61,014 bases of DNA from contig JALWUI010000112.1 of assembly GCA_027082775.1 (NCBI GenBank), positions 1 through 61,014 of the forward strand. Direction: 5' to 3'. The notes below the pieces were generated by a model. The model saw only the letters and a list, made by a program, of their open reading frames with translations. It had not been told where the DNA came from and made no database searches. Within the stretch, counting starts at the first letter, position 1. Each line of letters begins with the position of its first letter. The stretch is from Candidatus Kapaibacterium sp. Its GTDB lineage: Bacteria; Bacteroidota; Ignavibacteria; Kapaibacteriales; WFXC01. The position numbers were made by a program, and so were the translations under genes. This document shows, in pieces, positions 1 to 61,014 of the stretch.

Positions 1-324
1 GCGCTTACCAACGCTGACGACACGGTATTTGCCGAAGCGGAAGCTGCCGCTTCGGGCATCATCAAACTGTACGCCGACATCGAAGAACCCGCCAGCGCCG
101 CCGATGCGCCGGAATGGGTAAAACTCCCCGCCGCCTGGCTGGTTGCCCGCATCCTGCTGGGTAGGTTGCCCGACATTAACCCTGACTTGCTCCGCGAAGC
201 TCGCGCCAACTGGAACACAGCGGTGGAAATTCTCCAGCGTCACCGTCCACGCCGCCGCAGCGAAAGCGCCCCTTCCACGGGCACCATTTCCGGGATGCTG
301 ACACTATCGGGAGAGACAAAATGA
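1..324 (+). CDS. 3' part of a phage-like morphogenesis gene (possible head-tail joining family), 5' end outside window
   Basis: Frame 1 is open from nt 1 to TGA at 322-324 (ALTNADDTVFAEAEAAASGII...RHRPRRRSESAPSTGTISGMLTLSGETK). The stop overlaps the next start as ATGA (321-324). Region is visibly GC-rich: hand count of nt 1-60 gives 37/60. No family-defining motif seen. Confidence 0.4.
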   Translation, partial: ALTNADDTVFAEAEAAASGIIKLYADIEEPASAADAPEWVKLPAAWLVARILLGRLPDINPDLLREARANWNTAVEILQRHRPRRRSESAPSTGTISGMLTLSGETK

Positions 325-722
325 CGTTCTCGCAGCTCTGGGACTCGATTGTGGATTTGCTGCGAAGCAACGCCGATTCGATCGGCATCGACGCCGACCA
401 CATCGATTACGGCACGCTCGGCAAGGCGCTGCCGCTCCATCCACCCTTTCTTCTTGTCTACTGCCTCCCCGGTAGTTTCTACCAGAGCGAATCCACCTCG
501 ATAATCACCCAACTGGCAAGCGTCATTCTCTACATCGGCGCAAAGCCACAACCGGCGCTGCACGAAACGCTGAAAAACGCTACGGAAAAAGCAGGCAAAG
601 CCATCCAGGCGCTCCAGCAGGCGCACCTGCCAATGCGCAACCTCACCATCGACTTAGTGGAAGCCTCTTCCTCCCAGGTCGTCCTTGCTGTGGAGTTCGC
701 TACGTTCTATGATCTTGCTTAA
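321..722 (+). CDS. hypothetical protein, phage head-tail/tail-completion-like (family not resolved)
   Basis: 133-aa ORF translationally coupled (ATGA) to the preceding ORF. Size and composition fit small phage connector/terminator proteins. No diagnostic motif. Confidence 0.5.
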   Translation: MTFSQLWDSIVDLLRSNADSIGIDADHIDYGTLGKALPLHPPFLLVYCLPGSFYQSESTSIITQLASVILYIGAKPQPALHETLKNATEKAGKAIQALQQAHLPMRNLTIDLVEASSSQVVLAVEFATFYDLA

Positions 723-727
723 TTCCT

Positions 728-1471
728 TTAATCGCTCCGTATAGAAAGATTCATTGATTGTTGGCGCCGCAACCACTGTTGCACTATTTTAATGTTGCGC
801 TCATAAATTGCCAATGTTGGCGCCTCATCATCTGGCTCCGCCTCCTCCATAAAGTGCTTCAGGAAATACTCAATTCCACCTTTGTAGCGATCGTCTCCCA
901 ACCACTGATCTATAATCTCATACGAAGGCAATTCTTCATCTTCCGATGCTAACCAAAACTCCACGCCGTTGGTAACAATAGGCTTATCAGCAACATCAAA
1001 TATTACTGCGTAATTAACCTCCCAGTGTGATAACTTTTCAACTGGATGTAGCTTCCCTATTTCCGCCATTATTGGAATAACTGCACTCTTCTGTATCCAC
1101 TTTTCCGGGAATGGGCATTCTTCCAACTCTGACAATGGCACCGAGCGACCAGTCTTCAAATACCATATTCGCTGCTGATCCGCATCTATTGCAATCCAAA
1201 CACACAATAGATCGCTACTTTGAAACGCAAGCCGAGACCACAAAAGCCACCCGCAGAATCCATCCACTTCGCAGAAATACATATCGCACCGATACTCCCT
1301 TTCTCCGGCAAAATCAATGGTGCTGATAAAATAATTTCCAAACCATTGCACTCCAATGCGTTTGTCTTTCATAAGCTGATCCACTTGCCTGCGAAACCAT
1401 TCCAATCGTCCCTGTGAATCCTCCGGAACAACTCGCACCTTCTCACGCTCATATCGGCAACGCTTCGTCAT
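728..1471 (-). CDS. hypothetical acidic protein (possible immunity-type protein)
   Basis: 247-aa ORF, third gene of a tightly packed minus-strand cassette (1-nt gap to the upstream ORF). Acidic C-terminal third (FMEEAEPDDEAP). Low-GC relative to nt 1-722. Confidence 0.55.
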   Translation of the reverse strand: MTKRCRYEREKVRVVPEDSQGRLEWFRRQVDQLMKDKRIGVQWFGNYFISTIDFAGEREYRCDMYFCEVDGFCGWLLWSRLAFQSSDLLCVWIAIDADQQRIWYLKTGRSVPLSELEECPFPEKWIQKSAVIPIMAEIGKLHPVEKLSHWEVNYAVIFDVADKPIVTNGVEFWLASEDEELPSYEIIDQWLGDDRYKGGIEYFLKHFMEEAEPDDEAPTLAIYERNIKIVQQWLRRQQSMNLSIRSD

Positions 1472-1472
1472 T

Positions 1473-1733
1473 TTATTGCCATCTCCCTATATATTCCACG
1501 GCGTTAGCTCGCTGTAAATAAACATCAACCGTAATCTTACTTCCCTCCGGCTTTCCTGTTGCAAATAAGTTATCTAATACCCACCGAAGTTGTGCTAATT
1601 CATTTCCACCATAAAAAATTATCATCCAATATGCCTGCGGTTTTCGGAAAGCTTTTTCTATTTCCCGTCTTATTGCATCATAAGATGTCATTTGCTTTAT
1701 TTCCACTGGAATTGTTTCTTTATCCCTGCGCAC
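1473..1733 (-). CDS. small hypothetical protein (possible immunity-type protein); more likely start at ATG 1691
   Basis: 86-aa ORF. The internal Met15 (MTSYDAIRR, ATG at 1689-1691) would remove the 37-nt overlap with the upstream gene and leave a 5-nt gap. Hand counts of nt 1501-1620 give 32-45% GC. Confidence 0.5.
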   Translation of the reverse strand: MRRDKETIPVEIKQMTSYDAIRREIEKAFRKPQAYWMIIFYGGNELAQLRWVLDNLFATGKPEGSKITVDVYLQRANAVEYIGRWQ

Positions 1734-2173
1734 AAATGATCGATATCTCCTCCACGCAAATTTTCTCCTTTTTTTGGCTCAGCACTATATATCACTGCAA
1801 ATCCCTCCTTATCAGCAAGAAGTAGACCAGCAGTAACTTCATTCAACGACTTGACAACCTCCACCAACTGCCCTTTTGCCAGCCTTTCCCCTTTTTCCTG
1901 CAAATACTCCTTTTTCAGCAGGACTTTCCCACCGCTGGTCGTCGTAATCTCTACATCCCCGCTGCTTTTCGCGTGCGCCGCCCGCACGTACTGCCGCCGC
2001 ACCTCCTGCGGCACCACCGTAAACTGATTCGGTCGCGTCTTTTCCATTTTATCCATCGCCGCCGTCGTAAACGCTTCCACCTCCTCCATCACCGGCTCCC
2101 AGTAGTGCCGACAATTCCACCCGCCACAAAACAACCACGCCGCCTGTCCAAAATCATTCTTCATCTTCGACAC
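1697..2173 (-). CDS. truncated MuF-like C-terminal remnant fused to an unknown ~90-aa C-terminal domain (candidate orphan polymorphic-toxin tip)
   Basis: 158-aa ORF with GTG start at 2171-2173 (ATG at 2162-2164) and an in-frame stop at 2216-2218, so it cannot extend further. The N-terminus GGWNCRHYW recalls the HPNCRC signature that closes phage Mu-F/SPP1 gp7 domains. The coding sequence is GC-rich in its 5' half and drops to lower GC from about nt 1960 downstream. Confidence 0.45.
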   Translation of the reverse strand: MSKMKNDFGQAAWLFCGGWNCRHYWEPVMEEVEAFTTAAMDKMEKTRPNQFTVVPQEVRRQYVRAAHAKSSGDVEITTTSGGKVLLKKEYLQEKGERLAKGQLVEVVKSLNEVTAGLLLADKEGFAVIYSAEPKKGENLRGGDIDHLCAGIKKQFQWK

Positions 2174-2260
2174 AGCACCCAGCGCAAAGACTTTCCCAAC
2201 CTTACTGTCCCTCAGTTATTTTTGCTGCTTTAAACGTCCCTTCCGGGAGATTTATTTCCA

Positions 2261-2583
2261 ACCTACGCCCATCCGTAGGGGCGACCGGCCGGTCGCCCCT
2301 ACACATTTACGTCAGTGCATCCTTTTTATCTTTTGCCGGCGAAAGCCGGCGCTCCCAGTAGCGGCACCCCCGTGTGGTCGCCTACTGGGCGAAACACCGC
2401 TTCGCCCCTACCATCGACTGGGAGCACATGCTTCAGCGTGCATTCTTTTATCTTTTGCCGACTAAAGTCGGCGCTCCCAGTAGGCGCAACCAGTTGATCG
2501 CCTACATACCCGTAGGGGCGACCGGCCGGTCGCCCCTACACATTCGCAACGATGCCGACGAAAGTCGGCGCTCCCAGTAGGCA
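2261..2583. repeat. cluster of REP-like structured intergenic repeats
   Basis: Perfect 28-nt palindrome GTAGGGGCGACCGGCCGGTCGCCCCTAC at 2275-2302 and again at 2512-2539, each inside a ~47-nt direct repeat (2261-2307, 2500-2544). Three copies of a hairpin unit TGCCGRC-NAAA-GYCGGCGCTCCCAGTAG at 2331-2362, 2453-2485 and 2551-2583. Confidence 0.85.
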
Positions 2584-2650
2584 CTTCCAGCAAGGACGCT
2601 TCCAGAAAGGTGTTTCCCAGGGTGTATTGAAACTTACTGATGCGGTGGGG

Positions 2651-2686
2651 GTAAAACAAAAAAGGCAGCCTGAAACAGGCTGCCTT
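2651..2686 (-). terminator. Rho-independent terminator of the 2098-aa gene
   Basis: Stem GGCAGCCTG (2664-2672), loop AAA, CAGGCTGCC (2676-2684). On the minus strand it is followed by TTTTTTGTTTT (complement of 2653-2663). Lies 47 nt past the stop at 2733. Confidence 0.8.
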
Positions 2687-2732
2687 TCTGACACAGTTGT
2701 CTGAAAGACTTATTCGACAGTTTGCACCTTTT

Positions 2733-5700
2733 TTACTTCACAATGAGCATTTGCCGCGTCAACCGAACCGGTCCAGCACTCAGCGTGTAGAAGTATGTGC
2801 CGCTGGAGAGGACCGTGTTGCGCAGATCGAATTTCACCTGCTGCCAGCCAGCAGCAACCGTCCCTTCGTAGAGCGTTAACAGCTCACGTCCATATCCATC
2901 GCTGATGGTCAGCTTCACATATGTTGCTTTCGGTACATAGAACCGAATGACCGTTCGCGTCTCAAATGGATTCGGATTGTTCTGTTCCAGAATAAATCCA
3001 CTGGCTGAACTTCGCTCGTCAACCGCCACATTCGGATTGAAGACGATCGTTACCGTATCAGACACAACCTCGCCACATTCGCCTGTGATCACACACCAGT
3101 ATTGCCCTTCAACGCCTGACTGTCCGAAGAGCGGTAACTCTGGCGATGTAGCACCACTGATCGGTTGTCCATCTTTGTACCATTGATATGTCAGCGTGCC
3201 TTCACCCTCTGCAGCAACTCGAATCGTATCCCGCTCATTTACAGTCAGCACCGTATCATCTGACAATGTTGGTTGCTGGGTAATAACGGTTTCTTTCTTC
3301 AGCGAAACCGTTACCGTTTCGCTGGTCGTCACGCCACATTCATTTGCAATTTCCACCCAATAATCTCCAGCATCGCTCATTGTTGCAGAGGTCGTCACTT
3401 CCAGCGTTGCGCTGGTTGCTCCCGTTATCGGCTGCCCATCTTTGTACCACTGATACGTCAGCGTTGGATCATTCGGGTCATCCACTGCAACATCCAGCGC
3501 TACAGCCTCACCCGGACAGACACTCTGCGACTGCGGTTGCGTTGCGATAACCGGTGCTGTCTTAACGGTAAGATGCGCATTCGCAGAATTAACCGTCACG
3601 CCATTGACGATGTCGGTAATCTCCACATAGTAATCCCCTTCGTCAGCAGTTGTGACGTTGGTCAGCGTCAGCGTAGCCGCTGTTGCGCCTGCAATTGGAC
3701 TGCCGTCCTTGTACCACTGGTACGTCAGGATTGCATTAGGTGCGATGGAATGTGCCTGCACGGTAAAGGTCACATCGCTGCCTTCGCATACCGTCGTATC
3801 CTGAGGCTGCTGGGTGATTTCAATATCCGGAATCAGAATGGTGATGGATCCACGATCTGAGGTAGCATCACCACACTCCGCACTGACGACCACATAGTAG
3901 TCATTCCCAACATCTGCCTGGGTCACGTTGCGGATCGTCAGGACATTGGATTGTGATCCGGTAATTCGTCCATCATCTTGCAACGGCGTATTTCCACGAT
4001 ACCACTGGAAGGTAGCCGTTGCCAGATCCTGTGCGTTCGTATTCGCCCGGAACACCACCGTTTCACCCGGGAACACCACGTGATTCTTCGGATCTGCCAG
4101 CGAAACCTGCGTCGGCGGATTGACGAACACCTTCGCTACCGCAGAGGCAACAGGACCGCAATAGCCGGTGACCTCACACCAGTAATCCCCGCTATGTCCA
4201 TACGTTGCAGGCGAAATGGTCAGGATTCGACCCGTTGCGCCTGGGAGCGGCACACCGTCTTTGTACCACTGGTATTGCAGATCCGTCTGTCCCGTTGGCG
4301 GCGTTCCTGTCGCTTCCACTTCTAACTGGAAGGTACCGCCAACACATACGCCAACATCCTCCGGTTGTTTTGTGATCGACACCGGCGTGTGCACGGTCAA
4401 CTGTGCCGGATTAGAAGTCACTGCTGGATCACAAACACCAGAGACAATAACCCGATAGTATCCTTCATCACTGTATTGAGCACTGGCAAGCGTAAAGGTT
4501 GCAGCATTCGCCCCTTGAATATCCTGCCATGTCTGTCCATCTGCACTGTACTGCCACTGGTACATAATGCCGGTACCACTGGCGACAACAGAAAAGCTTA
4601 CCTGATCACCCAAGCAGACTACCTGACTGGCCGGATGCTGGGAAATCCGTGGTTTCGTGTTGACTGTCAACACTATGGAACTGGTAACATTTGGCGGACA
4701 GTAGCCAGAAACGACAACCTGATACTCGCCTGCCTGACTCGGCGTGATAGCCGGAAGATTCAGGGTAGCGCCCATACCCACCAACTGTCCATCTTTGTAC
4801 CATTCATAAGACAGGTCGTCTCCGGTTGCGGTCGCCGTAAGGACCACATCTGTTCCTTCGCAAATCTCGGTATTTGGATCGGCTGTCACCGCTGTAATCA
4901 CAGGTGGATATTTCACCGTCAACGTAGCCTGTGCTGTTGCTACTCCACACGTTCCGGTAACCTTCACTTCGTACGTACCTTCGTCAGCATCCGTAACATT
5001 TTGCAATGTAATCGTATTCACACCCGAAGCGATCAAATTCCCATCCTTATACCACTCATAATCAATGCCTGTGCCGGTCGCCAGCGCTGTAAAGGTAACG
5101 TCAGCGCCAACACAGACGACCTGCGATACCGGTGGCTGTTGAATCACCGGCGGTTGATTCACAACCACAGCTACTGTATTCGAGGTTGCCGGCTGATTAC
5201 AGATATTGGACACCACCACAAAGTAGAATCCTTCATCCGCTTCCTGAGCGTTCAGCTTCGTATAGGTACTCTGCGTTGCGCCCGGAATGGCAACCGCATT
5301 CCCCTGCCCGTCATACTTGTACCATTGGTAAGTCAATCCTGTACCCACAGCCTGCACACTTAACGTAAAGCTCTGTCCTGCGCACACCGCCACTCCCTGC
5401 GGTTGTTCCGTAATCTCTGGCAATGCATAGAAGTCCAGGCGTGCCGGATTGGTATAGACCGTTCCACACGGCGTCGTATACGCCGCACGGTAATAATTGC
5501 CATCATCTGTCGGTTGCGCTGTGACGGTCAACGTGTTGGTCTGGGATCCACTGATATGCCCCGGTGCATCGACCAAATCCGTCCACGTAGCACCCCCATC
5601 CGTGCTCACCTGCCACTGCACACTGAGCGGCGTCTGCGGCGTTCCTACCTGTGCACTGGCAGTATATACCGCATCATCACCAGCACAGACGGTCAGATTC

Positions 5701-8700
5701 TGCGGATGGGTCAGATTCTCTGCCAGCGTGTAAATCGTCACGGTGACGCCCTGCGAAACATCCGTACCGCAGACATTGCTATACACAACCCGATACTGGT
5801 ACTGGTTAATCGTGCGATCGACATTTGTCAGCGTCAGCGTCGGATTGGTTTCTCCAACCAGGTCTGTCCACGTAGCACCACCATCGGTGCTCACCTGCCA
5901 CTGCGCCTGCGGTGCTGGCTGACCACTGGCTTGACTGGTGATAACAATGTCTGTCCCTTCACACGCCGGTGCTGGCGTCTGCGGCTGTTGCGTAATAACC
6001 GGCGCTGTATTGACAGTCACTTGCGCCGAATTCGAAATTGCCGGCTGATTACAAATGTTCGATACGATGACTCGGTAGTATCCTGCATCGCTGGTTGCTG
6101 CGCTATTTACACTATACGTCGAGTTAGTTGCTCCCGTAATATCTACCCACGTCACATTGTCACTGGAGTACTGCCATTGATATGTCAGTCCCGTACCACT
6201 TGCCTGTACACTCAGCGTGAACGGATCGCCCTCGCAAATGGTCACATCCTGCGGATGCTGCGTAATGTCAGGCAATGCATAGAAATTCAATGTCGCTGCA
6301 TTGCTGAAGACATCACCACACTGCGTTGTAAACTTCGCCCGATACTGATTGCCATCGTCACTTTGCTGAGCAGTAACCGTCAGGGTAGAAGTTCCGGAGC
6401 CACTAATGTGCCCTGCAACATCGCTCAGATCTGTCCAGCTCGTTCCATTATCAGTACTCACCTGCCACCGTATCGTAAGCACTGTCTGCGGCGTTCCCAC
6501 TTGTGCCGTTGCGGTAAAGACTGCATCATCACCAGCACAAACAGTCTGATCAGAGGGATGCGTCAGATTTTCTGCCAATGTGTAGACGGTCAGCGTAACG
6601 GCATTGGACGTTACCGTTCCACACGCATTGGTCCATTCAACTCGATATTGATACTGATTCAAACTCCGGGTTACACCGGTCAACATTAACGAAGCGGTAT
6701 TTGCCCCTGCAATTGCTGTCCAGCTTGCTCCTGCATCAGTGCTTACATACCACTGCGCAGTCGGTGCTGGATCTCCAGTTGCCTGACTACTGAAGGTTAC
6801 CGTTCCATTCTCACAAACACTTTGATCCGTTGGCTGCTGGGTGATCGTCGGCGCACTCTGCACGGTCACCACCACCTGATCACTGGCGGTACAGCCTTTG
6901 CTGTCCGTTACCGTTACCGTGTAGGTATACGTCCCGGCTGCATTCAATGTCACCGTCGGATTCGCCGCCGTCGGATCACTTAACCCGGTCGTCGGACTCC
7001 AGTTGTACGTGTATGGCGCTGTCCCACCACTGGCGGTCGGATTGCCACCTAAGGTTGCTGTCGCCCCAGCACAGATTGTTACATCTTGCCCCGCATCCGC
7101 CACCGGGTTCGGATTGACCGTTACCACCACCTGATCACTGGCGGTACACCCTTTGCTGTCCGTTACCGTCACTGTGTAAGTGTATGTCCCGGCTGCATTC
7201 AATGTCACCGTCGGATTTGCCGCTGTCGGATCATTCAACCCGGTCGTCGGACTCCAGTTGTACGTGTATGGCGCTGTCCCACCACTGGCGGTTGGATTGC
7301 CACCCAAAGTCGTACTTCCACCCTCGCATATCTCCTGATCCAACCCCGCATCCGCCACCGGGTTCGGATTGACCGTTACCACCGTCGTCGTCGCGCTGGT
7401 ACATCCATTTGCATCTTCAACAAAAACATAATAGGTGTGTGTTCCAACAGATGGGGAAGTCGTCAAACTGGTCCCTGTTCCTAAAACAGGTCCCTGGTCA
7501 TTACCTAAGTACCACGTAATTGCATACGGCGAAGTGCCGCCAGTAACGGTAACCGACAGCGTCGTACTACTCCCATCGCAGATCTCTGTTGAGTTAAAAG
7601 CAGCCGTTAATACCGGAGCATCATATGCTGTTACGGTTACCGTTGCAGTACTGGTCCCACATCCATTCCACAACACAACTTCGTAAACAGCCTGACCGGG
7701 ACTAGTCACATCAATGGTCAGCGTTTGCGTATACTGTCCCGTAAAATTCCACAAAGTTCCAGTCACCTGCGACCACGTGACCGTCTGGAAATTAATTCCT
7801 CCCACGGACAACTGTACCTGCGTATCTCCATAGAAGCATAAGAACTCATCCTGCGGTGCAGACGTGATCTCTGGTGGAGCTGTGACTGTAAGACTGGTAC
7901 TACCGCTGATAACAGTCGCACAGGCATTACTCGCTACAATCCGATAGATGTAGTCACCATCTCCGGTTTGCACATTGTACAGGGTAAAGTTCACCGTTCC
8001 CGGAGAAGTTGTCAATGTCGTGGTTGCCACATCATTCCACGGACCAGACGGTGTTGCAATATCCTGCCGTTGCAACGTAAAAGTGATGGGAGCTGTACCT
8101 GTATAATTGGAACTAAACGTTGCATCCTGTCCGACACACACATCGGGATCGACTGGATCGGTCAACGTTGGATTGAACCACACGGTTAATTGTGCAGAAT
8201 TCGACGTCGCCGTTGCCCATGTGGAGCTGACTTCACAGCGATAGAATCCCGCATCGTTCCCATCGATGGCTGTCAGCGTCAAGGTTGCAGCCGTTGCGTT
8301 CGCAATGTTACTCCACGTCGTTCCATTCGCTGAGTACTGCCATTGATAGGTATACGGACCGCCAATGGTTCCCACGGAAAAGGTTACATCATTTCCTTCA
8401 CATTCCGTCACATCCTGTGGCTGCTGCGTAATCGTGGGAAGTCCAATCAGTCGGCTGGTCGGCTGCTGCAAGCCGAAGTTGCTGGGGGTACAGTTGGAAC
8501 TACAGTAAGTTAAACTAATGGGTGTCTGGTTTGGCTCCTTATGGGCAACAGCAGAAGCGCTGATATTGAATTGCAACTGATCTAATTGCGTCCCTCCTCC
8601 ACTTTTAATTCCCCACCGATAGGTTGCAATATACACAGTTCCGGTTGTTGGTCCAGGATTAAAGAAGAAGTTCGATGGGGTAATATTAATTGAAACCGTA

Positions 8701-9029
8701 TTGATCCCGTTAAAAGTCTGTGTCATTGGTATATAATCCCCCGAATTGTATTCGGGATTCGGATTATACGGAGTGTTGAAGGTACTACCATCCAGCGCTG
8801 CCGAGTTAAAATCTATAAACAGGTTTGCTCCATATAATCGCAGCGGATTATTGGCGTCCGGGATAGTCATCCACAATTCAGCATAGTATACTCCATTATC
8901 CGCCCACCGCTTGCCAATGAAAAATTCCACCCGATTATTCCCATAAGCTGCTGTAGTCTCCATAAACAAATACACAAACACACTCGTGCACATCACAGCA
9001 AGTTGTGACAGGGTCATCATCCGTTTCAT
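2733..9029 (-). CDS. 2098-aa secreted Ig-repeat surface protein with T9SS type-A C-terminal sorting domain
   Basis: Signal peptide MKRMMTLSQLAVMCTSVFVYLFMETTAAYG. N-terminal cohesin-like module (..LYGANLFIDFNSAALDGS..). Roughly 20 I-set-like Ig repeats (C..G..V.F.V...G..L.YQW......W..I.GAT..T..L......D.G.Y) and two 85-aa PKD/SprB-like repeats. The last 89 aa (nt 2736-3002), FILEQNNPNPFETRTVIRF...SSGTYFYTL...RQMLIVK, fit the Por/T9SS CTD pattern. Confidence 0.9.
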   Translation of the reverse strand: MKRMMTLSQLAVMCTSVFVYLFMETTAAYGNNRVEFFIGKRWADNGVYYAELWMTIPDANNPLRLYGANLFIDFNSAALDGSTFNTPYNPNPEYNSGDYIPMTQTFNGINTVSINITPSNFFFNPGPTTGTVYIATYRWGIKSGGGTQLDQLQFNISASAVAHKEPNQTPISLTYCSSNCTPSNFGLQQPTSRLIGLPTITQQPQDVTECEGNDVTFSVGTIGGPYTYQWQYSANGTTWSNIANATAATLTLTAIDGNDAGFYRCEVSSTWATATSNSAQLTVWFNPTLTDPVDPDVCVGQDATFSSNYTGTAPITFTLQRQDIATPSGPWNDVATTTLTTSPGTVNFTLYNVQTGDGDYIYRIVASNACATVISGSTSLTVTAPPEITSAPQDEFLCFYGDTQVQLSVGGINFQTVTWSQVTGTLWNFTGQYTQTLTIDVTSPGQAVYEVVLWNGCGTSTATVTVTAYDAPVLTAAFNSTEICDGSSTTLSVTVTGGTSPYAITWYLGNDQGPVLGTGTSLTTSPSVGTHTYYVFVEDANGCTSATTTVVTVNPNPVADAGLDQEICEGGSTTLGGNPTASGGTAPYTYNWSPTTGLNDPTAANPTVTLNAAGTYTYTVTVTDSKGCTASDQVVVTVNPNPVADAGQDVTICAGATATLGGNPTASGGTAPYTYNWSPTTGLSDPTAANPTVTLNAAGTYTYTVTVTDSKGCTASDQVVVTVQSAPTITQQPTDQSVCENGTVTFSSQATGDPAPTAQWYVSTDAGASWTAIAGANTASLMLTGVTRSLNQYQYRVEWTNACGTVTSNAVTLTVYTLAENLTHPSDQTVCAGDDAVFTATAQVGTPQTVLTIRWQVSTDNGTSWTDLSDVAGHISGSGTSTLTVTAQQSDDGNQYRAKFTTQCGDVFSNAATLNFYALPDITQHPQDVTICEGDPFTLSVQASGTGLTYQWQYSSDNVTWVDITGATNSTYSVNSAATSDAGYYRVIVSNICNQPAISNSAQVTVNTAPVITQQPQTPAPACEGTDIVITSQASGQPAPQAQWQVSTDGGATWTDLVGETNPTLTLTNVDRTINQYQYRVVYSNVCGTDVSQGVTVTIYTLAENLTHPQNLTVCAGDDAVYTASAQVGTPQTPLSVQWQVSTDGGATWTDLVDAPGHISGSQTNTLTVTAQPTDDGNYYRAAYTTPCGTVYTNPARLDFYALPEITEQPQGVAVCAGQSFTLSVQAVGTGLTYQWYKYDGQGNAVAIPGATQSTYTKLNAQEADEGFYFVVVSNICNQPATSNTVAVVVNQPPVIQQPPVSQVVCVGADVTFTALATGTGIDYEWYKDGNLIASGVNTITLQNVTDADEGTYEVKVTGTCGVATAQATLTVKYPPVITAVTADPNTEICEGTDVVLTATATGDDLSYEWYKDGQLVGMGATLNLPAITPSQAGEYQVVVSGYCPPNVTSSIVLTVNTKPRISQHPASQVVCLGDQVSFSVVASGTGIMYQWQYSADGQTWQDIQGANAATFTLASAQYSDEGYYRVIVSGVCDPAVTSNPAQLTVHTPVSITKQPEDVGVCVGGTFQLEVEATGTPPTGQTDLQYQWYKDGVPLPGATGRILTISPATYGHSGDYWCEVTGYCGPVASAVAKVFVNPPTQVSLADPKNHVVFPGETVVFRANTNAQDLATATFQWYRGNTPLQDDGRITGSQSNVLTIRNVTQADVGNDYYVVVSAECGDATSDRGSITILIPDIEITQQPQDTTVCEGSDVTFTVQAHSIAPNAILTYQWYKDGSPIAGATAATLTLTNVTTADEGDYYVEITDIVNGVTVNSANAHLTVKTAPVIATQPQSQSVCPGEAVALDVAVDDPNDPTLTYQWYKDGQPITGATSATLEVTTSATMSDAGDYWVEIANECGVTTSETVTVSLKKETVITQQPTLSDDTVLTVNERDTIRVAAEGEGTLTYQWYKDGQPISGATSPELPLFGQSGVEGQYWCVITGECGEVVSDTVTIVFNPNVAVDERSSASGFILEQNNPNPFETRTVIRFYVPKATYVKLTISDGYGRELLTLYEGTVAAGWQQVKFDLRNTVLSSGTYFYTLSAGPVRLTRQMLIVK
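6866..7375. repeat. 255-nt tandem duplication inside the 2098-aa gene (two PKD/SprB-like domains)
   Basis: The motif CCGCATCCGCCACCGGGTTCGGATTGACCGTTACCACC starts at 7091 and 7346 (period 255 nt = 85 codons). About 190 nt of each unit are nearly identical and about 45 nt are divergent. Confidence 0.85.
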
Positions 9030-9103
9030 GGCTGCTATCCTCTTCCTGTTTTTATTGTTGAACTATTGCGTCCTAAAAAAGACTTCCACAGGCTTTTTGG
9101 GGC

Positions 9104-9640
9104 CTATGGCTCTGGCACTTGTCCTGGATTATTCAACCCGTTGTTCTGCAAAACCTGGAGTACATCCGTTATATTGACTCCCTGATCATTATTGGCATCG
9201 GCTGCCCGCAACGCATAGCTGTTGCCAACCTGAACCAGGGCGAAATTCCCATTGTACACATTGGCAGGATTGCGAAAGTCCCAGCTAACTGTTGCCCCTG
9301 AACTAATGGCTACGGCTGTTGAAGAAGCCACGGGCAAATGACTTCCGCACCGAACGACAATCCAATAGTTACCGCTGTTCAGGTTTTGAAACAATGCCGT
9401 TGCGGTTCCTGTTGTACTCAACATCACCGCTTTTCGATCCACTAAAGTTGACGTTTGTAATTGTGCACCTGAGCGTAACTCCACCGCTATTGGAACAGGC
9501 AAATGTATAGAGCCATTCCAAAATCCTTGCATATACGCTTGCACATGCACTGTGGTTATTGTTTGTGCCGATGTCCAATGTAGGGCTATAATACCCAACG
9601 TCACTACCCACTGCCAGAGAATCGCTTTGCGACGGCCCAT
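9104..9640 (-). CDS. 178-aa secreted protein consisting only of the island's shared C-terminal (dockerin-like) module
   Basis: Signal peptide MGRRKAILWQWVVTLGIIALHWTSAQ. The remainder aligns by eye, at about two-thirds identity, to the last 152 aa of the neighbouring 687-aa protein (AVELRSG.QL.TSTLVDR.AVM.STT...GNYW.V.RCG..LP...NNPGQVP.P). Confidence 0.8.
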   Translation of the reverse strand: MGRRKAILWQWVVTLGIIALHWTSAQTITTVHVQAYMQGFWNGSIHLPVPIAVELRSGAQLQTSTLVDRKAVMLSTTGTATALFQNLNSGNYWIVVRCGSHLPVASSTAVAISSGATVSWDFRNPANVYNGNFALVQVGNSYALRAADANNDQGVNITDVLQVLQNNGLNNPGQVPEP

Positions 9641-9661
9641 TGCTCTTCCTTCGATAAATGT

Positions 9662-11725
9662 TTATGGAGCAGGAACTTGTCCCGGATTGTTTTGCCCATT
9701 ATTGCCCAACCAGATCAGGATGTCACTTACATTCACATTACGATCCCCATTGAGATCTCCAGTTCGCACATACCAAGTGCTACCTGATTGAGACAATGCC
9801 GCATTGCCATTAAACACATTTGCAGGATCTGTGAAATTCACATTGTAGGTATTTCCTGGCGACATTGACAGTGCAGTATTGGAACCAATAGGCAAATACC
9901 CTCCGCATCGAATTACCACCCAATAATTTCCAGCGGTAATCCCGGTAAACTCTGCTGTCGCAACAGCCGTGGTACTATGCATCACGGCAACGCGATCCAC
10001 GAGGGTAGAAGTCGATAGTTGAGAACCACTTCGCAATTCCACGGCAACGGGTACTGGTGTATGCACACTTCCATTCCACAATCCCTGGAAATACGCGGTA
10101 ACATTGACTGTTAACGTAATTGGTGTAACAGTCAACTGGGCTGTTGAACTAACGGTTCCACAATCCCCTGATACCAGTACTCGATAGTATCCGGCATCGC
10201 TGGGTTGTGCATTCGAAACCGTATAGCTAGCATTAGTTGCACCACTGATATCGGTAAAGGTCGTCCCATTCGTCGAAAACTGCCATTGATAGGACAGGTT
10301 CGACCCCACCGCCGTGACCGTAAAGGTTGTACTCTGCCCCTGAAGCACCGTTTGATCCTGAGGACCTGCGGTAATCTGGGTTGACTGCAAAATGGAAAAA
10401 TCACCATCCGAATCATCAAACCGCCCCGGTGTGCTTACATCTTCAATACGGATACGATAATTCGTACCAGCACTCAACGAATTGGAAATATTCCACACAA
10501 ATGATCCTGCTGGAGCCGGGGTCGAATTGGTCAACGTTGCTACCGTTGTTCCTCCCTGTAACAATGTAATTTTCACATTCGCAATATTTTGACTGCTCCA
10601 CGTAATCGTTGTAGAAGCTCCGGGACAGAAACTTTCCCCACCATTGGGATAGGTTACCTGTACAATAAACTGTGGTGGTTCGACAATGTAATTCGCATTG
10701 TCCGTTACATCCACGCTGTTATTCCACGGACTGACATTGGGACGGAAATAAAACAGGGAACTGGGAGTTCCTGAGGACACCCATTGGGGATTAACATCCG
10801 TTACGATCGTCCCAGAAGTTGCCCCGGTAATCTTGAAACGCCCAATCCATGTTCCATCTCCACTACTGGAGGCGCTTTCCATCTTTGTGTCGAACTCTGT
10901 TTGGTTCGCGGTGGTTGGAGCAGACAATGCAATTTGAATTTGATTACCACTCAATTGGGTATTGTAGGTATAGTAATTCTGCAATCTCGACGTCCCTGCC
11001 TGCACCAGGGAAATGGTGGGCGAGTTGAAATGTGTGTTGTCATAGGTCAAAACAAAATCGCAATCATCAATATAAAAGGTGGGCCCATCGGCGTCGGTCT
11101 GGCGAATATAAATGTCAAAGGTATATTCGTTGTTCAGCAACTCCTGATTCTTCACGATCACATCAAATTCTGGTCCCATCGAGACATTCGGCGGGGTCAA
11201 CAATGTTGTGTTTACCTGATAATCAATATTCCACCACGCATAAATCACCGTCGTATACAGCCCTGTTCCCCAGGCTAACCCTGCTGTTCCAGTATAATCA
11301 GTAATTCCACTGATTGTCAGAGTTCCCAGCTTATCACCACTGGCAGCATTCGTAATGGTAATACAGTTTGCCGTCGAGGGACTCACATTGAAGAAAATCT
11401 CTATGCCAACTGTTTTTTTCGGCGATGTATTGACAATAGCCGCATCAGCACCATAATTACTATTAAACAAATTGGTATTCAGACTGAACGTAGCAACGGG
11501 AGATGTCCATTTAGTATGGTCAAATTGAATATAAATGGAACAGTCCGTCAGATACATTGGATTGCTATTATCATCATTACGTAGATAAAGATCCATAATC
11601 AGCTCATCACCTACGATATGGGCGTTCTGAATCCAGAGCGTACCAACCGTTGACTGCGCAAACCCCTGAAAGCGGATCAAACCAATCAGCAATACTCCCA
11701 CCACGAAATGTTGCCACTGTTTCAT
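9662..11725 (-). CDS. ~687-aa secreted protein: two cohesin-like modules, Kre9/KNH-like Ig domain, one I-set-like Ig domain, shared dockerin-like C-terminal module
   Basis: The ORF track extends to a TTG at 11770, which lies inside the upstream terminator T-run. ATG at 11723-11725 gives the signal peptide MKQWQHFVVGVLLIGLIRFQGFAQ, preceded by AAGGGGA. Motifs: YLTDCSIYIQFDHTKWTSP, YIDDCDFVLTYDNTHFNSP, VTYPNGGESF..TITWSS...YRIRIEDVS, GDLNGDRNVNVSDIL, and the ending NNPGQVPAP. Confidence 0.85.
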   Translation of the reverse strand: MKQWQHFVVGVLLIGLIRFQGFAQSTVGTLWIQNAHIVGDELIMDLYLRNDDNSNPMYLTDCSIYIQFDHTKWTSPVATFSLNTNLFNSNYGADAAIVNTSPKKTVGIEIFFNVSPSTANCITITNAASGDKLGTLTISGITDYTGTAGLAWGTGLYTTVIYAWWNIDYQVNTTLLTPPNVSMGPEFDVIVKNQELLNNEYTFDIYIRQTDADGPTFYIDDCDFVLTYDNTHFNSPTISLVQAGTSRLQNYYTYNTQLSGNQIQIALSAPTTANQTEFDTKMESASSSGDGTWIGRFKITGATSGTIVTDVNPQWVSSGTPSSLFYFRPNVSPWNNSVDVTDNANYIVEPPQFIVQVTYPNGGESFCPGASTTITWSSQNIANVKITLLQGGTTVATLTNSTPAPAGSFVWNISNSLSAGTNYRIRIEDVSTPGRFDDSDGDFSILQSTQITAGPQDQTVLQGQSTTFTVTAVGSNLSYQWQFSTNGTTFTDISGATNASYTVSNAQPSDAGYYRVLVSGDCGTVSSTAQLTVTPITLTVNVTAYFQGLWNGSVHTPVPVAVELRSGSQLSTSTLVDRVAVMHSTTAVATAEFTGITAGNYWVVIRCGGYLPIGSNTALSMSPGNTYNVNFTDPANVFNGNAALSQSGSTWYVRTGDLNGDRNVNVSDILIWLGNNGQNNPGQVPAP

Positions 11726-11763
11726 TGATATCCCCTTTTTATCTGCTCCAACTTGTTTCGCAT

Positions 11764-11799
11764 AAAACAAAAAAGCAGTCGGGATTTCCCCGACTGCTT
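11764..11799 (-). terminator. Rho-independent terminator after the 6237-aa gene
   Basis: Stem GCAGTCGGG (11775-11783), 5-nt loop, CCCGACTGC (11889-11897 is wrong by 100; correct span is 11789-11797). On the minus strand it is followed by TTTTTTGTTTT. Lies 16 nt past the stop at 11814. Confidence 0.8.
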
Positions 11800-11813
11800 C
11801 CTCTTTTCTTGCC

Positions 11814-14800
11814 TTACGGCACCTGCGTTACTCTGAAGGCGTTGTTACGCGGCACGATACGGTCGGCAGCATTCACAATGCCATCCAAAGTAACATCAGT
11901 CACCAGATATCCTGTTTGTCCGGAGGCATTCCGCACTGCTACCCGATCAGCCGCATTGATAATACCGAAGGTCGAAGCAGCATCGCCAGCCACCATACCG
12001 TAGACCGACGGAGCAAGTCTCGGCAAGCCAACCATTGGCAACTGGCTCTGACTGTATGCTTTCGATTGCGATACGGTAAAGTCATACAAGGTCGAGCTGC
12101 CAGTGTTCAATGTCGTTGCCGAAGAACTCATAATCCACAGGTGGTTACGATGTTTGATCACAATGTAGTAATCATCTGCCGTGATCGAGCTAAACGCCAC
12201 CTGACTACTACCATCGAGATCGGTGATCGTTCCGGTTGTTGTGATAAATGCAGCCCGTTGCGCCACCGTCGTGGTCTTGCTATTCTTATCCCGCAATTCC
12301 ACAACAACCCAATCCACAGCGTTGTTTGGCACAATTACCACGCTCTCACCTAATCCATAAGGATCGGTCGTCGGCAGGAATCCATACTGATTCAGCAAGT
12401 TGTGCATCAATGCACCACTGCTCTGATCGAATGGTCCTTCAAGCACTGCCTTCACGTTCGCCACAACCGGCACGGCTGGCGTTTGCGTAATGCTCACCAG
12501 ATCCGCAATGTCACTATCATCTGCTGGGCTGGTAATATGTGCATAGAACTGATACACATCCGTACCGGCATTGTTACCAGAAGTATACCGGATGATGGCG
12601 GTCGTTCCATTATCAATCACGGTTGTGCTACCACCACCGGAATTATCGGTTTGGACATTGACGCTTACCGTTCCGACGGTGGTCAGGTTCCCGTTCGCAT
12701 CTCGTTTCACGACCACAAAGTCCGTTGTAAACCCACCAACCGGCACCGTCGCAGTCGTTGGCGTAATGGTCGACTGTGCAGCAACGGCTGGACCAGGTAC
12801 GACATCAAATACGGTCGAAATACCCGGATTGAGCCCGGTTGCCGCTGCTTCAAGGTAGTACTGTCCGGGACGATTGACGTTCACATTGGTGAACGGTATC
12901 GTTCCCGTTCCTGTTGTAACGGTATAATCAGCGCTCAGAACGCCCGTGCCGCTGATAGCAGTAAGTGAGAGTGTTACCGTTGTTGTGTAATTCGGCACCA
13001 GGTTGCCGTACTGATCCTGTACCTGCACTTCAACATCGAAGGTCGATGTTGCAGAAGTTTCGGTCGGCGGATTCACGCTGAACGCCAACTGCGATGCCGA
13101 TGCATTGGTCACAACGAACGGATCGGAAACAACGGCTGGCAGTATCGGCGTTCCTACCGTTTGAGCCCGCAGTGTATAGGTTCCTGCTTTCGTAAAGCTC
13201 ACACCACTGAAGCTGGCAACACCATTGACTGCGGTTGTAATGGAGACCAACTGTCCAACCAGTCCAGGATCTGGTGCAGTATTGATTTCCAGCTTCACAA
13301 TTGCTGTTGTTGGTACCGTATTGCCGCCGCAATCAACAATTGAAACGACCGGTTGCTGGACAATCGGCTGTCCCGCAATATTCGGTCCAACCTGTCCGGG
13401 TTGCGTTGTGAATACCAGTCCAACCGGATCACCAATCAGGATGCTAAACAGCGTCGAGGTCGTTGCAGTCAGTCCGGCAGAAGTTGCAGTCAGCGTATAG
13501 CCAGCACCGGCGGTACCGCAGATTCCTACGCCTGTAAAGGTTGCAATACCCAAGACGCTATTGACAGAGGTATTGCCCGTCAGGAAGCTACTACCACTGC
13601 TACTCAGATTGACCGTCACAACATCGGTCGTGTTCCGATTGCCGTACTGATCCAGTACCTCGACCGTGACAGTTGGCGAGAACTGATCACCAGATCGCGT
13701 ATCCGTCGGATTCTGGATGAACCGCAGTTGCGCTGGCACATCCGGAATCTGGTCAATGAAGAACGGCGATCCTACAATATGAGTTCCACCAATCTGCACA
13801 CTTACTGTCGGATCCTTCGCCGCATCGGTACCAGCAGTGTACGTGAAGGTTGCTGGACTCACACCTACTATGGTCGTCGGACTCAATGTTCCATCGCCAC
13901 CAACCTGACTAATCGTCACAGTTCCGTTGTCTGTGATATTTCCATACTGGTCACGCATCGTCACCGTAATTGGTGGCGTAGTTTGGCCAACAACCACCGT
14001 AGACGGCATACCTGTCACCGTCGATTTCGCCGGATCTGCCACATCCGGGATCTGATCGATGGTAAACGGCGATCCGACGATATCATTCCCACCAATCTGT
14101 ACATTGATCGTTGGATCCAGCGTTGCATTCGTTCCTGCCGTGTAAGTAAAGGTTGTACTGGCTGAGACGCCGCCTGTAAAGGTGGTAATGCTGAGCGTTC
14201 CATCACCACCTATCTGACTAATCGTCACGGTTCCGTTCGTCGTCAAGTTCCCGAACCGGTCACGCATAGTAATTGTAATTGGCGGGGTGGTCTGTCCAAC
14301 CACCACCGTTGCTGGCATACCTGTTACCGTCGACGTGGTGTGATCTGCCACATCCGGAATCAGATCAATCGTGATCGGCGAATTCTGAACGTGTCCTGCC
14401 GGCAACGTGACGTGGATGATAGCATCGATAGAAGCATTCGTACCACCAGTGTACCGGAAGGTTCCGGTAGTCACACCCGTCATTGTAATCACTGAGCCAC
14501 TACCTGTAAAGCCAGTGGAGGTTGGTTGCAGACTACCACCTCCCTGGACGATCTGCACCGTCACCGTTCCATTCGTTGTCGGATTGCCGAACTTATCAAA
14601 CATCTGGATGGTAATATCACCCGTTTGCGTGCCAACAACAAGGGTCGCTGGCGCACCGGAGACAACTGATGTTGCCGTCGATGCCGGTCCGGCAATATTG
14701 GTGATGGTACAGGTGGAAGCACCCAGCGTCGTAATCAACGATCCGTTGACCCGGGCACGCACAATTGTCGCTCCCGTACTTGTCGGCGCTGTGTAAACTG

Positions 14801-17800
14801 CTCGATATTGACCATTGCCGATGTAGCTTGCGGTTGTCGATACACCGGCTGTTGCACCTGGTGTCCCATCATCCAGCGTCCCCAAGCCACTGGCAATGAA
14901 GATCTCGACATTATCGCCGCCAGTATTGAGCTGGTTGCCAAAGTCATCATAGAGCGTCACAATAATCGCTGTGGTCGATGCACCATCGGCAACCAGGGTT
15001 ACCGCGCTCGGACTGACCGTCGACGTTGTCGGCGATGCCGGTCCTGGGATCAGGGTAATGTATGCATGATTTGCCGGAATGATGGAGGTTCCATCAATCG
15101 TTGCACCAATGACCACATAGCTACCAGCAACCGTACCGGCAACAAAGGTATTGCCAAAGGTGCCATCACCATTGTACACCGTGGATCCCAGAGTACCCGG
15201 AGCGGGACCACCGGAGCGGATAATCTGTACCCGACTGGTATTCAAGCCGTGGTAGGTTACATCACCATCGTTGAGCTGATTGCCATACTGGTCAATCAAC
15301 GTCAACTTCAGTGTCGAACTGGACACACCATCTGCAACCAGGATATTCGGTGTCGCTGTCACAAACGACGCTGTCGTTGTCGGGAAGTCTGCCCGAATGT
15401 TCAACGTCACAGAGGCTCCGGGCTGTCCACCGTTCGGATCCAGGGCAATAGTCACTGTCGGGTTCACCCGCACATTCGGTGCAGTGTATTGAATTGTTGC
15501 CTGCGTATTACCAGCCGCTGGGACTGGATTGACAGAGAGCGTTCCATATCCTGCCGGAGCAATCGACAGATTGATATTTCCACTTGTCGATGGGTTGCCA
15601 TACTGATCGAAGAAGCTTATCGTCAGATCAACACTGGTACCCACAACAACGTCCGTCGTAGAAGCAGCAATTGTTGAAGTATTCTGCGATGCCACATCCG
15701 GATAGATCGTAAATGTCACGCTACTGCTGCCACCGCTAATACCCACCGTAGCGGTGCTGGAAGTATTCCCTGCCAGATCTGTTCCTGCCGTATAGGTCAC
15801 GGTCGCCGTTGTGGGCCACGCCATCGGCATATTCGGTGTTACAGGATTCGGTGCAACCGAACCAAATCCGAACAGATCCAGATTCAAGCTACCGGTCGTT
15901 GTCGGATTGCCATATTGATCATAGAACCACACGGTCGCCGTTGTTGCCGTTCCAACGATAATGCTGGTTGAACCATCGGCTGTAATGAAGCTCTGCGCTG
16001 GATCGGCATCGTTTGGATAGACTGTGAACACCACCTGATGATTCGGCTGTCCAATGTTACCCACGATAAAGAGGGTAGCAGTGGAACTTTGATTTCCTGC
16101 CAGATTTGTCCCCGCTGTGTAAGTCACTGTCGCCTTGGTTGCACCTGCTGTTGGCGACACTGGATTCGGAGCAAAGCTGCCGAAGCTGGCAAGATCCAGC
16201 GTAATGGATCCCGTCGTGGTTGCATTGCCATACTGATCACGGAAGTAGACCGTTGCTGTCGTGGATTCACCAGCCTTGATCGAGGTACTACCATCAGCCA
16301 CGATCGTCGAAGTCGTTGGATCAGCATCATCTGGATAGACGGTGTAGACTATGCTCGGTCCACCCAGAATACCCACGATCGCGATACTGGAGAGATTTCC
16401 TCCAAGGTTTGTTCCGGCTGTATAGGTCACCGTTGCCATTGTGGGCCATGCCATCGGCATAGTCGGTGCGACAGGATCAGGCACTACAGAGCCGAAGCCT
16501 GCCAGCGTCAGATCCAGGTTTCCAGTTGTTGTCGGATTTCCAAATTGGTCACGGAAGTATACCGTTGCCGTTGTTGCCGTGCCAACGATGAGGCTGGTCG
16601 AGCCATCGGCAACAATTGTAGACTGCGGGCCAGAGGCATCACCCGGATAGACAGTGAAGACTACACAACTGCTACCACCGACGACACAAATAGTCGCCGT
16701 ACTGGAGGGTTGCCCAGCAAGATCAGTACCCGCAATATAACCCGGCGTAATGGTCTGGGTCGTGGATCCCGCCGGTGACACGCTGGTCCCTGGTAGAATG
16801 ATCCCGAAGCCTGTCAGGCTGACATTAATCGGACCACCCGTCGTTGTGAGATTGCCATACGGATCACGGAAGGTAATCACCAGGGGCTCGCTATCACCAA
16901 CCTGAATCGAAGTATTCGTTGCGCTCACTGTCGAGGTTGTCGGATCAGCATCCGCAGGATTGATGGTGAAGACATTGGAAGTTGTCGAACCATACGTTGC
17001 GCTGGTCGCACGCAGGATGTATTGCCCTGCTGTGTAGAAGGTCAGGTTAAATTGCGCCACACCGGAAGCGGTATACTTCGTATCGGTTCCGGTGAACGGC
17101 TGTGGCGTCCCTGATGCACTGAACAGATTCGGAATGAATTGCCAGATATCGACCGTGATCCAGCTTGCTGCAGTGGAAACCGTATTGCCACCCGCATCGA
17201 CAATTCGAACTTCGATCGGCGGATGCGGGAAGGTTCCATACTGCTCACCGGCGACACCATCCGGAATCGTGTTGAATGCCAGCCCAACTGGTGGACCGGT
17301 AACAATGTTGATGTTCGCTGTTGTTGCCGGTGCTAATCCTGCAGCATCAACTTGCAACTTGTAGGTACCAACTTTATCCAGACTGACACCTGCGAAGGTG
17401 GCAACACCGCCAACAGCGTTCACAGGATTCGCCGCTACCGTCAATGTTCCACCCGCAGGTCCGCTGGCGATACTGAGCGTAATGCTATGCGTTGCTGTTG
17501 TTACCAGGTTGCCACCGAGATCCTGCACCTCAACTTCAATGTCCGGACTAAAGGTTTGTCCACCGGTGAAGGTCTGCGGCGTTGCATCGTACGGCGCACG
17601 GAATGCCAATTTGGCTGGCGGACCAACCACAACGTCAAAGGCATCACTATTCCCCGGTTGCAACGGTGATGCACTGGCGACCAGCCAGTAACCCGTTCCA
17701 ACCTTATCAACCCGCACACCAGTCACCGTTGCCTGGCCATCAACTGTTGTTACCTGGTTCCCCGGATGATTCGTGTACAGCGTTGCTCCTGGAGTACCAC

Positions 17801-20800
17801 CCTGGAGACTAATAGTCACAGTCGTGGAAGCATAGATCCCTGTAGTCACCCGGTTACCGAAGAAGTCCTGTACCTCTACAACTGGATCTGGACTCATCAC
17901 TGACATCGAGCCAATCGTCGTCGGCGGCTGCACGACAAAGGCAACCTTATATGCATCGGTATGCGTAATCACAAAGGCAGTAGAAGTTGTCGACTGCAGC
18001 AAGGTCGTTCCATACGTTCCGCTTGCTGTCAGGGTATAGGTTCCAACCTTTTCGACTGCCATTCCAGTCCAGGTTGCCTCACCATTTGCATCACTGAACA
18101 CCGGCAATGCCGGATCGGTATGGAGCACTCCACTGACTGGATTCAGACTGAGCGAGATAGTCGCACCAGCTACGCTGACATCATTACCACACTGATCAAT
18201 CACCTGTACAACCGGCAACACAGACAATTGTCCACCAACGGACAGATTACCTGCTTCACCATCGCCCGGCTGCGTCTGGAACTTCAACGCATACGGATCA
18301 CCCGGCGTAATGGTCAGTGTGAAGGTCCCAACGATCGTGGCTCCAGTGACAGACACTGCCTGTGCTGTTACCGTATAGGTCCCGACGGGACCATAGACCG
18401 TGACGTTATTGAAGTTCGCAATGCCGGTATGGATATTTGCATCCGTGCTATTCGGCACCAGCGTTACTCCTGCAGGAGTCACTAATGTCACCGTGCCATT
18501 GGTACCGACAGCATTGCCACACGCATCCCGGAATGTTACGGTGAAGTTCGGCAACTGATAACCACAACTGGTCGTAACCGCTGTAATGGAGGGATCTAGC
18601 GAAACAGCGTCGACGATAAAGCTACTGGTGGTTGTCAGGTTATTACCGAACAGATCAACATACGTTGCAGTCACCGTATAGGTTCCAGCCGTCATTCCAC
18701 CAAAGTTGAAGTTATCACTGTGGCTGCTTTCATTATTCACCGTAAAGACCTGCACATCATTGTAACTCGGTCCGGTAATCTGCACCTGCAATGTCCCCGT
18801 GGTATTGATCGGATTACCACAGTAATCCTTGAAGTCTACCGTAAACGGCAACGTCGTCGGCATCCCAACGCACGTGGTCGATGGTGCCGGGTTGAACGCA
18901 ATCGATTCCACATTCACATAGAACGTCGTCGTTGTCGTAAACGGCGTACCACAACTGTTGCTGAAGTTCGCTACTGCTGTGTAAATCCCACTGGTCGACC
19001 CACTGAAGCTCACCGGCACCGTCGTCGTTGTCACACTGACGAAGGGATGCACTACCGTCTGACTATAGCCCGGTCCCGTAATTGCCAGTGTCACACTTCC
19101 GGTTGTCTCGATCGGCGAATTGCACCCATCGTAGAAGTTCACATCAAAGTTCAGCGACGACACCGTGCACGAACTGCTCGGCACATCCCCATACGCGATC
19201 GACTGCACATCTACCACAAAGGTCCACGCCGGACTGCTGATCCACATCCCACTCAAATTCTGCACCGCCGCATACGCCGTGTATGTCCCCGCTGTCGACG
19301 TGCTGAAGGCAACACTGACTGTCCCTCGCGTTGCATTACTGATCCCACCAGGAATCGTAAAGATCTGACTATAGCCCGGTCCCATAATCTGGATCTGCAC
19401 ATCACTGGTCGTCACGATCGGATTATTGCAGAAGTCAAATACATCCACCGTGAAGTTCAACGTTGCCGTGCCACACGTCCCGTTCGGACATCCTGCCGGT
19501 CCCGCTGAAATCGCTACGTGGTCAACATCGATCGTGAAGCTCGCACTGGTGCTCAACACATTCCCAAACAGATCCGGATATGTCGCCGTTGCTGTGTATG
19601 TCCCAGCCGTCACTCCACTGAAGCTTAACCCTGCCGACAGATGATTGGTCGCCGTCACTCCAAACGTCTGCGTATTGCTGTAACTCGGTCCAACGGTCGT
19701 CACCGTCACTGTCCCACTGGTATTGATCGGCATTCCACAGGCATCCAGAAAGTCCACGCCAAAGTTCAACGTCGCCGGTCCGACACAACTGGTCGATGGC
19801 GCCGGATTGTAGGCTATCTGCTCAACGTTGATATAGAAGGTTGCTGTTGTTGTCAGGACAGTTCCTACAACGTTTGCAAAGGTTGCAACCGCTGTGTACC
19901 ATCCTGAGGTGGTTGCACTCAAAGACACATTCACCTTCGCATTGACCGAAGCAACCGTGCTGCCACTGAACACTGTTGGCCCATACCCACCAGCGCCGGT
20001 GATGGTAATATACACGGTTCCGGTCGATGCTAACGGGTTGTTACAGGCATCATAGAAGCTCACCTCAAAGACAAGGTTATCAATGGTGCACGAACTTGGT
20101 GGCGTGCTGGTGTAGGCAATGTGATCCACATCGATCAGGAAGGCGTTCGATGTTGTACTAATCGTCGCGCCCAGAATATTGGCGTGTGTTGCAGTAATAG
20201 TATAGTATCCCGCTAACGGCGCCGTGAAGGTGACACCGCTAAAGACCGCCACGCCATTGACAGCGTTCACACTGATCTGGCTACTACCGTTCAGCAGCGC
20301 TCCGCCACTGGCAAAGGCATAGACGCTACCGTTCGTTGTCGAAACGTTCGTACAGTTATCATACAGCGTCACTTCAAACGGTGCCATTGCCCCACCCGTA
20401 CAACTGGTTGTCGGCTGCACCGTAAAGCTTGCCGCACTGACAATCGGCGAAGTGCTCAGCAAGAAGGAAGCAGAGGTGACAAACAATGACGGATTCGTAA
20501 TTCGTGCTTCGAGTTGATAGTAACCCCACGGTGCGTTCACCCGGAGATTGGTAAAGGTTCCCGTTGCATCACCCGTATTAAAGCTCGCCGTTGTCGGCGG
20601 CAGAATTGTCATCGATGGCGTTGTAGAGTACATATAGATTTCCGTGATATTCGCATTCGTTGCACGATTATCCCATTGATCCCATACTGCCACGACCGGT
20701 GCCGGGGAGAAGACACCCTCGCAGTAATTATCCGTCGGCTGCTGGATAAAGCTCAGATGATCTGGTACATCGGGTACCACTGTAAAGCTATTGGAAATCG

Positions 20801-23800
20801 CATCACTGATCAATCCACCAACAGAAGCTCTCAACGTGTAGATTCCCGCTTTGAGCAAGCGGACATTGGCAAAGGTTGCAATTCCACCCTGTGACAGAAC
20901 GGTACTAATCGTCCCGCTGGAACTATACAGTCCTGCCACATTTGGCGTATAGGTATTGATACTCAACGTCACGTTACCATTAACCGTTGGATTCAAGTTC
21001 CCATACTGATCCTGGAACTGAACGACCAAATTCGTGCCGGTATTCTCAATCAGTGCATTGTTATTGGTACACCGTGCTTCCATATTGGAGAAGACATATC
21101 CTGCCGTCGTTACCGATGGCGGCTGCGAATAGAATGCCAACTTCACTGCCGATGCTGGCGACACCGTAAACAGTGCCGACGTAGCAGGCGTCAGCACAGC
21201 CGCATTATCTTCTGCTCGCAAATAATACGTTCCCGCACGAGTCATCGAAAGATCATTAAAGGTTGCAACACCATTTACAACCGGCTGGCTCAGCGTTCCG
21301 CTCAGAATTCCATCATTACACGGCGCCAGCAAGCTGGAGCTGGTCACAACGCTGATGTTCACTGTTCCGACGAAATCACACCGGATATTTCCATACGCAT
21401 CCTTCACTGCAACCTTGACCGTACCGAGATTGCCACCAGCCGTGATATTATTCGGATCCTGGATGAAGTCGAGTTGCGTTGCAACACTATGGAATGGCTT
21501 CAATGTTATCGTCGCTCGAGTTTCAAGGAGCGAACCTCCGGAGGAAACCGACAGAATCAACGTCGCAGTCGTATTCTGATTACAAACGGACGGATCCCAT
21601 GCGATGGTAACAGCCGTGCTATACAGGGTATTCGCGTTACTGAGCGTAATAGGCGACGTTGGTGAAAGCAGCGTCAACCCTGGCACAGGATTGCCACCAC
21701 TACCGACAACGCTGAATTGCACCTGGGTACCCGTTGCTGTCGTTGCTGTCGGATACAGATCCGGATTCAACGTCTGGAAGTACACCATAAACGGTTTCCG
21801 GCTAATTTGCGGCGTCGACGCTTTCACACCACTCTGATCATACGGATTCACCGTTCCGACAGCCGATGTGCTAAATGCCAGACGATCGGCGGGCTTATTC
21901 GGCTTGATCGTCAACGTCACCGATGTAGACTGCAATGCTGTACCTGCACTGATGACACTCAACGTCAACGTCGCTGTCGTGTTCGTGCTGCCTGTCCAGC
22001 TTATCGTTGCCTGGGTCGTACCGGTAGCGGTATATTGTGCCACCACTGTTGCCGTTGTACTACCCGGTCCTCCAATACCATAGAGACTCAGTCCGGGATC
22101 AGTGATCGTTAGTGATAACGCGACCGTCGTATTGGCAGTTGTCGCTGTCAGCGTCCCTGCATTATTGAACAAGCCAAAGTTCACCGGGAATGGCACCTGA
22201 CCAGTGACCGTAGTATTGCCGCCATTGAATCCATCAATACCCGTTGGGCTGGTCGTACTAAACGCCAGTCGATCAGCAGCACCTTCCAGAATGAACGGAT
22301 CAGAGTACACAGCAAATCCAGTCAACAATGTAGTGGACCCGCTGGTTGCTTTCAATTGATACGTCCCCGGCGCTCCATTGATGATCCGCATTGTATTAAA
22401 GATTGCGATACCACTGGTGCCGGTACCAACGGAATTATTGACAAATGTCAGCGCAGCCGTTGTGGTCAGGTTCACCACGATATTTTGATTCGTTACGCGG
22501 TTCCCCCACTGATCCAGCGCTTCGACCGCAACGACATTGCCATACGAGGCATTGGTTCCCTGAACCACATTTCCAATAGCAGAAGTTGTTGGCTGCGACA
22601 CAAAGCGCAGGGTCGATGCCGTGGTCGGCGTGATCTCAAAGGCATTGGAAATCGCCGATCCATACGTCAAGCCTGCATCAGCTTTCAATCGATAGATTCC
22701 TGCTCGATCGATTCGGACATTGGCAAAGGTCGCGCGCCCACTTCCGGCGTCCATTATCACACTCAACGTTGAAGTCGTCAACGTTCCTGTCGTTACGAAA
22801 TACCCCGGTACATTATCCGGATTACCTGGTGTCGCACTTTGCGAATAGATACTCAACTGTACAACCGTTGTTACACCACTGGTTGGATTGCCATATTGAT
22901 CCACCAACTGCACCACTAAGTTCGTACCCGTATTCTCAATAGTCGCACCGGTTGCACAGGTCGCTTTCATTCCGGAGAACACCAATCCTGCCGACGTTGA
23001 TGCTGGTGGTTGCGACCAGAAAGCAATAGCAGTAGCCGTCGATGAGAAGATCAGGAACTGCGTCGAGGTTGTTGGCGCAATCAGATTACTGGGATGGTAC
23101 GCATACAGGGTATACGGCACTCCATCGATATCTCCAACATCGATATGCAACGTTGCAAAGGTTGCAACACCATTCACCGCTGATTTGATAATAGTGCCTG
23201 TAGCGGTCGTCGAATAATCTTTCAGTACTGTGTTCGGATCACCCGGACAGGCACTTCCGTCACTGCCAATGGTGATATACACATCACCGTTATAACTCAA
23301 GATCACATTACCAAACGTATCCAGACACTGCACCGCTACCGGATCCACACCATTTCGCGTCAGCACCGCTCCGGCCGTTGCATTCGTCACTGGCGGCGAG
23401 GCCGTCTTGAAGCCGTACCGTGCCACTCCGTTAGCCAGTGCATTCGGATCATACGGCAACACCGTGATGTTAACGCTGGTGATTGCCAACACAGGACCGC
23501 TTTGCACTGCCAATGTCAATGTGGCAACCGTACTGGTATTCCCAACGTACGTCAGTTTAATATTCGAGATCGTTCCGCTGCTGTTACCGATTGCCAGATT
23601 CGCCAAGGTCGTTCCAACGATCGTCACTCCGGTATTGGAAGTAACACCAACAACGGTTGCAGCCGTCACGCCGGTTTTGAGATTAGCACTATTCCAGGTT
23701 TCAAAGTCAAAGCTGAACGCCTGATTGCGGATAACCTGTGTCGTAATAGAAGTAAACGCCAGCTTGATCGGCGCTGCCTTGATGGTAATCGTCGTTGTCG

Positions 23801-26800
23801 TTGAGCTCAGGCTATGTCCACTGGTGGTCGACACCGTAAAGGTTGTCGTCACATCGGTGTTCCAGGCATTATCCAGTGCCACGGTAATCGTCGCAGCCGA
23901 CGTATTCGCAGCAATCGTTGCTACGGTACTTCCACTGAATTTAGTCAGCGCCGGATGATTCCAACTCAACTCAATATTCGTATTCACCGGCACTGGGACC
24001 TGTACATCAGCCGAGTTCACCGAAATGACATTTACATTGAAGGTCTGGCGATTGTAAATGGTCGCCGGTGTCACGCTGGCAACCTTCAGTTTGGATGGAT
24101 ATGAGTACACCGTAATGGTTGCCTGTGTTGACGCCAATCCTGTCCCCGACAGGGTCAGGGTAACCGTCGTTGAAGCGGATTCTGTATAGGTCAACGTCAC
24201 ACTCAACGTCGTAATTGCATCGGGATCATCTTTCTGGAAGACAAAGGAATTGGGTGATACCGTCACGCCCGGATAGCTGGAGGTGATATTGATAACGGTA
24301 TTGGCACTGGTTGCCCGCAGATCTGCATCGGGACTAAAGGTAGCAGCAGTGATGGTAAATGGCGTACCGGAAATAGCAGTTGCTGGCAATCCATCCCGCT
24401 CATTCGGACTGGTATCATCCCACGCCAGATTCGTTGCTGGCTTCGCGTAGAAGGGCACTGTCAACGTCGTAGAGTATGGATAGTTTCCTACGGAAGACGC
24501 CGTCACCGTGACCGTTCCCATCGTTGCTGGGCCAGTGTAACCGAAGGTCATTGTCGCTTCAACATAGTTATTGCCTGCGGTCAGCGTCGTTGACGCCGGC
24601 GTTGCGCTGAATCCAGCACTGATCGCTGCGGATGGTCCATAGGTAAAGGCAATGACCGCATCGGCAGTTGTGGAGCGCAACTCACCGAACATACTGAACG
24701 ATCCAGTGGTCACCGTAAACGGCTGATCTTCCATAATCGGATTTGGATAGGTATCGAATCCATCCGTACCGAACGAGGAAGTCGAACTATACGCCAGACG
24801 CACTGCCGGACCAGTAATCGTGATTGAAATGGTAGTCGACACAGGATATCCTGGTGCCGACGCCGTAACCGTTGCAACCGTATTAGCAGGCGTTCCGAAG
24901 TAACGGAATTCCAGATTAGAGCTCACCTGATACGTGTTGATTGCAAGCTGTGCGGTGGTACTACTTCCCCATACACCGCCCGATTGCCGCACCTGAACAC
25001 CGGCATTGACACTGATCGTTACATTAACAGTGCCAGAAGTTTCACGGAACCAGTCATCCGGACTGAAGGAGCTAACCGTCACCGGCACGGGAGTTCCTTC
25101 AGTCACTGTCAGGTTTCCACCATTAAATCCAGAGGTAGCGCTGGTATTGCCATTATCCACACTGAATGCCAGCTTCGTTGGTTCCTTCGGATTGAAGTTT
25201 ACCGTGACATTGGTGCTGTATGGATAGTTGACGCTGGCAGCCGTGACAATTACATTGAACGGATCATTTTCAGCACCGCTATAATTGAGCGTAAAGTTGC
25301 CAGTCGTATGAGTTGCCCCAGCATTCAACGCTATCGTATTTGGCACAATGGATACACCTGCCACATCGACGGTTAAGTTCACCGTGGTATTTGCTGTTGT
25401 AGCACGCAGGTGACCAAAGGCACTCCACGAACCGACCGTCACCGGGAAGGCAACACCTTCGTTTGCACTGAGCGATCCACCGTTGAATCCATTGATTCCC
25501 GTGGAACTGGTGGTTGAATACGCCAACCGGACTGCCGGATCCGGCTGGACGGTAATCGTTGCTTGCGTTGTGGATCCAATCGCTGGAGCCGTGGCGGTCA
25601 GCGTCGTCGCAACTGCTGCTGTACCTGTTCCTGTATAGATCACCGTAATGGAATGATTCGTAACTGCCGTATTGGCATAAATTGTCCCGACCGCTCCTGC
25701 ATAGATCATAAACGGTCCGGTTACACTGTAATTCACCGTCAAATTCGCTGTTGTTTCACGCAGGTTTCCATCGACCGAGAATGTTCCATTTGTCACCGTA
25801 AAGGCAACGCCCGAATTCACCGTTCCTGATGGAACCCCATCAGTTCCTGTTGTGCTGGTTGTACTATAGGCAATAATCGAAGCAGGTTTGCCAACAACGG
25901 TCACATTGATGGAAGTTGCTGTTAGCACATTGCCGGCTGCCGAAGCCGTAAGGGTAATAACAACCGATGGTGCAACCCCAGTGTAATCAAATTCAATATT
26001 TGCCGTACTGGAGAACGTATTCGCTACGATCGTCATCGTGGTGCTGGAGCCAAACACTCCGCCATTGGCTCTAAGCGTTACCGCAGGATCCGAACTGGTC
26101 AGTGTTATGGTAACATCTGCATTGGTAGAACGTAAGTATCCTTCAGCACTAAACGTTCCAATGGTCACCGAAACGGGAGAATTCTCATTCACTGTTAAGT
26201 TTCCTCCGTTAAATCCATTGGTTGCTGTTGATGCTGTCGTCGAAAATGCCAGATGCCGTGCTGGCGTCGGCGTAACCTGAATCGTAATGGAAGTCGCCAC
26301 TAACGACGGATTAGATACCACCACCGTCACTGTTGTTGCTTGCGCCGATGTACCAATGTACTCAATGATGATTGAATTCGTAGTTGATGCTGCTCCAGCA
26401 TACAACGTAACATCCTGCGTTGCCTGCAAGCTGGACCCAACTTTAAATCGGAAATTCGAAGCTTCCGGACCGCTGTAAGAAAACGTCAACGTCGTCGTTG
26501 CATTGGTCGCCACAAGGTTTCCACCCAGGCTGAAGGTTCCAACAGTAACCGTAACGGGCTGCCCGGACACAATGCCGGTTGTCACGCCACCATTAAAGCC
26601 TTCGATTGCCGTCGCAGAAGTTACCGAGTACGCCAAGGAATGAGCGGGACCCGGCGTTCCTAAGGTAAAGTACATCGGGGAGGCAAACAATCCCGTCAAC
26701 GTGCCTTCTACATAATTGTATGCACCAGAACTTCCGCGAACAAGATCAATCGAATGCCGCTCAGTCCAGTTGATTCCATCGGAACTGGTGTAGAATACCA

Positions 26801-29800
26801 GCGTTGTAGGATCCAGAGAATTCAGATGATCGGACAAGTAACTGATCCGCACTTTTTCAACGATTCCGCTCTGGCCCGTACTTACCTTATATATCCGAAC
26901 AATGCTGGTCGTCAGCGGCGAAACACTCAGCGTTGTGGACACCGGAATCAAATCGACTTCAATGGGTCCAACCAACGCACTATTGCCAAAGTCAATGCCC
27001 AGTCCTGCTGGACCCGGTGTATCAAGCGTTGCGTTAATAGTCAGGGACGTAGCGTGGACCGTTGCAGTTGTGTTGCCGCCGGTGTTCACAACAACTGATC
27101 CTGTCGTCTCTGCCAGGGTTCCACCAGCACCCAGCTCTAAGTTGTTGTTATTCAGATCCAGATTCGCACTCCCGCTGGTGACATATACCGTTCCACTGGC
27201 CAACGTTACATTACCTCCGAGGGTTACGCCACCACTATTCGCGACATACACATTGCCATTCGGATCGGCACCCCACTCACCACCGGTGGTATGTGCCGCC
27301 GTTCCCTGGTACCACAGATCTACGCCACTACCGTAGGTCGGTGTCCCATTAATTGTGGGGTCATTGATGATGTAGAAATCCGTGTTATTCTGGAAGTTGA
27401 GATTGTTGGCGTTATTCAACGTTATAGTTCCACCACTTTCCTCTACAACCGCCCGTGTGTGGATATTGACCGCATTGGTTAAACTCACTGTGCTGTTAGC
27501 ACTGAAATGATCGCGAATTTCGAACGCTCCTAAATTATTCAGTGCTGGATCAAAGCCGAATGTGACTGAACCATTCGTCCCATAGAAAATCAATGTTGAA
27601 GTTGTCACCCCTGCTGCTCCACCAAACGCTCCAGTACCAGCAGTGACAATAGTACCATACACGTGAAGTGTTTCCTTCATTCTCAACGTTCCATCATTCA
27701 AAGTGAGCGTTCCACTGGTTGCCAGCGTCAACGTATTGACCGTCACAATCTGCGATGCAGAGCTCACTGTCAAATTTAGTAGATGCTGTCCAGTGAAGTT
27801 AAAGTCGCCACTGATGGTTGCGGCATAGATGTGGAGTGATGAGGTTTCCGATCCTTTGTAGTTTCCACCGGTATTCGTAATAGTTCCCCCGGTTGCAACT
27901 GTGAGCGCATGATTCGGTGCAATATGAACGGTTCCAGCCGCATTGAGCAATGTCCCGTTCACCGTCACAGTAGCAACGGTCGCTATTTCCCCTGTGCGAT
28001 TCATTGTGAAGTTCCCAAGATTCTGATCTCCCTGGAATGCAAAAGTTCCCGAAATAGAAGCATTCCCTGCAATCGTCAGATCCGATGCCGGATCCCCCAT
28101 AAATGGCTGTGCCACGCTCAGCGTGATTGGACCATTTAACGTCAGATCATAGCTATTCAGATCCAGATATCCAGCGGAAACGGTAAAGCTACCATCAATG
28201 TCTTTTGCTCCGGTCAAATCAGCAGTCAGCACCACTCCTCCACTATTGCTCACAAAGAAGTTGTACGGCGCATTGGTAGCGGCATTCTCCAGTTCCGGTG
28301 TCGACGTCCGCTGGGTACTTCCCGCATACCACAGCGTCGATGTTGGACCATAGGTAATCTGTGAAGCGTTAGTAGCAATCTGGGCATTATCCCAGATTGT
28401 CCAGGTGTTATACAATGTCATCTGGAAGCCATCACCGAGCCCAAAGGTAAAGCTATTTGCCGTAACCGTACAGTTCGTCACCGACAGTGCTGCACCTGTG
28501 ACGGTCAGAGATCCAGTACCACCATTAAGATTGAGTGTCAACGTACCGATCGTGGCTGCTGCCGCAGCAAAGTCGATTGATGTTGAGCCGGAAGTTCCGG
28601 ACACTGCAATAGTAAGATCCGAAGAAGCACTCCCAGCGAAATCAGCATTAGCGACATCAAAGCTGAAAATCCCACCAGAATTTTGAATCGTCAAATGATT
28701 GCCATTCAAATCAAATGTTCCGGCCACAAATTGTGTTGCCGAACTCACCAAGGTTAAATCGCTGCACAAATAGACGGTCTGCCCCGGCCGATTCACCGTA
28801 ATATGGTGGAGCGTCTGATATCCTGCATCAAAATTCAAATAAACATCGCCAGCAGCGCCCTGCAAAACTTCAATCCACGCTGATGCAGATCCCCGCAACT
28901 TACCACCTGCCGAGCACGTCAGCGTTGTCCCATAGAGCGTTAGCGGTGAACCAATCGCCAAGGTTCCCTGCTTCAGGGACAACGTTCCGCTCGTCCCAAT
29001 TGCCAAATTCGACGCTGTAATATTCACATTCCGATCCAGCTCAAAGGTTTTGAGAATCGAACCGGATACAAAATCAAACTGTCCATTGACGGCACCACTT
29101 CCATTGAGAATGATTGTTCCCGCTCCCGGTGTAGAAGCGGTAAACTGCGAACCGGAAGTAATGACTACCGTACCAGACAATGTCAACGTTTCGTCATCCA
29201 CATCGACCACCGCCGAAGCATTCGTGACAACAAAACTCCCTGTAATAGTCGGCGAAGTTGTCAACTGCCAGTTACCTGGAACATCCACGGTCAAACTCCC
29301 GCTGATGGCTGTTGGCAGACCATCCCCGCTGATCTGCCCCGAAGCCCCATTGTAGACATAATGAGCAGCCCCATTAAAATTCCGTGCTCCTGTTTGCACA
29401 CTCCCTGTATTGCTGCTACTACTGATCCCCTGGGGATTAGCTGTCTTCAATGTCGCTCCGGAGTACAGATTAAAGGTACCGCCAGCCCCACTGAAAATAT
29501 TGCTTGCATCAAAAATGATCGTCCCATATACGTGAATAATACCACCATTGACATTATACGAAGTTGCCAGAGTTACATCCGATCCGCTTTGTACGGTCAT
29601 ACTCCCCTGAATGGTTGCTGGCAATCCTGAAGTGTTCTGCCCTGTACCGGTGAAATAGTAATGCCCATCGGATGCCAGCGTAATAGTGTTGGTATTGATA
29701 TTCCCCGCTGCTCCTGTCACCTGTGTAGCCGAAATGTAGAGATGTCCTCCTGGGTCCAGAATAAAAGTTCCCGTTCCTGTAACCTGTTTCGCTCCAGCAA

Positions 29801-30527
29801 ACTTCAACACGCCGGAAGCCAGAACCTGGAATTGGTCGGGGCTATTAACCTGGATATCCATATTCAGCGTTAACTCTCCCCCGCCTGCTACAATGACATC
29901 CACACCTGAGCCACCATTCCCTACTGTCAGCGTTCCTGTAGAAACCAGGGTTACCTGGGCACCCACATTGATAAGCAACTTTCCAATAGTTGTCGTTGGG
30001 ACATTGGTCACCGTAACAGGAGCACCTGCCGGGAACAATGCTCCTTCTGACACATTATCGGGCACATTCCCACCCTGCCAGTTTGCAGGATCGGTCCAGC
30101 TCTTTGTACCTCCCCCACCAATCCACTGAATCATCGTTTGGGCATACCCCTCCTGTGGATACAACAGCACGCCCACAAGACAGGCTACCGTGGCAACTCT
30201 CCCGATAATCCGGAAATCAACAGCATCTGCGGCACGATCAACGACTTGCCATACCTGGACCACGATTCTCAGCAATTGTGCCCATAGTCGTTGCAATACG
30301 GTCATCTTACCCTGTACTCCCTTTGTTTCTATTTCTGTATTTTTTTTCGAGGTTCTGGAATGGACAGTCCACTGGCTCCGGAATGGGGTTGTGTGCAGCA
30401 CGGATTGGTTTCGACTGGAAGGTTGCTCAGGTCGAAATGCTAATTGATTTGATACAGAAGCCGTATCAATTCCCATAACCCCATCCTTCACCGTTTGTTC
30501 GACTTGTCTGCTGTTGCATCCTGCCAC
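11814..30527 (-). CDS. giant (up to 6237 aa) secreted adhesin-like protein: beta-helix-like N-terminal region, more than 40 Ig-like domains, dockerin-like C-terminal module; true start probably ATG 30305
   Basis: A single uninterrupted 18.7-kb ORF. Met75 (ATG 30303-30305) is preceded by an A-rich leader and followed by MTVLQRLWAQLLRIVVQVWQVVDRAADAVDFRIIGRVATVACLVGVLLYPQEGYAQ. G/T/N-rich passenger-like repeats run to about nt 26640. After that come arrays of ~100-120-aa Ig-like domains (..QDQYGN...V.LS....G.L.G....A.NGVATF..L...KAGTYTL.A). The last 217 aa (11817-12467) carry VDWVVVELRD...HRNHL...TDVTLDGIVNAADRI. No T9SS CTD pattern at the C-terminus. Confidence 0.9.
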   Translation of the reverse strand: MAGCNSRQVEQTVKDGVMGIDTASVSNQLAFRPEQPSSRNQSVLHTTPFRSQWTVHSRTSKKNTEIETKGVQGKMTVLQRLWAQLLRIVVQVWQVVDRAADAVDFRIIGRVATVACLVGVLLYPQEGYAQTMIQWIGGGGTKSWTDPANWQGGNVPDNVSEGALFPAGAPVTVTNVPTTTIGKLLINVGAQVTLVSTGTLTVGNGGSGVDVIVAGGGELTLNMDIQVNSPDQFQVLASGVLKFAGAKQVTGTGTFILDPGGHLYISATQVTGAAGNINTNTITLASDGHYYFTGTGQNTSGLPATIQGSMTVQSGSDVTLATSYNVNGGIIHVYGTIIFDASNIFSGAGGTFNLYSGATLKTANPQGISSSSNTGSVQTGARNFNGAAHYVYNGASGQISGDGLPTAISGSLTVDVPGNWQLTTSPTITGSFVVTNASAVVDVDDETLTLSGTVVITSGSQFTASTPGAGTIILNGSGAVNGQFDFVSGSILKTFELDRNVNITASNLAIGTSGTLSLKQGTLAIGSPLTLYGTTLTCSAGGKLRGSASAWIEVLQGAAGDVYLNFDAGYQTLHHITVNRPGQTVYLCSDLTLVSSATQFVAGTFDLNGNHLTIQNSGGIFSFDVANADFAGSASSDLTIAVSGTSGSTSIDFAAAAATIGTLTLNLNGGTGSLTVTGAALSVTNCTVTANSFTFGLGDGFQMTLYNTWTIWDNAQIATNASQITYGPTSTLWYAGSTQRTSTPELENAATNAPYNFFVSNSGGVVLTADLTGAKDIDGSFTVSAGYLDLNSYDLTLNGPITLSVAQPFMGDPASDLTIAGNASISGTFAFQGDQNLGNFTMNRTGEIATVATVTVNGTLLNAAGTVHIAPNHALTVATGGTITNTGGNYKGSETSSLHIYAATISGDFNFTGQHLLNLTVSSASQIVTVNTLTLATSGTLTLNDGTLRMKETLHVYGTIVTAGTGAFGGAAGVTTSTLIFYGTNGSVTFGFDPALNNLGAFEIRDHFSANSTVSLTNAVNIHTRAVVEESGGTITLNNANNLNFQNNTDFYIINDPTINGTPTYGSGVDLWYQGTAAHTTGGEWGADPNGNVYVANSGGVTLGGNVTLASGTVYVTSGSANLDLNNNNLELGAGGTLAETTGSVVVNTGGNTTATVHATSLTINATLDTPGPAGLGIDFGNSALVGPIEVDLIPVSTTLSVSPLTTSIVRIYKVSTGQSGIVEKVRISYLSDHLNSLDPTTLVFYTSSDGINWTERHSIDLVRGSSGAYNYVEGTLTGLFASPMYFTLGTPGPAHSLAYSVTSATAIEGFNGGVTTGIVSGQPVTVTVGTFSLGGNLVATNATTTLTFSYSGPEASNFRFKVGSSLQATQDVTLYAGAASTTNSIIIEYIGTSAQATTVTVVVSNPSLVATSITIQVTPTPARHLAFSTTASTATNGFNGGNLTVNENSPVSVTIGTFSAEGYLRSTNADVTITLTSSDPAVTLRANGGVFGSSTTMTIVANTFSSTANIEFDYTGVAPSVVITLTASAAGNVLTATSINVTVVGKPASIIAYSTTSTTGTDGVPSGTVNSGVAFTVTNGTFSVDGNLRETTANLTVNYSVTGPFMIYAGAVGTIYANTAVTNHSITVIYTGTGTAAVATTLTATAPAIGSTTQATITVQPDPAVRLAYSTTSSTGINGFNGGSLSANEGVAFPVTVGSWSAFGHLRATTANTTVNLTVDVAGVSIVPNTIALNAGATHTTGNFTLNYSGAENDPFNVIVTAASVNYPYSTNVTVNFNPKEPTKLAFSVDNGNTSATSGFNGGNLTVTEGTPVPVTVSSFSPDDWFRETSGTVNVTISVNAGVQVRQSGGVWGSSTTAQLAINTYQVSSNLEFRYFGTPANTVATVTASAPGYPVSTTISITITGPAVRLAYSSTSSFGTDGFDTYPNPIMEDQPFTVTTGSFSMFGELRSTTADAVIAFTYGPSAAISAGFSATPASTTLTAGNNYVEATMTFGYTGPATMGTVTVTASSVGNYPYSTTLTVPFYAKPATNLAWDDTSPNERDGLPATAISGTPFTITAATFSPDADLRATSANTVINITSSYPGVTVSPNSFVFQKDDPDAITTLSVTLTYTESASTTVTLTLSGTGLASTQATITVYSYPSKLKVASVTPATIYNRQTFNVNVISVNSADVQVPVPVNTNIELSWNHPALTKFSGSTVATIAANTSAATITVALDNAWNTDVTTTFTVSTTSGHSLSSTTTTITIKAAPIKLAFTSITTQVIRNQAFSFDFETWNSANLKTGVTAATVVGVTSNTGVTIVGTTLANLAIGNSSGTISNIKLTYVGNTSTVATLTLAVQSGPVLAITSVNITVLPYDPNALANGVARYGFKTASPPVTNATAGAVLTRNGVDPVAVQCLDTFGNVILSYNGDVYITIGSDGSACPGDPNTVLKDYSTTATGTIIKSAVNGVATFATLHIDVGDIDGVPYTLYAYHPSNLIAPTTSTQFLIFSSTATAIAFWSQPPASTSAGLVFSGMKATCATGATIENTGTNLVVQLVDQYGNPTSGVTTVVQLSIYSQSATPGNPDNVPGYFVTTGTLTTSTLSVIMDAGSGRATFANVRIDRAGIYRLKADAGLTYGSAISNAFEITPTTASTLRFVSQPTTSAIGNVVQGTNASYGNVVAVEALDQWGNRVTNQNIVVNLTTTAALTFVNNSVGTGTSGIAIFNTMRIINGAPGTYQLKATSGSTTLLTGFAVYSDPFILEGAADRLAFSTTSPTGIDGFNGGNTTVTGQVPFPVNFGLFNNAGTLTATTANTTVALSLTITDPGLSLYGIGGPGSTTATVVAQYTATGTTQATISWTGSTNTTATLTLSVISAGTALQSTSVTLTIKPNKPADRLAFSTSAVGTVNPYDQSGVKASTPQISRKPFMVYFQTLNPDLYPTATTATGTQVQFSVVGSGGNPVPGLTLLSPTSPITLSNANTLYSTAVTIAWDPSVCNQNTTATLILSVSSGGSLLETRATITLKPFHSVATQLDFIQDPNNITAGGNLGTVKVAVKDAYGNIRCDFVGTVNISVVTSSSLLAPCNDGILSGTLSQPVVNGVATFNDLSMTRAGTYYLRAEDNAAVLTPATSALFTVSPASAVKLAFYSQPPSVTTAGYVFSNMEARCTNNNALIENTGTNLVVQFQDQYGNLNPTVNGNVTLSINTYTPNVAGLYSSSGTISTVLSQGGIATFANVRLLKAGIYTLRASVGGLISDAISNSFTVVPDVPDHLSFIQQPTDNYCEGVFSPAPVVAVWDQWDNRATNANITEIYMYSTTPSMTILPPTTASFNTGDATGTFTNLRVNAPWGYYQLEARITNPSLFVTSASFLLSTSPIVSAASFTVQPTTSCTGGAMAPFEVTLYDNCTNVSTTNGSVYAFASGGALLNGSSQISVNAVNGVAVFSGVTFTAPLAGYYTITATHANILGATISTTSNAFLIDVDHIAYTSTPPSSCTIDNLVFEVSFYDACNNPLASTGTVYITITGAGGYGPTVFSGSTVASVNAKVNVSLSATTSGWYTAVATFANVVGTVLTTTATFYINVEQIAYNPAPSTSCVGPATLNFGVDFLDACGMPINTSGTVTVTTVGPSYSNTQTFGVTATNHLSAGLSFSGVTAGTYTATATYPDLFGNVLSTSASFTIDVDHVAISAGPAGCPNGTCGTATLNFTVDVFDFCNNPIVTTSDVQIQIMGPGYSQIFTIPGGISNATRGTVSVAFSTSTAGTYTAYAAVQNLSGMWISSPAWTFVVDVQSIAYGDVPSSSCTVSSLNFDVNFYDGCNSPIETTGSVTLAITGPGYSQTVVHPFVSVTTTTVPVSFSGSTSGIYTAVANFSNSCGTPFTTTTTFYVNVESIAFNPAPSTTCVGMPTTLPFTVDFKDYCGNPINTTGTLQVQITGPSYNDVQVFTVNNESSHSDNFNFGGMTAGTYTVTATYVDLFGNNLTTTSSFIVDAVSLDPSITAVTTSCGYQLPNFTVTFRDACGNAVGTNGTVTLVTPAGVTLVPNSTDANIHTGIANFNNVTVYGPVGTYTVTAQAVSVTGATIVGTFTLTITPGDPYALKFQTQPGDGEAGNLSVGGQLSVLPVVQVIDQCGNDVSVAGATISLSLNPVSGVLHTDPALPVFSDANGEATWTGMAVEKVGTYTLTASGTYGTTLLQSTTSTAFVITHTDAYKVAFVVQPPTTIGSMSVMSPDPVVEVQDFFGNRVTTGIYASTTVTISLQGGTPGATLYTNHPGNQVTTVDGQATVTGVRVDKVGTGYWLVASASPLQPGNSDAFDVVVGPPAKLAFRAPYDATPQTFTGGQTFSPDIEVEVQDLGGNLVTTATHSITLSIASGPAGGTLTVAANPVNAVGGVATFAGVSLDKVGTYKLQVDAAGLAPATTANINIVTGPPVGLAFNTIPDGVAGEQYGTFPHPPIEVRIVDAGGNTVSTAASWITVDIWQFIPNLFSASGTPQPFTGTDTKYTASGVAQFNLTFYTAGQYILRATSATYGSTTSNVFTINPADADPTTSTVSATNTSIQVGDSEPLVITFRDPYGNLTTTGGPINVSLTGFGIILPGTSVSPAGSTTQTITPGYIAGTDLAGQPSSTATICVVGGSSCVVFTVYPGDASGPQSTIVADGSTSLIVGTATTATVYFRDQFGNPTTTGNLDLTLAGFGSVVPDPVAPTMPMAWPTMATVTYTAGTNLGGNLSSIAIVGILGGPSIVYTVYPDDADPTTSTIVADGSTSIKAGESTTATVYFRDQYGNATTTGSITLDLASFGSFAPNPVSPTAGATKATVTYTAGTNLAGNQSSTATLFIVGNIGQPNHQVVFTVYPNDADPAQSFITADGSTSIIVGTATTATVWFYDQYGNPTTTGSLNLDLFGFGSVAPNPVTPNMPMAWPTTATVTYTAGTDLAGNTSSTATVGISGGSSSVTFTIYPDVASQNTSTIAASTTDVVVGTSVDLTISFFDQYGNPSTSGNINLSIAPAGYGTLSVNPVPAAGNTQATIQYTAPNVRVNPTVTIALDPNGGQPGASVTLNIRADFPTTTASFVTATPNILVADGVSSSTLKLTLIDQYGNQLNDGDVTYHGLNTSRVQIIRSGGPAPGTLGSTVYNGDGTFGNTFVAGTVAGSYVVIGATIDGTSIIPANHAYITLIPGPASPTTSTVSPSAVTLVADGASTTAIIVTLYDDFGNQLNTGGDNVEIFIASGLGTLDDGTPGATAGVSTTASYIGNGQYRAVYTAPTSTGATIVRARVNGSLITTLGASTCTITNIAGPASTATSVVSGAPATLVVGTQTGDITIQMFDKFGNPTTNGTVTVQIVQGGGSLQPTSTGFTGSGSVITMTGVTTGTFRYTGGTNASIDAIIHVTLPAGHVQNSPITIDLIPDVADHTTSTVTGMPATVVVGQTTPPITITMRDRFGNLTTNGTVTISQIGGDGTLSITTFTGGVSASTTFTYTAGTNATLDPTINVQIGGNDIVGSPFTIDQIPDVADPAKSTVTGMPSTVVVGQTTPPITVTMRDQYGNITDNGTVTISQVGGDGTLSPTTIVGVSPATFTYTAGTDAAKDPTVSVQIGGTHIVGSPFFIDQIPDVPAQLRFIQNPTDTRSGDQFSPTVTVEVLDQYGNRNTTDVVTVNLSSSGSSFLTGNTSVNSVLGIATFTGVGICGTAGAGYTLTATSAGLTATTSTLFSILIGDPVGLVFTTQPGQVGPNIAGQPIVQQPVVSIVDCGGNTVPTTAIVKLEINTAPDPGLVGQLVSITTAVNGVASFSGVSFTKAGTYTLRAQTVGTPILPAVVSDPFVVTNASASQLAFSVNPPTETSATSTFDVEVQVQDQYGNLVPNYTTTVTLSLTAISGTGVLSADYTVTTGTGTIPFTNVNVNRPGQYYLEAAATGLNPGISTVFDVVPGPAVAAQSTITPTTATVPVGGFTTDFVVVKRDANGNLTTVGTVSVNVQTDNSGGGSTTVIDNGTTAIIRYTSGNNAGTDVYQFYAHITSPADDSDIADLVSITQTPAVPVVANVKAVLEGPFDQSSGALMHNLLNQYGFLPTTDPYGLGESVVIVPNNAVDWVVVELRDKNSKTTTVAQRAAFITTTGTITDLDGSSQVAFSSITADDYYIVIKHRNHLWIMSSSATTLNTGSSTLYDFTVSQSKAYSQSQLPMVGLPRLAPSVYGMVAGDAASTFGIINAADRVAVRNASGQTGYLVTDVTLDGIVNAADRIVPRNNAFRVTQVP
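13742..14700. repeat. about 300-350-nt periodic domain array inside the giant gene
   Basis: Domain boundaries encoding ..IDQIPDV../..IDLIPDV.. recur near 13742, 14040 and 14350, with a related boundary near 14700. Confidence 0.6.
15691..16942. repeat. 309-318-nt periodic domain array inside the giant gene
   Basis: Boundaries encoding V(F/Y)T(V/I)(Y/N)P.DA(D/S)P start at 15691, 16000, 16318, 16633 and 16942 (plus-strand GGATC(A/G)GCATC...GGATAGAC). Confidence 0.7.
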
Positions 30528-30547
30528 TCTTTTCTAATCCGAAGTTG

Positions 30548-30579
30548 CAAATTTATAACAAAAGTCGCAGATAACAAAA
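30548..30579 (-). promoter_or_regulatory. candidate Bacteroidota-type promoter (TTTG-N19-TAAATTTG) of the giant gene
   Basis: The minus strand reads TTTTG (30579-30575), 19 nt, then TAAATTTG (30555-30548), matching the -33 TTTG / -7 TAnnTTTG consensus. A second TAAATTTG box lies at 30755-30762 (minus). Confidence 0.4.
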
Positions 30580-30884
30580 CATTACTTTCGCTTCTCCAGC
30601 TTTCCGCTGTTTCTGCTGGAAGCGCTGCTCAAAATATGCAAAAGTTATACCACAGGCTCCGAAAAGAACCAACTTTCTCAATGCTTTTGCCTTTGGTGTG
30701 CAGTGCTGATGGGGATTTGTTTCTGCTCAGGCTGCTGCCGACCTGAGCGAAAAGCAAATTTACAGTTTTTTTGCCAAATATCCAATACCCAACAATTTGC
30801 GCAATCGTCACTGCTATTTTCCAGTTTTCCAAAGTTACGCATTCTTCCGCAAATATCCAAAACTTTTTCTCTGGCTCGCCGCCA

Positions 30885-32096
30885 TTATGATTCTGTTGCG
30901 GGTACCAGATGCATTTCCTTCGCTACGGCTTCGAATGCTTCAATAATAGCATCCAGATGTTCCTTTTCGTGGGTCGCCATATAACTGGTTCGCAACATAC
31001 TCATATTCGGTGGCACACCCGGTGGAATAAAGGCATTGACAAAAACACCGTGATCAAACAGCTTTCTCCACATTACCAAGGTTTTTTCAACATCCCCAAT
31101 AATGACCGGCACAATCGCCGTTGGATAGTCCAGGGTGCGGAGGCCGATCGCTTTCAATCCCTGCCGAACATACTCCGCATTGGAACGCAATTTTTCTACC
31201 AACTCTGGATGTTGTTCTAAGATGTCCAGAGCCGCCAAAGCTGCGGCGACACTTGGAGGCGTAGGACTGGCGCTAAAAATCAACGCTGGAGAATGGTGCT
31301 TCAAGTAGTTGATCACCCGTTCTGGTCCACAGACAAATCCTCCCAGCGACGCAAAGGTTTTGGAAAAAGTCCCCATTGTCATATCTACCTGCTCACTGGT
31401 CAATCCAAAATGGCTGGCGGTACCTCGTCCCCCCTCACCAATGACTCCCACGGCGTGGGCATCATCCACCAGAATGCGCGCCCCATATTTTTTGGTCACT
31501 TCCAGAATTTCCGGCAATGCCACAATTTCTCCCGTGACAGAAAACACGCCATCCGTAACGACCAGCTTACCAGCATTGTCAGGAATCCGTGACAACACTT
31601 TTTCCAGATCTTCCGGATCGTTGTGTTTATAACGGACAAACTCTGCAAATCCCCCTTTTGCCAGCATACACCCGTTAATAATACTGGCGTGGTTTTCTTT
31701 ATCGGAAATCACATAGTCTCCTTTTTGCACCAATCCCGAAATTGTGCCTAAGGACGTCTGATAGCCTGTGCTAAAGAGCAGCACCGCTTCATATCCCATA
31801 AACTTTGCTAACCGCTCCTCCAATTCCACGTGTAGATCGATTGTTCCGGTCAAATACCGCGATCCAGTGCAACTGGTACCATACTTTTTGATTGCCTCGA
31901 TGGCTTTCTCCTGCACATACGGATGGGTCGTCAATCCCAGATAGTTATTCGATCCTGCCATAACGACCTTGCGTCCTTCCATCTGGACGACTGGTCCTTC
32001 ATTACCCTGAACAACGTGAAAGTATGGATAGAGCCCAATGGCTTTTACTTCATCTGCCCGGCGAAACGCGTAACATTTTTCAAACAAATCTGCCAC
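30885..32096 (-). CDS. PLP-dependent alpha-oxoamine synthase, serine palmitoyltransferase-like
   Basis: 403 aa. Motifs LYPYF...[32 protein letters not shown], and the PLP lysine motif [13 protein letters not shown] (Spt-type GTFSKS rather than the Kbl/BioF-type GTLGK/GTLSK). Confidence 0.85.
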
Positions 32097-32267
32097 GTCT
32101 CTTCCTTTCTGATTTGTTTCTACGTTCTTTCAGTTGGCAAATATACGAGAATTTTTGAGAACACCATCGCTTTACAGCAGTACCTGTTGTAAGCATCCAT
32201 CTGACAAGATTAATTTCGGCAAGACAATCCTTCAAGTTGCCCAGAGCAAAACAGCGGGGTATTTTCC

Positions 32268-32340
32268 TACGCGCATCTTTGCCGACTGAAGCCGGCGCTT
32301 CCAGTATGGAGCCAGTGAAAGTCGGCGCTCCCAGCAAAAC
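32268..32340. repeat. two REP-like hairpin units of the same family as 2331-2583 and 40163-40352
   Basis: TTTGCCGACTGAAGCCGGCGCTTCCAGTATGG followed by GCCAGTGAAAGTCGGCGCTCCCAGCAAAAC. Confidence 0.75.
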
Positions 32341-32460
32341 GCTTTCAGCAGCTACCAGTTTAAATCGGCATCCGCTTACCGGACATCCCGCTGAGCTTTC
32401 AGCACACGGTTACACAATACCCTGCCAAAGTTTTACGTCACAACCATCTGTCTTTATCAG

Positions 32461-32532
32461 GCGGGAGTAGCTCAGTGGTAGAGCACAACCTTGCCAAGGT
32501 TGGGGTCGCGGGTTCGAGTCCCGTCTCCCGCT
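32461..32532 (+). tRNA. tRNA-Gly (anticodon GCC)
   Basis: Hand-folded cloverleaf: acceptor GCGGGAG/CTCCCGC, D arm GCTC-AGTGGTA-GAGC, anticodon arm CAACC-TTGCCAA-GGTTG, T arm GCGGG-TTCGAGT-CCCGT, discriminator T. Confidence 0.93.
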
Positions 32533-32544
32533 CTTCTCAGTGAT

Positions 32545-32619
32545 GGGCACTTAGCTCAGTTGGTCCAGAGCGCCCGCCTCACACGCGGGAGGTCGGTGGT
32601 TCGAATCCACTAGTGCCCA
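32545..32619 (+). tRNA. tRNA-Val (anticodon CAC)
   Basis: Acceptor GGGCACT/AGTGCCC, D arm GCTC..GAGC, anticodon arm CCCGC-CTCACAC-GCGGG, T arm GGTGG-TTCGAAT-CCACT, discriminator A. Confidence 0.93.
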
Positions 32620-32677
32620 CAACCTCCAGAATGTTCTCCACCTCCTGCCACTATGTCTCTCTTTTTCCTGTGCGCTG

Positions 32678-32685
32678 TAAATTTG
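32678..32685 (+). promoter_or_regulatory. candidate -7 box TAAATTTG upstream of glyQS
   Basis: Exact TAnnTTTG match 25 nt upstream of ATG 32711. No good -33 TTTG at the canonical spacing. Confidence 0.3.
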
Positions 32686-32710
32686 CAAAACGATTTGTTG
32701 AACGGAAGGG

Positions 32711-34159
32711 ATGACAAGCAGGATGGCTTCCTTAGACCAGATTGTGGCTTTAGCAAAGCGGCGAGGGTTTGTTTTTCAGTCCTCTGAAGTATATGGTGGC
32801 TTAAATGGGTGCTGGGATTTTGGTCCTATGGGTGTGCTGATGCTGAACAATCTGAAAAATGCGTGGTGGGAGGCGATGGTCTCCCGCGAAGACATCGAGG
32901 GATTAGATGCCGCCATTCTGATGCATCCTCGTGTCTGGGAAGCCAGCGGACATGTGGCTCACTTTTCAGACCCAATGATCGACAATCGACAAAGCAAAAT
33001 GCGGTATCGTGCGGATACGCTGATCGAAGAATACATCGAACGCCTTCGAAAAAAAGGAAAAACCGATCAAGCAGAACGCATTGAGCAACAACTGGCGCAA
33101 GCAGAAACTCCCGAAGATTACTATGCCATCATTGTTCAGGAACAGATCCCGGATCCTGTTAGCGGTAGTACCGACTGGACGCCGGTCCGCCACTTCAACC
33201 TGATGTTCAAAACTTACATCGGTCCGGTGGAAGACGATAGCAGCATCGTATACCTTCGTCCCGAAACAGCCCAGGGAATTTATGTGAACTTCAAAAACGT
33301 GCTGGACACAACGAGACAAAAAATTCCTTTTGGAATTGCTCAAATCGGGAAAGCCTTTCGCAACGAAATCAACACCAAGCATTTCCTCTACCGGGTTCGA
33401 GAGTTCGAGCAGATGGAAATGCAATACTTCGTAAAGCCCGGTACTGAGATGGAATGGTTTGAATACTGGAAGGAACAGCGATACCAGTGGTTTTTGTCCC
33501 TGGGAATGCCGGAATCGCTTCTCCGCATTACGCCCCATCAGAAATTAGCCCATTATGCCGCAGCAGCCGTGGACATTGAATTCCACTTCCCTTTTGGCTG
33601 GGGTGAAATTGAAGGGATCCACTCCCGAACCGATTATGACCTGCGCAGGCATCAGGAATATTCTGGCAAAAAATTTGAATACGTCGATACAGTGACCAGA
33701 GAACGGTACATTCCTTACGTGGTCGAAACTTCCGCCGGGGCTACTCGCTCTTTTATGGCATTCCTCTGCGCCGCTTACGACGAAGACGAAGTACCATCCA
33801 GCGAAGGGAAGCTGGAAAAGCGGGTCGTTCTTCGACTCCATCCGCGGTTAGCTCCAATCAAAGCTGCTGTATTTCCACTGGTCAAAAAAGAAGGAATGCC
33901 GGAAGTTGCCCAGTCTCTCTATCGGCAACTGAAGCGCCGGTTTAAAGTGTTCTATGACGAGAGCGGAGCGATCGGAAAGCGATACCGCCGACAGGATGAA
34001 ATTGGAACTCCGTTCTGCATTACGATCGACGGGCAAACGCTTGACGATCAGACCGTCACGATTCGGGATCGAGATACAACGCAGCAGGAACGCATCGCTC
34101 TGGATGCCGTCGAATCATTCCTTGCAGCAAAGCTGGAGCAAAACATCGTGACTCAATAG
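32711..34159 (+). CDS. glyQS: glycine--tRNA ligase (class II, alpha2 GlyQS type)
   Basis: 482 aa. The N-terminus ..IVALAKRRGFVFQSSEVYGGLNGCWDFGPMGV.LLNNLKNAWW.. is typical of dimeric GlyRS. Class II motifs present (YLRPETAQG, FRNEI.....L.RVREFEQME). An alternative start is Met5 at 32723. Confidence 0.95.
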   Translation: MTSRMASLDQIVALAKRRGFVFQSSEVYGGLNGCWDFGPMGVLMLNNLKNAWWEAMVSREDIEGLDAAILMHPRVWEASGHVAHFSDPMIDNRQSKMRYRADTLIEEYIERLRKKGKTDQAERIEQQLAQAETPEDYYAIIVQEQIPDPVSGSTDWTPVRHFNLMFKTYIGPVEDDSSIVYLRPETAQGIYVNFKNVLDTTRQKIPFGIAQIGKAFRNEINTKHFLYRVREFEQMEMQYFVKPGTEMEWFEYWKEQRYQWFLSLGMPESLLRITPHQKLAHYAAAAVDIEFHFPFGWGEIEGIHSRTDYDLRRHQEYSGKKFEYVDTVTRERYIPYVVETSAGATRSFMAFLCAAYDEDEVPSSEGKLEKRVVLRLHPRLAPIKAAVFPLVKKEGMPEVAQSLYRQLKRRFKVFYDESGAIGKRYRRQDEIGTPFCITIDGQTLDDQTVTIRDRDTTQQERIALDAVESFLAAKLEQNIVTQ

Positions 34160-34454
34160 TCTTTTCGGTTACTCGTTTTCTGTCCGCACAGACAGCAACA
34201 GCAAAGCAACTGATGCGGGTACAAACTATCAAACCATCCATAGCGCTGAGTGATAAAGGAACCATTCGCGGCGGCGCTTTCCTTTCCTGTCGGCTGCTGC
34301 TGGCAAAATTCCTGGCATATCTCTACCACACAACGGACCTTTCCTGAACGACAACCCGTTCTGCTGAATTCCGATCCTCGCTGGTTCTGCCCGTGAGGGT
34401 CTGTATTTTTTTCATCTGGACCTTGAACATTCTGTCTCACAAAGGGCTAAGAAA

Positions 34455-35816
34455 ATGAAAAAGAAAAAATTCCAAACAAAAAGTTCCTATCACTCACGTT
34501 TTGCGGTACCCGCCTCGAAGGTTTTACCAGAACTCCGCAAACACATTCTGGTCGATGGTTTTCCAATCGTGGTCGATCTCTATGCCAGTCGCCCGGATGC
34601 GATCGTAGACGCCCTCACTGGTGCGGAATACCTGGATTTCTTCACCTGTTTTGCTTCTATGCCGTTAGGTTTCAACCCACCGGAGCTTCTGGAGGATGAT
34701 TTCATCCGCTACATTGGTGAATTAGCCCTGAACAAACCGTCGAATTCGGACCTGTACACCGAAGCAATGGCAACCTTTGTCAAGACGCTGTTTCGCATTG
34801 CTGTTCGTAAGCCATTTCACTATGCCTTTTTTATCGAAGGTGGAGCCTTAGCGGTAGAAAATGCTCTCAAAACGGCATTTGACTGGAAGGTGCAGAAGAA
34901 TTTTCAGAAAGGGTATCGCACGGAAAAAGGGCATCGGGTGATCCATTTCCGGCGTGCCTTCCACGGACGTTCCGGATACACCTTATCGCTCACGAACACT
35001 GATCCTACAAAGACGAAATACTTTCCAAAATTCAAATGGCCCCGCATTCATAATCCTGCGGTGCGATTCCCTCTGACACCCGAAAATCTTGCACAGGTGG
35101 AGAAAGAAGAACAGCGAGCAATTGAACAGATCAAAAAAGCTTTTCACAAGTACAAAGATGACATCGCTGCTATCATCATTGAACCTATTCAGGGGGAAGG
35201 TGGGGACAATCATTTCCGCCCCGAATTCCTGCAGCAGCTCCGATCTCTGGCTGATGAAAACGAAGCATTGCTGATTTTTGACGAAGTTCAAACAGGCGTT
35301 GGCATCACCGGAACCTGGTGGGCATACCAGCAGTTGGGCGTTACCCCGGACATTTTAGTCTTTGGCAAAAAGATGCAGGTCTGCGGGATCTTAGCCACAC
35401 AGCGAATCGATGACATAGAAACCAATGTCTTCCACACTTCCAGTCGGATCAATTCCACGTGGGGCGGCAATCTGATCGATATGGTCCGAGCAACGCGATA
35501 CCTGGAAGTCATTGCCGAACAGAAATATGTTCAGAACGCCCGGAAAATGGGACGGTATCTCTTGAAGCAATTAGAGGCATTGCAACAGGAGTTTCCCCAT
35601 CTGATCAGCAATGTCCGGGGACGGGGCCTGTTCTGCGCTTTTGATCTGCCCTCAACGGAGCTACGTGATCAGTTCCGCCAGAAACTTTTCGACCATCACG
35701 TCCTGATGCTTCCGTGCGGCGAAATCTCTATGCGTTTCCGTCCTCCGCTCAACGTAACCAGAGACACTATAGATCAGGGCTTTGATCGCATCCGGAGCGT
35801 ATTGAAAACATTTTAA
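34455..35816 (+). CDS. lat: class-III aminotransferase, L-lysine 6-aminotransferase-like
   Basis: 453 aa. Motifs ..ILVDGFPIVVDL..S.....D..TG.EYLDFF..FAS.PLG.NP.., FHGRSGYTLSLTN, IIIEPIQGEGGDNHF, LIFDEVQTGVG.TG and FGKKMQV (PLP Lys). The pattern fits LAT-family sequences as I recall them. Confidence 0.7.
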   Translation: MKKKKFQTKSSYHSRFAVPASKVLPELRKHILVDGFPIVVDLYASRPDAIVDALTGAEYLDFFTCFASMPLGFNPPELLEDDFIRYIGELALNKPSNSDLYTEAMATFVKTLFRIAVRKPFHYAFFIEGGALAVENALKTAFDWKVQKNFQKGYRTEKGHRVIHFRRAFHGRSGYTLSLTNTDPTKTKYFPKFKWPRIHNPAVRFPLTPENLAQVEKEEQRAIEQIKKAFHKYKDDIAAIIIEPIQGEGGDNHFRPEFLQQLRSLADENEALLIFDEVQTGVGITGTWWAYQQLGVTPDILVFGKKMQVCGILATQRIDDIETNVFHTSSRINSTWGGNLIDMVRATRYLEVIAEQKYVQNARKMGRYLLKQLEALQQEFPHLISNVRGRGLFCAFDLPSTELRDQFRQKLFDHHVLMLPCGEISMRFRPPLNVTRDTIDQGFDRIRSVLKTF

Positions 35817-35837
35817 ATCGCTTCATTGCTCCACCTG

Positions 35838-35882
35838 GGGGCTTTCCTCTGCCTCTGCTCTGGCGGAGGGAGGCTCCTTTTT
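35838..35882 (+). terminator. probable Rho-independent terminator of the lat-like gene
   Basis: 16-bp stem (35838-35853 pairs with 35862-35877, including four G-U pairs), 8-nt loop, followed by TTTTT (35878-35882). Lies 22 nt past the stop. Confidence 0.5.
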
Positions 35883-36218
35883 CTCTCTCCTCAAAGCACA
35901 AGCTCCATAGCGTTTCCCCCTGAATATCCTATGAAGTATCCCGCTTCGGAGTGCGTACCAGAACCACTTTTCAAACACTTCCTTGCTTGAAGGTCAAGCA
36001 ACCACTGGAAATACGTACGGCTGCCAGGCGGGAGTGCTACCTGAGAGCGCCAACCTTAGCTGGCATTGTGGAGATATGATCCACCCGGAAGCACACGATC
36101 CCGGCAATACACGCTGAAACGTACACTCTCTAAGTACATCCAGAAGTACAGGCTCTCAGCATAAAGGGTCAGCAAGTCAACCTTCTTCCACGGGCAGCCA
36201 AGCAGATCCTCCCCTCTG

Positions 36219-37472
36219 CTACTGCCCCAATTTTCGCTTCACGACCACTACCGTACGGTCATCGGTATAGCGAGCACCGGCTGAAAACTGCTGGACTGCC
36301 TCCAGAATCCTGTATGCCATTTCACGGGCAGAAAGATGCGAATGCTGCTCCACCAGTTGCCGAATGCGGTGTTCCCCAAAAAAATTTCCCTGGGCATCCC
36401 GGGCTTCAGAGATCCCATCGGTGTACATCACCAGAAAATCGCCAGGATCCATATTGATATTCTCCACTTGAAACCGCTGCTTTGGCACCACTCCCAGAAC
36501 ACCACCGGTAACTTCCAGCAACTCTGTTCTCCGATGCTGTGCCCGGTAGTGAATCGGTTGCGTATGTCCAGCATTGACATACAAAACTAAACCCGTTTGG
36601 GAAGCTGTTAACTCGCAGTAAAACAATGTGACAAATCGTTCATCAGGGAACATCCGACAGAGCAGATCATTCAGCCGGGCAATCAAGGCACTCATTTTCG
36701 CATAAAATGCAACTCCCATCCGAAGCGCTCCAGCGACATAAAGAGCCTGGATTGCTGCCGGCAAACCCTTACTGGCTGCATCGCTGATGACAATACCAAT
36801 TCGATCTTCTGGATCTTCGGAAGGATGGAAATAGTCAAAATAATCACCGCCAACGACGCGATCAGGCACAGAGACGCCAAAGACTTCATAATCCGCAAAC
36901 GTTGCTTCGTGATCGGGAAGCAATTTCTTCTGAATTTCCCGTGCCTGCCGCAGGTCTTTCTCAATAATTTCCTGTTCCTGCTGTGCCTCCAGTTCCCGCA
37001 ACCGAACATTGGCAATGTTCCGAATGACATTGAGCAAAAAGTAAAATTCCTGATCAATTTTCGGCGCGTTAAACGCCAGAACATATTCAAAGAATTTTTC
37101 TTTGCCAATTCGGATCAATTTCCCAACGCCGGCGGCTGAATAGAGGTGAATACCGGAACGACGGAGAGTTTGATGGGTTTCCTTGCGAACCACAACTCGA
37201 TGCTGCACAATTTCTCGAAAGCTCCGGGAATGTGCCAGCGGCAGCGCATAATCTTCGGGGATTTTCTGAACATTGCCATATTGATACAGCAACACATACT
37301 GTTGATTGGGAGGATCTAATTTCCAGATACGTCCTCCGGTAATCTGCAAATCGGGATGATCAACTATCTGTCGCACTAAGAATCGGAGCAAATCTTCCGG
37401 CGATCGTACCGAGGTTGCAGTCAACTGATCCAGAAGGCGAAAAAGCTCGCGCTGTCGCATCGGCATTCTCAA
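36219..37472 (-). CDS. SpoIIE/RsbU-family PP2C serine phosphatase with N-terminal sensor (GAF-like) region
   Basis: 417 aa. C-terminal half has VGGDYFDYF, IVISDAASKGLPAA, MYTDGISEARD and TDDRTVVVVK, characteristic of PPM/SpoIIE phosphatases. Confidence 0.85.
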   Translation of the reverse strand: MRMPMRQRELFRLLDQLTATSVRSPEDLLRFLVRQIVDHPDLQITGGRIWKLDPPNQQYVLLYQYGNVQKIPEDYALPLAHSRSFREIVQHRVVVRKETHQTLRRSGIHLYSAAGVGKLIRIGKEKFFEYVLAFNAPKIDQEFYFLLNVIRNIANVRLRELEAQQEQEIIEKDLRQAREIQKKLLPDHEATFADYEVFGVSVPDRVVGGDYFDYFHPSEDPEDRIGIVISDAASKGLPAAIQALYVAGALRMGVAFYAKMSALIARLNDLLCRMFPDERFVTLFYCELTASQTGLVLYVNAGHTQPIHYRAQHRRTELLEVTGGVLGVVPKQRFQVENINMDPGDFLVMYTDGISEARDAQGNFFGEHRIRQLVEQHSHLSAREMAYRILEAVQQFSAGARYTDDRTVVVVKRKLGQ

Positions 37473-37547
37473 CGACCCTCTTTGTGCGGTAAAATAAAGG
37501 GAACTTCTAAGGCGTTTATTGAATGCCGTTATTTTGGCAACTTTTTG

Positions 37548-37555
37548 TAACTTTG
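37548..37555 (+). promoter_or_regulatory. candidate -7 box TAACTTTG upstream of tRNA-Ala
   Basis: TAnnTTTG match ending 14 nt before the tRNA 5' end. The -33 element is not convincing. Confidence 0.3.
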
Positions 37556-37569
37556 TATTTTCTCAATGT

Positions 37570-37642
37570 GGGCTCGTAGCTCAGTTGGGAGAGCGCCAGA
37601 ATCGCACTCTGGAGGTCGGGGGTTCGACTCCCCTCGAGTCCA
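37570..37642 (+). tRNA. tRNA-Ala (anticodon CGC)
   Basis: Acceptor GGGCTCG/CGAGTCC with the G3:U70 Ala identity pair, D arm GCTC-AGTTGGGA-GAGC, anticodon arm CCAGA-ATCGCAC-TCTGG, T arm GGGGG-TTCGACT-CCCCT, discriminator A. Confidence 0.93.
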
Positions 37643-37649
37643 CTTTCCA

Positions 37650-38786
37650 ATGCAACAATTTCGCCAGCGCTGGTGGCGGATCTTTTTTCCTCTTGGGCTG
37701 GCGTTCCTCCTGCAGTGTACAGACACCGCACTTCCACCCTCGGACCAGATCCCCCTGCAACTTGAAATTCGAACCTCTCTTCTGGGCGGAACCGAAGGTT
37801 TTCCCGATACCCTGTACGCTTTTGTCCTGCATAGCAACCGTCGGCTGGCAAACGTTCGGATCTACTGGGATTTTGGCGACGGGACATTTTCTATCCAGAG
37901 CCAACCCGATACCGTATACCACCAATTTACCGCGGAAGGTAGCTTCACGGTATGGGTCGGAGTCTATGACAATCGGAGCCAGAATCTTTTAGGCTCGGCA
38001 GCACGCGATGTAAACATCCGCCGCACACTACCGCAATTCTCAATGGTGCGAATTCCTGCCGGCAGCTTCTGGATGGGCTCAGACCTCCGATACGAAGAAC
38101 GCCCGGTTCACCGTGTTACCATTTCTCGCCCTTTCTGGATCACCACAACGGAAGTTACTCAGCAACAATGGCAACAACTGATGGGATACAACCCGTCGTG
38201 GTTCCAGGGTGACCATCGCCCGGTGGAACAGGTAAGCTGGTATGAAGTGATCGATTTCTGCAATCGCCTCAGCCTACGCGCCGGCTTAACGCCGTGCTAC
38301 CGCTTCAGTGGTGATACTATTCTGTGCGACTTTTCTGCCAATGGATATCGCCTCCCAACCGAAGCAGAATGGGAATATGCGTGCCGGGCTGGCACGACGG
38401 GAGATTTTGCCAATGGCTCGTTGGATAATCCCTATCTCCAATGCGAAGATATTCCCCTGGTAGACTCTATTGCGTGGTACTGCGGTAACGCCGATTTCCA
38501 GACCCATCCTGTTGGACAGAAAGCTCCGAATCCGTGGGGCTTGTATGATATGCACGGCAATGTTGCCGAATGGGTGTGGGATGTTGCTGATGCAACCTAC
38601 TATCAACGATCTCCGGACACAGATCCGACTGGACCGCTCTCGCTGAAAGATCTTCCACGTACTATTCGCGGTGGTTCCTGGTCCGATCCGATCCACTACT
38701 TACGTGCTCCTGCTCGTTTTTTTAAATTGCCCCCTTTTCGGAAAACATTCAGTGTTGGATTTCGCCTGGTTCGCAATGCAGAATAA
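37650..38786 (+). CDS. putative lipoprotein with PKD domain and formylglycine-generating-enzyme (SUMF1/FGE-sulfatase) domain
   Basis: The ORF-track start (37566) lies inside tRNA-Ala. ATG 37650 gives MQQFRQRWWRIFFPLGLAFLLQC (lipobox-like). PKD-like VRIYWDFGDGT...YHQF..EGSFTVWV. FGE domain MVRIPAGSFWMGS....E.P.H.V.I..PFWI...EVTQ.QW...MG.NPS.F......PVE.VSW.....FCN.LS, GYRLPTEAEWEYACRAGT, NPWGLYDMHGNVAEW, IRGGSW, GFRLVR. Confidence 0.85.
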   Translation: MQQFRQRWWRIFFPLGLAFLLQCTDTALPPSDQIPLQLEIRTSLLGGTEGFPDTLYAFVLHSNRRLANVRIYWDFGDGTFSIQSQPDTVYHQFTAEGSFTVWVGVYDNRSQNLLGSAARDVNIRRTLPQFSMVRIPAGSFWMGSDLRYEERPVHRVTISRPFWITTTEVTQQQWQQLMGYNPSWFQGDHRPVEQVSWYEVIDFCNRLSLRAGLTPCYRFSGDTILCDFSANGYRLPTEAEWEYACRAGTTGDFANGSLDNPYLQCEDIPLVDSIAWYCGNADFQTHPVGQKAPNPWGLYDMHGNVAEWVWDVADATYYQRSPDTDPTGPLSLKDLPRTIRGGSWSDPIHYLRAPARFFKLPPFRKTFSVGFRLVRNAE

Positions 38787-40128
38787 GATTTTGTACCTTT
38801 TTGGACTTCCCGGTATCCTGATCCTGGGACTGCTGCTTGCGCAGTGTGACCACCAAATGACGGCGCCATCTTCCCCATCATTTCAGGATTCCATTGCGCT
38901 CTACCGCCGAACGCTGCTTTCAGCCGAACAGTGCAAGGAATGCCACCCGAAACACTATCGAGAATGGCAAACGTCAATGCACGCTTATGCTTTCGTCGAT
39001 CCAGTCTTTTTTGCTCTGGACAGCATTGGTCGGCAACGATCTTCTGGATTGTTAGATCAATTTTGCATTCAATGCCATAGCCCACTTTTGCCACTTTTAG
39101 GCGAAAAAATGGCGGTGGGCGGGAAAGCAATGCTTCCGCCGATTGCTCACGAAGGAATTACGTGTGACGCCTGTCACAAAATGGTCATTGATGCAACACC
39201 ATCGCGAGGGGTTATCGCCCTTTATGCTGACTCTGTCTACCGAGGACCAATTCCCGATCCTGTCCCCAATGATTTTCACCAGTCTCGCTACGACGAACGC
39301 TACAATCAGAGCATCGTATGCAAATCGTGTCACGACTTCCATACTCCCGCAGGATTTTTTATCGAGCGGACATTCACTGAATGGCAGAACAGTGTGTATC
39401 CGGGACGGAACATCCAGTGTCAGACGTGCCATATGAAATCTTCGCCGGGAAAAGTTGCTGTCAGTGGTCCGGAACGGGAACGAGTGCATAGTCACATTAT
39501 GGAAGGCGTGGACATTCCCTTAGTAGATTTTCCTGGGCGGGATGAAATGATCCAGCGCGTATCCTACCTCCTTCAGTATGCGCTCAAAATGTCCGTATTT
39601 ACGCCGGAATCCATTCGCCGCGACACCGTGTTCCCTGTCCGCGTTGAACTGAGCAACACCATCACGGGACACAATATTCCAACAGGATCCATTTTTGAGC
39701 GCCAGATGTGGCTTGAATGTTTGCTCATCGATCAGGCAACAGGAGATACCCTCTTGCTTTCTGGAGATATGGATCCCAATGGCGACCTGCGTGATCAGCA
39801 CAGTGAGTACGTTCAGCAAGGACTTCTCCCACTCGATTCTCAATTGATTGTCTTCCGGGGAGTTCCGTTGCGGAATGGAAAAGAAATTCCCTTTTTCTGG
39901 GAAGCGGATGCGATCTATGACCGGACTATTCCGCCTTTTGAAACTCGTATGATCCACTTCCGCATTCCCATTGCATCCACCGTGCAAGGACCCTGCAAAC
40001 TCCGCATACGCCTCCTGTTCCGCAGCTTTCCTCCTTATCTCCTCCGAAAAATCGGGCTGGAATCACTGATCCCGAAACTGGTGACTTTTGAAATGGAGCG
40101 ATTTGAGACAACACTTCCTGTAGAGTGA
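38776..40128 (+). CDS. pentahaem c-type cytochrome, putative lipoprotein
   Basis: Start taken at ATG 38776 (MQNKILYLFGLPGILILGLLLAQC), overlapping the upstream stop by 11 nt. Five CxxCH motifs: CKECH, CIQCH, CDACH, CKSCH, CQTCH. Confidence 0.8.
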   Translation: MQNKILYLFGLPGILILGLLLAQCDHQMTAPSSPSFQDSIALYRRTLLSAEQCKECHPKHYREWQTSMHAYAFVDPVFFALDSIGRQRSSGLLDQFCIQCHSPLLPLLGEKMAVGGKAMLPPIAHEGITCDACHKMVIDATPSRGVIALYADSVYRGPIPDPVPNDFHQSRYDERYNQSIVCKSCHDFHTPAGFFIERTFTEWQNSVYPGRNIQCQTCHMKSSPGKVAVSGPERERVHSHIMEGVDIPLVDFPGRDEMIQRVSYLLQYALKMSVFTPESIRRDTVFPVRVELSNTITGHNIPTGSIFERQMWLECLLIDQATGDTLLLSGDMDPNGDLRDQHSEYVQQGLLPLDSQLIVFRGVPLRNGKEIPFFWEADAIYDRTIPPFETRMIHFRIPIASTVQGPCKLRIRLLFRSFPPYLLRKIGLESLIPKLVTFEMERFETTLPVE

Positions 40129-40162
40129 CTTCACTCTCATTTTTCATCACGAAGTGGCAATT

Positions 40163-40352
40163 GGGAGCGCACGCTCATAGGCGTGCCTGGGAACGCACCC
40201 TTTAGAGTGCATTCTCTGCCGGCTAAAGCCGGCGCTCCCAGCAAGAGCGCACACTTTAGGGTGCACTTTTTGCCGGCTGAAATCGGCACTCCCGGCTTAC
40301 TGGGGAGCGCACGCTTTAGCGTGCATTTTTGCCGACGAAAGTCGACGCTCCC
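40163..40352. repeat. tandem array (3 full units plus 1 partial) of the structured REP-like repeat
   Basis: The ~52-58-nt unit is GGGAGCGCAC-GC-TTTAG-C-GTGCATTTTTGCCGAC-GAAA-GTCGACGCTCCC: outer stem GGGAGCG/CGCTCCC enclosing two hairpins (GCAC..GTGC and GCCGRC-NAAA-GYCGGC). Units at about 40189-40239, 40240-40293 and 40302-40352, with a partial unit at 40163-40191. Confidence 0.85.
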
Positions 40353-40564
40353 AGTCGGCGAGCTCAAACGCGGCAATCAGCACGCCTGGCACGGTGTGCT
40401 CAGAAGTCAACGGCTGTTTTTTTATCTTCTGCCTTGCTACGCTGCAGTGGACAGCGAGCCCGTGGTGACTTTCCCATCTCTGCTCCTGCACCTTGCAGCG
40501 ATCACCCGTAGTTGAGTTCAACAAATTGCCCGATTTGACTCAACCTCTGCCTTCTGTCCCGACC

Positions 40565-40572
40565 TATTTTTG
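40565..40572 (+). promoter_or_regulatory. candidate -7 box TATTTTTG upstream of the tail-fibre-like gene
   Basis: The TAnnTTTG match would put a transcription start near 40579, which argues against the ATG at 40580 and for the ATG at 40619. Confidence 0.3.
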
Positions 40573-40618
40573 CAGTTGGATGAAAAAGGAAGTGGTGCAA
40601 ATCAAAGAGGGACTCACG

Positions 40619-43600
40619 ATGAAAGAAACGGTACGGTACACGTTTTTGCTGCTGATTCTGGGCACTGTTTCTCTGTGGTCGCAAAGTTTTCCTTCTAAGA
40701 TCCCTTTCCAGGGAATGCTCACGACAAGCGGCAACGTCGCTGTTCCAGACGGCACCTATCAACTGACTTTCAAACTGTACACCACCAGTTCCGGTGGTAC
40801 TGCGCTCTGGAGTGAAACGCAAAATGTAACGGTTCGGAACGGTCTGTTCTCCGTCCTGTTGGGATCGAATACGGCGCTCAACTTAGACTTTCGGCAGCAA
40901 TACTACCTGGGCATTACAATTGGCAACGGCAACGAACTATCCCCGCGTATTCCGCTGGGCGTTGCTCCCTACAGCTTCCGCTCTCAATGGGTAGAAACCG
41001 TGACCACCGGCAATATATTTCCACTCTTTACGGCTGGAACGGGAATCACGCTCAGTGCTTCAGCAACAAACCTGACGATCTCAGCACAGGCTGATCAACC
41101 ATTATGGAATGCTGCTCAATTGCAGGGACGTCCCATTGCAACGGCTGCACCCAGCACTGGACAGGTGCTTCAGTGGAGCGGTTCGCAATGGCAGCCAGCA
41201 ACGATCGGTGGCGGTGGAACTCAGAATACCGGCGGGGACTTAACCGGACCGGTGACCAACGCTACGGTGATTGCCCTTCGAGGCTATCCGATAGCCAACA
41301 CGGCGCCCAGCACCGGACCGGTCTTGCAAGGGAATGGCCCCCAATGGCAACCGGCAACCGTCAGCGGAAGCGGTGGGACCAGCGGAACAGCCGGATGGGC
41401 AACCAGTGGCAATCTGATTTCCAGTAACGAATTTCTGGGCACGTTGAACAACGCACCACTTCGCATTCGGGTCAATAATCAGCAGATGTTTCAGTGGAAC
41501 ACCAACGGGAGTATCCAACGAGACGCTGGCGGAAATGCTCGCGGAAAGTATGCAATCGATCTGCAAATGGTGCGAACCAGCAACAACGATGTTGCCAGTG
41601 GAGACTATAGCGTCATTGGTGGCGGACGGCGCAATCAGGTCTCAGGAGACTACTCGACAATTAGCGGCGGATATTTCAACACTATCGAGAGCAACCGCAG
41701 TACCATTGGAGGTGGCTACTCACACGATATTTTCTACAATGCGGATTACGGAACGATCGGCGGAGGACGAAGTAACGAACTTCGTTCGCCGTACACAGCC
41801 ATCGGTGGTGGATGGGGCAATGCTATACAATCAGAATCTGAAAACAGTACCATCGGTGGCGGCAAATACAATGACATCGGCACTTACAGTTGGAACAGTA
41901 CCATTTCAGGTGGTTACTACAATAGCATTGCAGATTTCGCTCCACGGTCAACTATCAGCGGTGGCGAACGTAATGATGTTGGAGAAGATGCTGATGGCGC
42001 AACCATTGGCGGCGGCTACAACAATGATATTTTGGCTGGAAGCGATTATGCAACGATTAGCGGTGGATACTACAATGACATTGATACCTCTGCTGTTGCA
42101 GCAACCGTTGGCGGCGGAGACAACAACAACATTGGCAAACATTCCACATCCGCAACGATCGGCGGTGGTGAAGGAAATGACATCGGAATGCTCTCTCCTG
42201 GCGCCACGGTCAGTGGTGGTCTGGGCAATGACATTGGCAATTCTGCTGGTGGAGCAACCATCAGCGGCGGCGAATACAACAACATTGGAAATCTTGCGCA
42301 ATGGTCAACGATTGGCGGCGGAAGTGTTAATGAAATCTTATCCAATGCCAGAGGCGCAACAATCAGCGGCGGCGCTTTAAACACGATTAAAGCCAACACC
42401 CAATTTTCCACCATTAGCGGTGGCGAACACAATATTATTTCCAGCGACCACGGCACTATCGGCGGTGGAAATTTCAACCGAATCTATGGCGATTTCGCTG
42501 TCATCGCCGGCGGCGGTGGAAGTAGCATCTCTGACTCCAATTCCATCACTGCCGACTGGGGCGCTATTTTGGGCGGTAAGCGACACCGCATTCAGGCTCC
42601 TTATGGCACAATCATCGGCGGACTGCAAAACACCATCTACGGCAACGCAACGGCTGCTACCATTACAGGCGGACAAACAAATCTCGTTGCCACGGGTTCT
42701 CAATACAGTGTAATCGGCGGCGGCAATGCGAATGAGATTCAAGCCAACGCATCGTATGGAGTGATTGGTGGTGGCGATCGTAACGCCATTCGCTCTTCCG
42801 CTTCCTACGCTGCCGTTGGAGGTGGTCGCTTGAACACCATCACGGGTAGCTACGGAAGCATCAGCGGCGGCGATAGCAACACTGTTGCGGAAACCTATGC
42901 CAGTATTGGCGGTGGATACAAAAACCTGGCGCAGCAGCAAGGGGCAAGAATTGGTGGTGGTGGCTACAACAAAGCACGGGGGAATTTCGCTGTCATCGCT
43001 GGCGGCGGCGGAAGTAGTGCGGCGGACTCCAACTCCATCACTGCTGATTGGGGTGCAATTCTGGGCGGGAAGCAACACCGCATTCAGTCACCATACGCCA
43101 GCATTGGCGGGGGCAAGCACAACCTTATTTACCCCTCCGCAACTGCTGCAACGATCGGTGGTGGAGAAAACAATACGATTGTTACCAGTGCCCAGTTGAG
43201 TACTATTGGGGGAGGTTATGAGAATACTATCAGAGCCTCCGCTTCGTATAGCACCCTGGTCGGCGGCAAATACAACACCATTCAGGAAAACTCCAATTAC
43301 GGTTTCATCGGTGGTGGAAATGCTAACACCATTGGATTCAGCAGTCCAGGTGCGACTATTGCTGGTGGATACAGCAATTCGATCAATCCTCTCGCCGAAT
43401 TTGCCTTTATTGGTGGCGGATATTACAACCAAGCGGTTGCTCCCAATGCAACGATTGGAGGTGGTGGTTTCAATCGAGGGGATGTCGCGTGCTTTGTCGG
43501 TGGCGGACTGGGAAACACCACCTATGGTGAATACGACGTTATCGGGGGCGGATATAACAATTCTATCTCCAGCCCCTCTGGCACAATCGGTGGCGGAAAA

Positions 43601-45589
43601 TACCACACCATCTTTTCCCACAGTACTTCCTCGACAATTGCTGGTGGAAGGTATAACATCATCGGCAACAATTCACCTCTCGGTTTCATCGGCGGCGGCT
43701 ATCACAATGTGATCTTCGCCAAGTATGGCGTGGTCGGTGGCGGTGGCGGTCCCAGCTTTCGAGATTCCAATGCCGTCGTCGCTGACTGGGGTGCAATTCT
43801 GGGCGGACAGCACAACAAAGTATCTGGCACTGCAGGGAGCATCGTCGGAGGCGATGGCAATCTAGTTGCTGGCAACTATGCTCACATCGGCGGCGGATAT
43901 AAGGACACGGTCGCCGGTTCGTACGCAGTCATCAGCGGTGGAAACTCCAATAAGGCTTTAGCAAACTACAGCTTCATTGGCGGCGGGAATAGCAACACAG
44001 CATCGGGTCAATATGCTGCTATCGCTGGTGGGGCATCTAATGAAAGTGCGGGAAGTTACAGCAGTGTTACCGGAGGATATTCCAACAAAGCCACTGGCAA
44101 CTATAGCGGCGTGAGTGCCGGATCGACCAACGAAGCAACGGGAAGCTATAGCGCCGTTGGAGGCGGGTACAGAAATCAGGCAACCGGAAGCTATAGTCTC
44201 ACCGGTGGCGGTGCTTACAACAAAGCTGGTGGACAGTATAGCGCTGCGGTCGGTGGATATCGCGATACAGCATCCACTGATTATGCTTTCGTCGGTGGCG
44301 GTTCTTATAACGCTGCCTCTGCTCCCTTCGCCTTCGTTGGCGGTGGATCGGTCAATAAAGTTTCGGATTCGGCAAGTACTATCAGCGGTGGGTTCAGTAA
44401 TACAGTCTCTGCCCGCTACGCCACGATTAGTGGGGGACGTTCAAACCGGATATCCAATTCCTATGGGACCATTGGTGGCGGCAAGGAAAATCTTGCGTCT
44501 GCTCTGTACGCAACGGTAGGCGGTGGATACCGCGACACCGCTTCTGGTGCCTACACAGTTGTCAGCGGTGGAGCGGATAATACTGCCTCTGGAAGTCATA
44601 GCACTATTGGTGGTGGGCTGAGCAATGCTGCTTCGGGCAATGCAGCAGCAATTGGTGGCGGTGCATCCAACGCTGCCGCTGGTGCATACGCTGCCATTGC
44701 TGGCGGCATCCACAATGTTGCACCTGGGGAACGATCTGCTATTGCCGGTGGCGACTCCAATCGTACTGCCGGCAACTACAGCGGTGTGCTCGGCGGATTC
44801 GCCAATCAGGCGACGGGCAACTATAGTGCCGTGGGCGGTGGAGCATTGAACAACGCTGCTGGAGCTTACAGCGTCGTTGCCAATGGACAATCGAACACTG
44901 CTGCCGGAGCCTACAGTTGGGTCGGTGGCAAGAGTATGTACCTCTCAACTTCCGCAACGCATACCTTCGTATGGGGATACGCCTCAGCGACGTCGGCGAT
45001 TACGACTGCCAATGCTTTCCTGATCGCCCCCTATGGACAGACCTTTGTTGTCGGAATCAACGTCTCTTCGCCAACCTATGCACTGGAACTTCCCAACAAT
45101 ACGACCAATACCATTGGCAAGGCGCGAGCAAATGACTGGGTCACGTATTCGGACGATCGGATCAAAAGCCGTATCCGTCCTATTGACAGTGCGCTGGCGG
45201 TCGTTCTCCGAATGCAACCGGTACACTACTATCAGCATAGTACTCGCTGGGAAAACGGCAAATTAGTGGTATCGCCAACGGGTGAAGATCGCTACGGATT
45301 TTTGGCACAACAACTGGCACAAGTGGTGCCTGAAGCTGTGGAAGCACCGCAGAATGCATCGGATCTGTGGAGCATCAGCTACCTACAACTTATTCCCATT
45401 CTGACGGCGGCACTTCAGCAACAGCACAGTATCATCGAACAACAGCAGGAAACCATCGAGCAACTCCAGCAAAAAATTTTCCGTCTGCAAGAGCAGCTTG
45501 TCCGCTTTGTTACCATGCAGCAGTACATCCTCTCAATCGTGCGCCCAAGCCAACGCGTTCAGTATGGTGCAGTAGGATCGCAACGGTAA
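40619..45589 (+). CDS. ~1656-aa tail-fibre-like surface protein: N-terminal fibre domain, about 75 YadA-head-like GG..N repeats, peptidase-S74 intramolecular-chaperone C-terminus
   Basis: The ORF opens at 40493. ATG 40619 (preceded by AGAGGGA) gives the signal peptide MKETVRYTFLLLILGTVSLWSQS. Twin motif L.G.PIA..APSTG.VLQ..G.QWQPAT. Roughly 14-15-aa repeats S.IGGG..N.I......STI(G/S)GG from about 41590 to 44930. The C-terminus NDWVTYSDDRIKSRIRPI...YGFLAQQLAQVVPEAV...ISYLQLIPILT followed by a coiled coil fits the S-D-x-R-x-K Ser/Lys dyad of endosialidase/tail-fibre chaperone domains (Ser codon 45149-45151, Lys codon 45164-45166). Confidence 0.85.
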   Translation: MKETVRYTFLLLILGTVSLWSQSFPSKIPFQGMLTTSGNVAVPDGTYQLTFKLYTTSSGGTALWSETQNVTVRNGLFSVLLGSNTALNLDFRQQYYLGITIGNGNELSPRIPLGVAPYSFRSQWVETVTTGNIFPLFTAGTGITLSASATNLTISAQADQPLWNAAQLQGRPIATAAPSTGQVLQWSGSQWQPATIGGGGTQNTGGDLTGPVTNATVIALRGYPIANTAPSTGPVLQGNGPQWQPATVSGSGGTSGTAGWATSGNLISSNEFLGTLNNAPLRIRVNNQQMFQWNTNGSIQRDAGGNARGKYAIDLQMVRTSNNDVASGDYSVIGGGRRNQVSGDYSTISGGYFNTIESNRSTIGGGYSHDIFYNADYGTIGGGRSNELRSPYTAIGGGWGNAIQSESENSTIGGGKYNDIGTYSWNSTISGGYYNSIADFAPRSTISGGERNDVGEDADGATIGGGYNNDILAGSDYATISGGYYNDIDTSAVAATVGGGDNNNIGKHSTSATIGGGEGNDIGMLSPGATVSGGLGNDIGNSAGGATISGGEYNNIGNLAQWSTIGGGSVNEILSNARGATISGGALNTIKANTQFSTISGGEHNIISSDHGTIGGGNFNRIYGDFAVIAGGGGSSISDSNSITADWGAILGGKRHRIQAPYGTIIGGLQNTIYGNATAATITGGQTNLVATGSQYSVIGGGNANEIQANASYGVIGGGDRNAIRSSASYAAVGGGRLNTITGSYGSISGGDSNTVAETYASIGGGYKNLAQQQGARIGGGGYNKARGNFAVIAGGGGSSAADSNSITADWGAILGGKQHRIQSPYASIGGGKHNLIYPSATAATIGGGENNTIVTSAQLSTIGGGYENTIRASASYSTLVGGKYNTIQENSNYGFIGGGNANTIGFSSPGATIAGGYSNSINPLAEFAFIGGGYYNQAVAPNATIGGGGFNRGDVACFVGGGLGNTTYGEYDVIGGGYNNSISSPSGTIGGGKYHTIFSHSTSSTIAGGRYNIIGNNSPLGFIGGGYHNVIFAKYGVVGGGGGPSFRDSNAVVADWGAILGGQHNKVSGTAGSIVGGDGNLVAGNYAHIGGGYKDTVAGSYAVISGGNSNKALANYSFIGGGNSNTASGQYAAIAGGASNESAGSYSSVTGGYSNKATGNYSGVSAGSTNEATGSYSAVGGGYRNQATGSYSLTGGGAYNKAGGQYSAAVGGYRDTASTDYAFVGGGSYNAASAPFAFVGGGSVNKVSDSASTISGGFSNTVSARYATISGGRSNRISNSYGTIGGGKENLASALYATVGGGYRDTASGAYTVVSGGADNTASGSHSTIGGGLSNAASGNAAAIGGGASNAAAGAYAAIAGGIHNVAPGERSAIAGGDSNRTAGNYSGVLGGFANQATGNYSAVGGGALNNAAGAYSVVANGQSNTAAGAYSWVGGKSMYLSTSATHTFVWGYASATSAITTANAFLIAPYGQTFVVGINVSSPTYALELPNNTTNTIGKARANDWVTYSDDRIKSRIRPIDSALAVVLRMQPVHYYQHSTRWENGKLVVSPTGEDRYGFLAQQLAQVVPEAVEAPQNASDLWSISYLQLIPILTAALQQQHSIIEQQQETIEQLQQKIFRLQEQLVRFVTMQQYILSIVRPSQRVQYGAVGSQR

Positions 45590-45711
45590 TCCATCGTACG
45601 TGCTGTGCCCTGTACCCCCTTTGGAGGCGGGCAGGCTGCTCTGCTTTTGTCTAATACATCGGACAACTCAGCGTACCCATCAAAGAAGTACAACAAAATA
45701 GGATCAAATAA

Positions 45712-46281
45712 ATGGCAAAAGAAAATAGCAGAATGTCAGAACGCTCTTCCGTTCGGCTTCTTGCTCGGTGGCTTTCGGTAGTATTGGTCACCCTCTTCTG
45801 CTGCTTAGCCCTCTTGATCCCCGGTGGACCAATTGAAAACCGGAACTTCTCTCATTTAGCTCCCGCGACCGTCTGGATTTTCAACACCTTCCTCACGCTG
45901 CTGGGATTCAGTGCTCTGGTCGTCGCGTTTTTTGCCTGGAAACAGGCGCGATGGACGTTCAGTGCCGCGCTGAGTATTGGGCTGCTGTTCGCTATTGTCG
46001 ATCTTCTGGATCTCCTCCACATCTTTCCGACATCTCCCACTCCAATGAGCCTCTTACTCTGGAGCTTTGCGATGGGCATCCTTCTGCTGAGCGGGCTTGC
46101 GATTTTCGTATCGCTAAGGCTCCTCAGCCTTTCTGCCACCATTGACTCTCACCCGTTACCACAGAGCAAAGTAGCCGCCTTCGTTGCCCGCCATAAGGTG
46201 CTTATTGCTGCTCTGTTCTTGCTTCTGAGCATTGCTGCTATCGTATTTGCCTCGCTGTCCATCTTACATTCCAAACCATAA
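45712..46281 (+). CDS. hypothetical integral membrane protein (about 5 TM segments)
   Basis: 189-aa ORF with repeated 20-residue hydrophobic stretches. No motif recognised. Confidence 0.6.
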   Translation: MAKENSRMSERSSVRLLARWLSVVLVTLFCCLALLIPGGPIENRNFSHLAPATVWIFNTFLTLLGFSALVVAFFAWKQARWTFSAALSIGLLFAIVDLLDLLHIFPTSPTPMSLLLWSFAMGILLLSGLAIFVSLRLLSLSATIDSHPLPQSKVAAFVARHKVLIAALFLLLSIAAIVFASLSILHSKP

Positions 46282-46336
46282 GCCAAACCGTTTCACCAAA
46301 CGTTCCTCCTTTCCAACCACCTTTGCCGATGCACCG

Positions 46337-46360
46337 TTGCAAAATTTCCGTCTTTTGCAA
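46337..46360. promoter_or_regulatory. inverted repeat TTGCAAAA-N8-TTTTGCAA upstream of carA (candidate operator)
   Basis: Perfect 8-bp arms at 46337-46344 and 46353-46360, 42 nt upstream of the carA ATG. Confidence 0.3.
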
Positions 46361-46401
46361 ACGTTGTAGCGCTGGAAGTTGGGCAAGAATGCACGGGCAC
46401 A

Positions 46402-47571
46402 ATGGCAAAGATCCCGGCGATTTTAGCCTTAGAAGATGGGACAATCTTTTCTGGTTATGCTTTCGGTGATCCAGAAGCAGAAGCAGCAGGTGAAGTTGTT
46501 TTCAACACCGGGATGACGGGGTATCAGGAAGTGCTCACTGACCCCAGCTATCGGGGACAAATCCTGACATTCACGTATCCACACATCGGCAACTACGGCA
46601 TTAATCCCGACGATTGGGAATCGGATCAATTCCAGGCAGAAGGCGTTATCGTCCGGGAATATTCTCGAAGCTATTCGAACTGGAGAGCGCGGCAATCACT
46701 GGAACAATGGATGCAGGAGCATCGGAAAATCGGGATTGAAGGAATCGATACCCGGTTTTTGGTCCGCCATCTCCGCTCCGTTGGCGTGATGCGGGGCATC
46801 ATCTCTGCGAAAGAAACAGATCCCCAGAAGCTGGTGCGTCGTGCTCAGGAAATCCCCGCGATGGAAGGACAAAACTTAGCACGCCTTGTCGGGACACGGA
46901 CCACCTACTACTGGCAATTGGACAATGACACCCTGCTCTCCCCACCCCAGCACAAAGCCTCTCGCCCCTTCAAAGTGGCGGTGATTGACTTCGGTGTTAA
47001 AAAAAATATTCTCCGCCGTCTCGCACTCTACGGATGCCAGCTTACCGTTTTTCCGCAAACAGCGACGACTGCTGATATTTTGGAAGCACAACCGGACGGG
47101 ATCTTTCTTTCCAATGGACCCGGCGATCCAGCAGCGGTGCACGACGGTATTCGCTTAATCCAGAATCTCTCTCACAGTGGCAAACCCCTTTTCGGTATCT
47201 GTCTGGGACATCAGTTAATCGCCTTAGCCTTTGGTGCGCGGACCTACAAATTAAAATTTGGACATCGCGGGATCAATCATCCAGTCAAAAACCTCCTCAC
47301 TGGCAGCATTGAAATCACCTCCCACAACCACGGATTTGCTGTCGATCCCGATTCCCTTCCCAGCGAACTGGAAATCACTCACCTGAGTCTTTATGACCAA
47401 ACGGTCGAAGGATTCCGCCACCGCGAATTGCCAATCTTTTGCGTCCAGTACCACCCGGAAGCAGCGCCAGGACCTCACGACGCAGACTATCTCTTTGTAG
47501 AATTCCTGCGGCTGATGGAAATTCCCTCCCTTGCTCCTTTTGCACACACCACGATAACGGAAGTTGCGTAA
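46402..47571 (+). CDS. carA: carbamoyl-phosphate synthase small (glutamine amidotransferase) subunit
   Basis: 389 aa. LALEDGT.F.G..FG.......GEVVFNTGMTGYQEVLTDPSY.GQI..FTYP.IGNYG.N; GATase triad context GICLGHQL..A, HNHGFAV, QYHPEA. Confidence 0.95.
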   Translation: MAKIPAILALEDGTIFSGYAFGDPEAEAAGEVVFNTGMTGYQEVLTDPSYRGQILTFTYPHIGNYGINPDDWESDQFQAEGVIVREYSRSYSNWRARQSLEQWMQEHRKIGIEGIDTRFLVRHLRSVGVMRGIISAKETDPQKLVRRAQEIPAMEGQNLARLVGTRTTYYWQLDNDTLLSPPQHKASRPFKVAVIDFGVKKNILRRLALYGCQLTVFPQTATTADILEAQPDGIFLSNGPGDPAAVHDGIRLIQNLSHSGKPLFGICLGHQLIALAFGARTYKLKFGHRGINHPVKNLLTGSIEITSHNHGFAVDPDSLPSELEITHLSLYDQTVEGFRHRELPIFCVQYHPEAAPGPHDADYLFVEFLRLMEIPSLAPFAHTTITEVA

Positions 47572-47650
47572 CCCCCTTCTCTGCTATCTTGTACTCTCTG
47601 GAAACTTGCCGATCCGGGACGGAGCACTTTTCTGCTATCCCCCTTCTCCA

Positions 47651-48244
47651 CTATCTCGTGCTCTCCGGAAATGCGCTTCCCACAACCTTCAAGGTGTTGT
47701 CTTCGGTCAATACCACAATCGTTTCCCCTGGGGAAACAACGATATGTTGCAACTGCTGTCGCTTCTCCGGAAAAGCTGTTTCCTCCAGCGTGACCGATAC
47801 TTTTCCCACCCACGGAATTTCTTCGTAAAACATAATAGCAGCATCTTCCCGAATTCCGCGCGGGCGATGGATCGCATCGTACAAGACAGTATCCCGATCC
47901 TCATCATAAACGGTCAATCGGATCGGTGAACGGCGCTGGGAAATGACCACTTTCTGCGTCATATGCTTCAGCTTCGCTTTTGGGTGGTATTGCTCGACCG
48001 TAGTGGAAACATACGAAATTGCAAACACCAAATAGCCGGTATCGGTACGGTACCAGTGATACGTCCACGTACTGCCAACCCACAGAAGCACTCCTAAAAT
48101 AGCAATAGCGCCAGTCAGAAGGAAAAAATTTGTGGGATAATGCCCCAGCACCTGAATCTTCGGATGATGGAGCTTCTCTTCCTGCCGCTGTTTCTGCTGC
48201 CGTTTGGTACTGAGAACTGCTCGAATGTCACTGAACAGGCTCAT
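47651..48244 (-). CDS. hypothetical membrane-anchored protein, last gene of the oxidase operon
   Basis: 197-aa ORF with one or two N-terminal TM segments. Overlaps the upstream gene by 17 nt. No motif recognised. Confidence 0.55.
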   Translation of the reverse strand: MSLFSDIRAVLSTKRQQKQRQEEKLHHPKIQVLGHYPTNFFLLTGAIAILGVLLWVGSTWTYHWYRTDTGYLVFAISYVSTTVEQYHPKAKLKHMTQKVVISQRRSPIRLTVYDEDRDTVLYDAIHRPRGIREDAAIMFYEEIPWVGKVSVTLEETAFPEKRQQLQHIVVSPGETIVVLTEDNTLKVVGSAFPESTR

Positions 48245-49721
48245 CTATCTGCTCGCTTTGTTGCTGAAATGCTGCCAGGCATTCGGCTAATGAAGCTGAT
48301 GTCGGACACATTGTAATTCTATCCGTTGGAACGTCCTTCGGCAACTGAGGACGGCGGTACCGGCTCAGCCGCAATTGCGTCCACTGAGGTCCCAGCCGAT
48401 AGTAGCACCGCTCACAATGCAACAGCATCACCCCACTGTATTGTCCTGTTCTCCATTGCTCAGCTACCATTGCTGGATGCAGATCGCCAATGCACGCCAG
48501 TGGCTGGACTGTCCCATATTTGCGCAGCTCGTGCAGTTCTTCTACCGTCAAGGACGAGCCACAGGCGTAAATCAGCAGCGATGCTTCTGCTTCTTGCGCA
48601 GGCAGTGGTTTTGGGATCGGGACAGAAATTGCCTGAAGATGACAGGAAGCAATGCAAATGCCGCATCGAACACACAGCGCTGGATCGATCGAAGCTTTGA
48701 AAACGGGTCGTTGCATTTGCCCTACTGATCCCGATGTTGTCGGACGCATCGTAATGGCAGAATAGGGACAATCCAGATAACACTGCCGGCATCCATCGCA
48801 TTGCTCAACGTCAATTTCCGGTACTGAAAGTGCTAATCGCTCCTGTACTTTCGGTAGAAACGGTAAGGCAAACAATACAATGCCAGCAGCAACCCAGAGA
48901 ACCCAGACCAGTGTTGGTGAGAACCAGCGCAACAGTTGATAGCCAGCAAAGTAATACCAATCCCACGTAGTATGCAGCGGTAAAAACAAACTGGTCGCTG
49001 GTAGATCACTGCGGACGGGAACGACCAGTGCCAGGATGCCAAATAGTGCCAAAAGTCCCAGCGTAATGTTCCGCGGCGGCAACAACCGCACAGCGTTCAT
49101 CCGCATCACGTGAATCCAGAAGAGAATCAGCACCCCTAGAGAGAAAAACAAGTGTGCAAATAGCATCACGCGAAAGAAGCCTCCCAACAAATGTGGGTCC
49201 TTGAGCACAAAAGCAATGGGTAACGTTGGTTCAAAAATCGGTAATGTTGTCAACAACTGAGCAGACAACAGTCCCAGCAACTTCGCTTTTGCATCCCACA
49301 CCAGGATAAAGCCCGACAATCCGATCAATCCCATTACAAAGATCATCACGATGCCAGAAAACCACGCGATTTTCAGGTGGTATTTCCGCAGCAGCAGCGT
49401 GTGGAGAAAATGAATCAGGCTAAAAACAATGAAGGCATCGGAACTGTACCGATGTACTCCCCGCATCAAACTTCCCAGAAGGGTCGATGAAATCTCCTCA
49501 ACGGATTGATATGCTACTGCCGGATCGATCTGGAAGAAAATGAACAGATAAATTCCCGACAGAGCGGCGATCAAAAAGGTGACAAAGGAAAGCTGTCCAG
49601 CAAAATACAGCGGATTCTCATCAGTTCCGGTAATCCAATTGAGTTTCGCTGCAATACGCAAATACAAACGATGTCCTTTCACAAGAAAGCTTTGCATTCT
49701 CAGCACCGTTGTTACTTGCAC
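48228..49721 (-). CDS. fusion protein: di-haem cytochrome b domain + 2x[4Fe-4S] ferredoxin + FlpD/MvhD-like C-terminal domain
   Basis: 497 aa. Two His pairs 14 residues apart in TM helices (GVHRYSSDAFIVFSLIH and AHLFFSLGVLILFWIH), as in cytochrome b. CDGCRQCYLDCP and CVRCGICIASC clusters. The C-terminus LLIYACGSS...LACIGDLHPAMV...GVMLLHCERCYY resembles the FlpD (methyl-viologen-reducing hydrogenase delta) pattern. Confidence 0.7.
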   Translation of the reverse strand: MQVTTVLRMQSFLVKGHRLYLRIAAKLNWITGTDENPLYFAGQLSFVTFLIAALSGIYLFIFFQIDPAVAYQSVEEISSTLLGSLMRGVHRYSSDAFIVFSLIHFLHTLLLRKYHLKIAWFSGIVMIFVMGLIGLSGFILVWDAKAKLLGLLSAQLLTTLPIFEPTLPIAFVLKDPHLLGGFFRVMLFAHLFFSLGVLILFWIHVMRMNAVRLLPPRNITLGLLALFGILALVVPVRSDLPATSLFLPLHTTWDWYYFAGYQLLRWFSPTLVWVLWVAAGIVLFALPFLPKVQERLALSVPEIDVEQCDGCRQCYLDCPYSAITMRPTTSGSVGQMQRPVFKASIDPALCVRCGICIASCHLQAISVPIPKPLPAQEAEASLLIYACGSSLTVEELHELRKYGTVQPLACIGDLHPAMVAEQWRTGQYSGVMLLHCERCYYRLGPQWTQLRLSRYRRPQLPKDVPTDRITMCPTSASLAECLAAFQQQSEQIDEPVQ

Positions 49722-49723
49722 TT

Positions 49724-50488
49724 TTACCGCGCTGCTCTGACCCGATTGCGAAGGAAAAAGAAGATCAGGGAGCCCAGAACAATGATTCCAGCCGCCAGGT
49801 GAATAAGAATGGAGACATCAAACTGAATCTCTCCGGTCACTGGATCATAGACAAAACACTGGGTCCACGCCCGATCCCACCAAGATATTCCCTGCAGGTT
49901 CTGAGACGCTGCTGTAATCGCCTTACGAATGGATCCGGGATCCGGACTCACTCCAACATAGTAACTGGAAATTCGAGCACCTGCTGTCAAAAAAACCGCT
50001 AAATTCGGGTGGGTATAGATTTGTAGTCGATCATCCCAGCGCACCGGCATCCCAATCGCTGCCAGCAGCGTATCGATTGCTGCGGAATCTGCGGAAACCA
50101 CATACCAGCTATCCACTGGCAGTTTCCACCGCCGGCGGAAACGCTTCAGGTCTGCCGGAGTGTCCCGATGATCAAATGAGAAGGTGATCACGGTGAGGCT
50201 CTTTCCTGGCTCTCCCAGTGTTTCCAGCGCTTCTTTCCACCCTTCGGTAATAGCGGAACAGGAATGAGGACACGAAGTATAAATCGGCAGCAATAAAACC
50301 GGCTGCGTGTGAAAAAGAGACAGCAGGGAGAAGGAATCTCCCTGCTCGTCGAAAACCGTGATAGGGGGTAGCACGGCTCCAGAATGATCGGTATACGGCT
50401 TCGCTGTATCACTCCACCCTGCAATTTGGCAGAGTATCCACCATACAGCAAGCGCTATTATCCAACGTACCATGTCGCTGCCAGCCAC
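49724..50488 (-). CDS. SCO1/SenC-family copper chaperone (thioredoxin fold) with C-terminal TM segment
   Basis: 254 aa. VLLLPIYTSCPHSCS (CxxxC), ..ITFSFDHRDTP..L..F, and a conserved downstream His (IYTHPNLAVFL). An alternative start is Met6 at 50473. Confidence 0.8.
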   Translation of the reverse strand: MAGSDMVRWIIALAVWWILCQIAGWSDTAKPYTDHSGAVLPPITVFDEQGDSFSLLSLFHTQPVLLLPIYTSCPHSCSAITEGWKEALETLGEPGKSLTVITFSFDHRDTPADLKRFRRRWKLPVDSWYVVSADSAAIDTLLAAIGMPVRWDDRLQIYTHPNLAVFLTAGARISSYYVGVSPDPGSIRKAITAASQNLQGISWWDRAWTQCFVYDPVTGEIQFDVSILIHLAAGIIVLGSLIFFFLRNRVRAAR

Positions 50489-52137
50489 TTCCAGTTCAGG
50501 AAGAACAGAAGGATGAAAACAGCTAAAAAGACCAATGTTAACGTAAAGGTTCCGGGCGCCAGGAACTTCTTGCCGGATTCTGCGGGCAATGCCACTGGCG
50601 ATGCGATTGGCAGTTGCATATCTTCTGGTCCGTTAACCTTCGGTCCAAAGAACACGGAGATGACCACAATCAGGACCCAGATGAGCGCACCAATAAATGC
50701 CAAAGTTCCCCCAATGGCAAAAGTCACCCAGAAGAAATCTGCAACGGGATTAAAGGCATGGGTAAAGGGACCACCAGAAAAGGTAATATCCCAATGTCGG
50801 CGGGGAACGCCAAAGACGCCCAGCACAATCATCGAAATCGCCAGGATGCCAATGCCAATAGCAAAGAGCCAGGGTTGAATCTTTGCCCATTTGAATCCCA
50901 CGATCTTCCGTCGAAAGATCAGCGGAATCAGGTAATAGGTCACGCCCATAAAAGTCAGCGTTGTCCCAAAGACCACCGTTCCCTTAAAGTGCCCCGGAAT
51001 TGCCAGCGTATTGTGCACAATGATGTTTGTCTGTTCCATTCCGTAGATCACACCGGTAATACCACCAATAAACCCAAACCCTATGATTGCCAGCACAATC
51101 GCTGAAAACGCTGGATTGCCCCAGGGTGCTTTAGCTAACCATTCAAACAACCCCCGAATGTATCCTCGCTGCCGCTGGGCAACTTCAATCGTTGCAGGGA
51201 CAGCAAATGCGTGGATCATCGATGCCAGCACTGCCAGGTACATCGCGTAACTGGTATTCCACACTTTCCACGAAGAGCTGACCGCAGGATCCACCAGAAT
51301 ATGGTGCGCCGATGCCAGACAAATGAACAGGATATAAAACAAAAATGCTACACGGGATACTTTTTCGTTGATCGAAAATCCACCAACCGTCAGAAATGCG
51401 ACTAAGTACCAGATGGACACCATTGCCGTCACATTGATCTGCTGCGAGCCGTGTCCCAATCCCCACCAGATAAGTTTGTACGTCGCGGGGTCCAGATTTT
51501 TAAACACGCCGATATCTAAGGACCAGAAAAAGGTGGGGATGTAAATCATCGCGCCACTGGCAATGCTAATCACCGCAATGATAGCCGCTGCAACTAATCC
51601 AAATGTAAAGAGCGGCAAAGACCGCAAATTCTGTTCCCGCCGCGCGACAATGATGTTGAGGAAAAACACAATCACACCGATCAATGCCCCAACAGCGAAC
51701 AAAATAATTCCCAGGTAAAAAAGCGGATGTGCTTTCAACGGCACATATGAAGTCATCAGCACATCAGCTTCGCCGGCAAAAATCATAATGTCAGTCAACA
51801 GGAAGCCGGCAAACATCAGCCAGAATCCAAGCTTCGCCATCCGCGGCGTCACCACTCTGGCGTTGAGCACAACCGTGGAGCCGAAATACAATCCGGCAAT
51901 TTCAAAAAAGATGATCCAGAAAATCAACGCATTGATGCCGTGAAGGGTAAGAATTCGGTAATACCAATCGGCACTGAGCAAGTGCACCGACTGCCACCGG
52001 GTAAAGACCAGCAGCAAAGCAGCGGTAATTCCAATCAACAATGACACCACCGCCCACACAGCGTGAGAACGGATCAACTTTTCTGCCAATCGATCGACTT
52101 TGAAACCCGTAATGTCGCACGTACGAAATTCTGCCAT
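50458..52137 (-). CDS. heme-copper oxidase superfamily subunit I, B-family-like but with non-canonical active-site and haem-ligand residues
   Basis: 559 aa, aligns by eye along its length with Thermus ba3 CbaA (YYRILTLHG.NA, EADVLMTSYVPLKAHPLFYLG, SAHHILVDP, IVHNTLAIPGHF). WWGLGHGSQQI replaces WWTGHPIVY (no cross-link Tyr). GHFKG replaces GHFHL. Confidence 0.85.
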   Translation of the reverse strand: MAEFRTCDITGFKVDRLAEKLIRSHAVWAVVSLLIGITAALLLVFTRWQSVHLLSADWYYRILTLHGINALIFWIIFFEIAGLYFGSTVVLNARVVTPRMAKLGFWLMFAGFLLTDIMIFAGEADVLMTSYVPLKAHPLFYLGIILFAVGALIGVIVFFLNIIVARREQNLRSLPLFTFGLVAAAIIAVISIASGAMIYIPTFFWSLDIGVFKNLDPATYKLIWWGLGHGSQQINVTAMVSIWYLVAFLTVGGFSINEKVSRVAFLFYILFICLASAHHILVDPAVSSSWKVWNTSYAMYLAVLASMIHAFAVPATIEVAQRQRGYIRGLFEWLAKAPWGNPAFSAIVLAIIGFGFIGGITGVIYGMEQTNIIVHNTLAIPGHFKGTVVFGTTLTFMGVTYYLIPLIFRRKIVGFKWAKIQPWLFAIGIGILAISMIVLGVFGVPRRHWDITFSGGPFTHAFNPVADFFWVTFAIGGTLAFIGALIWVLIVVISVFFGPKVNGPEDMQLPIASPVALPAESGKKFLAPGTFTLTLVFLAVFILLFFLNWKWLAATWYVG

Positions 52138-52761
52138 TTATTCTTCTCCTTCTTGTTCAACAACTTCCCCACCTTCATCTTCAAAATACTCGCTTTCATA
52201 CGCTTGCAGGATTTTCTGATACTCCTGATCATTGGCTGCTACGATGATCTTACCGATCATCATATGGTGACCAATACCGCAGAATTCGTTGCAAAAAATC
52301 TTATACTCCCCTGCTTCCGTCGGCGTAAACCGCAGAACGTAATCATAACCGGGATACACCATAAAGTTCATATTCACCGGCTGGAGGGAAAAACCGTGCA
52401 GCAAATCCAAGGAATACAGATGAAACGTGTATGTCTCACCCTTTTTCAGTAGCACCACCGGTGCCCATTGCCACATACGCGCGGTAAAGAACACGTGTGA
52501 ACCGGGCTCCGGCGCAACGACTGGTAATCCATTGTCTTCGCCAACCTGATTGTTCTCCAGATATGCATTGTACAACTCCAGATACTCTGGCACGGATGCC
52601 CGATACGTAATGTTCGACGGATTCTGCCGCCCAAAAGAATGCCATCCAATCATCCAGAAAAAGAGGAAGAAGCACACAAAGGTTGCTACCGCAACCCATC
52701 CCTTCTCATCGGTTGCTACCTTCTGCCACACCCATCCTTCTTTCGGCGGAATCAGTGTCAT
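52138..52761 (-). CDS. heme-copper oxidase subunit II with complete CuA site
   Basis: The ORF track starts at 52839, overlapping the upstream gene. ATG 52759-52761 (MTLIPPKEGW) lies 2 nt after the upstream TAG. One TM plus a cupredoxin domain. CuA ligands are LDLLHGF and CNEFCGIGHHMM. Acidic tail EDEGGEVVEQEGEE. Confidence 0.85.
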   Translation of the reverse strand: MTLIPPKEGWVWQKVATDEKGWVAVATFVCFFLFFWMIGWHSFGRQNPSNITYRASVPEYLELYNAYLENNQVGEDNGLPVVAPEPGSHVFFTARMWQWAPVVLLKKGETYTFHLYSLDLLHGFSLQPVNMNFMVYPGYDYVLRFTPTEAGEYKIFCNEFCGIGHHMMIGKIIVAANDQEYQKILQAYESEYFEDEGGEVVEQEGEE

Positions 52762-52763
52762 AG

Positions 52764-52952
52764 CTACTGCCCTCCCATTATCACCGACTTCAACTCTTCC
52801 GGAAACTGCGGAACGTTCGAAACCTCGATCAAGCCCCACGTTAGATAAAAGATGACAAAGATCGCAACGCCCAAGAACAACAACACAATCGGCTCATCCA
52901 GAATGGTTTGCAACATCGAAAAGCGCTCAGATTGCTGCCGCTCTTCTGCCAT
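52764..52952 (-). CDS. 62-aa single-TM protein, first gene of the oxidase operon (possible subunit IIa-like)
   Basis: One hydrophobic helix (IVLLFLGVAIFVIFYLTWGLI) and tight coupling to subunit II. The function is inferred from position only. Confidence 0.5.
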   Translation of the reverse strand: MAEERQQSERFSMLQTILDEPIVLLFLGVAIFVIFYLTWGLIEVSNVPQFPEELKSVIMGGQ

Positions 52953-53011
52953 TCCTCACCCCACTGCTTGTTCAACAAAATACGATCAGAATATCTGAAA
53001 ATCCCGGAGTG

Positions 53012-53019
53012 CAAAAATA
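53012..53019 (-). promoter_or_regulatory. candidate -7 box TATTTTTG (with TTG 20 nt upstream) for the oxidase operon
   Basis: The minus strand reads ..TTG-N20-TATTTTTG.., about 60 nt upstream of ATG 52952. Confidence 0.35.
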
Positions 53020-53087
53020 ATGAAAAATTGGGAAATATTCAACAACTGTGTCCGGTTTTTTCAACGGTGAATCTATGTTTATGCACT

Positions 53088-53177
53088 TCGGTATTGGGTG
53101 TCGTAATGCGAGGAAAAAACGATGCCTCCTTGACGGCGTAAGAATAAAACCCCTCATCGGTACTGGGTGCCGTAATG
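53088..53177. promoter_or_regulatory. pair of 21-nt direct repeats upstream of the oxidase promoter
   Basis: TCGGTATTGGGTGTCGTAATG (53088-53108) and TCGGTACTGGGTGCCGTAATG (53157-53177): 19/21 identical, 69 nt centre to centre. Confidence 0.5.
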
Positions 53178-53257
53178 GAAGTCCGCTACATCAACGAGGG
53201 TTTAGCCTGCTTTCTGCCAGATCCTGAAGTTATGGACTGCCTTTCTTGATAGCAATG

Positions 53258-53299
53258 CCGGGACAGAGCATACTCTATCCGGGACAGAGAATACTCCAT
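53258..53299. repeat. 21-nt tandem direct repeat (2 copies)
   Basis: CCGGGACAGAGCATACTCTAT (53258-53278) is immediately followed by CCGGGACAGAGAATACTCCAT (53279-53299). Confidence 0.6.
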
Positions 53300-53407
53300 C
53301 GACGTTGCATCAGTAAAAAACTCGCCTGAAAGCTCTTACCATAAGTGCTCTGATTGAAGGACGTCCTTCCAATCGAGAAATTCGGAAAGACAAAGAATTC
53401 AAGAACC

Positions 53408-54634
53408 TTACTGATCTTCCGCAACGCTTAAGCTGACGCGTGGAAATAAAGCTGTCGATGCTCCTTCCCACGGACCTCGCAGGTAACCGGTACCCAACAT
53501 CGGCGCTCGCCCCGTTCGGACCAATGGAATCAATGGTTTCGGGGTTTTCCAGTGTTCCTCCCAGAGCAGCAGCACCCGGATCTCTGTTTTGTTGTGTCCA
53601 TACGGTGTCGGCACCCACGGTAGGTACGCAATTTTTTCCTGCAGCACGTAGTGGGATCGCTGCTGCTGCGGAATTGCCCGGATGTCTTCAGGGGTAACAT
53701 TGACCTTGACCCCTTTGCCGGCAAAAGCATAGAGGGGTTTGAGCACGTAGCGTGAAAGATCTTCCGGAATCTCCTCCAGGTCGCTCAGAAATACCGTCTT
53801 TGGAACTGCTGGATGGCGTAAGAAAGGGAGCAAGGATTTGCTCATCCAGAAATACCAATTCGGATGTCCAGCCCATTCCACATCCACTTCCTTCGTCCAC
53901 CACGAAGGCACGCCTACACCAGCAGACTCCATCTCATCAACAATAGCACGATTCATTATGCGACGAATCCGGACCAGCTTCCCCTCTGAATCCCGATAAT
54001 ACAACTTTCCTGATCGCTCGATCACATCGACAATGTCAACAATTGCTATACCCAGATGCTTTCGCAATGCTGTAAAATCCGGAAGCGTCTTTTGCTCCCA
54101 CGGATGAAGTTCTACCAACGCCACCTCTTTCGGATCGTGATCTCGAACAATGGCTTGGCGAAGCATATCCCAGTACATCTCGTCGGTAATGTCGATGTAA
54201 AACACATCCAGACTGTCGGGCGACATCCCATATCCTTCCATATAGGCATACGCCACCTCATACTGGTAACCGTACAGGGAAGGGAATCCCTGCAATTCTA
54301 CCAGCTTCAATGCAGGTGTGCCATTATCCTGAGCAATGGCAAAGTCAATGACTAAAAACAGAGGATAGCGGGTTGCACCGGGCACCCGGTAAACAGATGG
54401 CAATCCTTGATCAGCTCGTTCCCGGTTCGCAGGCTGCACCGCTTCCTGCGCAATTTCAACGGCAAATTGTGCCAGTTGCTGTCGCATCGTTTGCGACAGA
54501 AAAACAGGACTTTCAAAAACGGGAAACTCCACGCGACTCCCCACCCGTGCTTCCAGAAGCTGCAACATTCGACGGCGACGATCAGCCGAAAACCACTGCC
54601 CAATGAACTGCTGATGCCACGCAATCTCCATCAT
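53408..54634 (-). CDS. hypothetical protein, ATP-grasp-like (circularly permuted ATP-grasp / glutathionylspermidine-synthase-like pattern)
   Basis: Start taken at MMEIAWHQQF (ATG 54632-54634), which forms an ATGA overlap with the upstream TGA. LVIDFAIAQDNGTPALKLVELQGFPS and YVLKPLYAFAGKGV resemble pre-ATP-grasp and ATP-grasp motifs. The assignment is weak. Confidence 0.45.
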   Translation of the reverse strand: MMEIAWHQQFIGQWFSADRRRRMLQLLEARVGSRVEFPVFESPVFLSQTMRQQLAQFAVEIAQEAVQPANRERADQGLPSVYRVPGATRYPLFLVIDFAIAQDNGTPALKLVELQGFPSLYGYQYEVAYAYMEGYGMSPDSLDVFYIDITDEMYWDMLRQAIVRDHDPKEVALVELHPWEQKTLPDFTALRKHLGIAIVDIVDVIERSGKLYYRDSEGKLVRIRRIMNRAIVDEMESAGVGVPSWWTKEVDVEWAGHPNWYFWMSKSLLPFLRHPAVPKTVFLSDLEEIPEDLSRYVLKPLYAFAGKGVKVNVTPEDIRAIPQQQRSHYVLQEKIAYLPWVPTPYGHNKTEIRVLLLWEEHWKTPKPLIPLVRTGRAPMLGTGYLRGPWEGASTALFPRVSLSVAEDQ

Positions 54635-55125
54635 TCCTCCGGTCTGTACTCCACAATTGCAGGATAAAACCGTCGCACAGCAACCCAATGATGAAAGTAA
54701 TAGGAATTGCGCAAAGAGGATATAATCACTCCAGCGGAGCTGGAAGCGTGGACAAAAAACCCATTGTCCAGATACACTCCAACGTGGCTGGGTTTACGGC
54801 GGAAAGCGAAGAAGAGCAAATCTCCCGGTTGAACTGCATCCTTTGGAATTGGCTTTCCCGCAGCAAACTGCTGTGCGACGGTTCGCGGCACCCGAATGCC
54901 AAACGCCTGCAGAATTCGTTGCGCCAAAGCAGAACAATCAATGCCTGCTTCACTTTCTCCCCCATACCGATACGGTACACCTACCCACTGCTGCGCAACT
55001 TCCCACAGCCGTTCTGGTTCAATGTTTGAAGAGGAACGGGAAACCGACGCTGCCGACTGACACCCCACCAGCAGCATCCCTCCCAGCACTCCCCCTATGA
55101 CCCACTGCCCAATGCGCTGCCTCAT
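54631..55125 (-). CDS. NlpC/P60 (C40) peptidoglycan endopeptidase lipoprotein
   Basis: 164 aa. Lipobox LLVGC. GVPYRYGGESEAGIDCSALAQ (catalytic Cys), PGDLLFF......SHVGVYLDNG.FVHAS (His). Confidence 0.9.
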   Translation of the reverse strand: MRQRIGQWVIGGVLGGMLLVGCQSAASVSRSSSNIEPERLWEVAQQWVGVPYRYGGESEAGIDCSALAQRILQAFGIRVPRTVAQQFAAGKPIPKDAVQPGDLLFFAFRRKPSHVGVYLDNGFFVHASSSAGVIISSLRNSYYFHHWVAVRRFYPAIVEYRPEE

Positions 55126-55131
55126 TTTGTA

Positions 55132-55476
55132 CTATTCCTCTGGTCGGATATGTACCGCCAGCCAGATCGCAGGAGGCTCAGCACTGACATCGATCACCCG
55201 GTGCCGACATCCTGCGGGAATCCATACCATTTCCCCGGACCGCAACGCAATCTTTTTGCCCGACTCCTGCTCCAGAACTGCTTCTCCCTGGAGCAAAACC
55301 ACCCACTCATCCCACGATTGTTCATCCCACTGGAATGACAAAGTCTCCGGACCCATTGACACGATGCGCTCGATCCGCACTGCCTGCCGGTGCAGCAACG
55401 GCTCAAAGAGTTCCTGGTCAAGCGGCTGTGCTGGGACTTCCCAGCAATTGCTCCGATACTTATGAACGCACCCCAT
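55132..55476 (-). CDS. small cupin-domain protein
   Basis: 114 aa. ..ERIVS.G......WDEQ..DEWVVLLQGEAVLE.....K.ALRSGEMVWIPAGCRHRV......PAIWLAVH is a typical single-domain cupin pattern. Confidence 0.75.
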   Translation of the reverse strand: MGCVHKYRSNCWEVPAQPLDQELFEPLLHRQAVRIERIVSMGPETLSFQWDEQSWDEWVVLLQGEAVLEQESGKKIALRSGEMVWIPAGCRHRVIDVSAEPPAIWLAVHIRPEE

Positions 55477-56269
55477 ATTTCTCCCATACTTCTGGCAATG
55501 CCGCTATCGAATCCAGAATCATATCCGGCAACACAGCGCTCTGGTACGCTATTTCTTCCCGATATTTACCAGTGCGAACCAAAATACCGTACATTCCCAA
55601 CTGCTTTGCACCACCCACGTCGCTCTCAATATCATCCCCCACCATTGCGACTTCGTTCGCTTCCAGGTTCAGGCTTCGCAGCGCCATCTTGAAAAATTCC
55701 GGTGATGGTTTGCCAATGACAACAGCTTCTTCACCGGTCACATACTCTAAGCCAGCCACGAAAGCCCCGATGTCAATCTTTAATCCCTCCTCTGTCTGCC
55801 AGTATTTCCCTTTATGCAACGCAACAATTCGTGCACCCTGGATCACATAATGGAACAATTGATTCATCAGTTGATAGTCCCACGCTTCCCCAATATCGCC
55901 AATCACCACTGCTTGCGGTTTGTCCGCATCAAATTCAAACTCAGCCGCAAACTCTGCCTGCACTTCTCGTCGCAACACCGGGTAGATCCGCTGAATTCCC
56001 TGCATCTTCAAATATCCCTTCGTCGCCGTAATAGTGCTAAAAATCACCGACTCCGGTATTGCCAGTCCAAGGGATTGCAACTTTTGCGCCAATTGCCATA
56101 CCGGTGTTGTAGTGTTATTCGTGACAAACCGATGGGGAATTTTCTGCACCTGCAAATATTCCACAACCTGGGCAGCTCCCGGAATCACCTGTGATCCCAC
56201 ATACAACACGCCATTGATGTCGATCAAAAACCCCCGGATCCGCATCATTATTACCTCATTGTTCACCAC
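55460..56269 (-). CDS. HAD-superfamily subfamily IIA hydrolase (NagD-like)
   Basis: IRGFLIDINGVLY (DxNG variant of the motif I context), FVTNNTT, MVGDDIESDVGGAKQLGMYGILVRTGKY. The likely start is Met8 (ATG 56248). Confidence 0.8.
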   Translation of the reverse strand: MVNNEVIMMRIRGFLIDINGVLYVGSQVIPGAAQVVEYLQVQKIPHRFVTNNTTTPVWQLAQKLQSLGLAIPESVIFSTITATKGYLKMQGIQRIYPVLRREVQAEFAAEFEFDADKPQAVVIGDIGEAWDYQLMNQLFHYVIQGARIVALHKGKYWQTEEGLKIDIGAFVAGLEYVTGEEAVVIGKPSPEFFKMALRSLNLEANEVAMVGDDIESDVGGAKQLGMYGILVRTGKYREEIAYQSAVLPDMILDSIAALPEVWEKYGVRS

Positions 56270-56290
56270 TTTGCCACAGCAGGCAGCAAA

Positions 56291-56310
56291 AATACGTAAA
56301 ATTACGTATT
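56291..56310. promoter_or_regulatory. perfect 20-nt palindrome AATACGTAA-AA-TTACGTATT (candidate operator)
   Basis: 9-bp arms, perfectly complementary, 22-60 nt upstream of the HAD-gene start codons. Confidence 0.4.
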
Positions 56311-56383
56311 GTGTCGTGTCATCTCAAAGCCGATATTTGCAAAATGAATACGCTCCCTCCCTACTATCACGGTGCGCCCTCGA

Positions 56384-56412
56384 GCGGTGCAGCACTGCTG
56401 CACCGCTTTTTT
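56384..56412 (+). terminator. strong orphan Rho-independent terminator on the + strand
   Basis: 10-bp perfect stem GCGGTGCAGC (56384-56393) / GCTGCACCGC (56397-56406), loop ACT, then TTTTTT (56407-56412). No annotated + strand gene upstream. Confidence 0.65.
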
Positions 56413-56625
56413 ACTGCGGAAGGAAATTCCTCCTGTGCCTGCCTTTCCCTTATGTCATTGGCACAAAGCCCCCTTTATCTCCGCTTGCCGTCCCGCCTGT
56501 TGGAATGACTTCCGAGCTTGCACCTTCGGATTATCCCTCAGGTTCAGAAAGCCGCGGCAACTGGGACAGACGCTGGCTACACTACTGTGCCTTCGGGTGT
56601 CACTCAGACCCCAAAAAGCCAGGAT

Positions 56626-56976
56626 TTATTTTGCCACTGGCGTTCGAAGGGAATGGAGGAACGCTTTGATGGAATAATCACCGGAGGAGGAAGGCGGTTC
56701 GTTTGCGAATGTTTCCTGATCGACCGGGAGGCGCTGGAGAACGGTGAATTGATGATCGGTGACGCCGACGACGAAAATCGTTGTGTCTATTTGCAAGACC
56801 ATAATCTCTCGGCGCTGTCCCAGCGGCACTCGCTGAAGCACCCGTATCCGAAAGCGTCCTCGGGGCGTTTGCAACGCCCGTGCGCTCCACCGCTTGACCA
56901 CGAGCCACACGATCAGGAGTGCCCCAATGGCTCCAATCAAAATTGCCACACTCTGAATCAGCGAGGTCTCCATCAA
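56626..56976 (-). CDS. fliO: flagellar biosynthesis protein FliO
   Basis: 116 aa. N-terminal TM helix, then ..RIRVLQRVPLGQRREIMVLQIDTTIFVVGVTDHQFTVLQRL.., the usual FliO core. Position directly after fliN. Confidence 0.75.
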   Translation of the reverse strand: MMETSLIQSVAILIGAIGALLIVWLVVKRWSARALQTPRGRFRIRVLQRVPLGQRREIMVLQIDTTIFVVGVTDHQFTVLQRLPVDQETFANEPPSSSGDYSIKAFLHSLRTPVAK

Positions 56977-56979
56977 TCC

Positions 56980-57396
56980 TTAGCGCAAGGCTTTGACTCG
57001 TTCAGCCGCATCGACCAGTGAGGTAATCCGTATGCCGAAGTGCTTATCGATAACCACAATTTCCCCCTCAGCAACTTTTTTCCCATTGACCAGCAGATCG
57101 ACCGGCTCACTTGCCAATTTCTCGAACTCGACCACTGATCCTCGAGTAAGCTGCAAAATGTCCCGAATGTACATTTTTGTCCGTCCCAGCTCAATGGAAA
57201 CGGGTAGCTGAATATCCAGCAGTAACTGCAATTTGGGACTGAGTTCAGCGGGTTCTGCTGGCTTTTCCGAAAATTCTTGAAATTCTGCTTTCTGTACCTC
57301 TGCTGGCTGTACTTCCTCTGCCTGCTGCTCTGCCATTTCGGCTAACTTTTCCGCCGCTCCGCTTTCAATTAGGGCATCAATTTCCTCTTGCGTCAT
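56980..57396 (-). CDS. fliN: flagellar motor switch protein FliN
   Basis: 138 aa. C-terminal SpoA domain LLLDIQLPVSIELGRTKMYIRDILQLTRGSVVEFEKLASEPVDLLVNGKKVAEGEIVVIDKHFGIRIT. Confidence 0.92.
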   Translation of the reverse strand: MTQEEIDALIESGAAEKLAEMAEQQAEEVQPAEVQKAEFQEFSEKPAEPAELSPKLQLLLDIQLPVSIELGRTKMYIRDILQLTRGSVVEFEKLASEPVDLLVNGKKVAEGEIVVIDKHFGIRITSLVDAAERVKALR

Positions 57397-57420
57397 GGCT
57401 TTACTCTCCGTTGTTCCACT

Positions 57421-58428
57421 TTATTCCTCCATTAAATCTTCACTTGTTAGCTCGCGTAAGATTCGGACTGCCCGCTTGCCATCGAGCACTCCTGGACGCA
57501 CTGCAAATTTCGGTCGCTCGCCCACAATAAGACGAAGTTCATCATCAATGCGGGTATCCAATTTGATCACATCCCCTTCTTTGAGCTCCAGCAGTTCTTT
57601 GACCGTAATATACGCATGTCCCAGCTCCGCCACGACCGGCAACTGGGTTTTCTCGATTCGGCGGCGAATCAATTCCCGATCTTCTTTCTGTTTCTCCGGA
57701 GACACCCGAATGCCAGCGGTTAAGTGGCGCCATCCGATTTGTGCCAGTACATTTTCCAGGGTGAAGGTCGGATAACATAAACTCATCGAGAAAGTATGGG
57801 TGCCTAAGGTAACGTCAAACACAACGACGATCACGATTTCTGACGAAGGAGCAATCTGGACAAAATCCGCTTCGCTCTCATACCGATCCAGCCGGAATTT
57901 CAGTGGATAGATCACCTGCCAGGTTTCCGACAGTTGACGCATAATGTGCTCCACCACATTACGCAAGATCGTCTGTTCAATAGCGCTCAAAACCCGTGGC
58001 GATCGCGTAATCTCAACTTCCCCACCCAGCAGCCGGGCGACAATGGCTAAAGCCAACTGGGGACTCAGTTCCAGAATTCCACTGCCCTCAGTCCCCACGA
58101 CATCAAAGACATACAAACAACTGGGGCTGGCAACGGACAGAATGTACTCGGAATAAAAAAGCTGATCGACGGAAATAACATTGATGGTTACCACCGTTTG
58201 CAATTGAGAAACCAGATAGTAGGACAGGGATTCGGAGAAATTCTCGTGTAGCGTCTGGATCGTTCGGAGCTGATTCTTGGATAAGCGATTCGGTCGCCGG
58301 AAATCATACAACTGCACTTCCTTATGCTTCTGCGTTCCCTGCTGGATCAGTTGATCAACCGGCACCTCCCCACTCTGAATGCTCGCCAGCAGTTGGTCGA
58401 TTTCCTGCTGTGACAGGACATCCTTCAT
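57421..58428 (-). CDS. fliM: flagellar motor switch protein FliM
   Basis: 335 aa. N-terminal LSQQEIDQLL (CheY-P binding motif), YDFRRPNRLSK, and a C-terminal SpoA-like domain. Confidence 0.92.
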   Translation of the reverse strand: MKDVLSQQEIDQLLASIQSGEVPVDQLIQQGTQKHKEVQLYDFRRPNRLSKNQLRTIQTLHENFSESLSYYLVSQLQTVVTINVISVDQLFYSEYILSVASPSCLYVFDVVGTEGSGILELSPQLALAIVARLLGGEVEITRSPRVLSAIEQTILRNVVEHIMRQLSETWQVIYPLKFRLDRYESEADFVQIAPSSEIVIVVVFDVTLGTHTFSMSLCYPTFTLENVLAQIGWRHLTAGIRVSPEKQKEDRELIRRRIEKTQLPVVAELGHAYITVKELLELKEGDVIKLDTRIDDELRLIVGERPKFAVRPGVLDGKRAVRILRELTSEDLMEE

Positions 58429-58434
58429 CGCTGT

Positions 58435-59028
58435 CTACTGCACAAGAAATTTTGTGAAACGGACTTTCCGAACCCGAATTTCCCCAAAGTATGGCTGAAT
58501 TCTCTTTTTGATTTCTTTCTTCAGCTTCTCTTTAAAATCCGGCTGGAGAAATTCCTCAATCCAGTGAGAGCTTACCACATCGATAATTTCATCCTTTACC
58601 GGAATCAAAATCTCCTCCAGATGCTTTTCATCGATTTCCTCCTCAGTATCTACCTCCAATGCAACCCGTAGCACCACGTAGCGTGGCTCGGGGGAACGAC
58701 TGCGAGCATTGACGATGATGTCTTCATCTCCCACAGGGATCAATTTCCCGACTTTAAACATTACCACATCTTCTTCATCTTCTTCTGGCTGCTCCTCTTC
58801 TACTACCCGAGTTCGTTTCTCCTTGCTCTTGCCCTCTTCCTCTGCATTCGTATGCTGCGGTGCGAGGAAGAATTTAAAAATCGCAAAGACAATGGCAGCT
58901 TGCACCACCAATACCCCCAGCACCAACCCAATAATAGCTGGCACTCCTAATTTCCCCTTTTCTTTCTTCGGTTTCTCTTCCGCTTGTTCCTTTTCTTCGT
59001 CAGCCATCGCTCTACTCGATTGATCCAC
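58435..59028 (-). CDS. fliL: flagellar basal-body-associated protein FliL
   Basis: 197 aa. Lys/Glu-rich N-terminus, single TM (IIGLVLGVLVVQAAIVFAIFKFF), and a C-terminal FliL-type domain (..RYVVLRVALEV......L....IPVKDEIIDV.S....EE). Met8 (ATG 59007) is an alternative start. Confidence 0.85.
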   Translation of the reverse strand: MDQSSRAMADEEKEQAEEKPKKEKGKLGVPAIIGLVLGVLVVQAAIVFAIFKFFLAPQHTNAEEEGKSKEKRTRVVEEEQPEEDEEDVVMFKVGKLIPVGDEDIIVNARSRSPEPRYVVLRVALEVDTEEEIDEKHLEEILIPVKDEIIDVVSSHWIEEFLQPDFKEKLKKEIKKRIQPYFGEIRVRKVRFTKFLVQ

Positions 59029-59037
59029 ACACCGTGA

Positions 59038-59064
59038 TTGTCGGTATCTGAAACGAAAAGATTA
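59038..59064 (-). promoter_or_regulatory. candidate sigma-28 (FliA)-type promoter upstream of fliL
   Basis: The minus strand reads TAAT-N15-ACCGACAA against the consensus TAAA-N15-GCCGATAA (9 of 12 positions). The implied start site favours the Met8 start of fliL. Confidence 0.35.
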
Positions 59065-59080
59065 AAAAAATCGTGCCTGC

Positions 59081-60943
59081 TCACAGAGCGGAGCGTTCCG
59101 GGGATAATCGGCGAATAATCTCCACCGCCATCTCGTACTTTTTAAACGGTGGCATAAAATAGAATCCGTGGACAAGCAGACGGGCAGCTCGGGCAAATTC
59201 CACCGCGATCTGCTGCCCTGCCCGCCGTTCTGCGTCTTTTCCCTGGCGCGCTGCCGTCTCGATTCGCTTCCGCACCCATTCTGGAATCTCAATGCCCGGT
59301 ACTTCATAGTGGAGAAACGTTGCGTGACGCAAAGAACGGATGGGCAAAATGCCGACGATCAGGTAAATCTGCAACGAGTGGATTTTCTCCAGAAACTGCT
59401 CCAGTAATCGGAAATCGTAGAGTGGCTGCGTAAACACGACCTCTGCTCCTTGATCCACCTTGCGAAAAAGGCGATCTACTTCTTCGTCCAGATTATACGC
59501 AGCAGGATTGCAGGCACAGCAAATGGTAAAGTTAGAAGCGGCTGCAACGTCATTTCCTGCCAGATCTTTTCCCTGATTGAGCAGATGAAGCGCCCGGATC
59601 AAACCAATGGAATCCAGATCCCGGACCGTGGTCGCATACGGATAGTCACCGATGTGCGTAGGATCACCGGTCACCGCTAAGATATTCTTAATCCCCAGTT
59701 GCCACGCGCCCAGCATATCCGCCTGTAACCCGACCATATTGCGGTCGCGGCAGGCGTAATGCGTCACGGTCTCAATCCCTACTGTTTGCTGCACCAGCAC
59801 GGAAATAGCGATCGGATTCATCCGGAGTCGGGCACGGGCACCATCGGAAATGTTGACAGCATCCACCCCCTGCTGTGCCAGGTAGCGAGCACCTTCCAGC
59901 ACGGCACTCATATCGAAACCTCGTGGAATATCCAATTCAACAGTGGTGACAAATTCTCCTGCCTGCAATTTCTGCCAGAACCTCGACCGTTGGGGCGCTG
60001 TTTTCGGCACCGGCATTTTTTGCTTAATCTTCGGCTGTCCGAACGGAACAGAGCCCACGGTAACATCTTCCAGATGCTGAACTATTGCTTGCACAAATTC
60101 CAGCGATGCGCCACCATCAGCCCCCACAATCTGGACTCCTCCTTGCGCCAGCCGTCGAACCGATTGTGCCACGTACACCGGATCCGCATTGTATTCCATC
60201 TGCCCATCCCGAATGATCGGGATGCCAATATCCGGCTGCGCCGAAAGCGTACATCCCGCAGCCGCCATCCGCTCCATAATACCCAGCATTCGCTGCGGAC
60301 CCACCGCTCCATTGGCTCCCACGACCGCCACCTTAGCGCTTTTCAAGGCACGTGCCACCTGCACCGGATATTCTGTTGCCAGCACAGCGCCATCTTCGGG
60401 GAATGTTTTCTGAGCAATGATCGGCACCTCGCTATCCACAAACTGCGCCGCCTCAATGGCAATGAGCAACTCTTCCAGATCGATAAAGGACTTCAGCAGC
60501 AGCAGATCGGCACCGCCATCCAGCAGCGCAATGATCTGATCAATAAACGCCTGTCGCACTTCTTCAGCCGAATACGGTCCAATCGGTTTGAGAAATTTCC
60601 CAACCGGTCCAACAACACCGGCTACTAAGGCTCGCCGAACGGCGGCACATCGTGCGATCCACACTCCTTTTCGGTTGATCTCATAAACTTTATCTGCCAG
60701 CCCATATCGTTCTAAGGTCAAAGCGTTTGCCTGAAAAGTATTCGCCAGAATGATCCGCACCCCTGCCTGCACAAAAGCCCGGTGGATCGTTTCTACCAGT
60801 AGCGGCTCCTTGAGGGTATACAGTGCCGTCGGCTGCTCTTTGTATCCCCGACGTCGCAACTCCGCTGCAAGCGATCCTTCAACAACAATCGGTCGCGAAT
60901 CTTCCAGCAATTGCGCAAATGCTTCCCGTCCCGTACTTCCCAT
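59081..60943 (-). CDS. yitJ: fusion of a homocysteine-S-methyltransferase-like domain (zinc Cys ligands absent) and methylenetetrahydrofolate reductase
   Basis: 620 aa. N-terminal domain has ILANTFQAN, DLLLLKSFIDLEE, SAQPDIGIP. C-terminal MTHFR domain has TTVELDIPRG, NISDGARARLRM, THYACRDRN..GLQADMLGA...GI.NILAVTGDP. The symbol is given by architecture analogy to B. subtilis yitJ only. Confidence 0.8.
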   Translation of the reverse strand: MGSTGREAFAQLLEDSRPIVVEGSLAAELRRRGYKEQPTALYTLKEPLLVETIHRAFVQAGVRIILANTFQANALTLERYGLADKVYEINRKGVWIARCAAVRRALVAGVVGPVGKFLKPIGPYSAEEVRQAFIDQIIALLDGGADLLLLKSFIDLEELLIAIEAAQFVDSEVPIIAQKTFPEDGAVLATEYPVQVARALKSAKVAVVGANGAVGPQRMLGIMERMAAAGCTLSAQPDIGIPIIRDGQMEYNADPVYVAQSVRRLAQGGVQIVGADGGASLEFVQAIVQHLEDVTVGSVPFGQPKIKQKMPVPKTAPQRSRFWQKLQAGEFVTTVELDIPRGFDMSAVLEGARYLAQQGVDAVNISDGARARLRMNPIAISVLVQQTVGIETVTHYACRDRNMVGLQADMLGAWQLGIKNILAVTGDPTHIGDYPYATTVRDLDSIGLIRALHLLNQGKDLAGNDVAAASNFTICCACNPAAYNLDEEVDRLFRKVDQGAEVVFTQPLYDFRLLEQFLEKIHSLQIYLIVGILPIRSLRHATFLHYEVPGIEIPEWVRKRIETAARQGKDAERRAGQQIAVEFARAARLLVHGFYFMPPFKKYEMAVEIIRRLSPERSAL

Positions 60944-61014
60944 CCTACTCCGCCCGCTGTGACTGTGGTGCTGTTAAATACGCAATGGCGGCAAAATTTT
61001 TTCTTTTGTATATT

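What the first reader, a model, noticed from the sequence alone, without database searches (positions are those of the whole stretch)
2733..30527. 28-kb surface-protein island that reads like a T9SS-anchored cohesin-dockerin assembly
Four consecutive minus-strand genes (6237, ~687, 178 and 2098 aa; about 46% of the window) all begin with Sec-type signal peptides. Only the last one (2733-9029) ends in a T9SS type-A sorting domain. That protein carries one copy, and the 687-aa protein two copies, of a ~150-aa module directly after the signal peptide. The core strand of this module reads LYGANLFIDFNSAALDGS / YLTDCSIYIQFDHTKWTSP / YIDDCDFVLTYDNTHFNSP. This strongly recalls the signature strand of clostridial cohesins (CipA cohesin ..NCDFVYSYDPNVLE.., from memory). 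The three proteins without a T9SS domain all end in a module with dockerin-type Ca-loop segments (GDLNGDRNVNVSDIL; ADANNDQGVNITDVL; TDVTLDGIVNAADRI plus GIINAADRV). My inference is that the T9SS-attached 2098-aa protein is the cell-surface anchor that docks the 6237-aa fibre and the 687-aa adaptor. The adaptor has two further cohesin-like modules, which would allow branching or extension. I am not aware of a described T9SS-anchored cohesin-dockerin system built from giant Ig-repeat proteins.
Basis: partly seen in the sequence, partly recalled or inferred. Interest (0 to 1): 0.75.

Follow-up and report, generated by a model that had tools for sequence, protein, structure and literature searches.

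The report
T9SS-anchored cohesin-dockerin-like surface fibre operon
Four neighbouring genes encode giant surface proteins whose end modules fold like the cohesin and X-dockerin "plug and socket" of cellulosomes, on a stalk carrying a type IX secretion (T9SS) anchor, and the same socket-next-to-plug gene pairing recurs widely in related bacteria, which may explain many "orphan" dockerins.

Summary
Four consecutive minus-strand genes encode a giant protein (ORF 6237 aa), a 687-aa adaptor, a 178-aa protein and a 2098-aa anchor. Only the anchor ends in a T9SS type-A sorting domain.

The adaptor's N-module matches no Pfam, NCBIfam or PDB sequence. Its AlphaFold model (pLDDT 97.6) has cohesins as its top 17 PDB matches. 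The giant's C-module (pLDDT 95.2) has type-II X-module+dockerin dyads as its top 10 matches, and its family profile hits PDB dockerin sequences (E about 1e-5).

Two caveats apply. The adaptor and the 178-aa protein keep only one of the two dockerin repeats. The anchor's N-domain is only a remote relative of the N-module (hhalign 90%).

The new result is comparative. In 80 metagenomic loci, several Flavobacterium genomes and a diverged copy of the operon, genes ending in this X-dockerin module are typically followed directly by a small "N-module + T9SS sorting domain" gene.

Binding itself is untested. T9SS-anchored cohesin scaffolds were already proposed in silico (Cloacimonadota, 2021), so this is a new variant of a known kind, built on an undescribed cohesin-like family.

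The parts
11814..30527 (-). Giant fibre protein. The ORF is 6237 aa; the likely start is the ATG at 30305. Order of parts: leader/signal peptide, about 1000-aa unannotated N-terminal region, dozens of Ig-like repeats (Invasin_D3, Big_1, Filamin), C-terminal X-dockerin-like module.
11817..12479 (-). C-module of the giant (last 221 aa): beta-sandwich 'X' part plus two dockerin-type repeats (the first loop is degenerate) and a ..TQVP tail.
   Evidence: AF2 pLDDT 95.2. The Foldseek top 10 are all type-II XDoc dyads. The family profile hits PDB dockerins.
9662..11725 (-). Adaptor (687 aa): signal peptide, two cohesin-like N-modules, a Kre9/KNH-like Ig domain, an I-set Ig domain, and a C-module with a single dockerin repeat.
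11177..11656 (-). Adaptor N-module 1 (cohesin-like).
   Evidence: 98 bits against an independent family profile
10670..11176 (-). Adaptor N-module 2 (cohesin-like); this is the module that was modelled.
   Evidence: 154 bits. AF2 pLDDT 97.6. The Foldseek top 17 are all cohesins.
9665..10117 (-). Adaptor C-module: X-like beta-sandwich plus one dockerin-type loop (GDLNGDRNVNVSD) and an NPGQVPAP tail.
9104..9640 (-). 178-aa protein: a signal peptide plus a free-standing C-module with a single repeat (ADANNDQGVNITD; the C-module spans 9107-9565).
2733..9029 (-). Anchor (2098 aa): signal peptide, divergent cohesin-like N-domain, long Ig/PKD stalk, T9SS type-A sorting domain.
8442..8939 (-). Anchor N-domain, a remote relative of the N-module.
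   Evidence: 14-15 bits by hmmsearch. hhalign 90%, E 1.6e-6 over 84 columns. Conserved in the L047/L048 orthologues.
2736..2975 (-). T9SS type-A C-terminal sorting domain of the anchor.
   Evidence: Por_Secre_tail E 4e-5, 24.3 bits; TIGR04183 18.1 bits. The L048 orthologue carries a hit recorded at E <= 1e-5 and the L047 orthologue a weak hit.

Best explanation
The four genes form one operon for a cell-surface fibre that is assembled non-covalently by cohesin-dockerin-type modules and held on the outer membrane by T9SS. All proteins cross the inner membrane by Sec (inferred).

The 2098-aa protein is exported and attached to the surface through its T9SS sorting domain. It presents a divergent cohesin-like domain at the tip of an Ig/PKD stalk (domains shown; attachment inferred from what is known of type-A sorting domains).

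The single-repeat X-dockerin modules of the 687-aa adaptor and/or the 178-aa protein plug into that domain. The two canonical cohesin-like modules of the adaptor take the two-repeat X-dockerin of the roughly 6100-aa fibre. This pairing is inferred from three things: three sockets against three plugs, canonical modules pairing with canonical and divergent with divergent, and the family-wide rule that a plug gene is followed by its socket gene.

The operon is an elaborate version of a much commoner two-gene cassette: 'cargo-XDoc' followed by 'signal peptide, N-module, spacer, T9SS sorting domain'. That cassette displays varied non-enzymatic and enzymatic cargo on FCB-group bacteria (the Fibrobacteres-Chlorobi-Bacteroidetes superphylum).
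For: Fold:
- The N-module's top 17 PDB matches are all cohesins, with E from 4e-5 to about 1e-3 and TM 0.35-0.60.
- The C-module's top 10 are all type-II XDoc dyads, TM up to 0.63.

Sequence:
- The C-module profile hits 2b59_B, 5lxv_B and 2vn5_B dockerins at E about 1e-5.
- Relatives P0008, P0024, P0029 and P0033 pass Pfam Dockerin_1.

Architecture:
- Of 104 N-module proteins, 59 carry Por_Secre_tail and 17 carry CHU_C, both T9SS sorting domains.
- About 18 carry the C-module instead, like adaptor scaffoldins.
- P0044 and P0048 combine two N-modules, an Ig stalk and a T9SS sorting domain in one protein.

Gene context:
- The four-gene order is conserved in a diverged lineage, loci L047-L049.
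- L053 holds two above-threshold Pfam Cohesin + T9SS-sorting-domain proteins, a cohesin-like + C-module protein and an N-module + Por_Secre_tail protein side by side.
- In four Flavobacterium genomes a protein of more than 4000 aa ending in the C-module is directly followed by a signal-peptide protein whose N-terminal domain looks cohesin-like by eye. It is followed by an Ig stalk and T9SS sorting domain in the one complete copy. Only that L008 copy scores against the N-module profile (20.7 bits), and none hits Pfam.
- In 80 metagenomic loci, 74 C-module genes have enough downstream DNA to judge. The next gene is an N-module gene in 16, another small T9SS-sorting-domain protein in 17, and another C-module gene in 13.
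- Against other ORFs of the same loci the odds ratios are 6.2 (p 4e-9) for a sorting domain and 7.5 (p 8e-7) for the N-module.
- All 10 downstream N-module proteins tested pass Por_Secre_tail.
Against:
- No cohesin sequence signal exists for the N-module, and CBM3 modules, which share the fold, follow the cohesins closely in the Foldseek list.
- The anchor's N-domain was not modelled and is only a remote relative.
- The adaptor and the 178-aa protein have half a dockerin, whose fold and binding competence are unknown.
- The first Ca loop of the giant is degenerate.
- The three proteins without a T9SS sorting domain have no recognisable way across the outer membrane of a diderm cell, which a simple 'dock on the surface' model leaves unexplained.
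- 27 of the 74 C-module genes have no recognisable partner gene next to them.
Confidence: 0.6

Rival explanations
1. The modules do not bind each other. The N-module is a CBM3-like or adhesive tip domain of T9SS surface proteins. The C-module is a Ca-stabilised C-terminal domain with another partner, such as LPS, a glycan or a different receptor. Adjacency then only reflects co-regulated surface proteins.
For: CBM3 modules share the fold and appear with E about 1e-3 to 5e-3 in the Foldseek list. There is no cohesin sequence homology. T9SS substrates are generally enriched in these loci, with 60 of 309 large ORFs carrying a sorting domain.
Against: Every one of the top 17 structural matches is a cohesin. 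The enrichment of N-module/sorting-domain genes directly after C-module genes holds against the same-locus background. N-module + C-module fusions and Pfam-Cohesin + C-module fusions exist. The socket-to-plug count of 3:3 is conserved in the diverged operon.
Confidence: 0.2
2. The C-module is mainly an export or sorting signal. It would be a further class of C-terminal signal that gets cargo lacking a T9SS sorting domain across the outer membrane on its own, not a docking plug.
For: It always sits at the extreme C-terminus with a conserved ..Q[VI]P tail. It is mutually exclusive with T9SS sorting domains in otherwise similar architectures. Its carriers have no other outer-membrane export signal.
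Against: Its fold and profile match XDoc/dockerin, not T9SS sorting domains. Clostridial dockerins also end in a ..FP[VA]-type tail (from my own knowledge). This reading does not explain the dedicated partner gene that follows.
Confidence: 0.12
3. Chance resemblance or an assembly artefact of repetitive Ig genes.
For: Repeat-rich genes do assemble poorly: a close relative has an N-run inside the anchor gene, and anchor lengths differ (2098 vs 2013 aa).
Against: The same four genes occur on at least six independent contigs and in a diverged lineage. Both models are very confident.
Confidence: 0.01

Closest known systems
Cellulosomal cohesin-dockerin systems, especially the type-II cohesin / X-module-dockerin pair that anchors CipA (C. 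thermocellum) and ScaA (A. cellulolyticus)
   Same: Both have a beta-jelly-roll socket and an X-sandwich plus duplicated F-hand plug at the C-terminus. Both have adaptor proteins carrying sockets and a plug together, and a dedicated cell-surface anchoring protein. These are the best structural matches.
   Different: The organism is a diderm FCB bacterium. The anchor is a T9SS sorting domain rather than SLH or sortase. The socket has no detectable sequence homology to Pfam Cohesin. Cargo is giant Ig fibres, FG-GAP, lectin and deacetylase proteins, not a cellulase set. Most cassettes are 1:1 gene pairs rather than multi-cohesin scaffoldins. Two plugs in this window have a single repeat.
Predicted cellulosome-like complex of Ca. 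Stygibacter (Cloacimonadota), with a tandem-cohesin scaffoldin carrying a T9SS-type sorting domain (PMC8542988, 2021)
   Same: In-silico proposal of a cohesin scaffold attached through a T9SS C-terminal domain, with signal-peptide proteins carrying C-terminal dockerins, in the FCB group.
   Different: That system uses InterPro-detectable cohesins and dockerins on hydrolases and a 3755-aa multi-cohesin/CBM scaffoldin. Here the socket is an unannotated family, the cargo is a fibre, and the rule is a plug gene followed by a socket gene.
Chlorochromatium Cag_2037 / Cag_2038 (bioRxiv 10.64898/2026.03.19.712371)
   Same: Neighbouring giant bacterial-Ig-repeat proteins in the FCB group, one with an N-terminal cohesin and one with a C-terminal dockerin, inferred to pair (AF3 model).
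   Different: The cohesin protein there is an RTX/T1SS substrate with an alginate-lyase-like domain. There is no T9SS anchor, no adaptor and no X-module dyad.
Non-cellulosomal cohesin- and dockerin-like modules (Peer et al. 2009; A. fulgidus cohesin 2xdh; C. perfringens cohesins 2vo8 and 2jh2)
   Same: Cohesin and dockerin folds used outside cellulose degradation; these structures are among the top matches.
   Different: Those are detectable by sequence profiles. Many dockerins outside Firmicutes had no known partner, and the N-module family offers a candidate partner.
T9SS type-A cargo anchoring (C-terminal sorting domain cleaved by PorU and linked to A-LPS)
   Same: The anchor and the small N-module proteins end in Por_Secre_tail domains.
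   Different: Here a sorting-domain protein would act as a receptor for cargo that lacks one. I found no description of that for T9SS.

Membership tests
Cohesin (Pfam PF00963) | Significant match to the Cohesin sequence profile | tested here: not met
   No hit at E <= 10 for any of the three N-modules. The 73-sequence family profile finds no cohesin among PDB sequences. hhalign against four FCB-group cohesin domains (two above the Pfam Cohesin cut-off, two cohesin-like) gives 0.1% probability. No Cohesin match appears among the 25 Pfam families shown (of 39 found) for the 104 family members scanned.
Cohesin (Pfam PF00963) | Nine-stranded beta-jelly-roll fold superimposable on solved cohesins | tested here: met
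   Adaptor module 2: pLDDT 97.6, nine strands. The Foldseek top 17 are all cohesins, probability 1.00, TM 0.35-0.60; CBM3 follows. Not modelled for module 1 or for the anchor domain.
Cohesin (Pfam PF00963) | Encoded with, or fused to, dockerin-bearing partners | tested here: met
Cohesin (Pfam PF00963) | Binds a dockerin, Ca2+-dependent on the dockerin side | not testable with these tools
   No multimer prediction or experiment was available.
Dockerin / type-II X-dockerin dyad (Pfam PF00404) | Match of the window's own proteins to the Dockerin_1 profile above the curated cut-off | tested here: not met
   Adaptor 13.8 bits, giant 8.8 bits, 178-aa protein no hit; the cut-off is 22.9.
Dockerin / type-II X-dockerin dyad (Pfam PF00404) | Family-level sequence homology to known dockerins | tested here: met
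   The 49-sequence profile hits 2b59_B (1.4e-5), 5lxv_B, 2vn5_B, 1daq and about 30 other dockerin chains. P0008, P0024, P0029 and P0033 pass Dockerin_1.
Dockerin / type-II X-dockerin dyad (Pfam PF00404) | Two tandem F-hand repeats with DxNxDGxIxxxD loops | tested here: inconclusive
   The giant has two repeats, the second near-canonical (DVTLDGIVNAAD) and the first degenerate. The adaptor and the 178-aa protein have one canonical loop and lack the second repeat.
Dockerin / type-II X-dockerin dyad (Pfam PF00404) | X-module beta-sandwich packed against a two-helix dockerin | tested here: met
   Giant C-module: pLDDT 95.2. The Foldseek top 10 are all XDoc dyads (4u3s_B, 2b59_B, 4fl4, 3kcp, 5m0y_B, 5g5d_B, 5k39_B).
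T9SS type-A sorting domain (TIGR04183 / PF18962) | Profile match at the extreme C-terminus | tested here: inconclusive
   Anchor residues 2019-2093 of 2098: 24.3 bits against 27, and 18.1 against 23, with E 4e-5 and 2e-3. The L048 orthologue carries a hit recorded at E <= 1e-5 and the L047 orthologue a weak hit. The motif ..NPNPF..GTYFY..MLIVK is visible in the sequence.
T9SS type-A sorting domain (TIGR04183 / PF18962) | T9SS machinery (SprA, PorU/V, GldKLMN) present in the genome | not testable with these tools
   None of these genes lies in the 61-kb window, and the genome could not be identified.

The most novel reading that the evidence does not exclude
The cohesin-like/X-dockerin pairing is a secretion device as well as a surface tether. 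Cargo that has only a Sec signal (including the roughly 6100-aa fibre) would bind, in the periplasm, the N-module of its dedicated partner bearing a T9SS sorting domain. It would then be carried through the T9SS translocon as a hitchhiker and end up displayed on the A-LPS-anchored partner. This would explain three things: why each plug gene is followed by its own small socket + sorting-domain gene, why plug and sorting domain are mutually exclusive, and how 'orphan dockerin' proteins of FCB bacteria leave the cell.
Probability: 0.2. Interest if true: 0.9.

Novelty: new variant of a known kind. Interest (0 to 1): 0.72.

Why it matters
Dockerin-bearing proteins are common in Bacteroidota and relatives, yet recognisable cohesins are rare there, so their partners have been unclear. 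This locus points to an unannotated family (109 clusters at 50% identity) with a cohesin fold. It is usually fused to a T9SS sorting domain and sits directly after X-dockerin genes.

If the pairing is real, it defines a general, modular way for T9SS bacteria to display cargo that lacks a sorting domain, from deacetylases to 6000-residue fibres. It would also supply a new orthogonal plug-and-socket pair for protein engineering. It raises the question of how such cargo crosses the outer membrane.

The pair also occurs in Flavobacterium genome records that are not labelled as MAGs, which would make the question open to experiment.

Tried and rejected
- **Pfam and NCBIfam on whole proteins and isolated modules.** No Cohesin hit and only sub-threshold Dockerin_1.
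- **Word-indexed homologue searches.** The search with the adaptor N-modules and the one with the anchor N-domain both returned nothing. The exhaustive profile search was needed.
- **Profile searches of PDB sequences.** The N-module alignments found no cohesin.
- **hhalign of the N-module family against four FCB-group cohesin domains (two above the Pfam cut-off, two cohesin-like).** No similarity, so I do not file the N-module as a Cohesin family member.
- **Genome-contig scan with the adaptor.** It matched only Ig domains and no close relative, so the organism stays unidentified. It did, by luck, bring in the Flavobacterium loci.
- **The search for related loci with alignments A5 and A6.** Both were too diverse to use.
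- **Organism name from cluster members.** None was available.
- **C-module as a T9SS-sorting-domain-like fold.** The Foldseek list shows XDoc, not sorting domains.
- **N-module as a CBM3.** Kept as a rival, since CBM3 ranks below all the cohesins.
- **Literature searches for a description of this cassette or for T9SS hitchhiking.** None found.
Full report
**1. The observation.** The minus strand carries four consecutive ORFs at 11814-30527, 9662-11770, 9104-9640 and 2733-9029.
- The 702-aa ORF is a 687-aa protein from the ATG at 11725, as called in relatives.
- The giant ORF most likely starts at the ATG at 30305. That gives a 56-aa leader whose second hydrophobic stretch ends in GYA|QT.
- Signal peptides were judged by eye, since no predictor was available.
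- Only the 2098-aa protein has a T9SS sorting domain, and it is slightly below the curated cut-offs (24.3 bits against 27, and 18.1 against 23; E 4e-5 and 2e-3).
- The rest of that protein is an Ig/PKD stalk. The giant is mostly Invasin_D3/Big_1/Filamin-type repeats with an unannotated N-terminal region of about 1000 aa.

**2. Sequence-profile tests of 'cohesin' and 'dockerin'.**
- None of the three N-modules hits Pfam Cohesin even at E <= 10.
- Dockerin_1 is weak: 13.8 bits over 16 residues for the adaptor and 8.8 bits for the giant.
- NCBIfam adds nothing.

**3. The two module families.**
- The C-terminal modules of the three proteins without a sorting domain are homologous (59% and 33% identity).
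- A profile search found 38 relatives, several of which pass Dockerin_1.
- The family is a beta-sandwich, followed usually by two DxNxDGxIxxxD repeats and a terminal ..Q[VI]P. The adaptor/178-aa lineage has lost the second repeat.
- A 49-sequence profile hits PDB dockerin sequences significantly: CipA XDoc 2b59_B at 1.4e-5, 5lxv_B, 2vn5_B, 1daq and others.
- The N-module found nothing in the word-indexed database. The exhaustive search gave 109 representative clusters.
- Of 104 of these scanned, 59 carry Por_Secre_tail and 17 CHU_C. Only 2 pass Dockerin_1, and no Cohesin match appears among the 25 families shown. About 18 carry the C-module at their C-terminus in place of a T9SS sorting domain.
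- Some proteins (P0044, P0048) combine two N-modules, an Ig stalk and a T9SS sorting domain.
- Against a profile built without window sequences, the adaptor modules score 154 and 98 bits and the anchor domain about 15 bits. hhalign of the anchor-domain alignment from three lineages against the family gives 90%, E 1.6e-6, over the first 84 columns.

**4. Structures.**
- Adaptor module 2, with a 73-sequence alignment, gave pLDDT 97.6 and pTM 0.91, with nine strands.
- Its 17 best PDB matches are all cohesins: R. flavefaciens ScaC, A. fulgidus 2xdh, C. thermocellum 2ccl/1ohz/1aoh and C. perfringens. E runs from 4e-5 to about 1e-3 and TM from 0.35 to 0.60, with CBM3 modules next.
- The giant's C-module gave pLDDT 95.2.
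- Its 10 best matches are all type-II X-module+dockerin dyads (4u3s_B, 2b59_B, 4fl4, 3kcp, 5m0y_B, 5g5d_B, 5k39_B; TM up to 0.63), followed by a sharp drop.
- So the socket is cohesin-like by fold only. A profile-profile comparison with four FCB-group cohesin domains (two above the Pfam cut-off, two cohesin-like) is negative.
- The plug is an XDoc by both fold and family-level sequence.

**5. Gene context.**
- The order giant, adaptor, small protein, anchor recurs on six contigs of close relatives.
- It also recurs in a diverged lineage (the small protein's C-module is about 44% identical to the adaptor's) with the same three sockets and three plugs.
- In L053, four genes sit side by side:
  - two proteins with above-threshold Pfam Cohesin directly followed by a T9SS sorting domain;
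  - a cohesin-like + C-module protein;
  - an N-module + Por_Secre_tail protein.
- In L050, an N-module fragment followed by a Por_Secre_tail ORF lies between two C-module genes.
- In four Flavobacterium genomes, a protein of more than 4000 aa ending in the C-module is followed within tens of bases by a signal-peptide protein. Its N-terminal domain looks cohesin-like by eye, and the one complete copy (L008) continues into an Ig stalk and a T9SS sorting domain. Only the L008 copy scores against the N-module profile (20.7 bits), and none hits Pfam.
- A metagenome scan found at least 530 C-module stretches.
- In the 80 loci fetched, 74 C-module genes have at least 1.3 kb downstream. The next gene encodes:

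| Next gene | Count |
|---|---|
| N-module | 16 |
| another small protein with a T9SS sorting domain | 17 |
| another C-module gene | 13 |
| cohesin + C-module | 1 |
| nothing recognisable | 27 |

- Against other ORFs of the same loci, the odds ratios are 6.2 (p 4e-9) for a sorting domain and 7.5 (p 8e-7) for the N-module.
- All ten downstream N-module proteins tested pass Por_Secre_tail at 30.6-53.7 bits.
- The unrecognised partners have N-domains with cohesin-style strand motifs and hhalign probabilities up to 85%.
- Cargo is diverse: FG-GAP/ASPIC, beta-propeller, Laminin_G_3, polysaccharide deacetylase and unknown, plus a cupredoxin.

**6. Mechanism.**
- Shown: the folds, the dockerin homology, the T9SS sorting domains on socket proteins, fusions of socket and plug, and conserved plug-then-socket gene order.
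- Inferred: that plug binds socket; that the anchor is attached by T9SS; and the specific wiring.
- For the wiring, I propose that the adaptor's canonical sockets take the giant's two-repeat XDoc. The divergent anchor socket would take the divergent single-repeat plugs of the adaptor and/or the 178-aa protein. The 178-aa protein could then cap or compete for a socket.
- One open problem remains. The three proteins without a sorting domain have no evident route across the outer membrane. This motivates the piggyback reading given as the novel case.

**7. Comparison and novelty.**
- The system works like a type-II cohesin/XDoc anchoring system, but the socket fails the sequence definition of Cohesin.
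- A T9SS-sorting-domain scaffoldin with canonical cohesins was proposed in silico for Ca. Stygibacter (PMC8542988).
- A cohesin/dockerin pair on neighbouring giant Ig-repeat proteins was reported for Chlorochromatium (bioRxiv 10.64898/2026.03.19.712371).
- Dockerins in Bacteroidetes are known (PMC6487960).
- I found no description of the N-module family, of the plug-gene/socket-gene cassette, or of T9SS hitchhiking.
- Hence: a new variant of a known kind.

**8. Organism.** It was not identified. The window also encodes FliM and FliL, a haem-copper oxidase and multihaem cytochromes. A T9SS substrate in a flagellated bacterium points to a non-Bacteroidia member of the FCB group; this is an inference.

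Noticed in passing
window 40493-45589 (+): A 1698-aa protein with a C-terminal Peptidase_S74 domain (intramolecular chaperone of endosialidase/tailspike type) and an ice-binding-like beta-roll. This is a tail-fibre-like architecture in a chromosomal context.
   Followed up: no
window 57421-59028 (-): fliM and fliL flagellar genes lie in the same window as a T9SS substrate. The organism is therefore a flagellated FCB-group bacterium, not a typical gliding Bacteroidia.
   Followed up: partly
window 32461-32620 and 37570-37643 (+): A tRNA-Gly(GCC)/tRNA-Val(CAC) pair and a tRNA-Ala(CGC). The tRNA-Ala overlaps the mechanical start of the FGE-sulfatase/PKD ORF at 37566, so that gene must start further downstream.
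   Followed up: no
window 37566-40128 (+); L051/L052 8402-9967: An FGE-sulfatase-domain protein lies beside a multihaem cytochrome in the window. In a Flavobacteriales MAG, an FGE-sulfatase protein sits immediately upstream of a C-module (XDoc) gene. This may be coincidence.
   Followed up: no
L001 about 12500-12700; L002 6888-12929: A close relative's assembly has a run of N inside the anchor gene, and anchor length differs between near-identical strains (2098 vs 2013 aa). This suggests copy-number variation or mis-assembly of near-identical Ig/PKD repeats.
   Followed up: no
L060, L080, L089 (contig Ga0256832_1000002, about 270-316 kb): One 414-kb metagenomic contig, from the same JGI sample as a relative of the window, carries a run of C-module (XDoc) genes in tandem arrays: 3, 4 and 4 in three partly overlapping loci. 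So some genomes hold large plug repertoires.
   Followed up: partly
P0018 (296 aa), P0009/P0017: The XDoc module is also fused to a plastocyanin-like cupredoxin (P0018) and to a cohesin-like domain (P0009: Pfam Cohesin E 0.003, sub-threshold; P0017: no Pfam hit). The latter pair are self-contained 'socket + plug' proteins.
   Followed up: partly
window 10670-11656 and 8442-8939 (method note): The word-indexed protein search returned nothing for the N-modules, not even the window's own proteins. The exhaustive HMMER search found 109 clusters. Negative results from the indexed search are unreliable for this low-complexity, Asn/Thr/Ser-rich family.
   Followed up: yes

Follow-up and report, generated by a model that had tools for sequence, protein, structure and literature searches.

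The window, a 61,014-nucleotide stretch of contig JALWUI010000112.1 from Candidatus Kapaibacterium sp., contains a cluster of four co-directional genes on the minus strand, and the first three encode proteins that end in the same module (Table 1). The giant adhesin has a signal-like segment after Met75 and Invasin/Big-like repeats (Pfam/NCBIfam search); its orthologues in relatives measure 5583–6625 aa. The 687-aa protein (P0002) consists of a signal peptide, two N-domains, a Kre9/KNH Ig domain, an I-set Ig domain, and a short form of the module. The 178-aa protein (P0001) follows the upstream stop after a 21-nt gap, and a further 74 nt separate its gene from the fourth.

Table 1. Features of the four-gene cluster, in window positions; bit scores of modules refer to the family profile described in the text.
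Feature	Positions	Strand	Remarks
Giant adhesin gene	11814..30527	-	6237 codons; first in the co-directional cluster (ORF list)
Long-form module of the giant, beta-sandwich "X" part	11991..12467	-	Module residues 1–159; profile 229 bits, AF2 pLDDT 96
Long-form module of the giant, dockerin part	11841..11990	-	Two F-hand repeats; direct reading and model
Giant terminal tail NAFRVTQVP-COOH	11817..11840	-	Family motif; ordered in the model
687-aa protein gene	9662..11725	-	ATG at 11725; TTG ORF start at 11770 (702 aa)
N-domain 1 of the 687-aa protein	11192..11656	-	P0161-family local HMM, E 1e-36; unannotated, ~160 aa, candidate receptor
N-domain 2 of the 687-aa protein	10685..11182	-	Local HMM, E 2.5e-45
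Short-form module of the 687-aa protein	9665..10120	-	Profile positions 92–216, 36.5 bits
Free-standing 178-aa gene (P0001)	9104..9640	-	Signal peptide (9554–9640) plus short-form module, nothing else
Short-form module of the 178-aa protein	9107..9553	-	Profile positions 92–214, 59 bits
Fourth cluster gene, 2098-aa Ig/PKD-rich protein	2733..9029	-	T9SS type A CTD at about 2748–2975

A sequence-only reading of the window had proposed that the three C-terminal stretches share one architecture, and their homology is borne out by pairwise comparison and by a profile from unrelated sources. Residues 30–178 of P0001 align without gaps to residues 554–702 of the 687/702-aa protein (89/149 identical, 60%, E 2e-60), and the C-terminal core of the giant is 30–32% identical to the two short copies (E 7e-10 and 3e-5). 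The family profile, built from 12 metagenomic members and none from this genome, matches the giant tail over its full length and the short copies just at positions of about 92–216. The latter lack HRNH, a second dockerin repeat, and the N-terminal insert that contains VDW. Judged by sequence, the module is complete in the giant and trimmed, with one putative calcium loop, in the 687-aa and 178-aa proteins, which corrects the sequence-only reading. Their divergence, read by eye as roughly 60% DNA identity and an old in-frame duplication, comes to 58% over 149 codons with saturated dS, which rules out an assembly artefact or a recent duplication.

The dockerin-like loops noticed earlier are F-hand loops, present in the family consensus and the long form, with one loop in each short copy. 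In the giant, loop 1 (GDAASTFGIINAAD) is degenerate and loop 2 (DVTLDGIVNAAD) canonical. The 687-aa protein has a single F-hand (DLNGDRNVNVSD, 9722–9757) and the tail NNPGQVPAP (9665–9691); the 178-aa protein has DANNDQGVNITD (9164–9199) and NNPGQVPEP (9107–9133). These termini, and the ..NNAFRVTQVP of the giant, are as first read, and the three stretches lie at the positions first given. Another four or five copies, at least, exist in the genome: those on C130, C176, and C207, fragments on C100 and C129, and a degenerate internal copy on C78.

The module family is large: 16,313 representative clusters (50% identity) are found at E<=1e-3, of which 3,269 remain at E<=1e-30. Its distribution is patchy, extending over Bacteroidota and other FCB-group metagenome-assembled genomes (MAGs). 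Neither Pfam nor NCBIfam covers the beta core, or sandwich, in searches with the three copies and 10 typical relatives. Conserved sandwich motifs are VDW..VELR, YY.V..HRNHL..MS, and YDF; in the X part of the long form, VDW (51–53), R59, and HRNH (106–109) are near-invariant. Cargo is diverse: a 6237-aa adhesin and an M12B protease in this genome, and S8 peptidases, lipases, beta-helix, and FG-GAP proteins in relatives. Free-standing proteins made of signal peptide and module also occur at three other loci (L057, L068, L043). The family tail follows the motif NN-x-x-x-x-[ST]-Q-[VIL]-P. Both a mostly C-terminal position and a conserved QVP end, as the sequence-only reading expected, are observed: among the best 150 matches, 120 end 0–1 residue from the protein end, a terminal [ST]-Q-[VIL]-P runs across the family, and [VIL]P plus 0–3 residues is the end of the protein at 62 of 79 genomic loci. 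QVP closes 57 of 116 members and VPN another 16.

That reading also suggested a sorting or attachment signal of a different type, with no recognisable T9SS CTD in any of the three proteins. The absence is confirmed: neither the type A models (TIGR04183/PF18962) nor the type B models (TIGR04131/PF13585 CHU_C) match P0001, P0002, or the giant tail at E<=1. As a positive control, the fourth gene (2733–9029) scores 25.2 bits with TIGR04183 (cut-off 23), and about 50 type A matches above cut-off occur in the genome. A sortase or exosortase signal (LPXTG, PEP-CTERM) is dismissed because nothing follows QVP: the proteins stop 0–2 residues past it, with hydrophobic segment and basic tail absent. The module is probably not a cleaved or new secretion signal either, because internal and tandem copies keep QVP (P0008, with three copies, P0011, and P0128) and some members combine the module with a genuine T9SS CTD in one protein (P0019 and the C78 protein). 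The lack of a TM segment or basic tail and the ordered tail of the model point the same way, leaving the sorting half of the suggestion unsupported.

Structural modelling favours the attachment half. An AF2 model built with 84 sequences from family loci reaches pLDDT 96 and pTM 0.92, superseding an earlier run with only the six copies of this genome as input (pLDDT 60). In the dockerin part it contains helices at 172–180 and 200–208, with pLDDT 94 in the last block, and it gives the giant tail an ordered conformation that includes a beta-bridge at V213. The top 10 Foldseek matches are all XDoc (X-module–dockerin) chains of type II cohesin–dockerin complexes (4fl4, 2b59_B, 4u3s_B, 3kcp, 4wi0_B, 5g5d_B, 5m0y_B, 5k39_B; probability 0.99–1.00, E 1e-4 to 8e-3). 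Target-normalised TM scores are about 0.3–0.64; query-normalised scores are low (0.38–0.49) because the beta-sandwich is ~50 residues larger than clostridial X-modules.

At the sequence level, the family consensus contains the F-hand loop GDxNxDGxIxxxD twice, and the loop–helix pairs are present in the long form. A PDB sequence search with the family profile returns type I dockerin segments only (E>=0.0015) and zero matches for the sandwich. Pfam Dockerin_1 is weakly positive in 8/81 members (E<1e-3), a few of which exceed the 22.9-bit gathering threshold (P0047 with 23.8 bits, P0011 with 25.1 bits), and the three window copies give nothing against Pfam dockerin at E<=1. Sequence homology to known X-modules or type II dockerins was not found, identity in structural alignments being 12–16%. 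On the modelled fold, the module is most likely an X-module–dockerin-like docking domain, whose loops might bind calcium. Binding by the short forms may differ or be absent, because they have one F-hand only and have lost VDW and HRNH. Resemblance to a characterised domain counts only by half against the earlier suggestion, because the role of XDoc is attachment, hence not an unrelated one.

Two kinds of domain might serve as receptors for such a module. Cohesins just before T9SS CTDs are one candidate kind, as suggested by domain searches: this genome encodes 8 proteins with a cohesin, which lies beside a T9SS CTD in at least 5. In 7/81 members one polypeptide contains both the module and a Pfam cohesin, and locus L099 combines cohesin + module, cohesin + T9SS CTD, and N-domain + CTD genes in one cluster. 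Across 31 relatives the presence of Pfam cohesin and module does not correspond cleanly, some module-rich genomes giving no Pfam cohesin match.

The other candidate is the P0161-type N-domain, an unannotated domain of ~180 aa whose partner genes have the layout "N-domain + FN3 + T9SS CTD". It has no Pfam match and no PDB sequence match, and comparison by hhalign with 11 Pfam-positive cohesins from relatives yields probabilities of 0.5–7.5%, with the first strands alone aligned. A C78 domain considered as a bridge to cohesins (E 3.7e-4) was rejected as lying outside the N-domain HMM; by eye, a 416-aa ORF beside C176 and the C78 domains also resemble the N-domain, but this was dropped on a negative HMM result. 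Elsewhere in this genome, the N-domain occurs in only two proteins, both with CTD-like tails (one a Por_Secre_tail match of 22 bits against a cut-off of 27, the other judged by eye). A new observation is that module genes frequently have an N-domain + CTD gene directly downstream. In 6 of the 79 module loci, the stop of the module gene is followed within about 70 nt by the start of an N-domain gene; seven N-domain genes are present in 697 kb, against 0.76 expected (P about 1.5e-5). Reciprocally, all 4 sampled N-domain + CTD genes have a module gene immediately upstream (E 1e-65 to 1e-90). An N-domain neighbour is seen at a minority of module loci. By this gene adjacency, the N-domain is a candidate receptor for the module.

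The preferred reading, with a probability of roughly 0.6, is that the module acts as an XDoc-like docking domain, a non-covalent tether between cargo and receptors on surface proteins anchored by T9SS CTDs. A β-sandwich of ~150 residues would pack on a two-repeat calcium-binding dockerin, and an ordered tail would close the domain. Once exported by Sec, the cargo would be held through its module to receptor domains of proteins that T9SS type A CTDs anchor at the cell surface, the receptors being either cohesins before such CTDs or the ~180-aa N-domains of downstream genes. The 687-aa protein looks like an adaptor because it has two N-domains and a trimmed one-loop module in place of a CTD; it might receive the module of the giant and itself be docked elsewhere. 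The 178-aa protein, a trimmed module alone, could be a cap or competitor, a role also raised by the sequence-only reading, at the receptor sites of the adaptor's tail. Such a system would be the diderm counterpart of cellulosome anchoring.

Conservation of the cluster bears on what the short forms are. The four-gene order, the position of the fourth gene included, recurs on four other contigs (L092–L095). Orthologues of the 178-aa protein are 93%, 66%, and 57% identical (dN/dS 0.16), those of the 687-aa protein 96%, 85%, and 73% (dN/dS 0.058), and both short forms are under purifying selection. That they are decaying remnants without docking function, the 178-aa gene being a by-product of partial duplication, would fit what they have lost (the N-terminal insert, VDW, HRNH, and an entire F-hand), and also a search of two other species of the genus in which they were not found; this is very unlikely given the dN/dS values and given that the frames stay intact, and the signal peptide and the NNPGQVP(A/E)P tail persist, down to 57% identity on the four other contigs, with canonical D-x-N-x-D...D ligands kept in the remaining loop. 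The same selection on forms without VDW and HRNH weighs against a second idea, in which the module binds a non-protein ligand (LPS, a capsule sugar, or a substrate) through the VDW/R/HRNH face, the dockerin part being just structural and a cohesin partner nonexistent. Here the most conserved residues belong to the sandwich rather than to the dockerin helices, the sandwich weakly resembles transthyretin/carboxypeptidase-regulatory folds, and cohesin and module presence are poorly correlated. Yet no CBM or lectin is among the structural matches, the significant ones all being XDoc, and cohesins do occur on module polypeptides and in shared clusters, so that ligand binding of this kind seems decidedly unlikely.

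What a docking role does not explain is how CTD-less proteins, the 6237-aa one included, cross the outer membrane. Module proteins with a signal peptide and without a CTD must still exit a diderm cell, and the module occupies the usual place of the CTD; it might thus be a T9SS export device, either as a third class of C-terminal signal or with cargo riding on a CTD-bearing partner encoded next to it. The layout of P0002 is that of the C179 protein (two N-domains plus Ig repeats) with a CTD-like end, unscored and judged by eye, swapped for the short module. The tight pairs of cargo–module gene and N-domain + T9SS CTD gene also recall the type B CTD genes that are followed by a cognate PorP/SprF-like gene. 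Among 121 genomes of the phylum, SprA is present in 13/13 module-positive genomes and the module in 0/25 SprA-negative ones, and 5 of 6 further module genomes have SprA. This co-occurrence is, however, weak (P=0.04), and phylogeny confounds it, since all 25 SprA-negative genomes come from a single family; moreover, the module is absent from 83/96 SprA-positive genomes, and one module-bearing MAG (G147, completeness unknown) is without SprA. Tandem and internal copies, the normal CTD of some members, and a fold that is XDoc-like and unlike the 7-strand CTD sandwich speak against export as well, and we know of no piggyback export through the T9SS. On balance an export device is unlikely. A related possibility, rated rather unlikely, treats the N-domain as a non-cohesin receptor: its CTD-bearing host would pipe CTD-less cargo through the T9SS and hold it at the surface, with the 687-aa protein as adaptor and the 178-aa protein as regulator.

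As an XDoc-like docking domain, the module can be set beside several known systems. The properties of the XDoc dyad are described for the clostridial scaffoldins ScaA/CipA and CipB of C. thermocellum and ScaA of A. cellulolyticus (PMC5141474), with PDB 2b59, 4fl4, 5k39, 5m0y, 5g5d, 4u3s, and 4wi0 as reference structures. Like the module, the clostridial XDoc is C-terminal, with a beta-sandwich closely packed on a calcium dockerin of two F-hands, and it uses cohesins to hold large assemblies at the cell surface, a role that the module may share by analogy. In contrast, identity is 12–16%, and the module has a larger sandwich with its own VDW/HRNH motifs, an extra conserved [ST]QVP tail, and a trimmed one-loop variant. 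Where the clostridial XDoc belongs to Firmicutes with SLH anchors and to a cellulase scaffoldin, the module is found in diderm FCB bacteria that have a T9SS, and its cargo consists of adhesins, proteases, and lipases.

Closer in organism are FCB-group MAGs (Ca. Stygibacter, Cloacimonadota) in which signal-peptide enzymes have C-terminal dockerins and a cohesin scaffold has a T9SS CTD (PMC8542988). These inferred cellulosome-like systems have the same attachment logic as proposed for the module; they are defined by InterPro calls of dockerins and cohesins only, and an X-type sandwich, QVP tail, N-domain partner gene, or free-standing module is not described for them (PMC8542988). The type I dockerin (PF00404), with its duplicated 22-residue F-hand and DxNxDGxxNxxD loops, is all that the family matches at the sequence level, whereas most members and the three window copies fall below the Pfam cut-off, and in the module family the dockerin is always fused to sandwich and tail. 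The T9SS type A CTD is likewise a C-terminal beta-sandwich on large adhesins and enzymes secreted by the same organisms and appears interchangeable with the module in layout, as in P0002 and the C179 protein; its model misses the module, size and fold differ, and the module may be internal, tandem, or coexist with a CTD.

In bacteria with a T9SS, many of the large adhesins and enzymes have no recognised T9SS sorting domain. The dockerin-type reading offers a cheap and concrete annotation hypothesis for thousands of "hypothetical" C-termini, and the gene pair, the adaptor-like 687-aa protein, and the cargo-less 178-aa module supply named candidate pairs that may bind each other and may be linked to T9SS export. 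If the docking reading is true, the cohesin–dockerin principle of Gram-positive cellulosomes would also operate in diderm FCB bacteria, where T9SS-CTD proteins would serve as anchors.

The giant protein, the 687-aa protein (P0002), the 178-aa protein (P0001) and a 2098-aa Ig/PKD protein are encoded by four co-directional, closely packed genes separated by gaps of 88, 21 and 74 nt. Aligned without gaps, the mature 178-aa protein and the C-terminal 149 residues of the 687-aa protein share 60% identity (E 2e-60); both short copies are also matched, at 30-32% (E 7e-10 and 3e-5), by the core of the giant's ~217-residue C-terminus. As a check, a profile was made from 12 family members found in metagenomes, with none taken from this genome: it matches the giant's tail along the full profile (229 bits), and the two short copies only at profile positions 92-215 (59 and 36.5 bits). 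The three termini are as the sequence-only reading gave them, and its view of the two close copies as an old duplication and no artefact holds, because their DNA identity is 58% and dS is saturated. It also reported no T9SS C-terminal domain (CTD) in the three copies: type A and B models indeed find none at E<=1 in the giant's tail, the 687-aa or the 178-aa protein, whereas the 2098-aa neighbour does match.

Location of the features discussed (C, contigs of this genome; G, relatives' genomes; L, module loci in reference genomes)
Feature	Location	Strand	Description
Giant, 6237 codons	window 11814-30527	-	ORF
First dockerin loop of giant	window 11940-11990		GDAASTFGIINAAD
687-aa protein	window, ATG 11725, stop 9662	-	ORF
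178-aa protein	window 9104-9640	-	ORF
2098-aa Ig/PKD protein	window 2733-9029	-	ORF
1698-aa ORF	window 40493-45589	+	C-terminal Peptidase_S74 domain (endosialidase intramolecular chaperone), as found in phage tail fibres and in certain surface fibres
SpoIIE-type phosphatase, FGE-sulfatase/PKD protein, cytochrome c554-like protein	window 36219-40128		amid housekeeping genes; no relation to module
~700-aa secreted protein	C176:7162-9282	-	unannotated ~480-aa N-terminal part, full module ending ..RRSLVP
Small module protein	C130:1143-2600
2048-aa protein	C78:4798-10941	+	LamG-like regions, degenerate internal module ..GNYWAVVDHINHLPVMS.. and two F-hands, weak cohesin match, T9SS type A CTD
L099 five-gene cluster	728-9137, NCBI GCA_964563225.1		beta-helix+CTD, cohesin+module 385 aa, N-domain+CTD 390 aa, cohesin+CTD 258 aa, cohesin+module 381 aa
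Module with post-QVP extension	L100:2007-5972
L101, sister species	G001:C4:44000-55200		giant gene, then 1401-aa ORF

A six-copy profile from this genome (three copies from the window, others from contigs C130, C176 and C207), searched against 1.84 billion representative proteins, returned 16,313 matches at E<=1e-3 and 3,269 at E<=1e-30. VDW, R, YY..(V)..HRNHL..MS and YDF are near-invariant in the core, and two GDxNxDGxIxxxD loops follow. No Pfam-A or NCBIfam model covers the core; a minority of members give a weak Pfam Dockerin_1 match. Host MAGs are labelled Ignavibacteria, Melioribacteraceae, Bacteroidales, Calditrichia, Rhodothermales, Chlorobiota and Saprospiraceae. The module is present in 27 of the 31 genomes of the window's order and in only 13 of 121 sampled across the phylum (E<=1e-25). 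Cargo is varied (S8 and M12B peptidases, GDSL lipases, beta-helix, FG-GAP, LamG, phosphoesterases, giant adhesins), and 7/81 members bear a Pfam cohesin on the same protein.

The ~700-aa protein of C176 has orthologues of 692-810 aa in G001-G030, and most genomes of the order have just one copy. Upstream of its gene lies a 727-aa paralogue-like gene; downstream are an OmpA-like gene and an ORF whose tail looks CTD-like by eye. Small module proteins (L045, L054, L077, the C130 protein and P0013) have in common a ~55-aa unannotated segment after the signal peptide, ..SLSPxVIxSxGGY....LSWT[IL]GE......LTQGFxQP...

Structure prediction, proposed earlier as a check on the module, was run with AlphaFold2 on an 84-sequence alignment from the window, this genome and fetched loci, and gives a single compact domain (pLDDT 96, pTM 0.92). 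The top ten Foldseek matches in the PDB are all X-module-dockerin (XDoc) chains from type II cohesin-dockerin complexes of C. thermocellum and A. cellulolyticus (probability 0.99-1.00, E 1e-4 to 8e-3); below them stand only insignificant transthyretin-like matches. XDoc dyads attach the cellulosome to surface scaffoldins, and their X-module stabilises the calcium loops and touches the cohesin (PMC5141474). The module is alike in fold, but its sequence relation to XDoc is invisible except in the F-hands, the calcium-loop repeats of dockerin; it therefore appears to work like an XDoc, yet is a sequence member of no curated family. In the giant, calcium is probably bound by the second F-hand only, because the first loop lacks the N3 and D5 ligands and is one residue longer.

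Candidate partners lie close by. In its N-terminal part the 687-aa protein has two ~160-aa domains (N-domains) for which Pfam and the PDB give no relative; they fall in a family of ~390-aa proteins with an N-domain, an FN3-like domain and a T9SS type A CTD. At 6/79 module loci such a gene starts on the same strand no more than about 70 nt after the stop of the module gene. Across 697 kb of flanks there are seven, against 0.76 expected from this genome's N-domain gene density (P about 1.5e-5), and directly upstream of each of the four N-domain+CTD genes sampled stands a gene with the module (E 1e-65 to 1e-90). With its giant-module gene followed by an N-domain gene, the window thus repeats a conserved pair, the N-domain protein here carrying a trimmed module where the pair partner has a CTD. 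This gives the 687-aa protein an adaptor-like architecture. Only two other proteins in this genome carry N-domains, both with CTD-like C-termini; one of them, on C179, shares the layout of two N-domains plus Ig with the 687-aa protein. Compared with cohesins by hhalign, the N-domain gives a probability below 8%.

This genome also encodes about 50-69 type A CTD proteins, the SprA translocon and eight cohesin proteins (order-specific profile), at least five of which have the cohesin directly ahead of a T9SS CTD. At L099, cohesin+module (twice), cohesin+CTD and N-domain+CTD genes share a single cluster, a compact cohesin/dockerin/T9SS-anchor set suited to binding tests. The C78 protein is kept across the order at about 2000-2200 aa, with a scaffoldin-like all-in-one layout.

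The sequence-only reading had suggested that the module could be a sorting or attachment signal of a different type. C-terminal placement does predominate: among the 150 best family matches, the module ends 0-1 residue from the protein end in 120, a tail of 2-30 residues follows in 25, and more than 30 residues lie beyond it in five; several carry 2-5 tandem copies. The tail motif is NN-x-[G/F/N]-[R/K]-x-[T/S]-Q-[V/I/L]-P, frequently with one further residue. The QVP end is likewise conserved, closing 57 of 116 terminal modules (VPN closes 16), and [VIL]P plus 0-3 residues ends 62/79 reference-genome loci, with ends taken from stop codons and not gene calls. A subfamily (P0074, P0100, P0146, P0133 and L100) has a 14-20-residue acidic/hydrophobic extension past QVP, as in ..TQVP followed by APVSSPIIEIVKENN or TPVDDPEIEILNKL.

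The evidence speaks against a signal that needs a free C-terminus. [ST]Q[VIL]P is kept at the domain boundary in 16/40 non-terminal ends of internal or tandem copies (in P0008, ..KSTQVPN precedes DLQVYVNLKVFLEG..), and a CTD co-occurs: in P0019 a bona fide T9SS CTD (E 1e-13) comes after two internal modules, and the order-wide C78 protein combines its degenerate internal module with a CTD. No hydrophobic or basic tail lies beyond the QVP motif, and the tail is ordered within the model (pLDDT 94, beta-bridge at V213). The conserved position is therefore best read as that of dockerins, which are C-terminal domains, with QVP as the final structural element; a new sorting signal is not supported, and the attachment role is supported by the XDoc-like fold. 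Export of CTD-less cargo by piggybacking on T9SS, or through an alternative signal, is unlikely. The gene pair favours it, as does SprA, found in 13/13 module-positive genomes of the 121-genome phylum sample and in 5/6 further module genomes; the module is in 0/25 SprA-negative genomes, but this co-occurrence (P=0.04) is confounded, because all 25 belong to one family. That family (f25, 1.8-2.8 Mb) has neither T9SS translocon nor module.

The short forms are trimmed modules. Missing from both the 687-aa tail and the 178-aa protein are the VDW-containing N-terminal insert, one whole F-hand and the HRNH motif, in whose place stand CGSH and CGGY. They retain a single canonical loop (DANNDQGVNITD, DLNGDRNVNVSD) as well as the NN..QVP tail, the outcome that would be expected of a deletion between the two dockerin repeats. 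The genus's two other species lack the pair. The sister-species giant at L101 stands without it, so the adaptor and free-module genes are a lineage-specific insertion; a convergent 1412-aa cohesin-bearing gene lies about 5.6 kb off. Four other contigs keep the pair in identical four-gene order, down to 57-73% identity; the 178-aa gene has a dN/dS of 0.16 and the 687-aa gene one of 0.06. Unrelated loci also carry cargo-less proteins of signal peptide plus module. The 178-aa protein may plausibly be a cap or competitor for the adaptor's receptor.

The docking logic proposed for the module was also inferred in a genome study of a Cloacimonadota lineage, with dockerin enzymes and a cohesin scaffold bearing a T9SS CTD (PMC8542988). 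The module's proposed setting, with T9SS-anchored receptors and a conserved partner gene, is sketched in the literature only through generic dockerin and cohesin calls. The module itself is new, a very large, uncatalogued variant of X-module-dockerin.

Follow-up and report, generated by a model that had tools for sequence, protein, structure and literature searches.

The subunit I gene of a haem-copper oxidoreductase (HCO) found in the 61,014-nucleotide stretch of DNA analysed here (the window) raises the question of what an enzyme does in which Gln replaces the cross-link Tyr and Lys replaces the second His ligand of the low-spin haem: whether it reduces O2, as its relatives are annotated, reduces NO, or is the product of a decaying gene. 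We assign it, with a probability of about 80%, to the eNOR family of NO reductases as the predicted catalytic subunit of a subclade with Lys for His at the low-spin haem. Both the family and its His/Lys variant are known. The eNOR-type enzymes, usually mis-annotated, make up a large part of the NO reductases in the environment and hence of N2O production; the databases label all relatives examined ‘cytochrome c oxidase’ (subunit I) or ‘cbb3-type’. The gene lies in a six-gene cluster (Table 1).

Table 1. Features of the putative eNOR gene cluster in the window (aa, amino acids; TM, transmembrane).
Feature	Position	Strand	Remarks
Small single-TM protein, 62 aa (50–62 aa in sister contigs)	52764..52952	(-)	Directly upstream of subunit II
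Predicted eNOR subunit II, 207 aa	52138..52761	(-)	One N-terminal TM helix and periplasmic cupredoxin domain, complete CuA site
Predicted eNOR subunit I, 559 aa	50458..52137	(-)	13 predicted TM helices; predicted ligands His66 and Lys385 (low-spin haem), His383 (high-spin haem), His229/His278/His279 (CuB/FeB site)
Gln233 codon (CAG)	51439..51441	(-)	Position of ba3 cross-link Tyr237; eNOR diagnostic residue
Lys385 codon (AAG)	50983..50985	(-)	Position of ba3 His386, second axial ligand of low-spin haem
SCO1/SenC copper chaperone, 249 aa as called	49724..50473	(-)	ORF extends to 50488
Cytochrome b/Fe-S fusion, 479–497 aa	48228..49721	(-)	Conserved eNOR neighbour
Conserved 197-aa protein	47651..48244	(-)	One TM helix (40–58); last gene of cluster

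The subunit I open reading frame matches Pfam COX1 (E=1.3e-63), and its best PDB match is subunit I of the Thermus thermophilus ba3 oxidase (phmmer, E=1e-44), the closest solved structure (PDB: 1ehk, 3s8f). The likeness to ba3 that the earlier note had read by eye as full length is borne out by this formal alignment over residues 57–518 of the 559 (63–515 of the ba3 chain). The canonical histidines fall where they had been placed, with no shift of motifs: in the HMMER alignment His66 (LTLHG) corresponds to ba3 His72, His229 (WWGLGH; CAC, 51451–51453) to His233, His278 and His279 to His282 and His283, and His383 to the haem a3 ligand His384. All metal ligands are kept other than at the position of Lys385, with the same ligand positions as ba3 for both haems and CuB. 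The AlphaFold2 model (pLDDT 84, pTM 0.87) has as its top structural matches T. thermophilus ba3 (TM-score 0.78–0.80), which likewise has 13 helices, and the Aquifex aeolicus HCO 7deg. By alignment and model, the gene is one for a B-family-derived haem-copper oxidoreductase subunit I. It differs from ba3, to which it is about 25–30% identical, in that Tyr237 is replaced by Gln, His386 by Lys, Thr312 by His309 and Thr315 by Ala312, and in its predicted substrate, NO, whereas ba3 is an O2 reductase.

Where the HPxVY motif has Val-Tyr, subunit I has Gln232-Gln233 (HxxQQ; here HGSQQ), and Gln233 takes the place of ba3 Tyr237; its codon, like those of His229 and Lys385, lies exactly where the earlier note gave it. 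Both glutamines are invariant in 201/201 aligned relatives, and to judge by this conservation the Gln233 substitution is real and under selection. The His-Tyr cross-link cofactor of B-family O2 reductases has lost its Tyr, and O2 reduction by HCOs needs a redox-active Tyr, according to the literature. Gln at this position is the published diagnostic of eNOR, the alternatives being Asn in sNOR, Glu in cNOR/qNOR and Tyr in oxidases (Schwartz et al. 2022, Table A4). With Gln233 in the place of the cross-link Tyr, the site would probably support two-electron NO reduction and not four-electron O2 reduction.

The eNOR family (Hemp & Gennis 2008; Murali et al. PNAS 2024; it includes the Magnetospirillum ‘cytochrome a1-like’ protein) was first described in the Natronomonas pharaonis group and shares with this locus not only the Gln but also three His at the non-haem metal site, a CuA subunit II, the B-type K-channel residues including the Ser309 equivalent, and an operon with sco1 and an accessory protein of unknown function. 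Here the three metal-site histidines and the proximal His383 are invariant, as are Ser306 (ba3 Ser309), Tyr244 (ba3 Tyr248) and His309, and a CuA cupredoxin subunit is encoded beside subunit I. A distance-based neighbour-joining tree of 55 sequences (100 bootstrap replicates), built without the Rhodothermus marinus reference and without curated HCO family sets, places the protein in an HxxQQ clade that includes the Natronomonas group (bootstrap 100); outside this clade come an HxxQY group and the B family. The link to a biochemically proven eNOR is thus an indirect one, through the Natronomonas group and the diagnostic residues. Subunit I is about 40% identical to haloarchaeal eNORs and 53–62% to bacterial eNORs of the His type. 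The NO-reductase assignment already suggested from the loss of the Tyr is thus upheld at the level of family, with activity predicted; the purified R. marinus eNOR (Rmar_0161) reduces NO and not O2. In the published family both haem sites contain a modified haem a (haem As), and ‘many’ operons include ctaA; neither ctaA nor ctaB was found in the operon in the window or in the top-ranking neighbour families around 10 Lys-type loci.

Other NO-reductase families were considered and rejected. sNOR (the norSY-senC cluster of ammonia oxidisers) resembles this system in its CuA subunit II, the SenC/SCO1 gene in its operon and its lost Tyr, but sNOR and bNOR have Asn at the Tyr position, and sNOR lacks the Ser309 equivalent reported to be kept in eNOR (Murali et al.), where we find Gln and an invariant Ser306. 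gNOR, with an active-site His replaced by Asp and a subunit II lacking CuA ligands, does not agree with three His and a full CuA site, nor do cNOR and qNOR, with a Glu FeB site and a haem c or quinol donor, agree with Gln at the site and a CuA subunit; the C-family and NOR models of NCBIfam give very weak scores. A parallel at the low-spin haem is nNOR, a predicted family (Murali et al. 2024) that is likewise a putative B-family-derived NO reductase with the second low-spin haem His replaced, and so sets a precedent for ligand exchange as a means of tuning this haem; nNOR, however, uses Met and a cNOR-like Glu active site in place of the Lys and eNOR-type Gln seen here.

Lys385 aligns with ba3 His386, the second axial ligand of haem b (PGHFH to PGHFK), as had been claimed. 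It is Lys in 150/150 sequences of the clade to which the protein belongs, whereas the sister bacterial eNORs (47/47) and the haloarchaeal ones (4/4) have His; two nucleotide changes separate the Lys codon from each of the His codons. Because Lys is found in 150/150 clade members, Lys385 is neither a sequencing error nor a sign of decay, and on this conservation the substitution is real and under selection. The Lys clade comprises Bacteroidota, Aquificota, Nitrospirota and hot-spring MAG sequences, is monophyletic (bootstrap 100) and is nested inside the HxxQQ clade, its bacterial and haloarchaeal sisters keeping His. Within it His66 is invariant and three further changes co-vary with Lys385: Met70, one helix turn from His66, becomes Ala, Arg379 becomes Ala or Ser, and residue 386 is fixed as Gly. 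This covariation is consistent with a haem pocket that is remodelled but occupied. By position the protein belongs with the His/Lys subgroup of eNOR, and Lys385 is predicted from that position to be a ligand of the haem iron.

The earlier note’s suggestion that the His-to-Lys change is undescribed does not hold: one sentence in Murali et al. (bioRxiv 2021; PNAS 2024) describes the low-spin haem of ‘some eNORs’ as ‘ligated by histidine and lysine’, and it is a known variant, in the literature as a sequence prediction. The family had been allowed for as possibly already characterised with these residues, and this is so for their description in sequences, not for their biochemistry. There is apparently no purified His/Lys eNOR in the literature, no eNOR structure is in the PDB, and the Lys subclade appears biochemically uncharacterised. 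Rmar_0161 was not among the best 120 protein matches or the best 80 GTDB loci, nor in the haloarchaeal search or ten expanded clusters; since it is absent from the matches of at least 58% identity, and given the wording ‘some eNORs’, this suggests that the purified R. marinus eNOR is of the His type.

The genes around subunit I are in the order small TM protein, II, I, SCO1, cytochrome b/Fe-S fusion and 197-aa protein, and the synteny of this cluster extends over at least 8 phyla (best 80 loci). Subunit II aligns over its full length with ba3 subunit II (phmmer, E=8e-16; NCBIfam CoxB, 2.9e-13), and keeps all CuA ligands (His, Cys-x3-Cys-x3-His-x2-Met; DLLHGF and CNEFCGIGHHMM, against DVIHGF and CNQYCGLGHQNM in ba3), confirming the full CuA site noted earlier; the Glu of its EKGW motif aligns with ba3 Glu15(II). 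Its mechanical ORF reaches 52839 (GTG), a start that would overlap the upstream gene, and it is called as 207 aa in loci L081 and L082. The small protein upstream, with one predicted TM (residues 22–40), is also called in L081/L082, and in most of the best 80 related loci a homologue (31–53% identity) occupies its position; a Pfam search gave no match, and by analogy it may be the counterpart of ba3 subunit IIa. On the other side of subunit I, as had been said, follows SCO1/SenC, overlapping its end by 16 nt (Pfam SCO1-SenC, 1.5e-07; CPHSC motif at position 73 of the longer ORF); it is called in L081 and syntenic in most of the best 80 loci, and the operon is intact.

The fusion protein begins with a di-haem cytochrome b (two His-x13-His pairs, ~6 TM helices), continues with a 2x[4Fe-4S] ferredoxin domain (two CxxCxxCxxxC motifs) and ends in a Cys-containing domain; it matches Pfam Cytochrome_B (5e-10) and Fer4_7 (7e-08) and, in the PDB, cytochrome b6 and the FwdF polyferredoxin. 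No Pfam domain was found in its C-terminal 140 aa, where the Cys pattern may resemble that of MvhD/FlpD. The fusion gene adjoins the eNOR genes in ~68/80 best loci, across phyla, and its product is a candidate electron-input partner. The published Ferrigenium eNOR operon is alike, with II-I-sco1-unknown protein and similar cytochrome b/[Fe-S] genes. Regulators of the Crp/Fnr type are common neighbours. The 197-aa protein, with no Pfam or NCBIfam match, has a syntenic homologue (22–32% identity) in nearly all Lys-type loci, and may, by analogy, be the literature’s ‘eNOR scaffold protein of unknown function’.

Could Lys385 not be an iron ligand at all? The low-spin haem would then be a five-coordinate high-spin haem, or would switch ligand with redox state or pH, and would serve as gate, sensor or additional NO-binding site rather than as a simple electron relay. 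Lys-haem ligation in other haem proteins is often pH-dependent and exchangeable, and the co-varying loss of Arg379 and Met70 speaks for substantial remodelling of the pocket. We nevertheless regard this as improbable: neither His66 nor the remainder of helix X (HNT...GHF) varies, the invariant Gly386 and Ala70 seem to make space, as would fit a longer ligand, and the clade has no conserved His or Met of its own near the site (Met367 is 18 residues further up the helix), while the published prediction is of His/Lys ligation (Murali et al.).

A terminal oxidase as annotated, that is a specialised B-family O2 reductase working without the His-Tyr cross-link, would agree with the database names, with the ba3 oxidases as nearest solved structures and with the window, in which no nir, nos or nar gene was found. 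It is nonetheless very improbable given the Gln of all 201 relatives at a position where HCO O2 reduction needs its Tyr, the purified R. marinus eNOR, which does not reduce O2, and the NCBIfam oxidase models, which score subunit I far under their cut-offs (75.6 against 670.75 bits). In Aquificota Lys-type loci, moreover, a cd1 nitrite reductase gene, nirS, stands immediately after sco (Pfam Cytochrom_D1, E=1e-119; no NCBIfam model recognises these nirS-like neighbours). Finally, the loss of two residues near-universal elsewhere in HCOs could mark a decaying or non-functional oxidase gene under relaxed selection, but the chance of this is negligible: the ORF is intact, the gene order is widely kept, 99% identical copies occur in several independent assemblies, the AlphaFold model is confident, and the conservation of Lys385 and Gln233 refutes decay and rejects both the pseudogene and the sequencing-error readings.

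As an eNOR, the enzyme would receive electrons from a periplasmic donor at the CuA site of subunit II, matured by SCO1, and pass them through the low-spin haem, probably held by His66 and Lys385, to a binuclear site, in which His383 would carry the high-spin haem and His229/His278/His279 the putative non-haem metal. There 2 NO would be reduced to N2O. Protons would probably be taken up from the cytoplasm by an analogue of the B-type K-channel (the subunit II Glu, Tyr244, Ser306 and His309), and such uptake would make NO reduction electrogenic. A natural His/Lys low-spin haem in a haem-copper enzyme would be a useful experiment of nature on the control that the potential of the entry haem exerts over NO reduction and possible proton pumping.

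A more speculative arrangement, which we consider doubtful, is that the Lys-clade eNORs, perhaps bacterial eNORs generally, form a fixed membrane supercomplex with the cytochrome b/Fe-S/Cys-rich fusion and the 197-aa protein. NO reduction would then be linked with the quinone pool or with a low-potential carrier in the cytoplasm, and the His-to-Lys swap, with Met70Ala, Arg379Ala/Ser and Gly386, would retune the potential of the entry haem or the lability of its ligand for the altered electron supply. If true, this would be a previously uncharacterised architecture of electron input and energy coupling for a haem-copper enzyme. The wider observation is that, across phyla, bacterial eNORs have the cytochrome b/Fe-S fusion as a companion.

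Subunit I matches COX1 (PF00115) over residues 22-477 (Pfam, E=1.3e-63) and lies far under the cut-offs of all NCBIfam oxidase equivalogs, the best of which is CtaD (75.6 bits, cut-off 670.75). In a phmmer search of all PDB chains its top match is subunit I of the Thermus thermophilus B-family O2 reductase cytochrome ba3 (E about 1e-44), followed by the Aquifex aeolicus B-family oxidase 7deg (6e-35), with A-family oxidases trailing at about 1e-10. The AlphaFold2 model (pLDDT 84, pTM 0.87, 13 long helices), a confident prediction, is closest to ba3 (TM 0.78-0.80) and 7deg; the PDB holds no eNOR structure. Residue equivalences, in native ba3 numbering, were read from the alignment with the ba3 subunit I chain 1ehk_A. 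His66 (LTLHG), the first low-spin haem ligand, corresponds to ba3 His72, the CuB ligands His229 and His278/His279 to His233 and His282/His283, and the haem a3 ligand His383 to His384, while Gln233 occupies the position of the cross-link Tyr237 and Lys385 that of His386, the second axial ligand of haem b. Ser306 (ba3 Ser309) is invariant across the aligned relatives, as are Tyr244 (ba3 Tyr248) and His309.

A single residue, at the cross-link Tyr position, separates HCO families, being Tyr in O2 reductases, Glu in cNOR/qNOR, Asn in sNOR and Gln in eNOR (Schwartz et al. 2022, Table A4, after Hemp & Gennis 2008); subunit I carries Gln, the eNOR residue. eNORs are described as derived from the B family, with a CuA subunit II and a ba3-like K-channel including the Ser309 equivalent, a Ser that sNOR lacks (Murali et al., PNAS 2024), and subunit I shares this residue as Ser306. 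A 40%-identical representative, P0132, used as seed, retrieved haloarchaeal proteins, including one from Natronomonas pharaonis, a genus with an earlier eNOR description in the cited literature; these carry HG[ST]QQ and fall inside the same HxxQQ clade as subunit I. On sequence grounds we assign the enzyme to the eNORs, and the gene adds to a known subclade one more member that is open to mis-annotation. The database labels of relatives P0010, P0014, P0025, P0069, P0110 and others amount to systematic mis-annotation, which hides NO reductases in genome surveys. The earlier note had located the ligand and Tyr-position motifs by eye and guessed at an eNOR/sNOR-like family: the formal ba3 alignment leaves the motifs unshifted, re-derived codons agree exactly with its coordinates, and the guess was a good one.

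Both departures from ba3 are conserved. All of the 129 closest database relatives (58-99% identity) have Gln232 and Gln233, and 124 of them have Lys385. When GTDB was scanned with each species represented by a single genome and the best 80 loci were taken, 39 carried HNT[LI][AS][IV]PGHFKG and 41 carried HNTLRIPGHFH[AV]. Aligning 201 sequences together shows Lys385 in 150/150 members of a group 61-99% identical to the query; position 385 is His in 47/47 members of the second bacterial group (53-62% identity) and in all four haloarchaeal relatives (about 40%). In a neighbour-joining tree (100 bootstraps) the Lys sequences form a clade (bootstrap 100) within the HxxQQ clade (bootstrap 100), outside which lie an HxxQY group and then the HPxVY B family. 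Lys-clade members come from Bacteroidota (Chitinophagaceae, Saprospiraceae, Cyclobacteriaceae, Flavobacteriales), Aquificota (including the cultured Hydrogenobacter thermophilus and Hydrogenivirga caldilitoris), Nitrospirota (e.g. Ca. Magnetomonas) and hot-spring bins (HR19/HR21).

Three positions of subunit I co-vary perfectly with Lys385 in the 201-sequence alignment: 70, one helix turn from His66, 379 and 386. Positions 86, 181, 310, 312, 367 and 370 are also differentially conserved between Lys-type and His-type sequences. Because positions switch together with Lys385 while His66 stays invariant, the Lys-type haem pocket is, as judged from co-variation, selected and remodelled, and not a sign of decay.

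Novelty is another matter. The earlier note took the His-to-Lys change to be undescribed, a claim that fails since Gln-for-Tyr defines eNOR and Lys-for-His is a published variant: Murali et al. (bioRxiv 2021; PNAS 2024) state that the low-spin haem of some eNORs has a histidine and a lysine as its ligands. A full-text literature search for HCOs with such ligation returned nothing beyond these two documents, so the feature is documented in one sentence, from sequence; the literature yielded no spectroscopic, structural or activity measurements on an eNOR of the His/Lys type. Absence from all matches of at least 58% identity, together with the wording of Murali et al., suggests that the purified R. 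marinus eNOR (Rmar_0161) is His-type. Here the Lys clade is well delimited, with its companion substitutions, and cultured hosts are available for biochemistry.

Features of the window
Feature	Coordinates	Strand	Description
Small TM protein	52764-52952	-	62 aa, single TM helix
Subunit II	52138-52761	-	207 aa
eNOR subunit I	50458-52137	-	559 aa
Residue 70 codon	51928-51930	-	Met in 47/47 His-type; Ala with Lys385
Residue 379 codon	51001-51003	-	Arg in 47/47 His-type; Ala/Ser with Lys385
Residue 386 codon	50980-50982	-	Gly in 150/150 Lys-type
SCO1/SenC	49724-50473	-	CPHSC motif
Fusion protein	48228-49721	-	Di-haem cytochrome b, two CxxCxxCxxxC [4Fe-4S] motifs, Cys-containing C-terminal domain
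197-aa protein	47651-48244	-	One TM helix, no known domain
c554-family protein	38671-40128	+	485 aa, five CxxCH motifs
Giant ORF	11814-30527	-	6237 aa; Invasin_D3 and Filamin repeats in C-terminal half
Surface-type protein	2733-9029	-	2098 aa; many Ig/PKD repeats, weak T9SS C-terminal sorting domain
Surface-type protein	9662-11770	-	702 aa; Ig-like
Surface-type protein	40493-45589	+	1698 aa; C-terminal Peptidase_S74 (endosialidase chaperone) domain
fliL/fliM	57421-59028		Flagellar

Subunit I lies in a tight minus-strand cluster of six genes, whose order, as traced by tblastn of the six proteins against the 80 loci, is shared by practically all Bacteroidota loci. Along its entire length subunit II aligns with ba3 subunit II (E=8e-16), with complete CuA ligands and a Glu matching ba3 Glu15(II) at the K-channel entrance. 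For subunit II, the mechanically called start, a GTG at 52839, would overlap the small TM protein gene, which the ATG at 52761 does not. This mini-protein, conserved 5' of subunit II in most loci and lacking a family assignment, may correspond to ba3 subunit IIa.

Of the 80 loci, about 68 have the cytochrome b/Fe-S fusion beside the eNOR genes, across many phyla and in Lys-type and His-type loci alike, the remainder being mostly short contigs. The eNOR operon of Ferrigenium straubiae, as given in a 2026 preprint, has nearly this gene set: eNOR II, eNOR I, haem o synthase, sco1, a scaffold protein without known function and two genes with cytochrome b and [Fe-S] domains, termed 'rather unusual' there. 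The fusion is a near-universal partner of bacterial eNORs and not a Ferrigenium oddity, and how widely the two occur together may have been underestimated. Its roughly six TM helices should place the Fe-S domains on the cytoplasmic side, a predicted orientation consistent with a connection to quinone or to a cytoplasmic carrier, and not with electrons passing straight to the periplasmic CuA.

The 61-kb window is devoid of nir, nor, nos and nar genes; in the neighbourhood are carA, aminotransferases, ProRS, fliL/fliM and surface proteins of very large size. A denitrification context does appear at orthologous Lys-type loci. Among 112 flanking ORFs of 10 Lys-type loci, the commonest families are cNMP_binding (6) and HTH_Crp_2 (5), both of Crp/Fnr-type regulators, with Cytochrom_D1 (5), c-type cytochromes (4) and radical SAM (3) also frequent. 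In two Aquificota Lys-type loci (L032:12541-15890, L034:12531-15844) nirS, encoding a cd1 nitrite reductase with cytochrome c and D1 domains (E=1e-119), directly follows sco and is itself followed by a second D1-domain paralogue; the cytochrome b/Fe-S fusion lies on the other side and on the other strand. This adjacency of nirS and sco supports NO as the probable physiological substrate of Lys-type enzymes. From family knowledge, electrons would pass from CuA via the low-spin haem (predicted ligands His66/Lys385) to the high-spin haem and non-haem metal for the predicted reaction 2NO + 2e- + 2H+ -> N2O + H2O, which would be electrogenic with protons drawn from the cytoplasm.

Two Bacteroidota loci (L002:2734-4065, L008:4150-5532) carry a second short COX1-family gene (444-461 aa) 4-7 kb upstream of the eNOR cluster; since its match to CcoN is weak (39-63 bits, cut-off 583), we regard it as another divergent, putative C-family/NOR-like HCO of unassigned type. 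Elsewhere in the window, the N-terminal 3176 aa of the giant ORF have zero Pfam matches, and the large surface-type proteins together with fliL/fliM suggest a flagellated FCB-group host, atypical for Bacteroidota. About 10 kb from the eNOR cluster, the protein with a cytochrome c554-family domain is a possible periplasmic electron carrier, and has weak homologues in two His-type loci (L044, L047).
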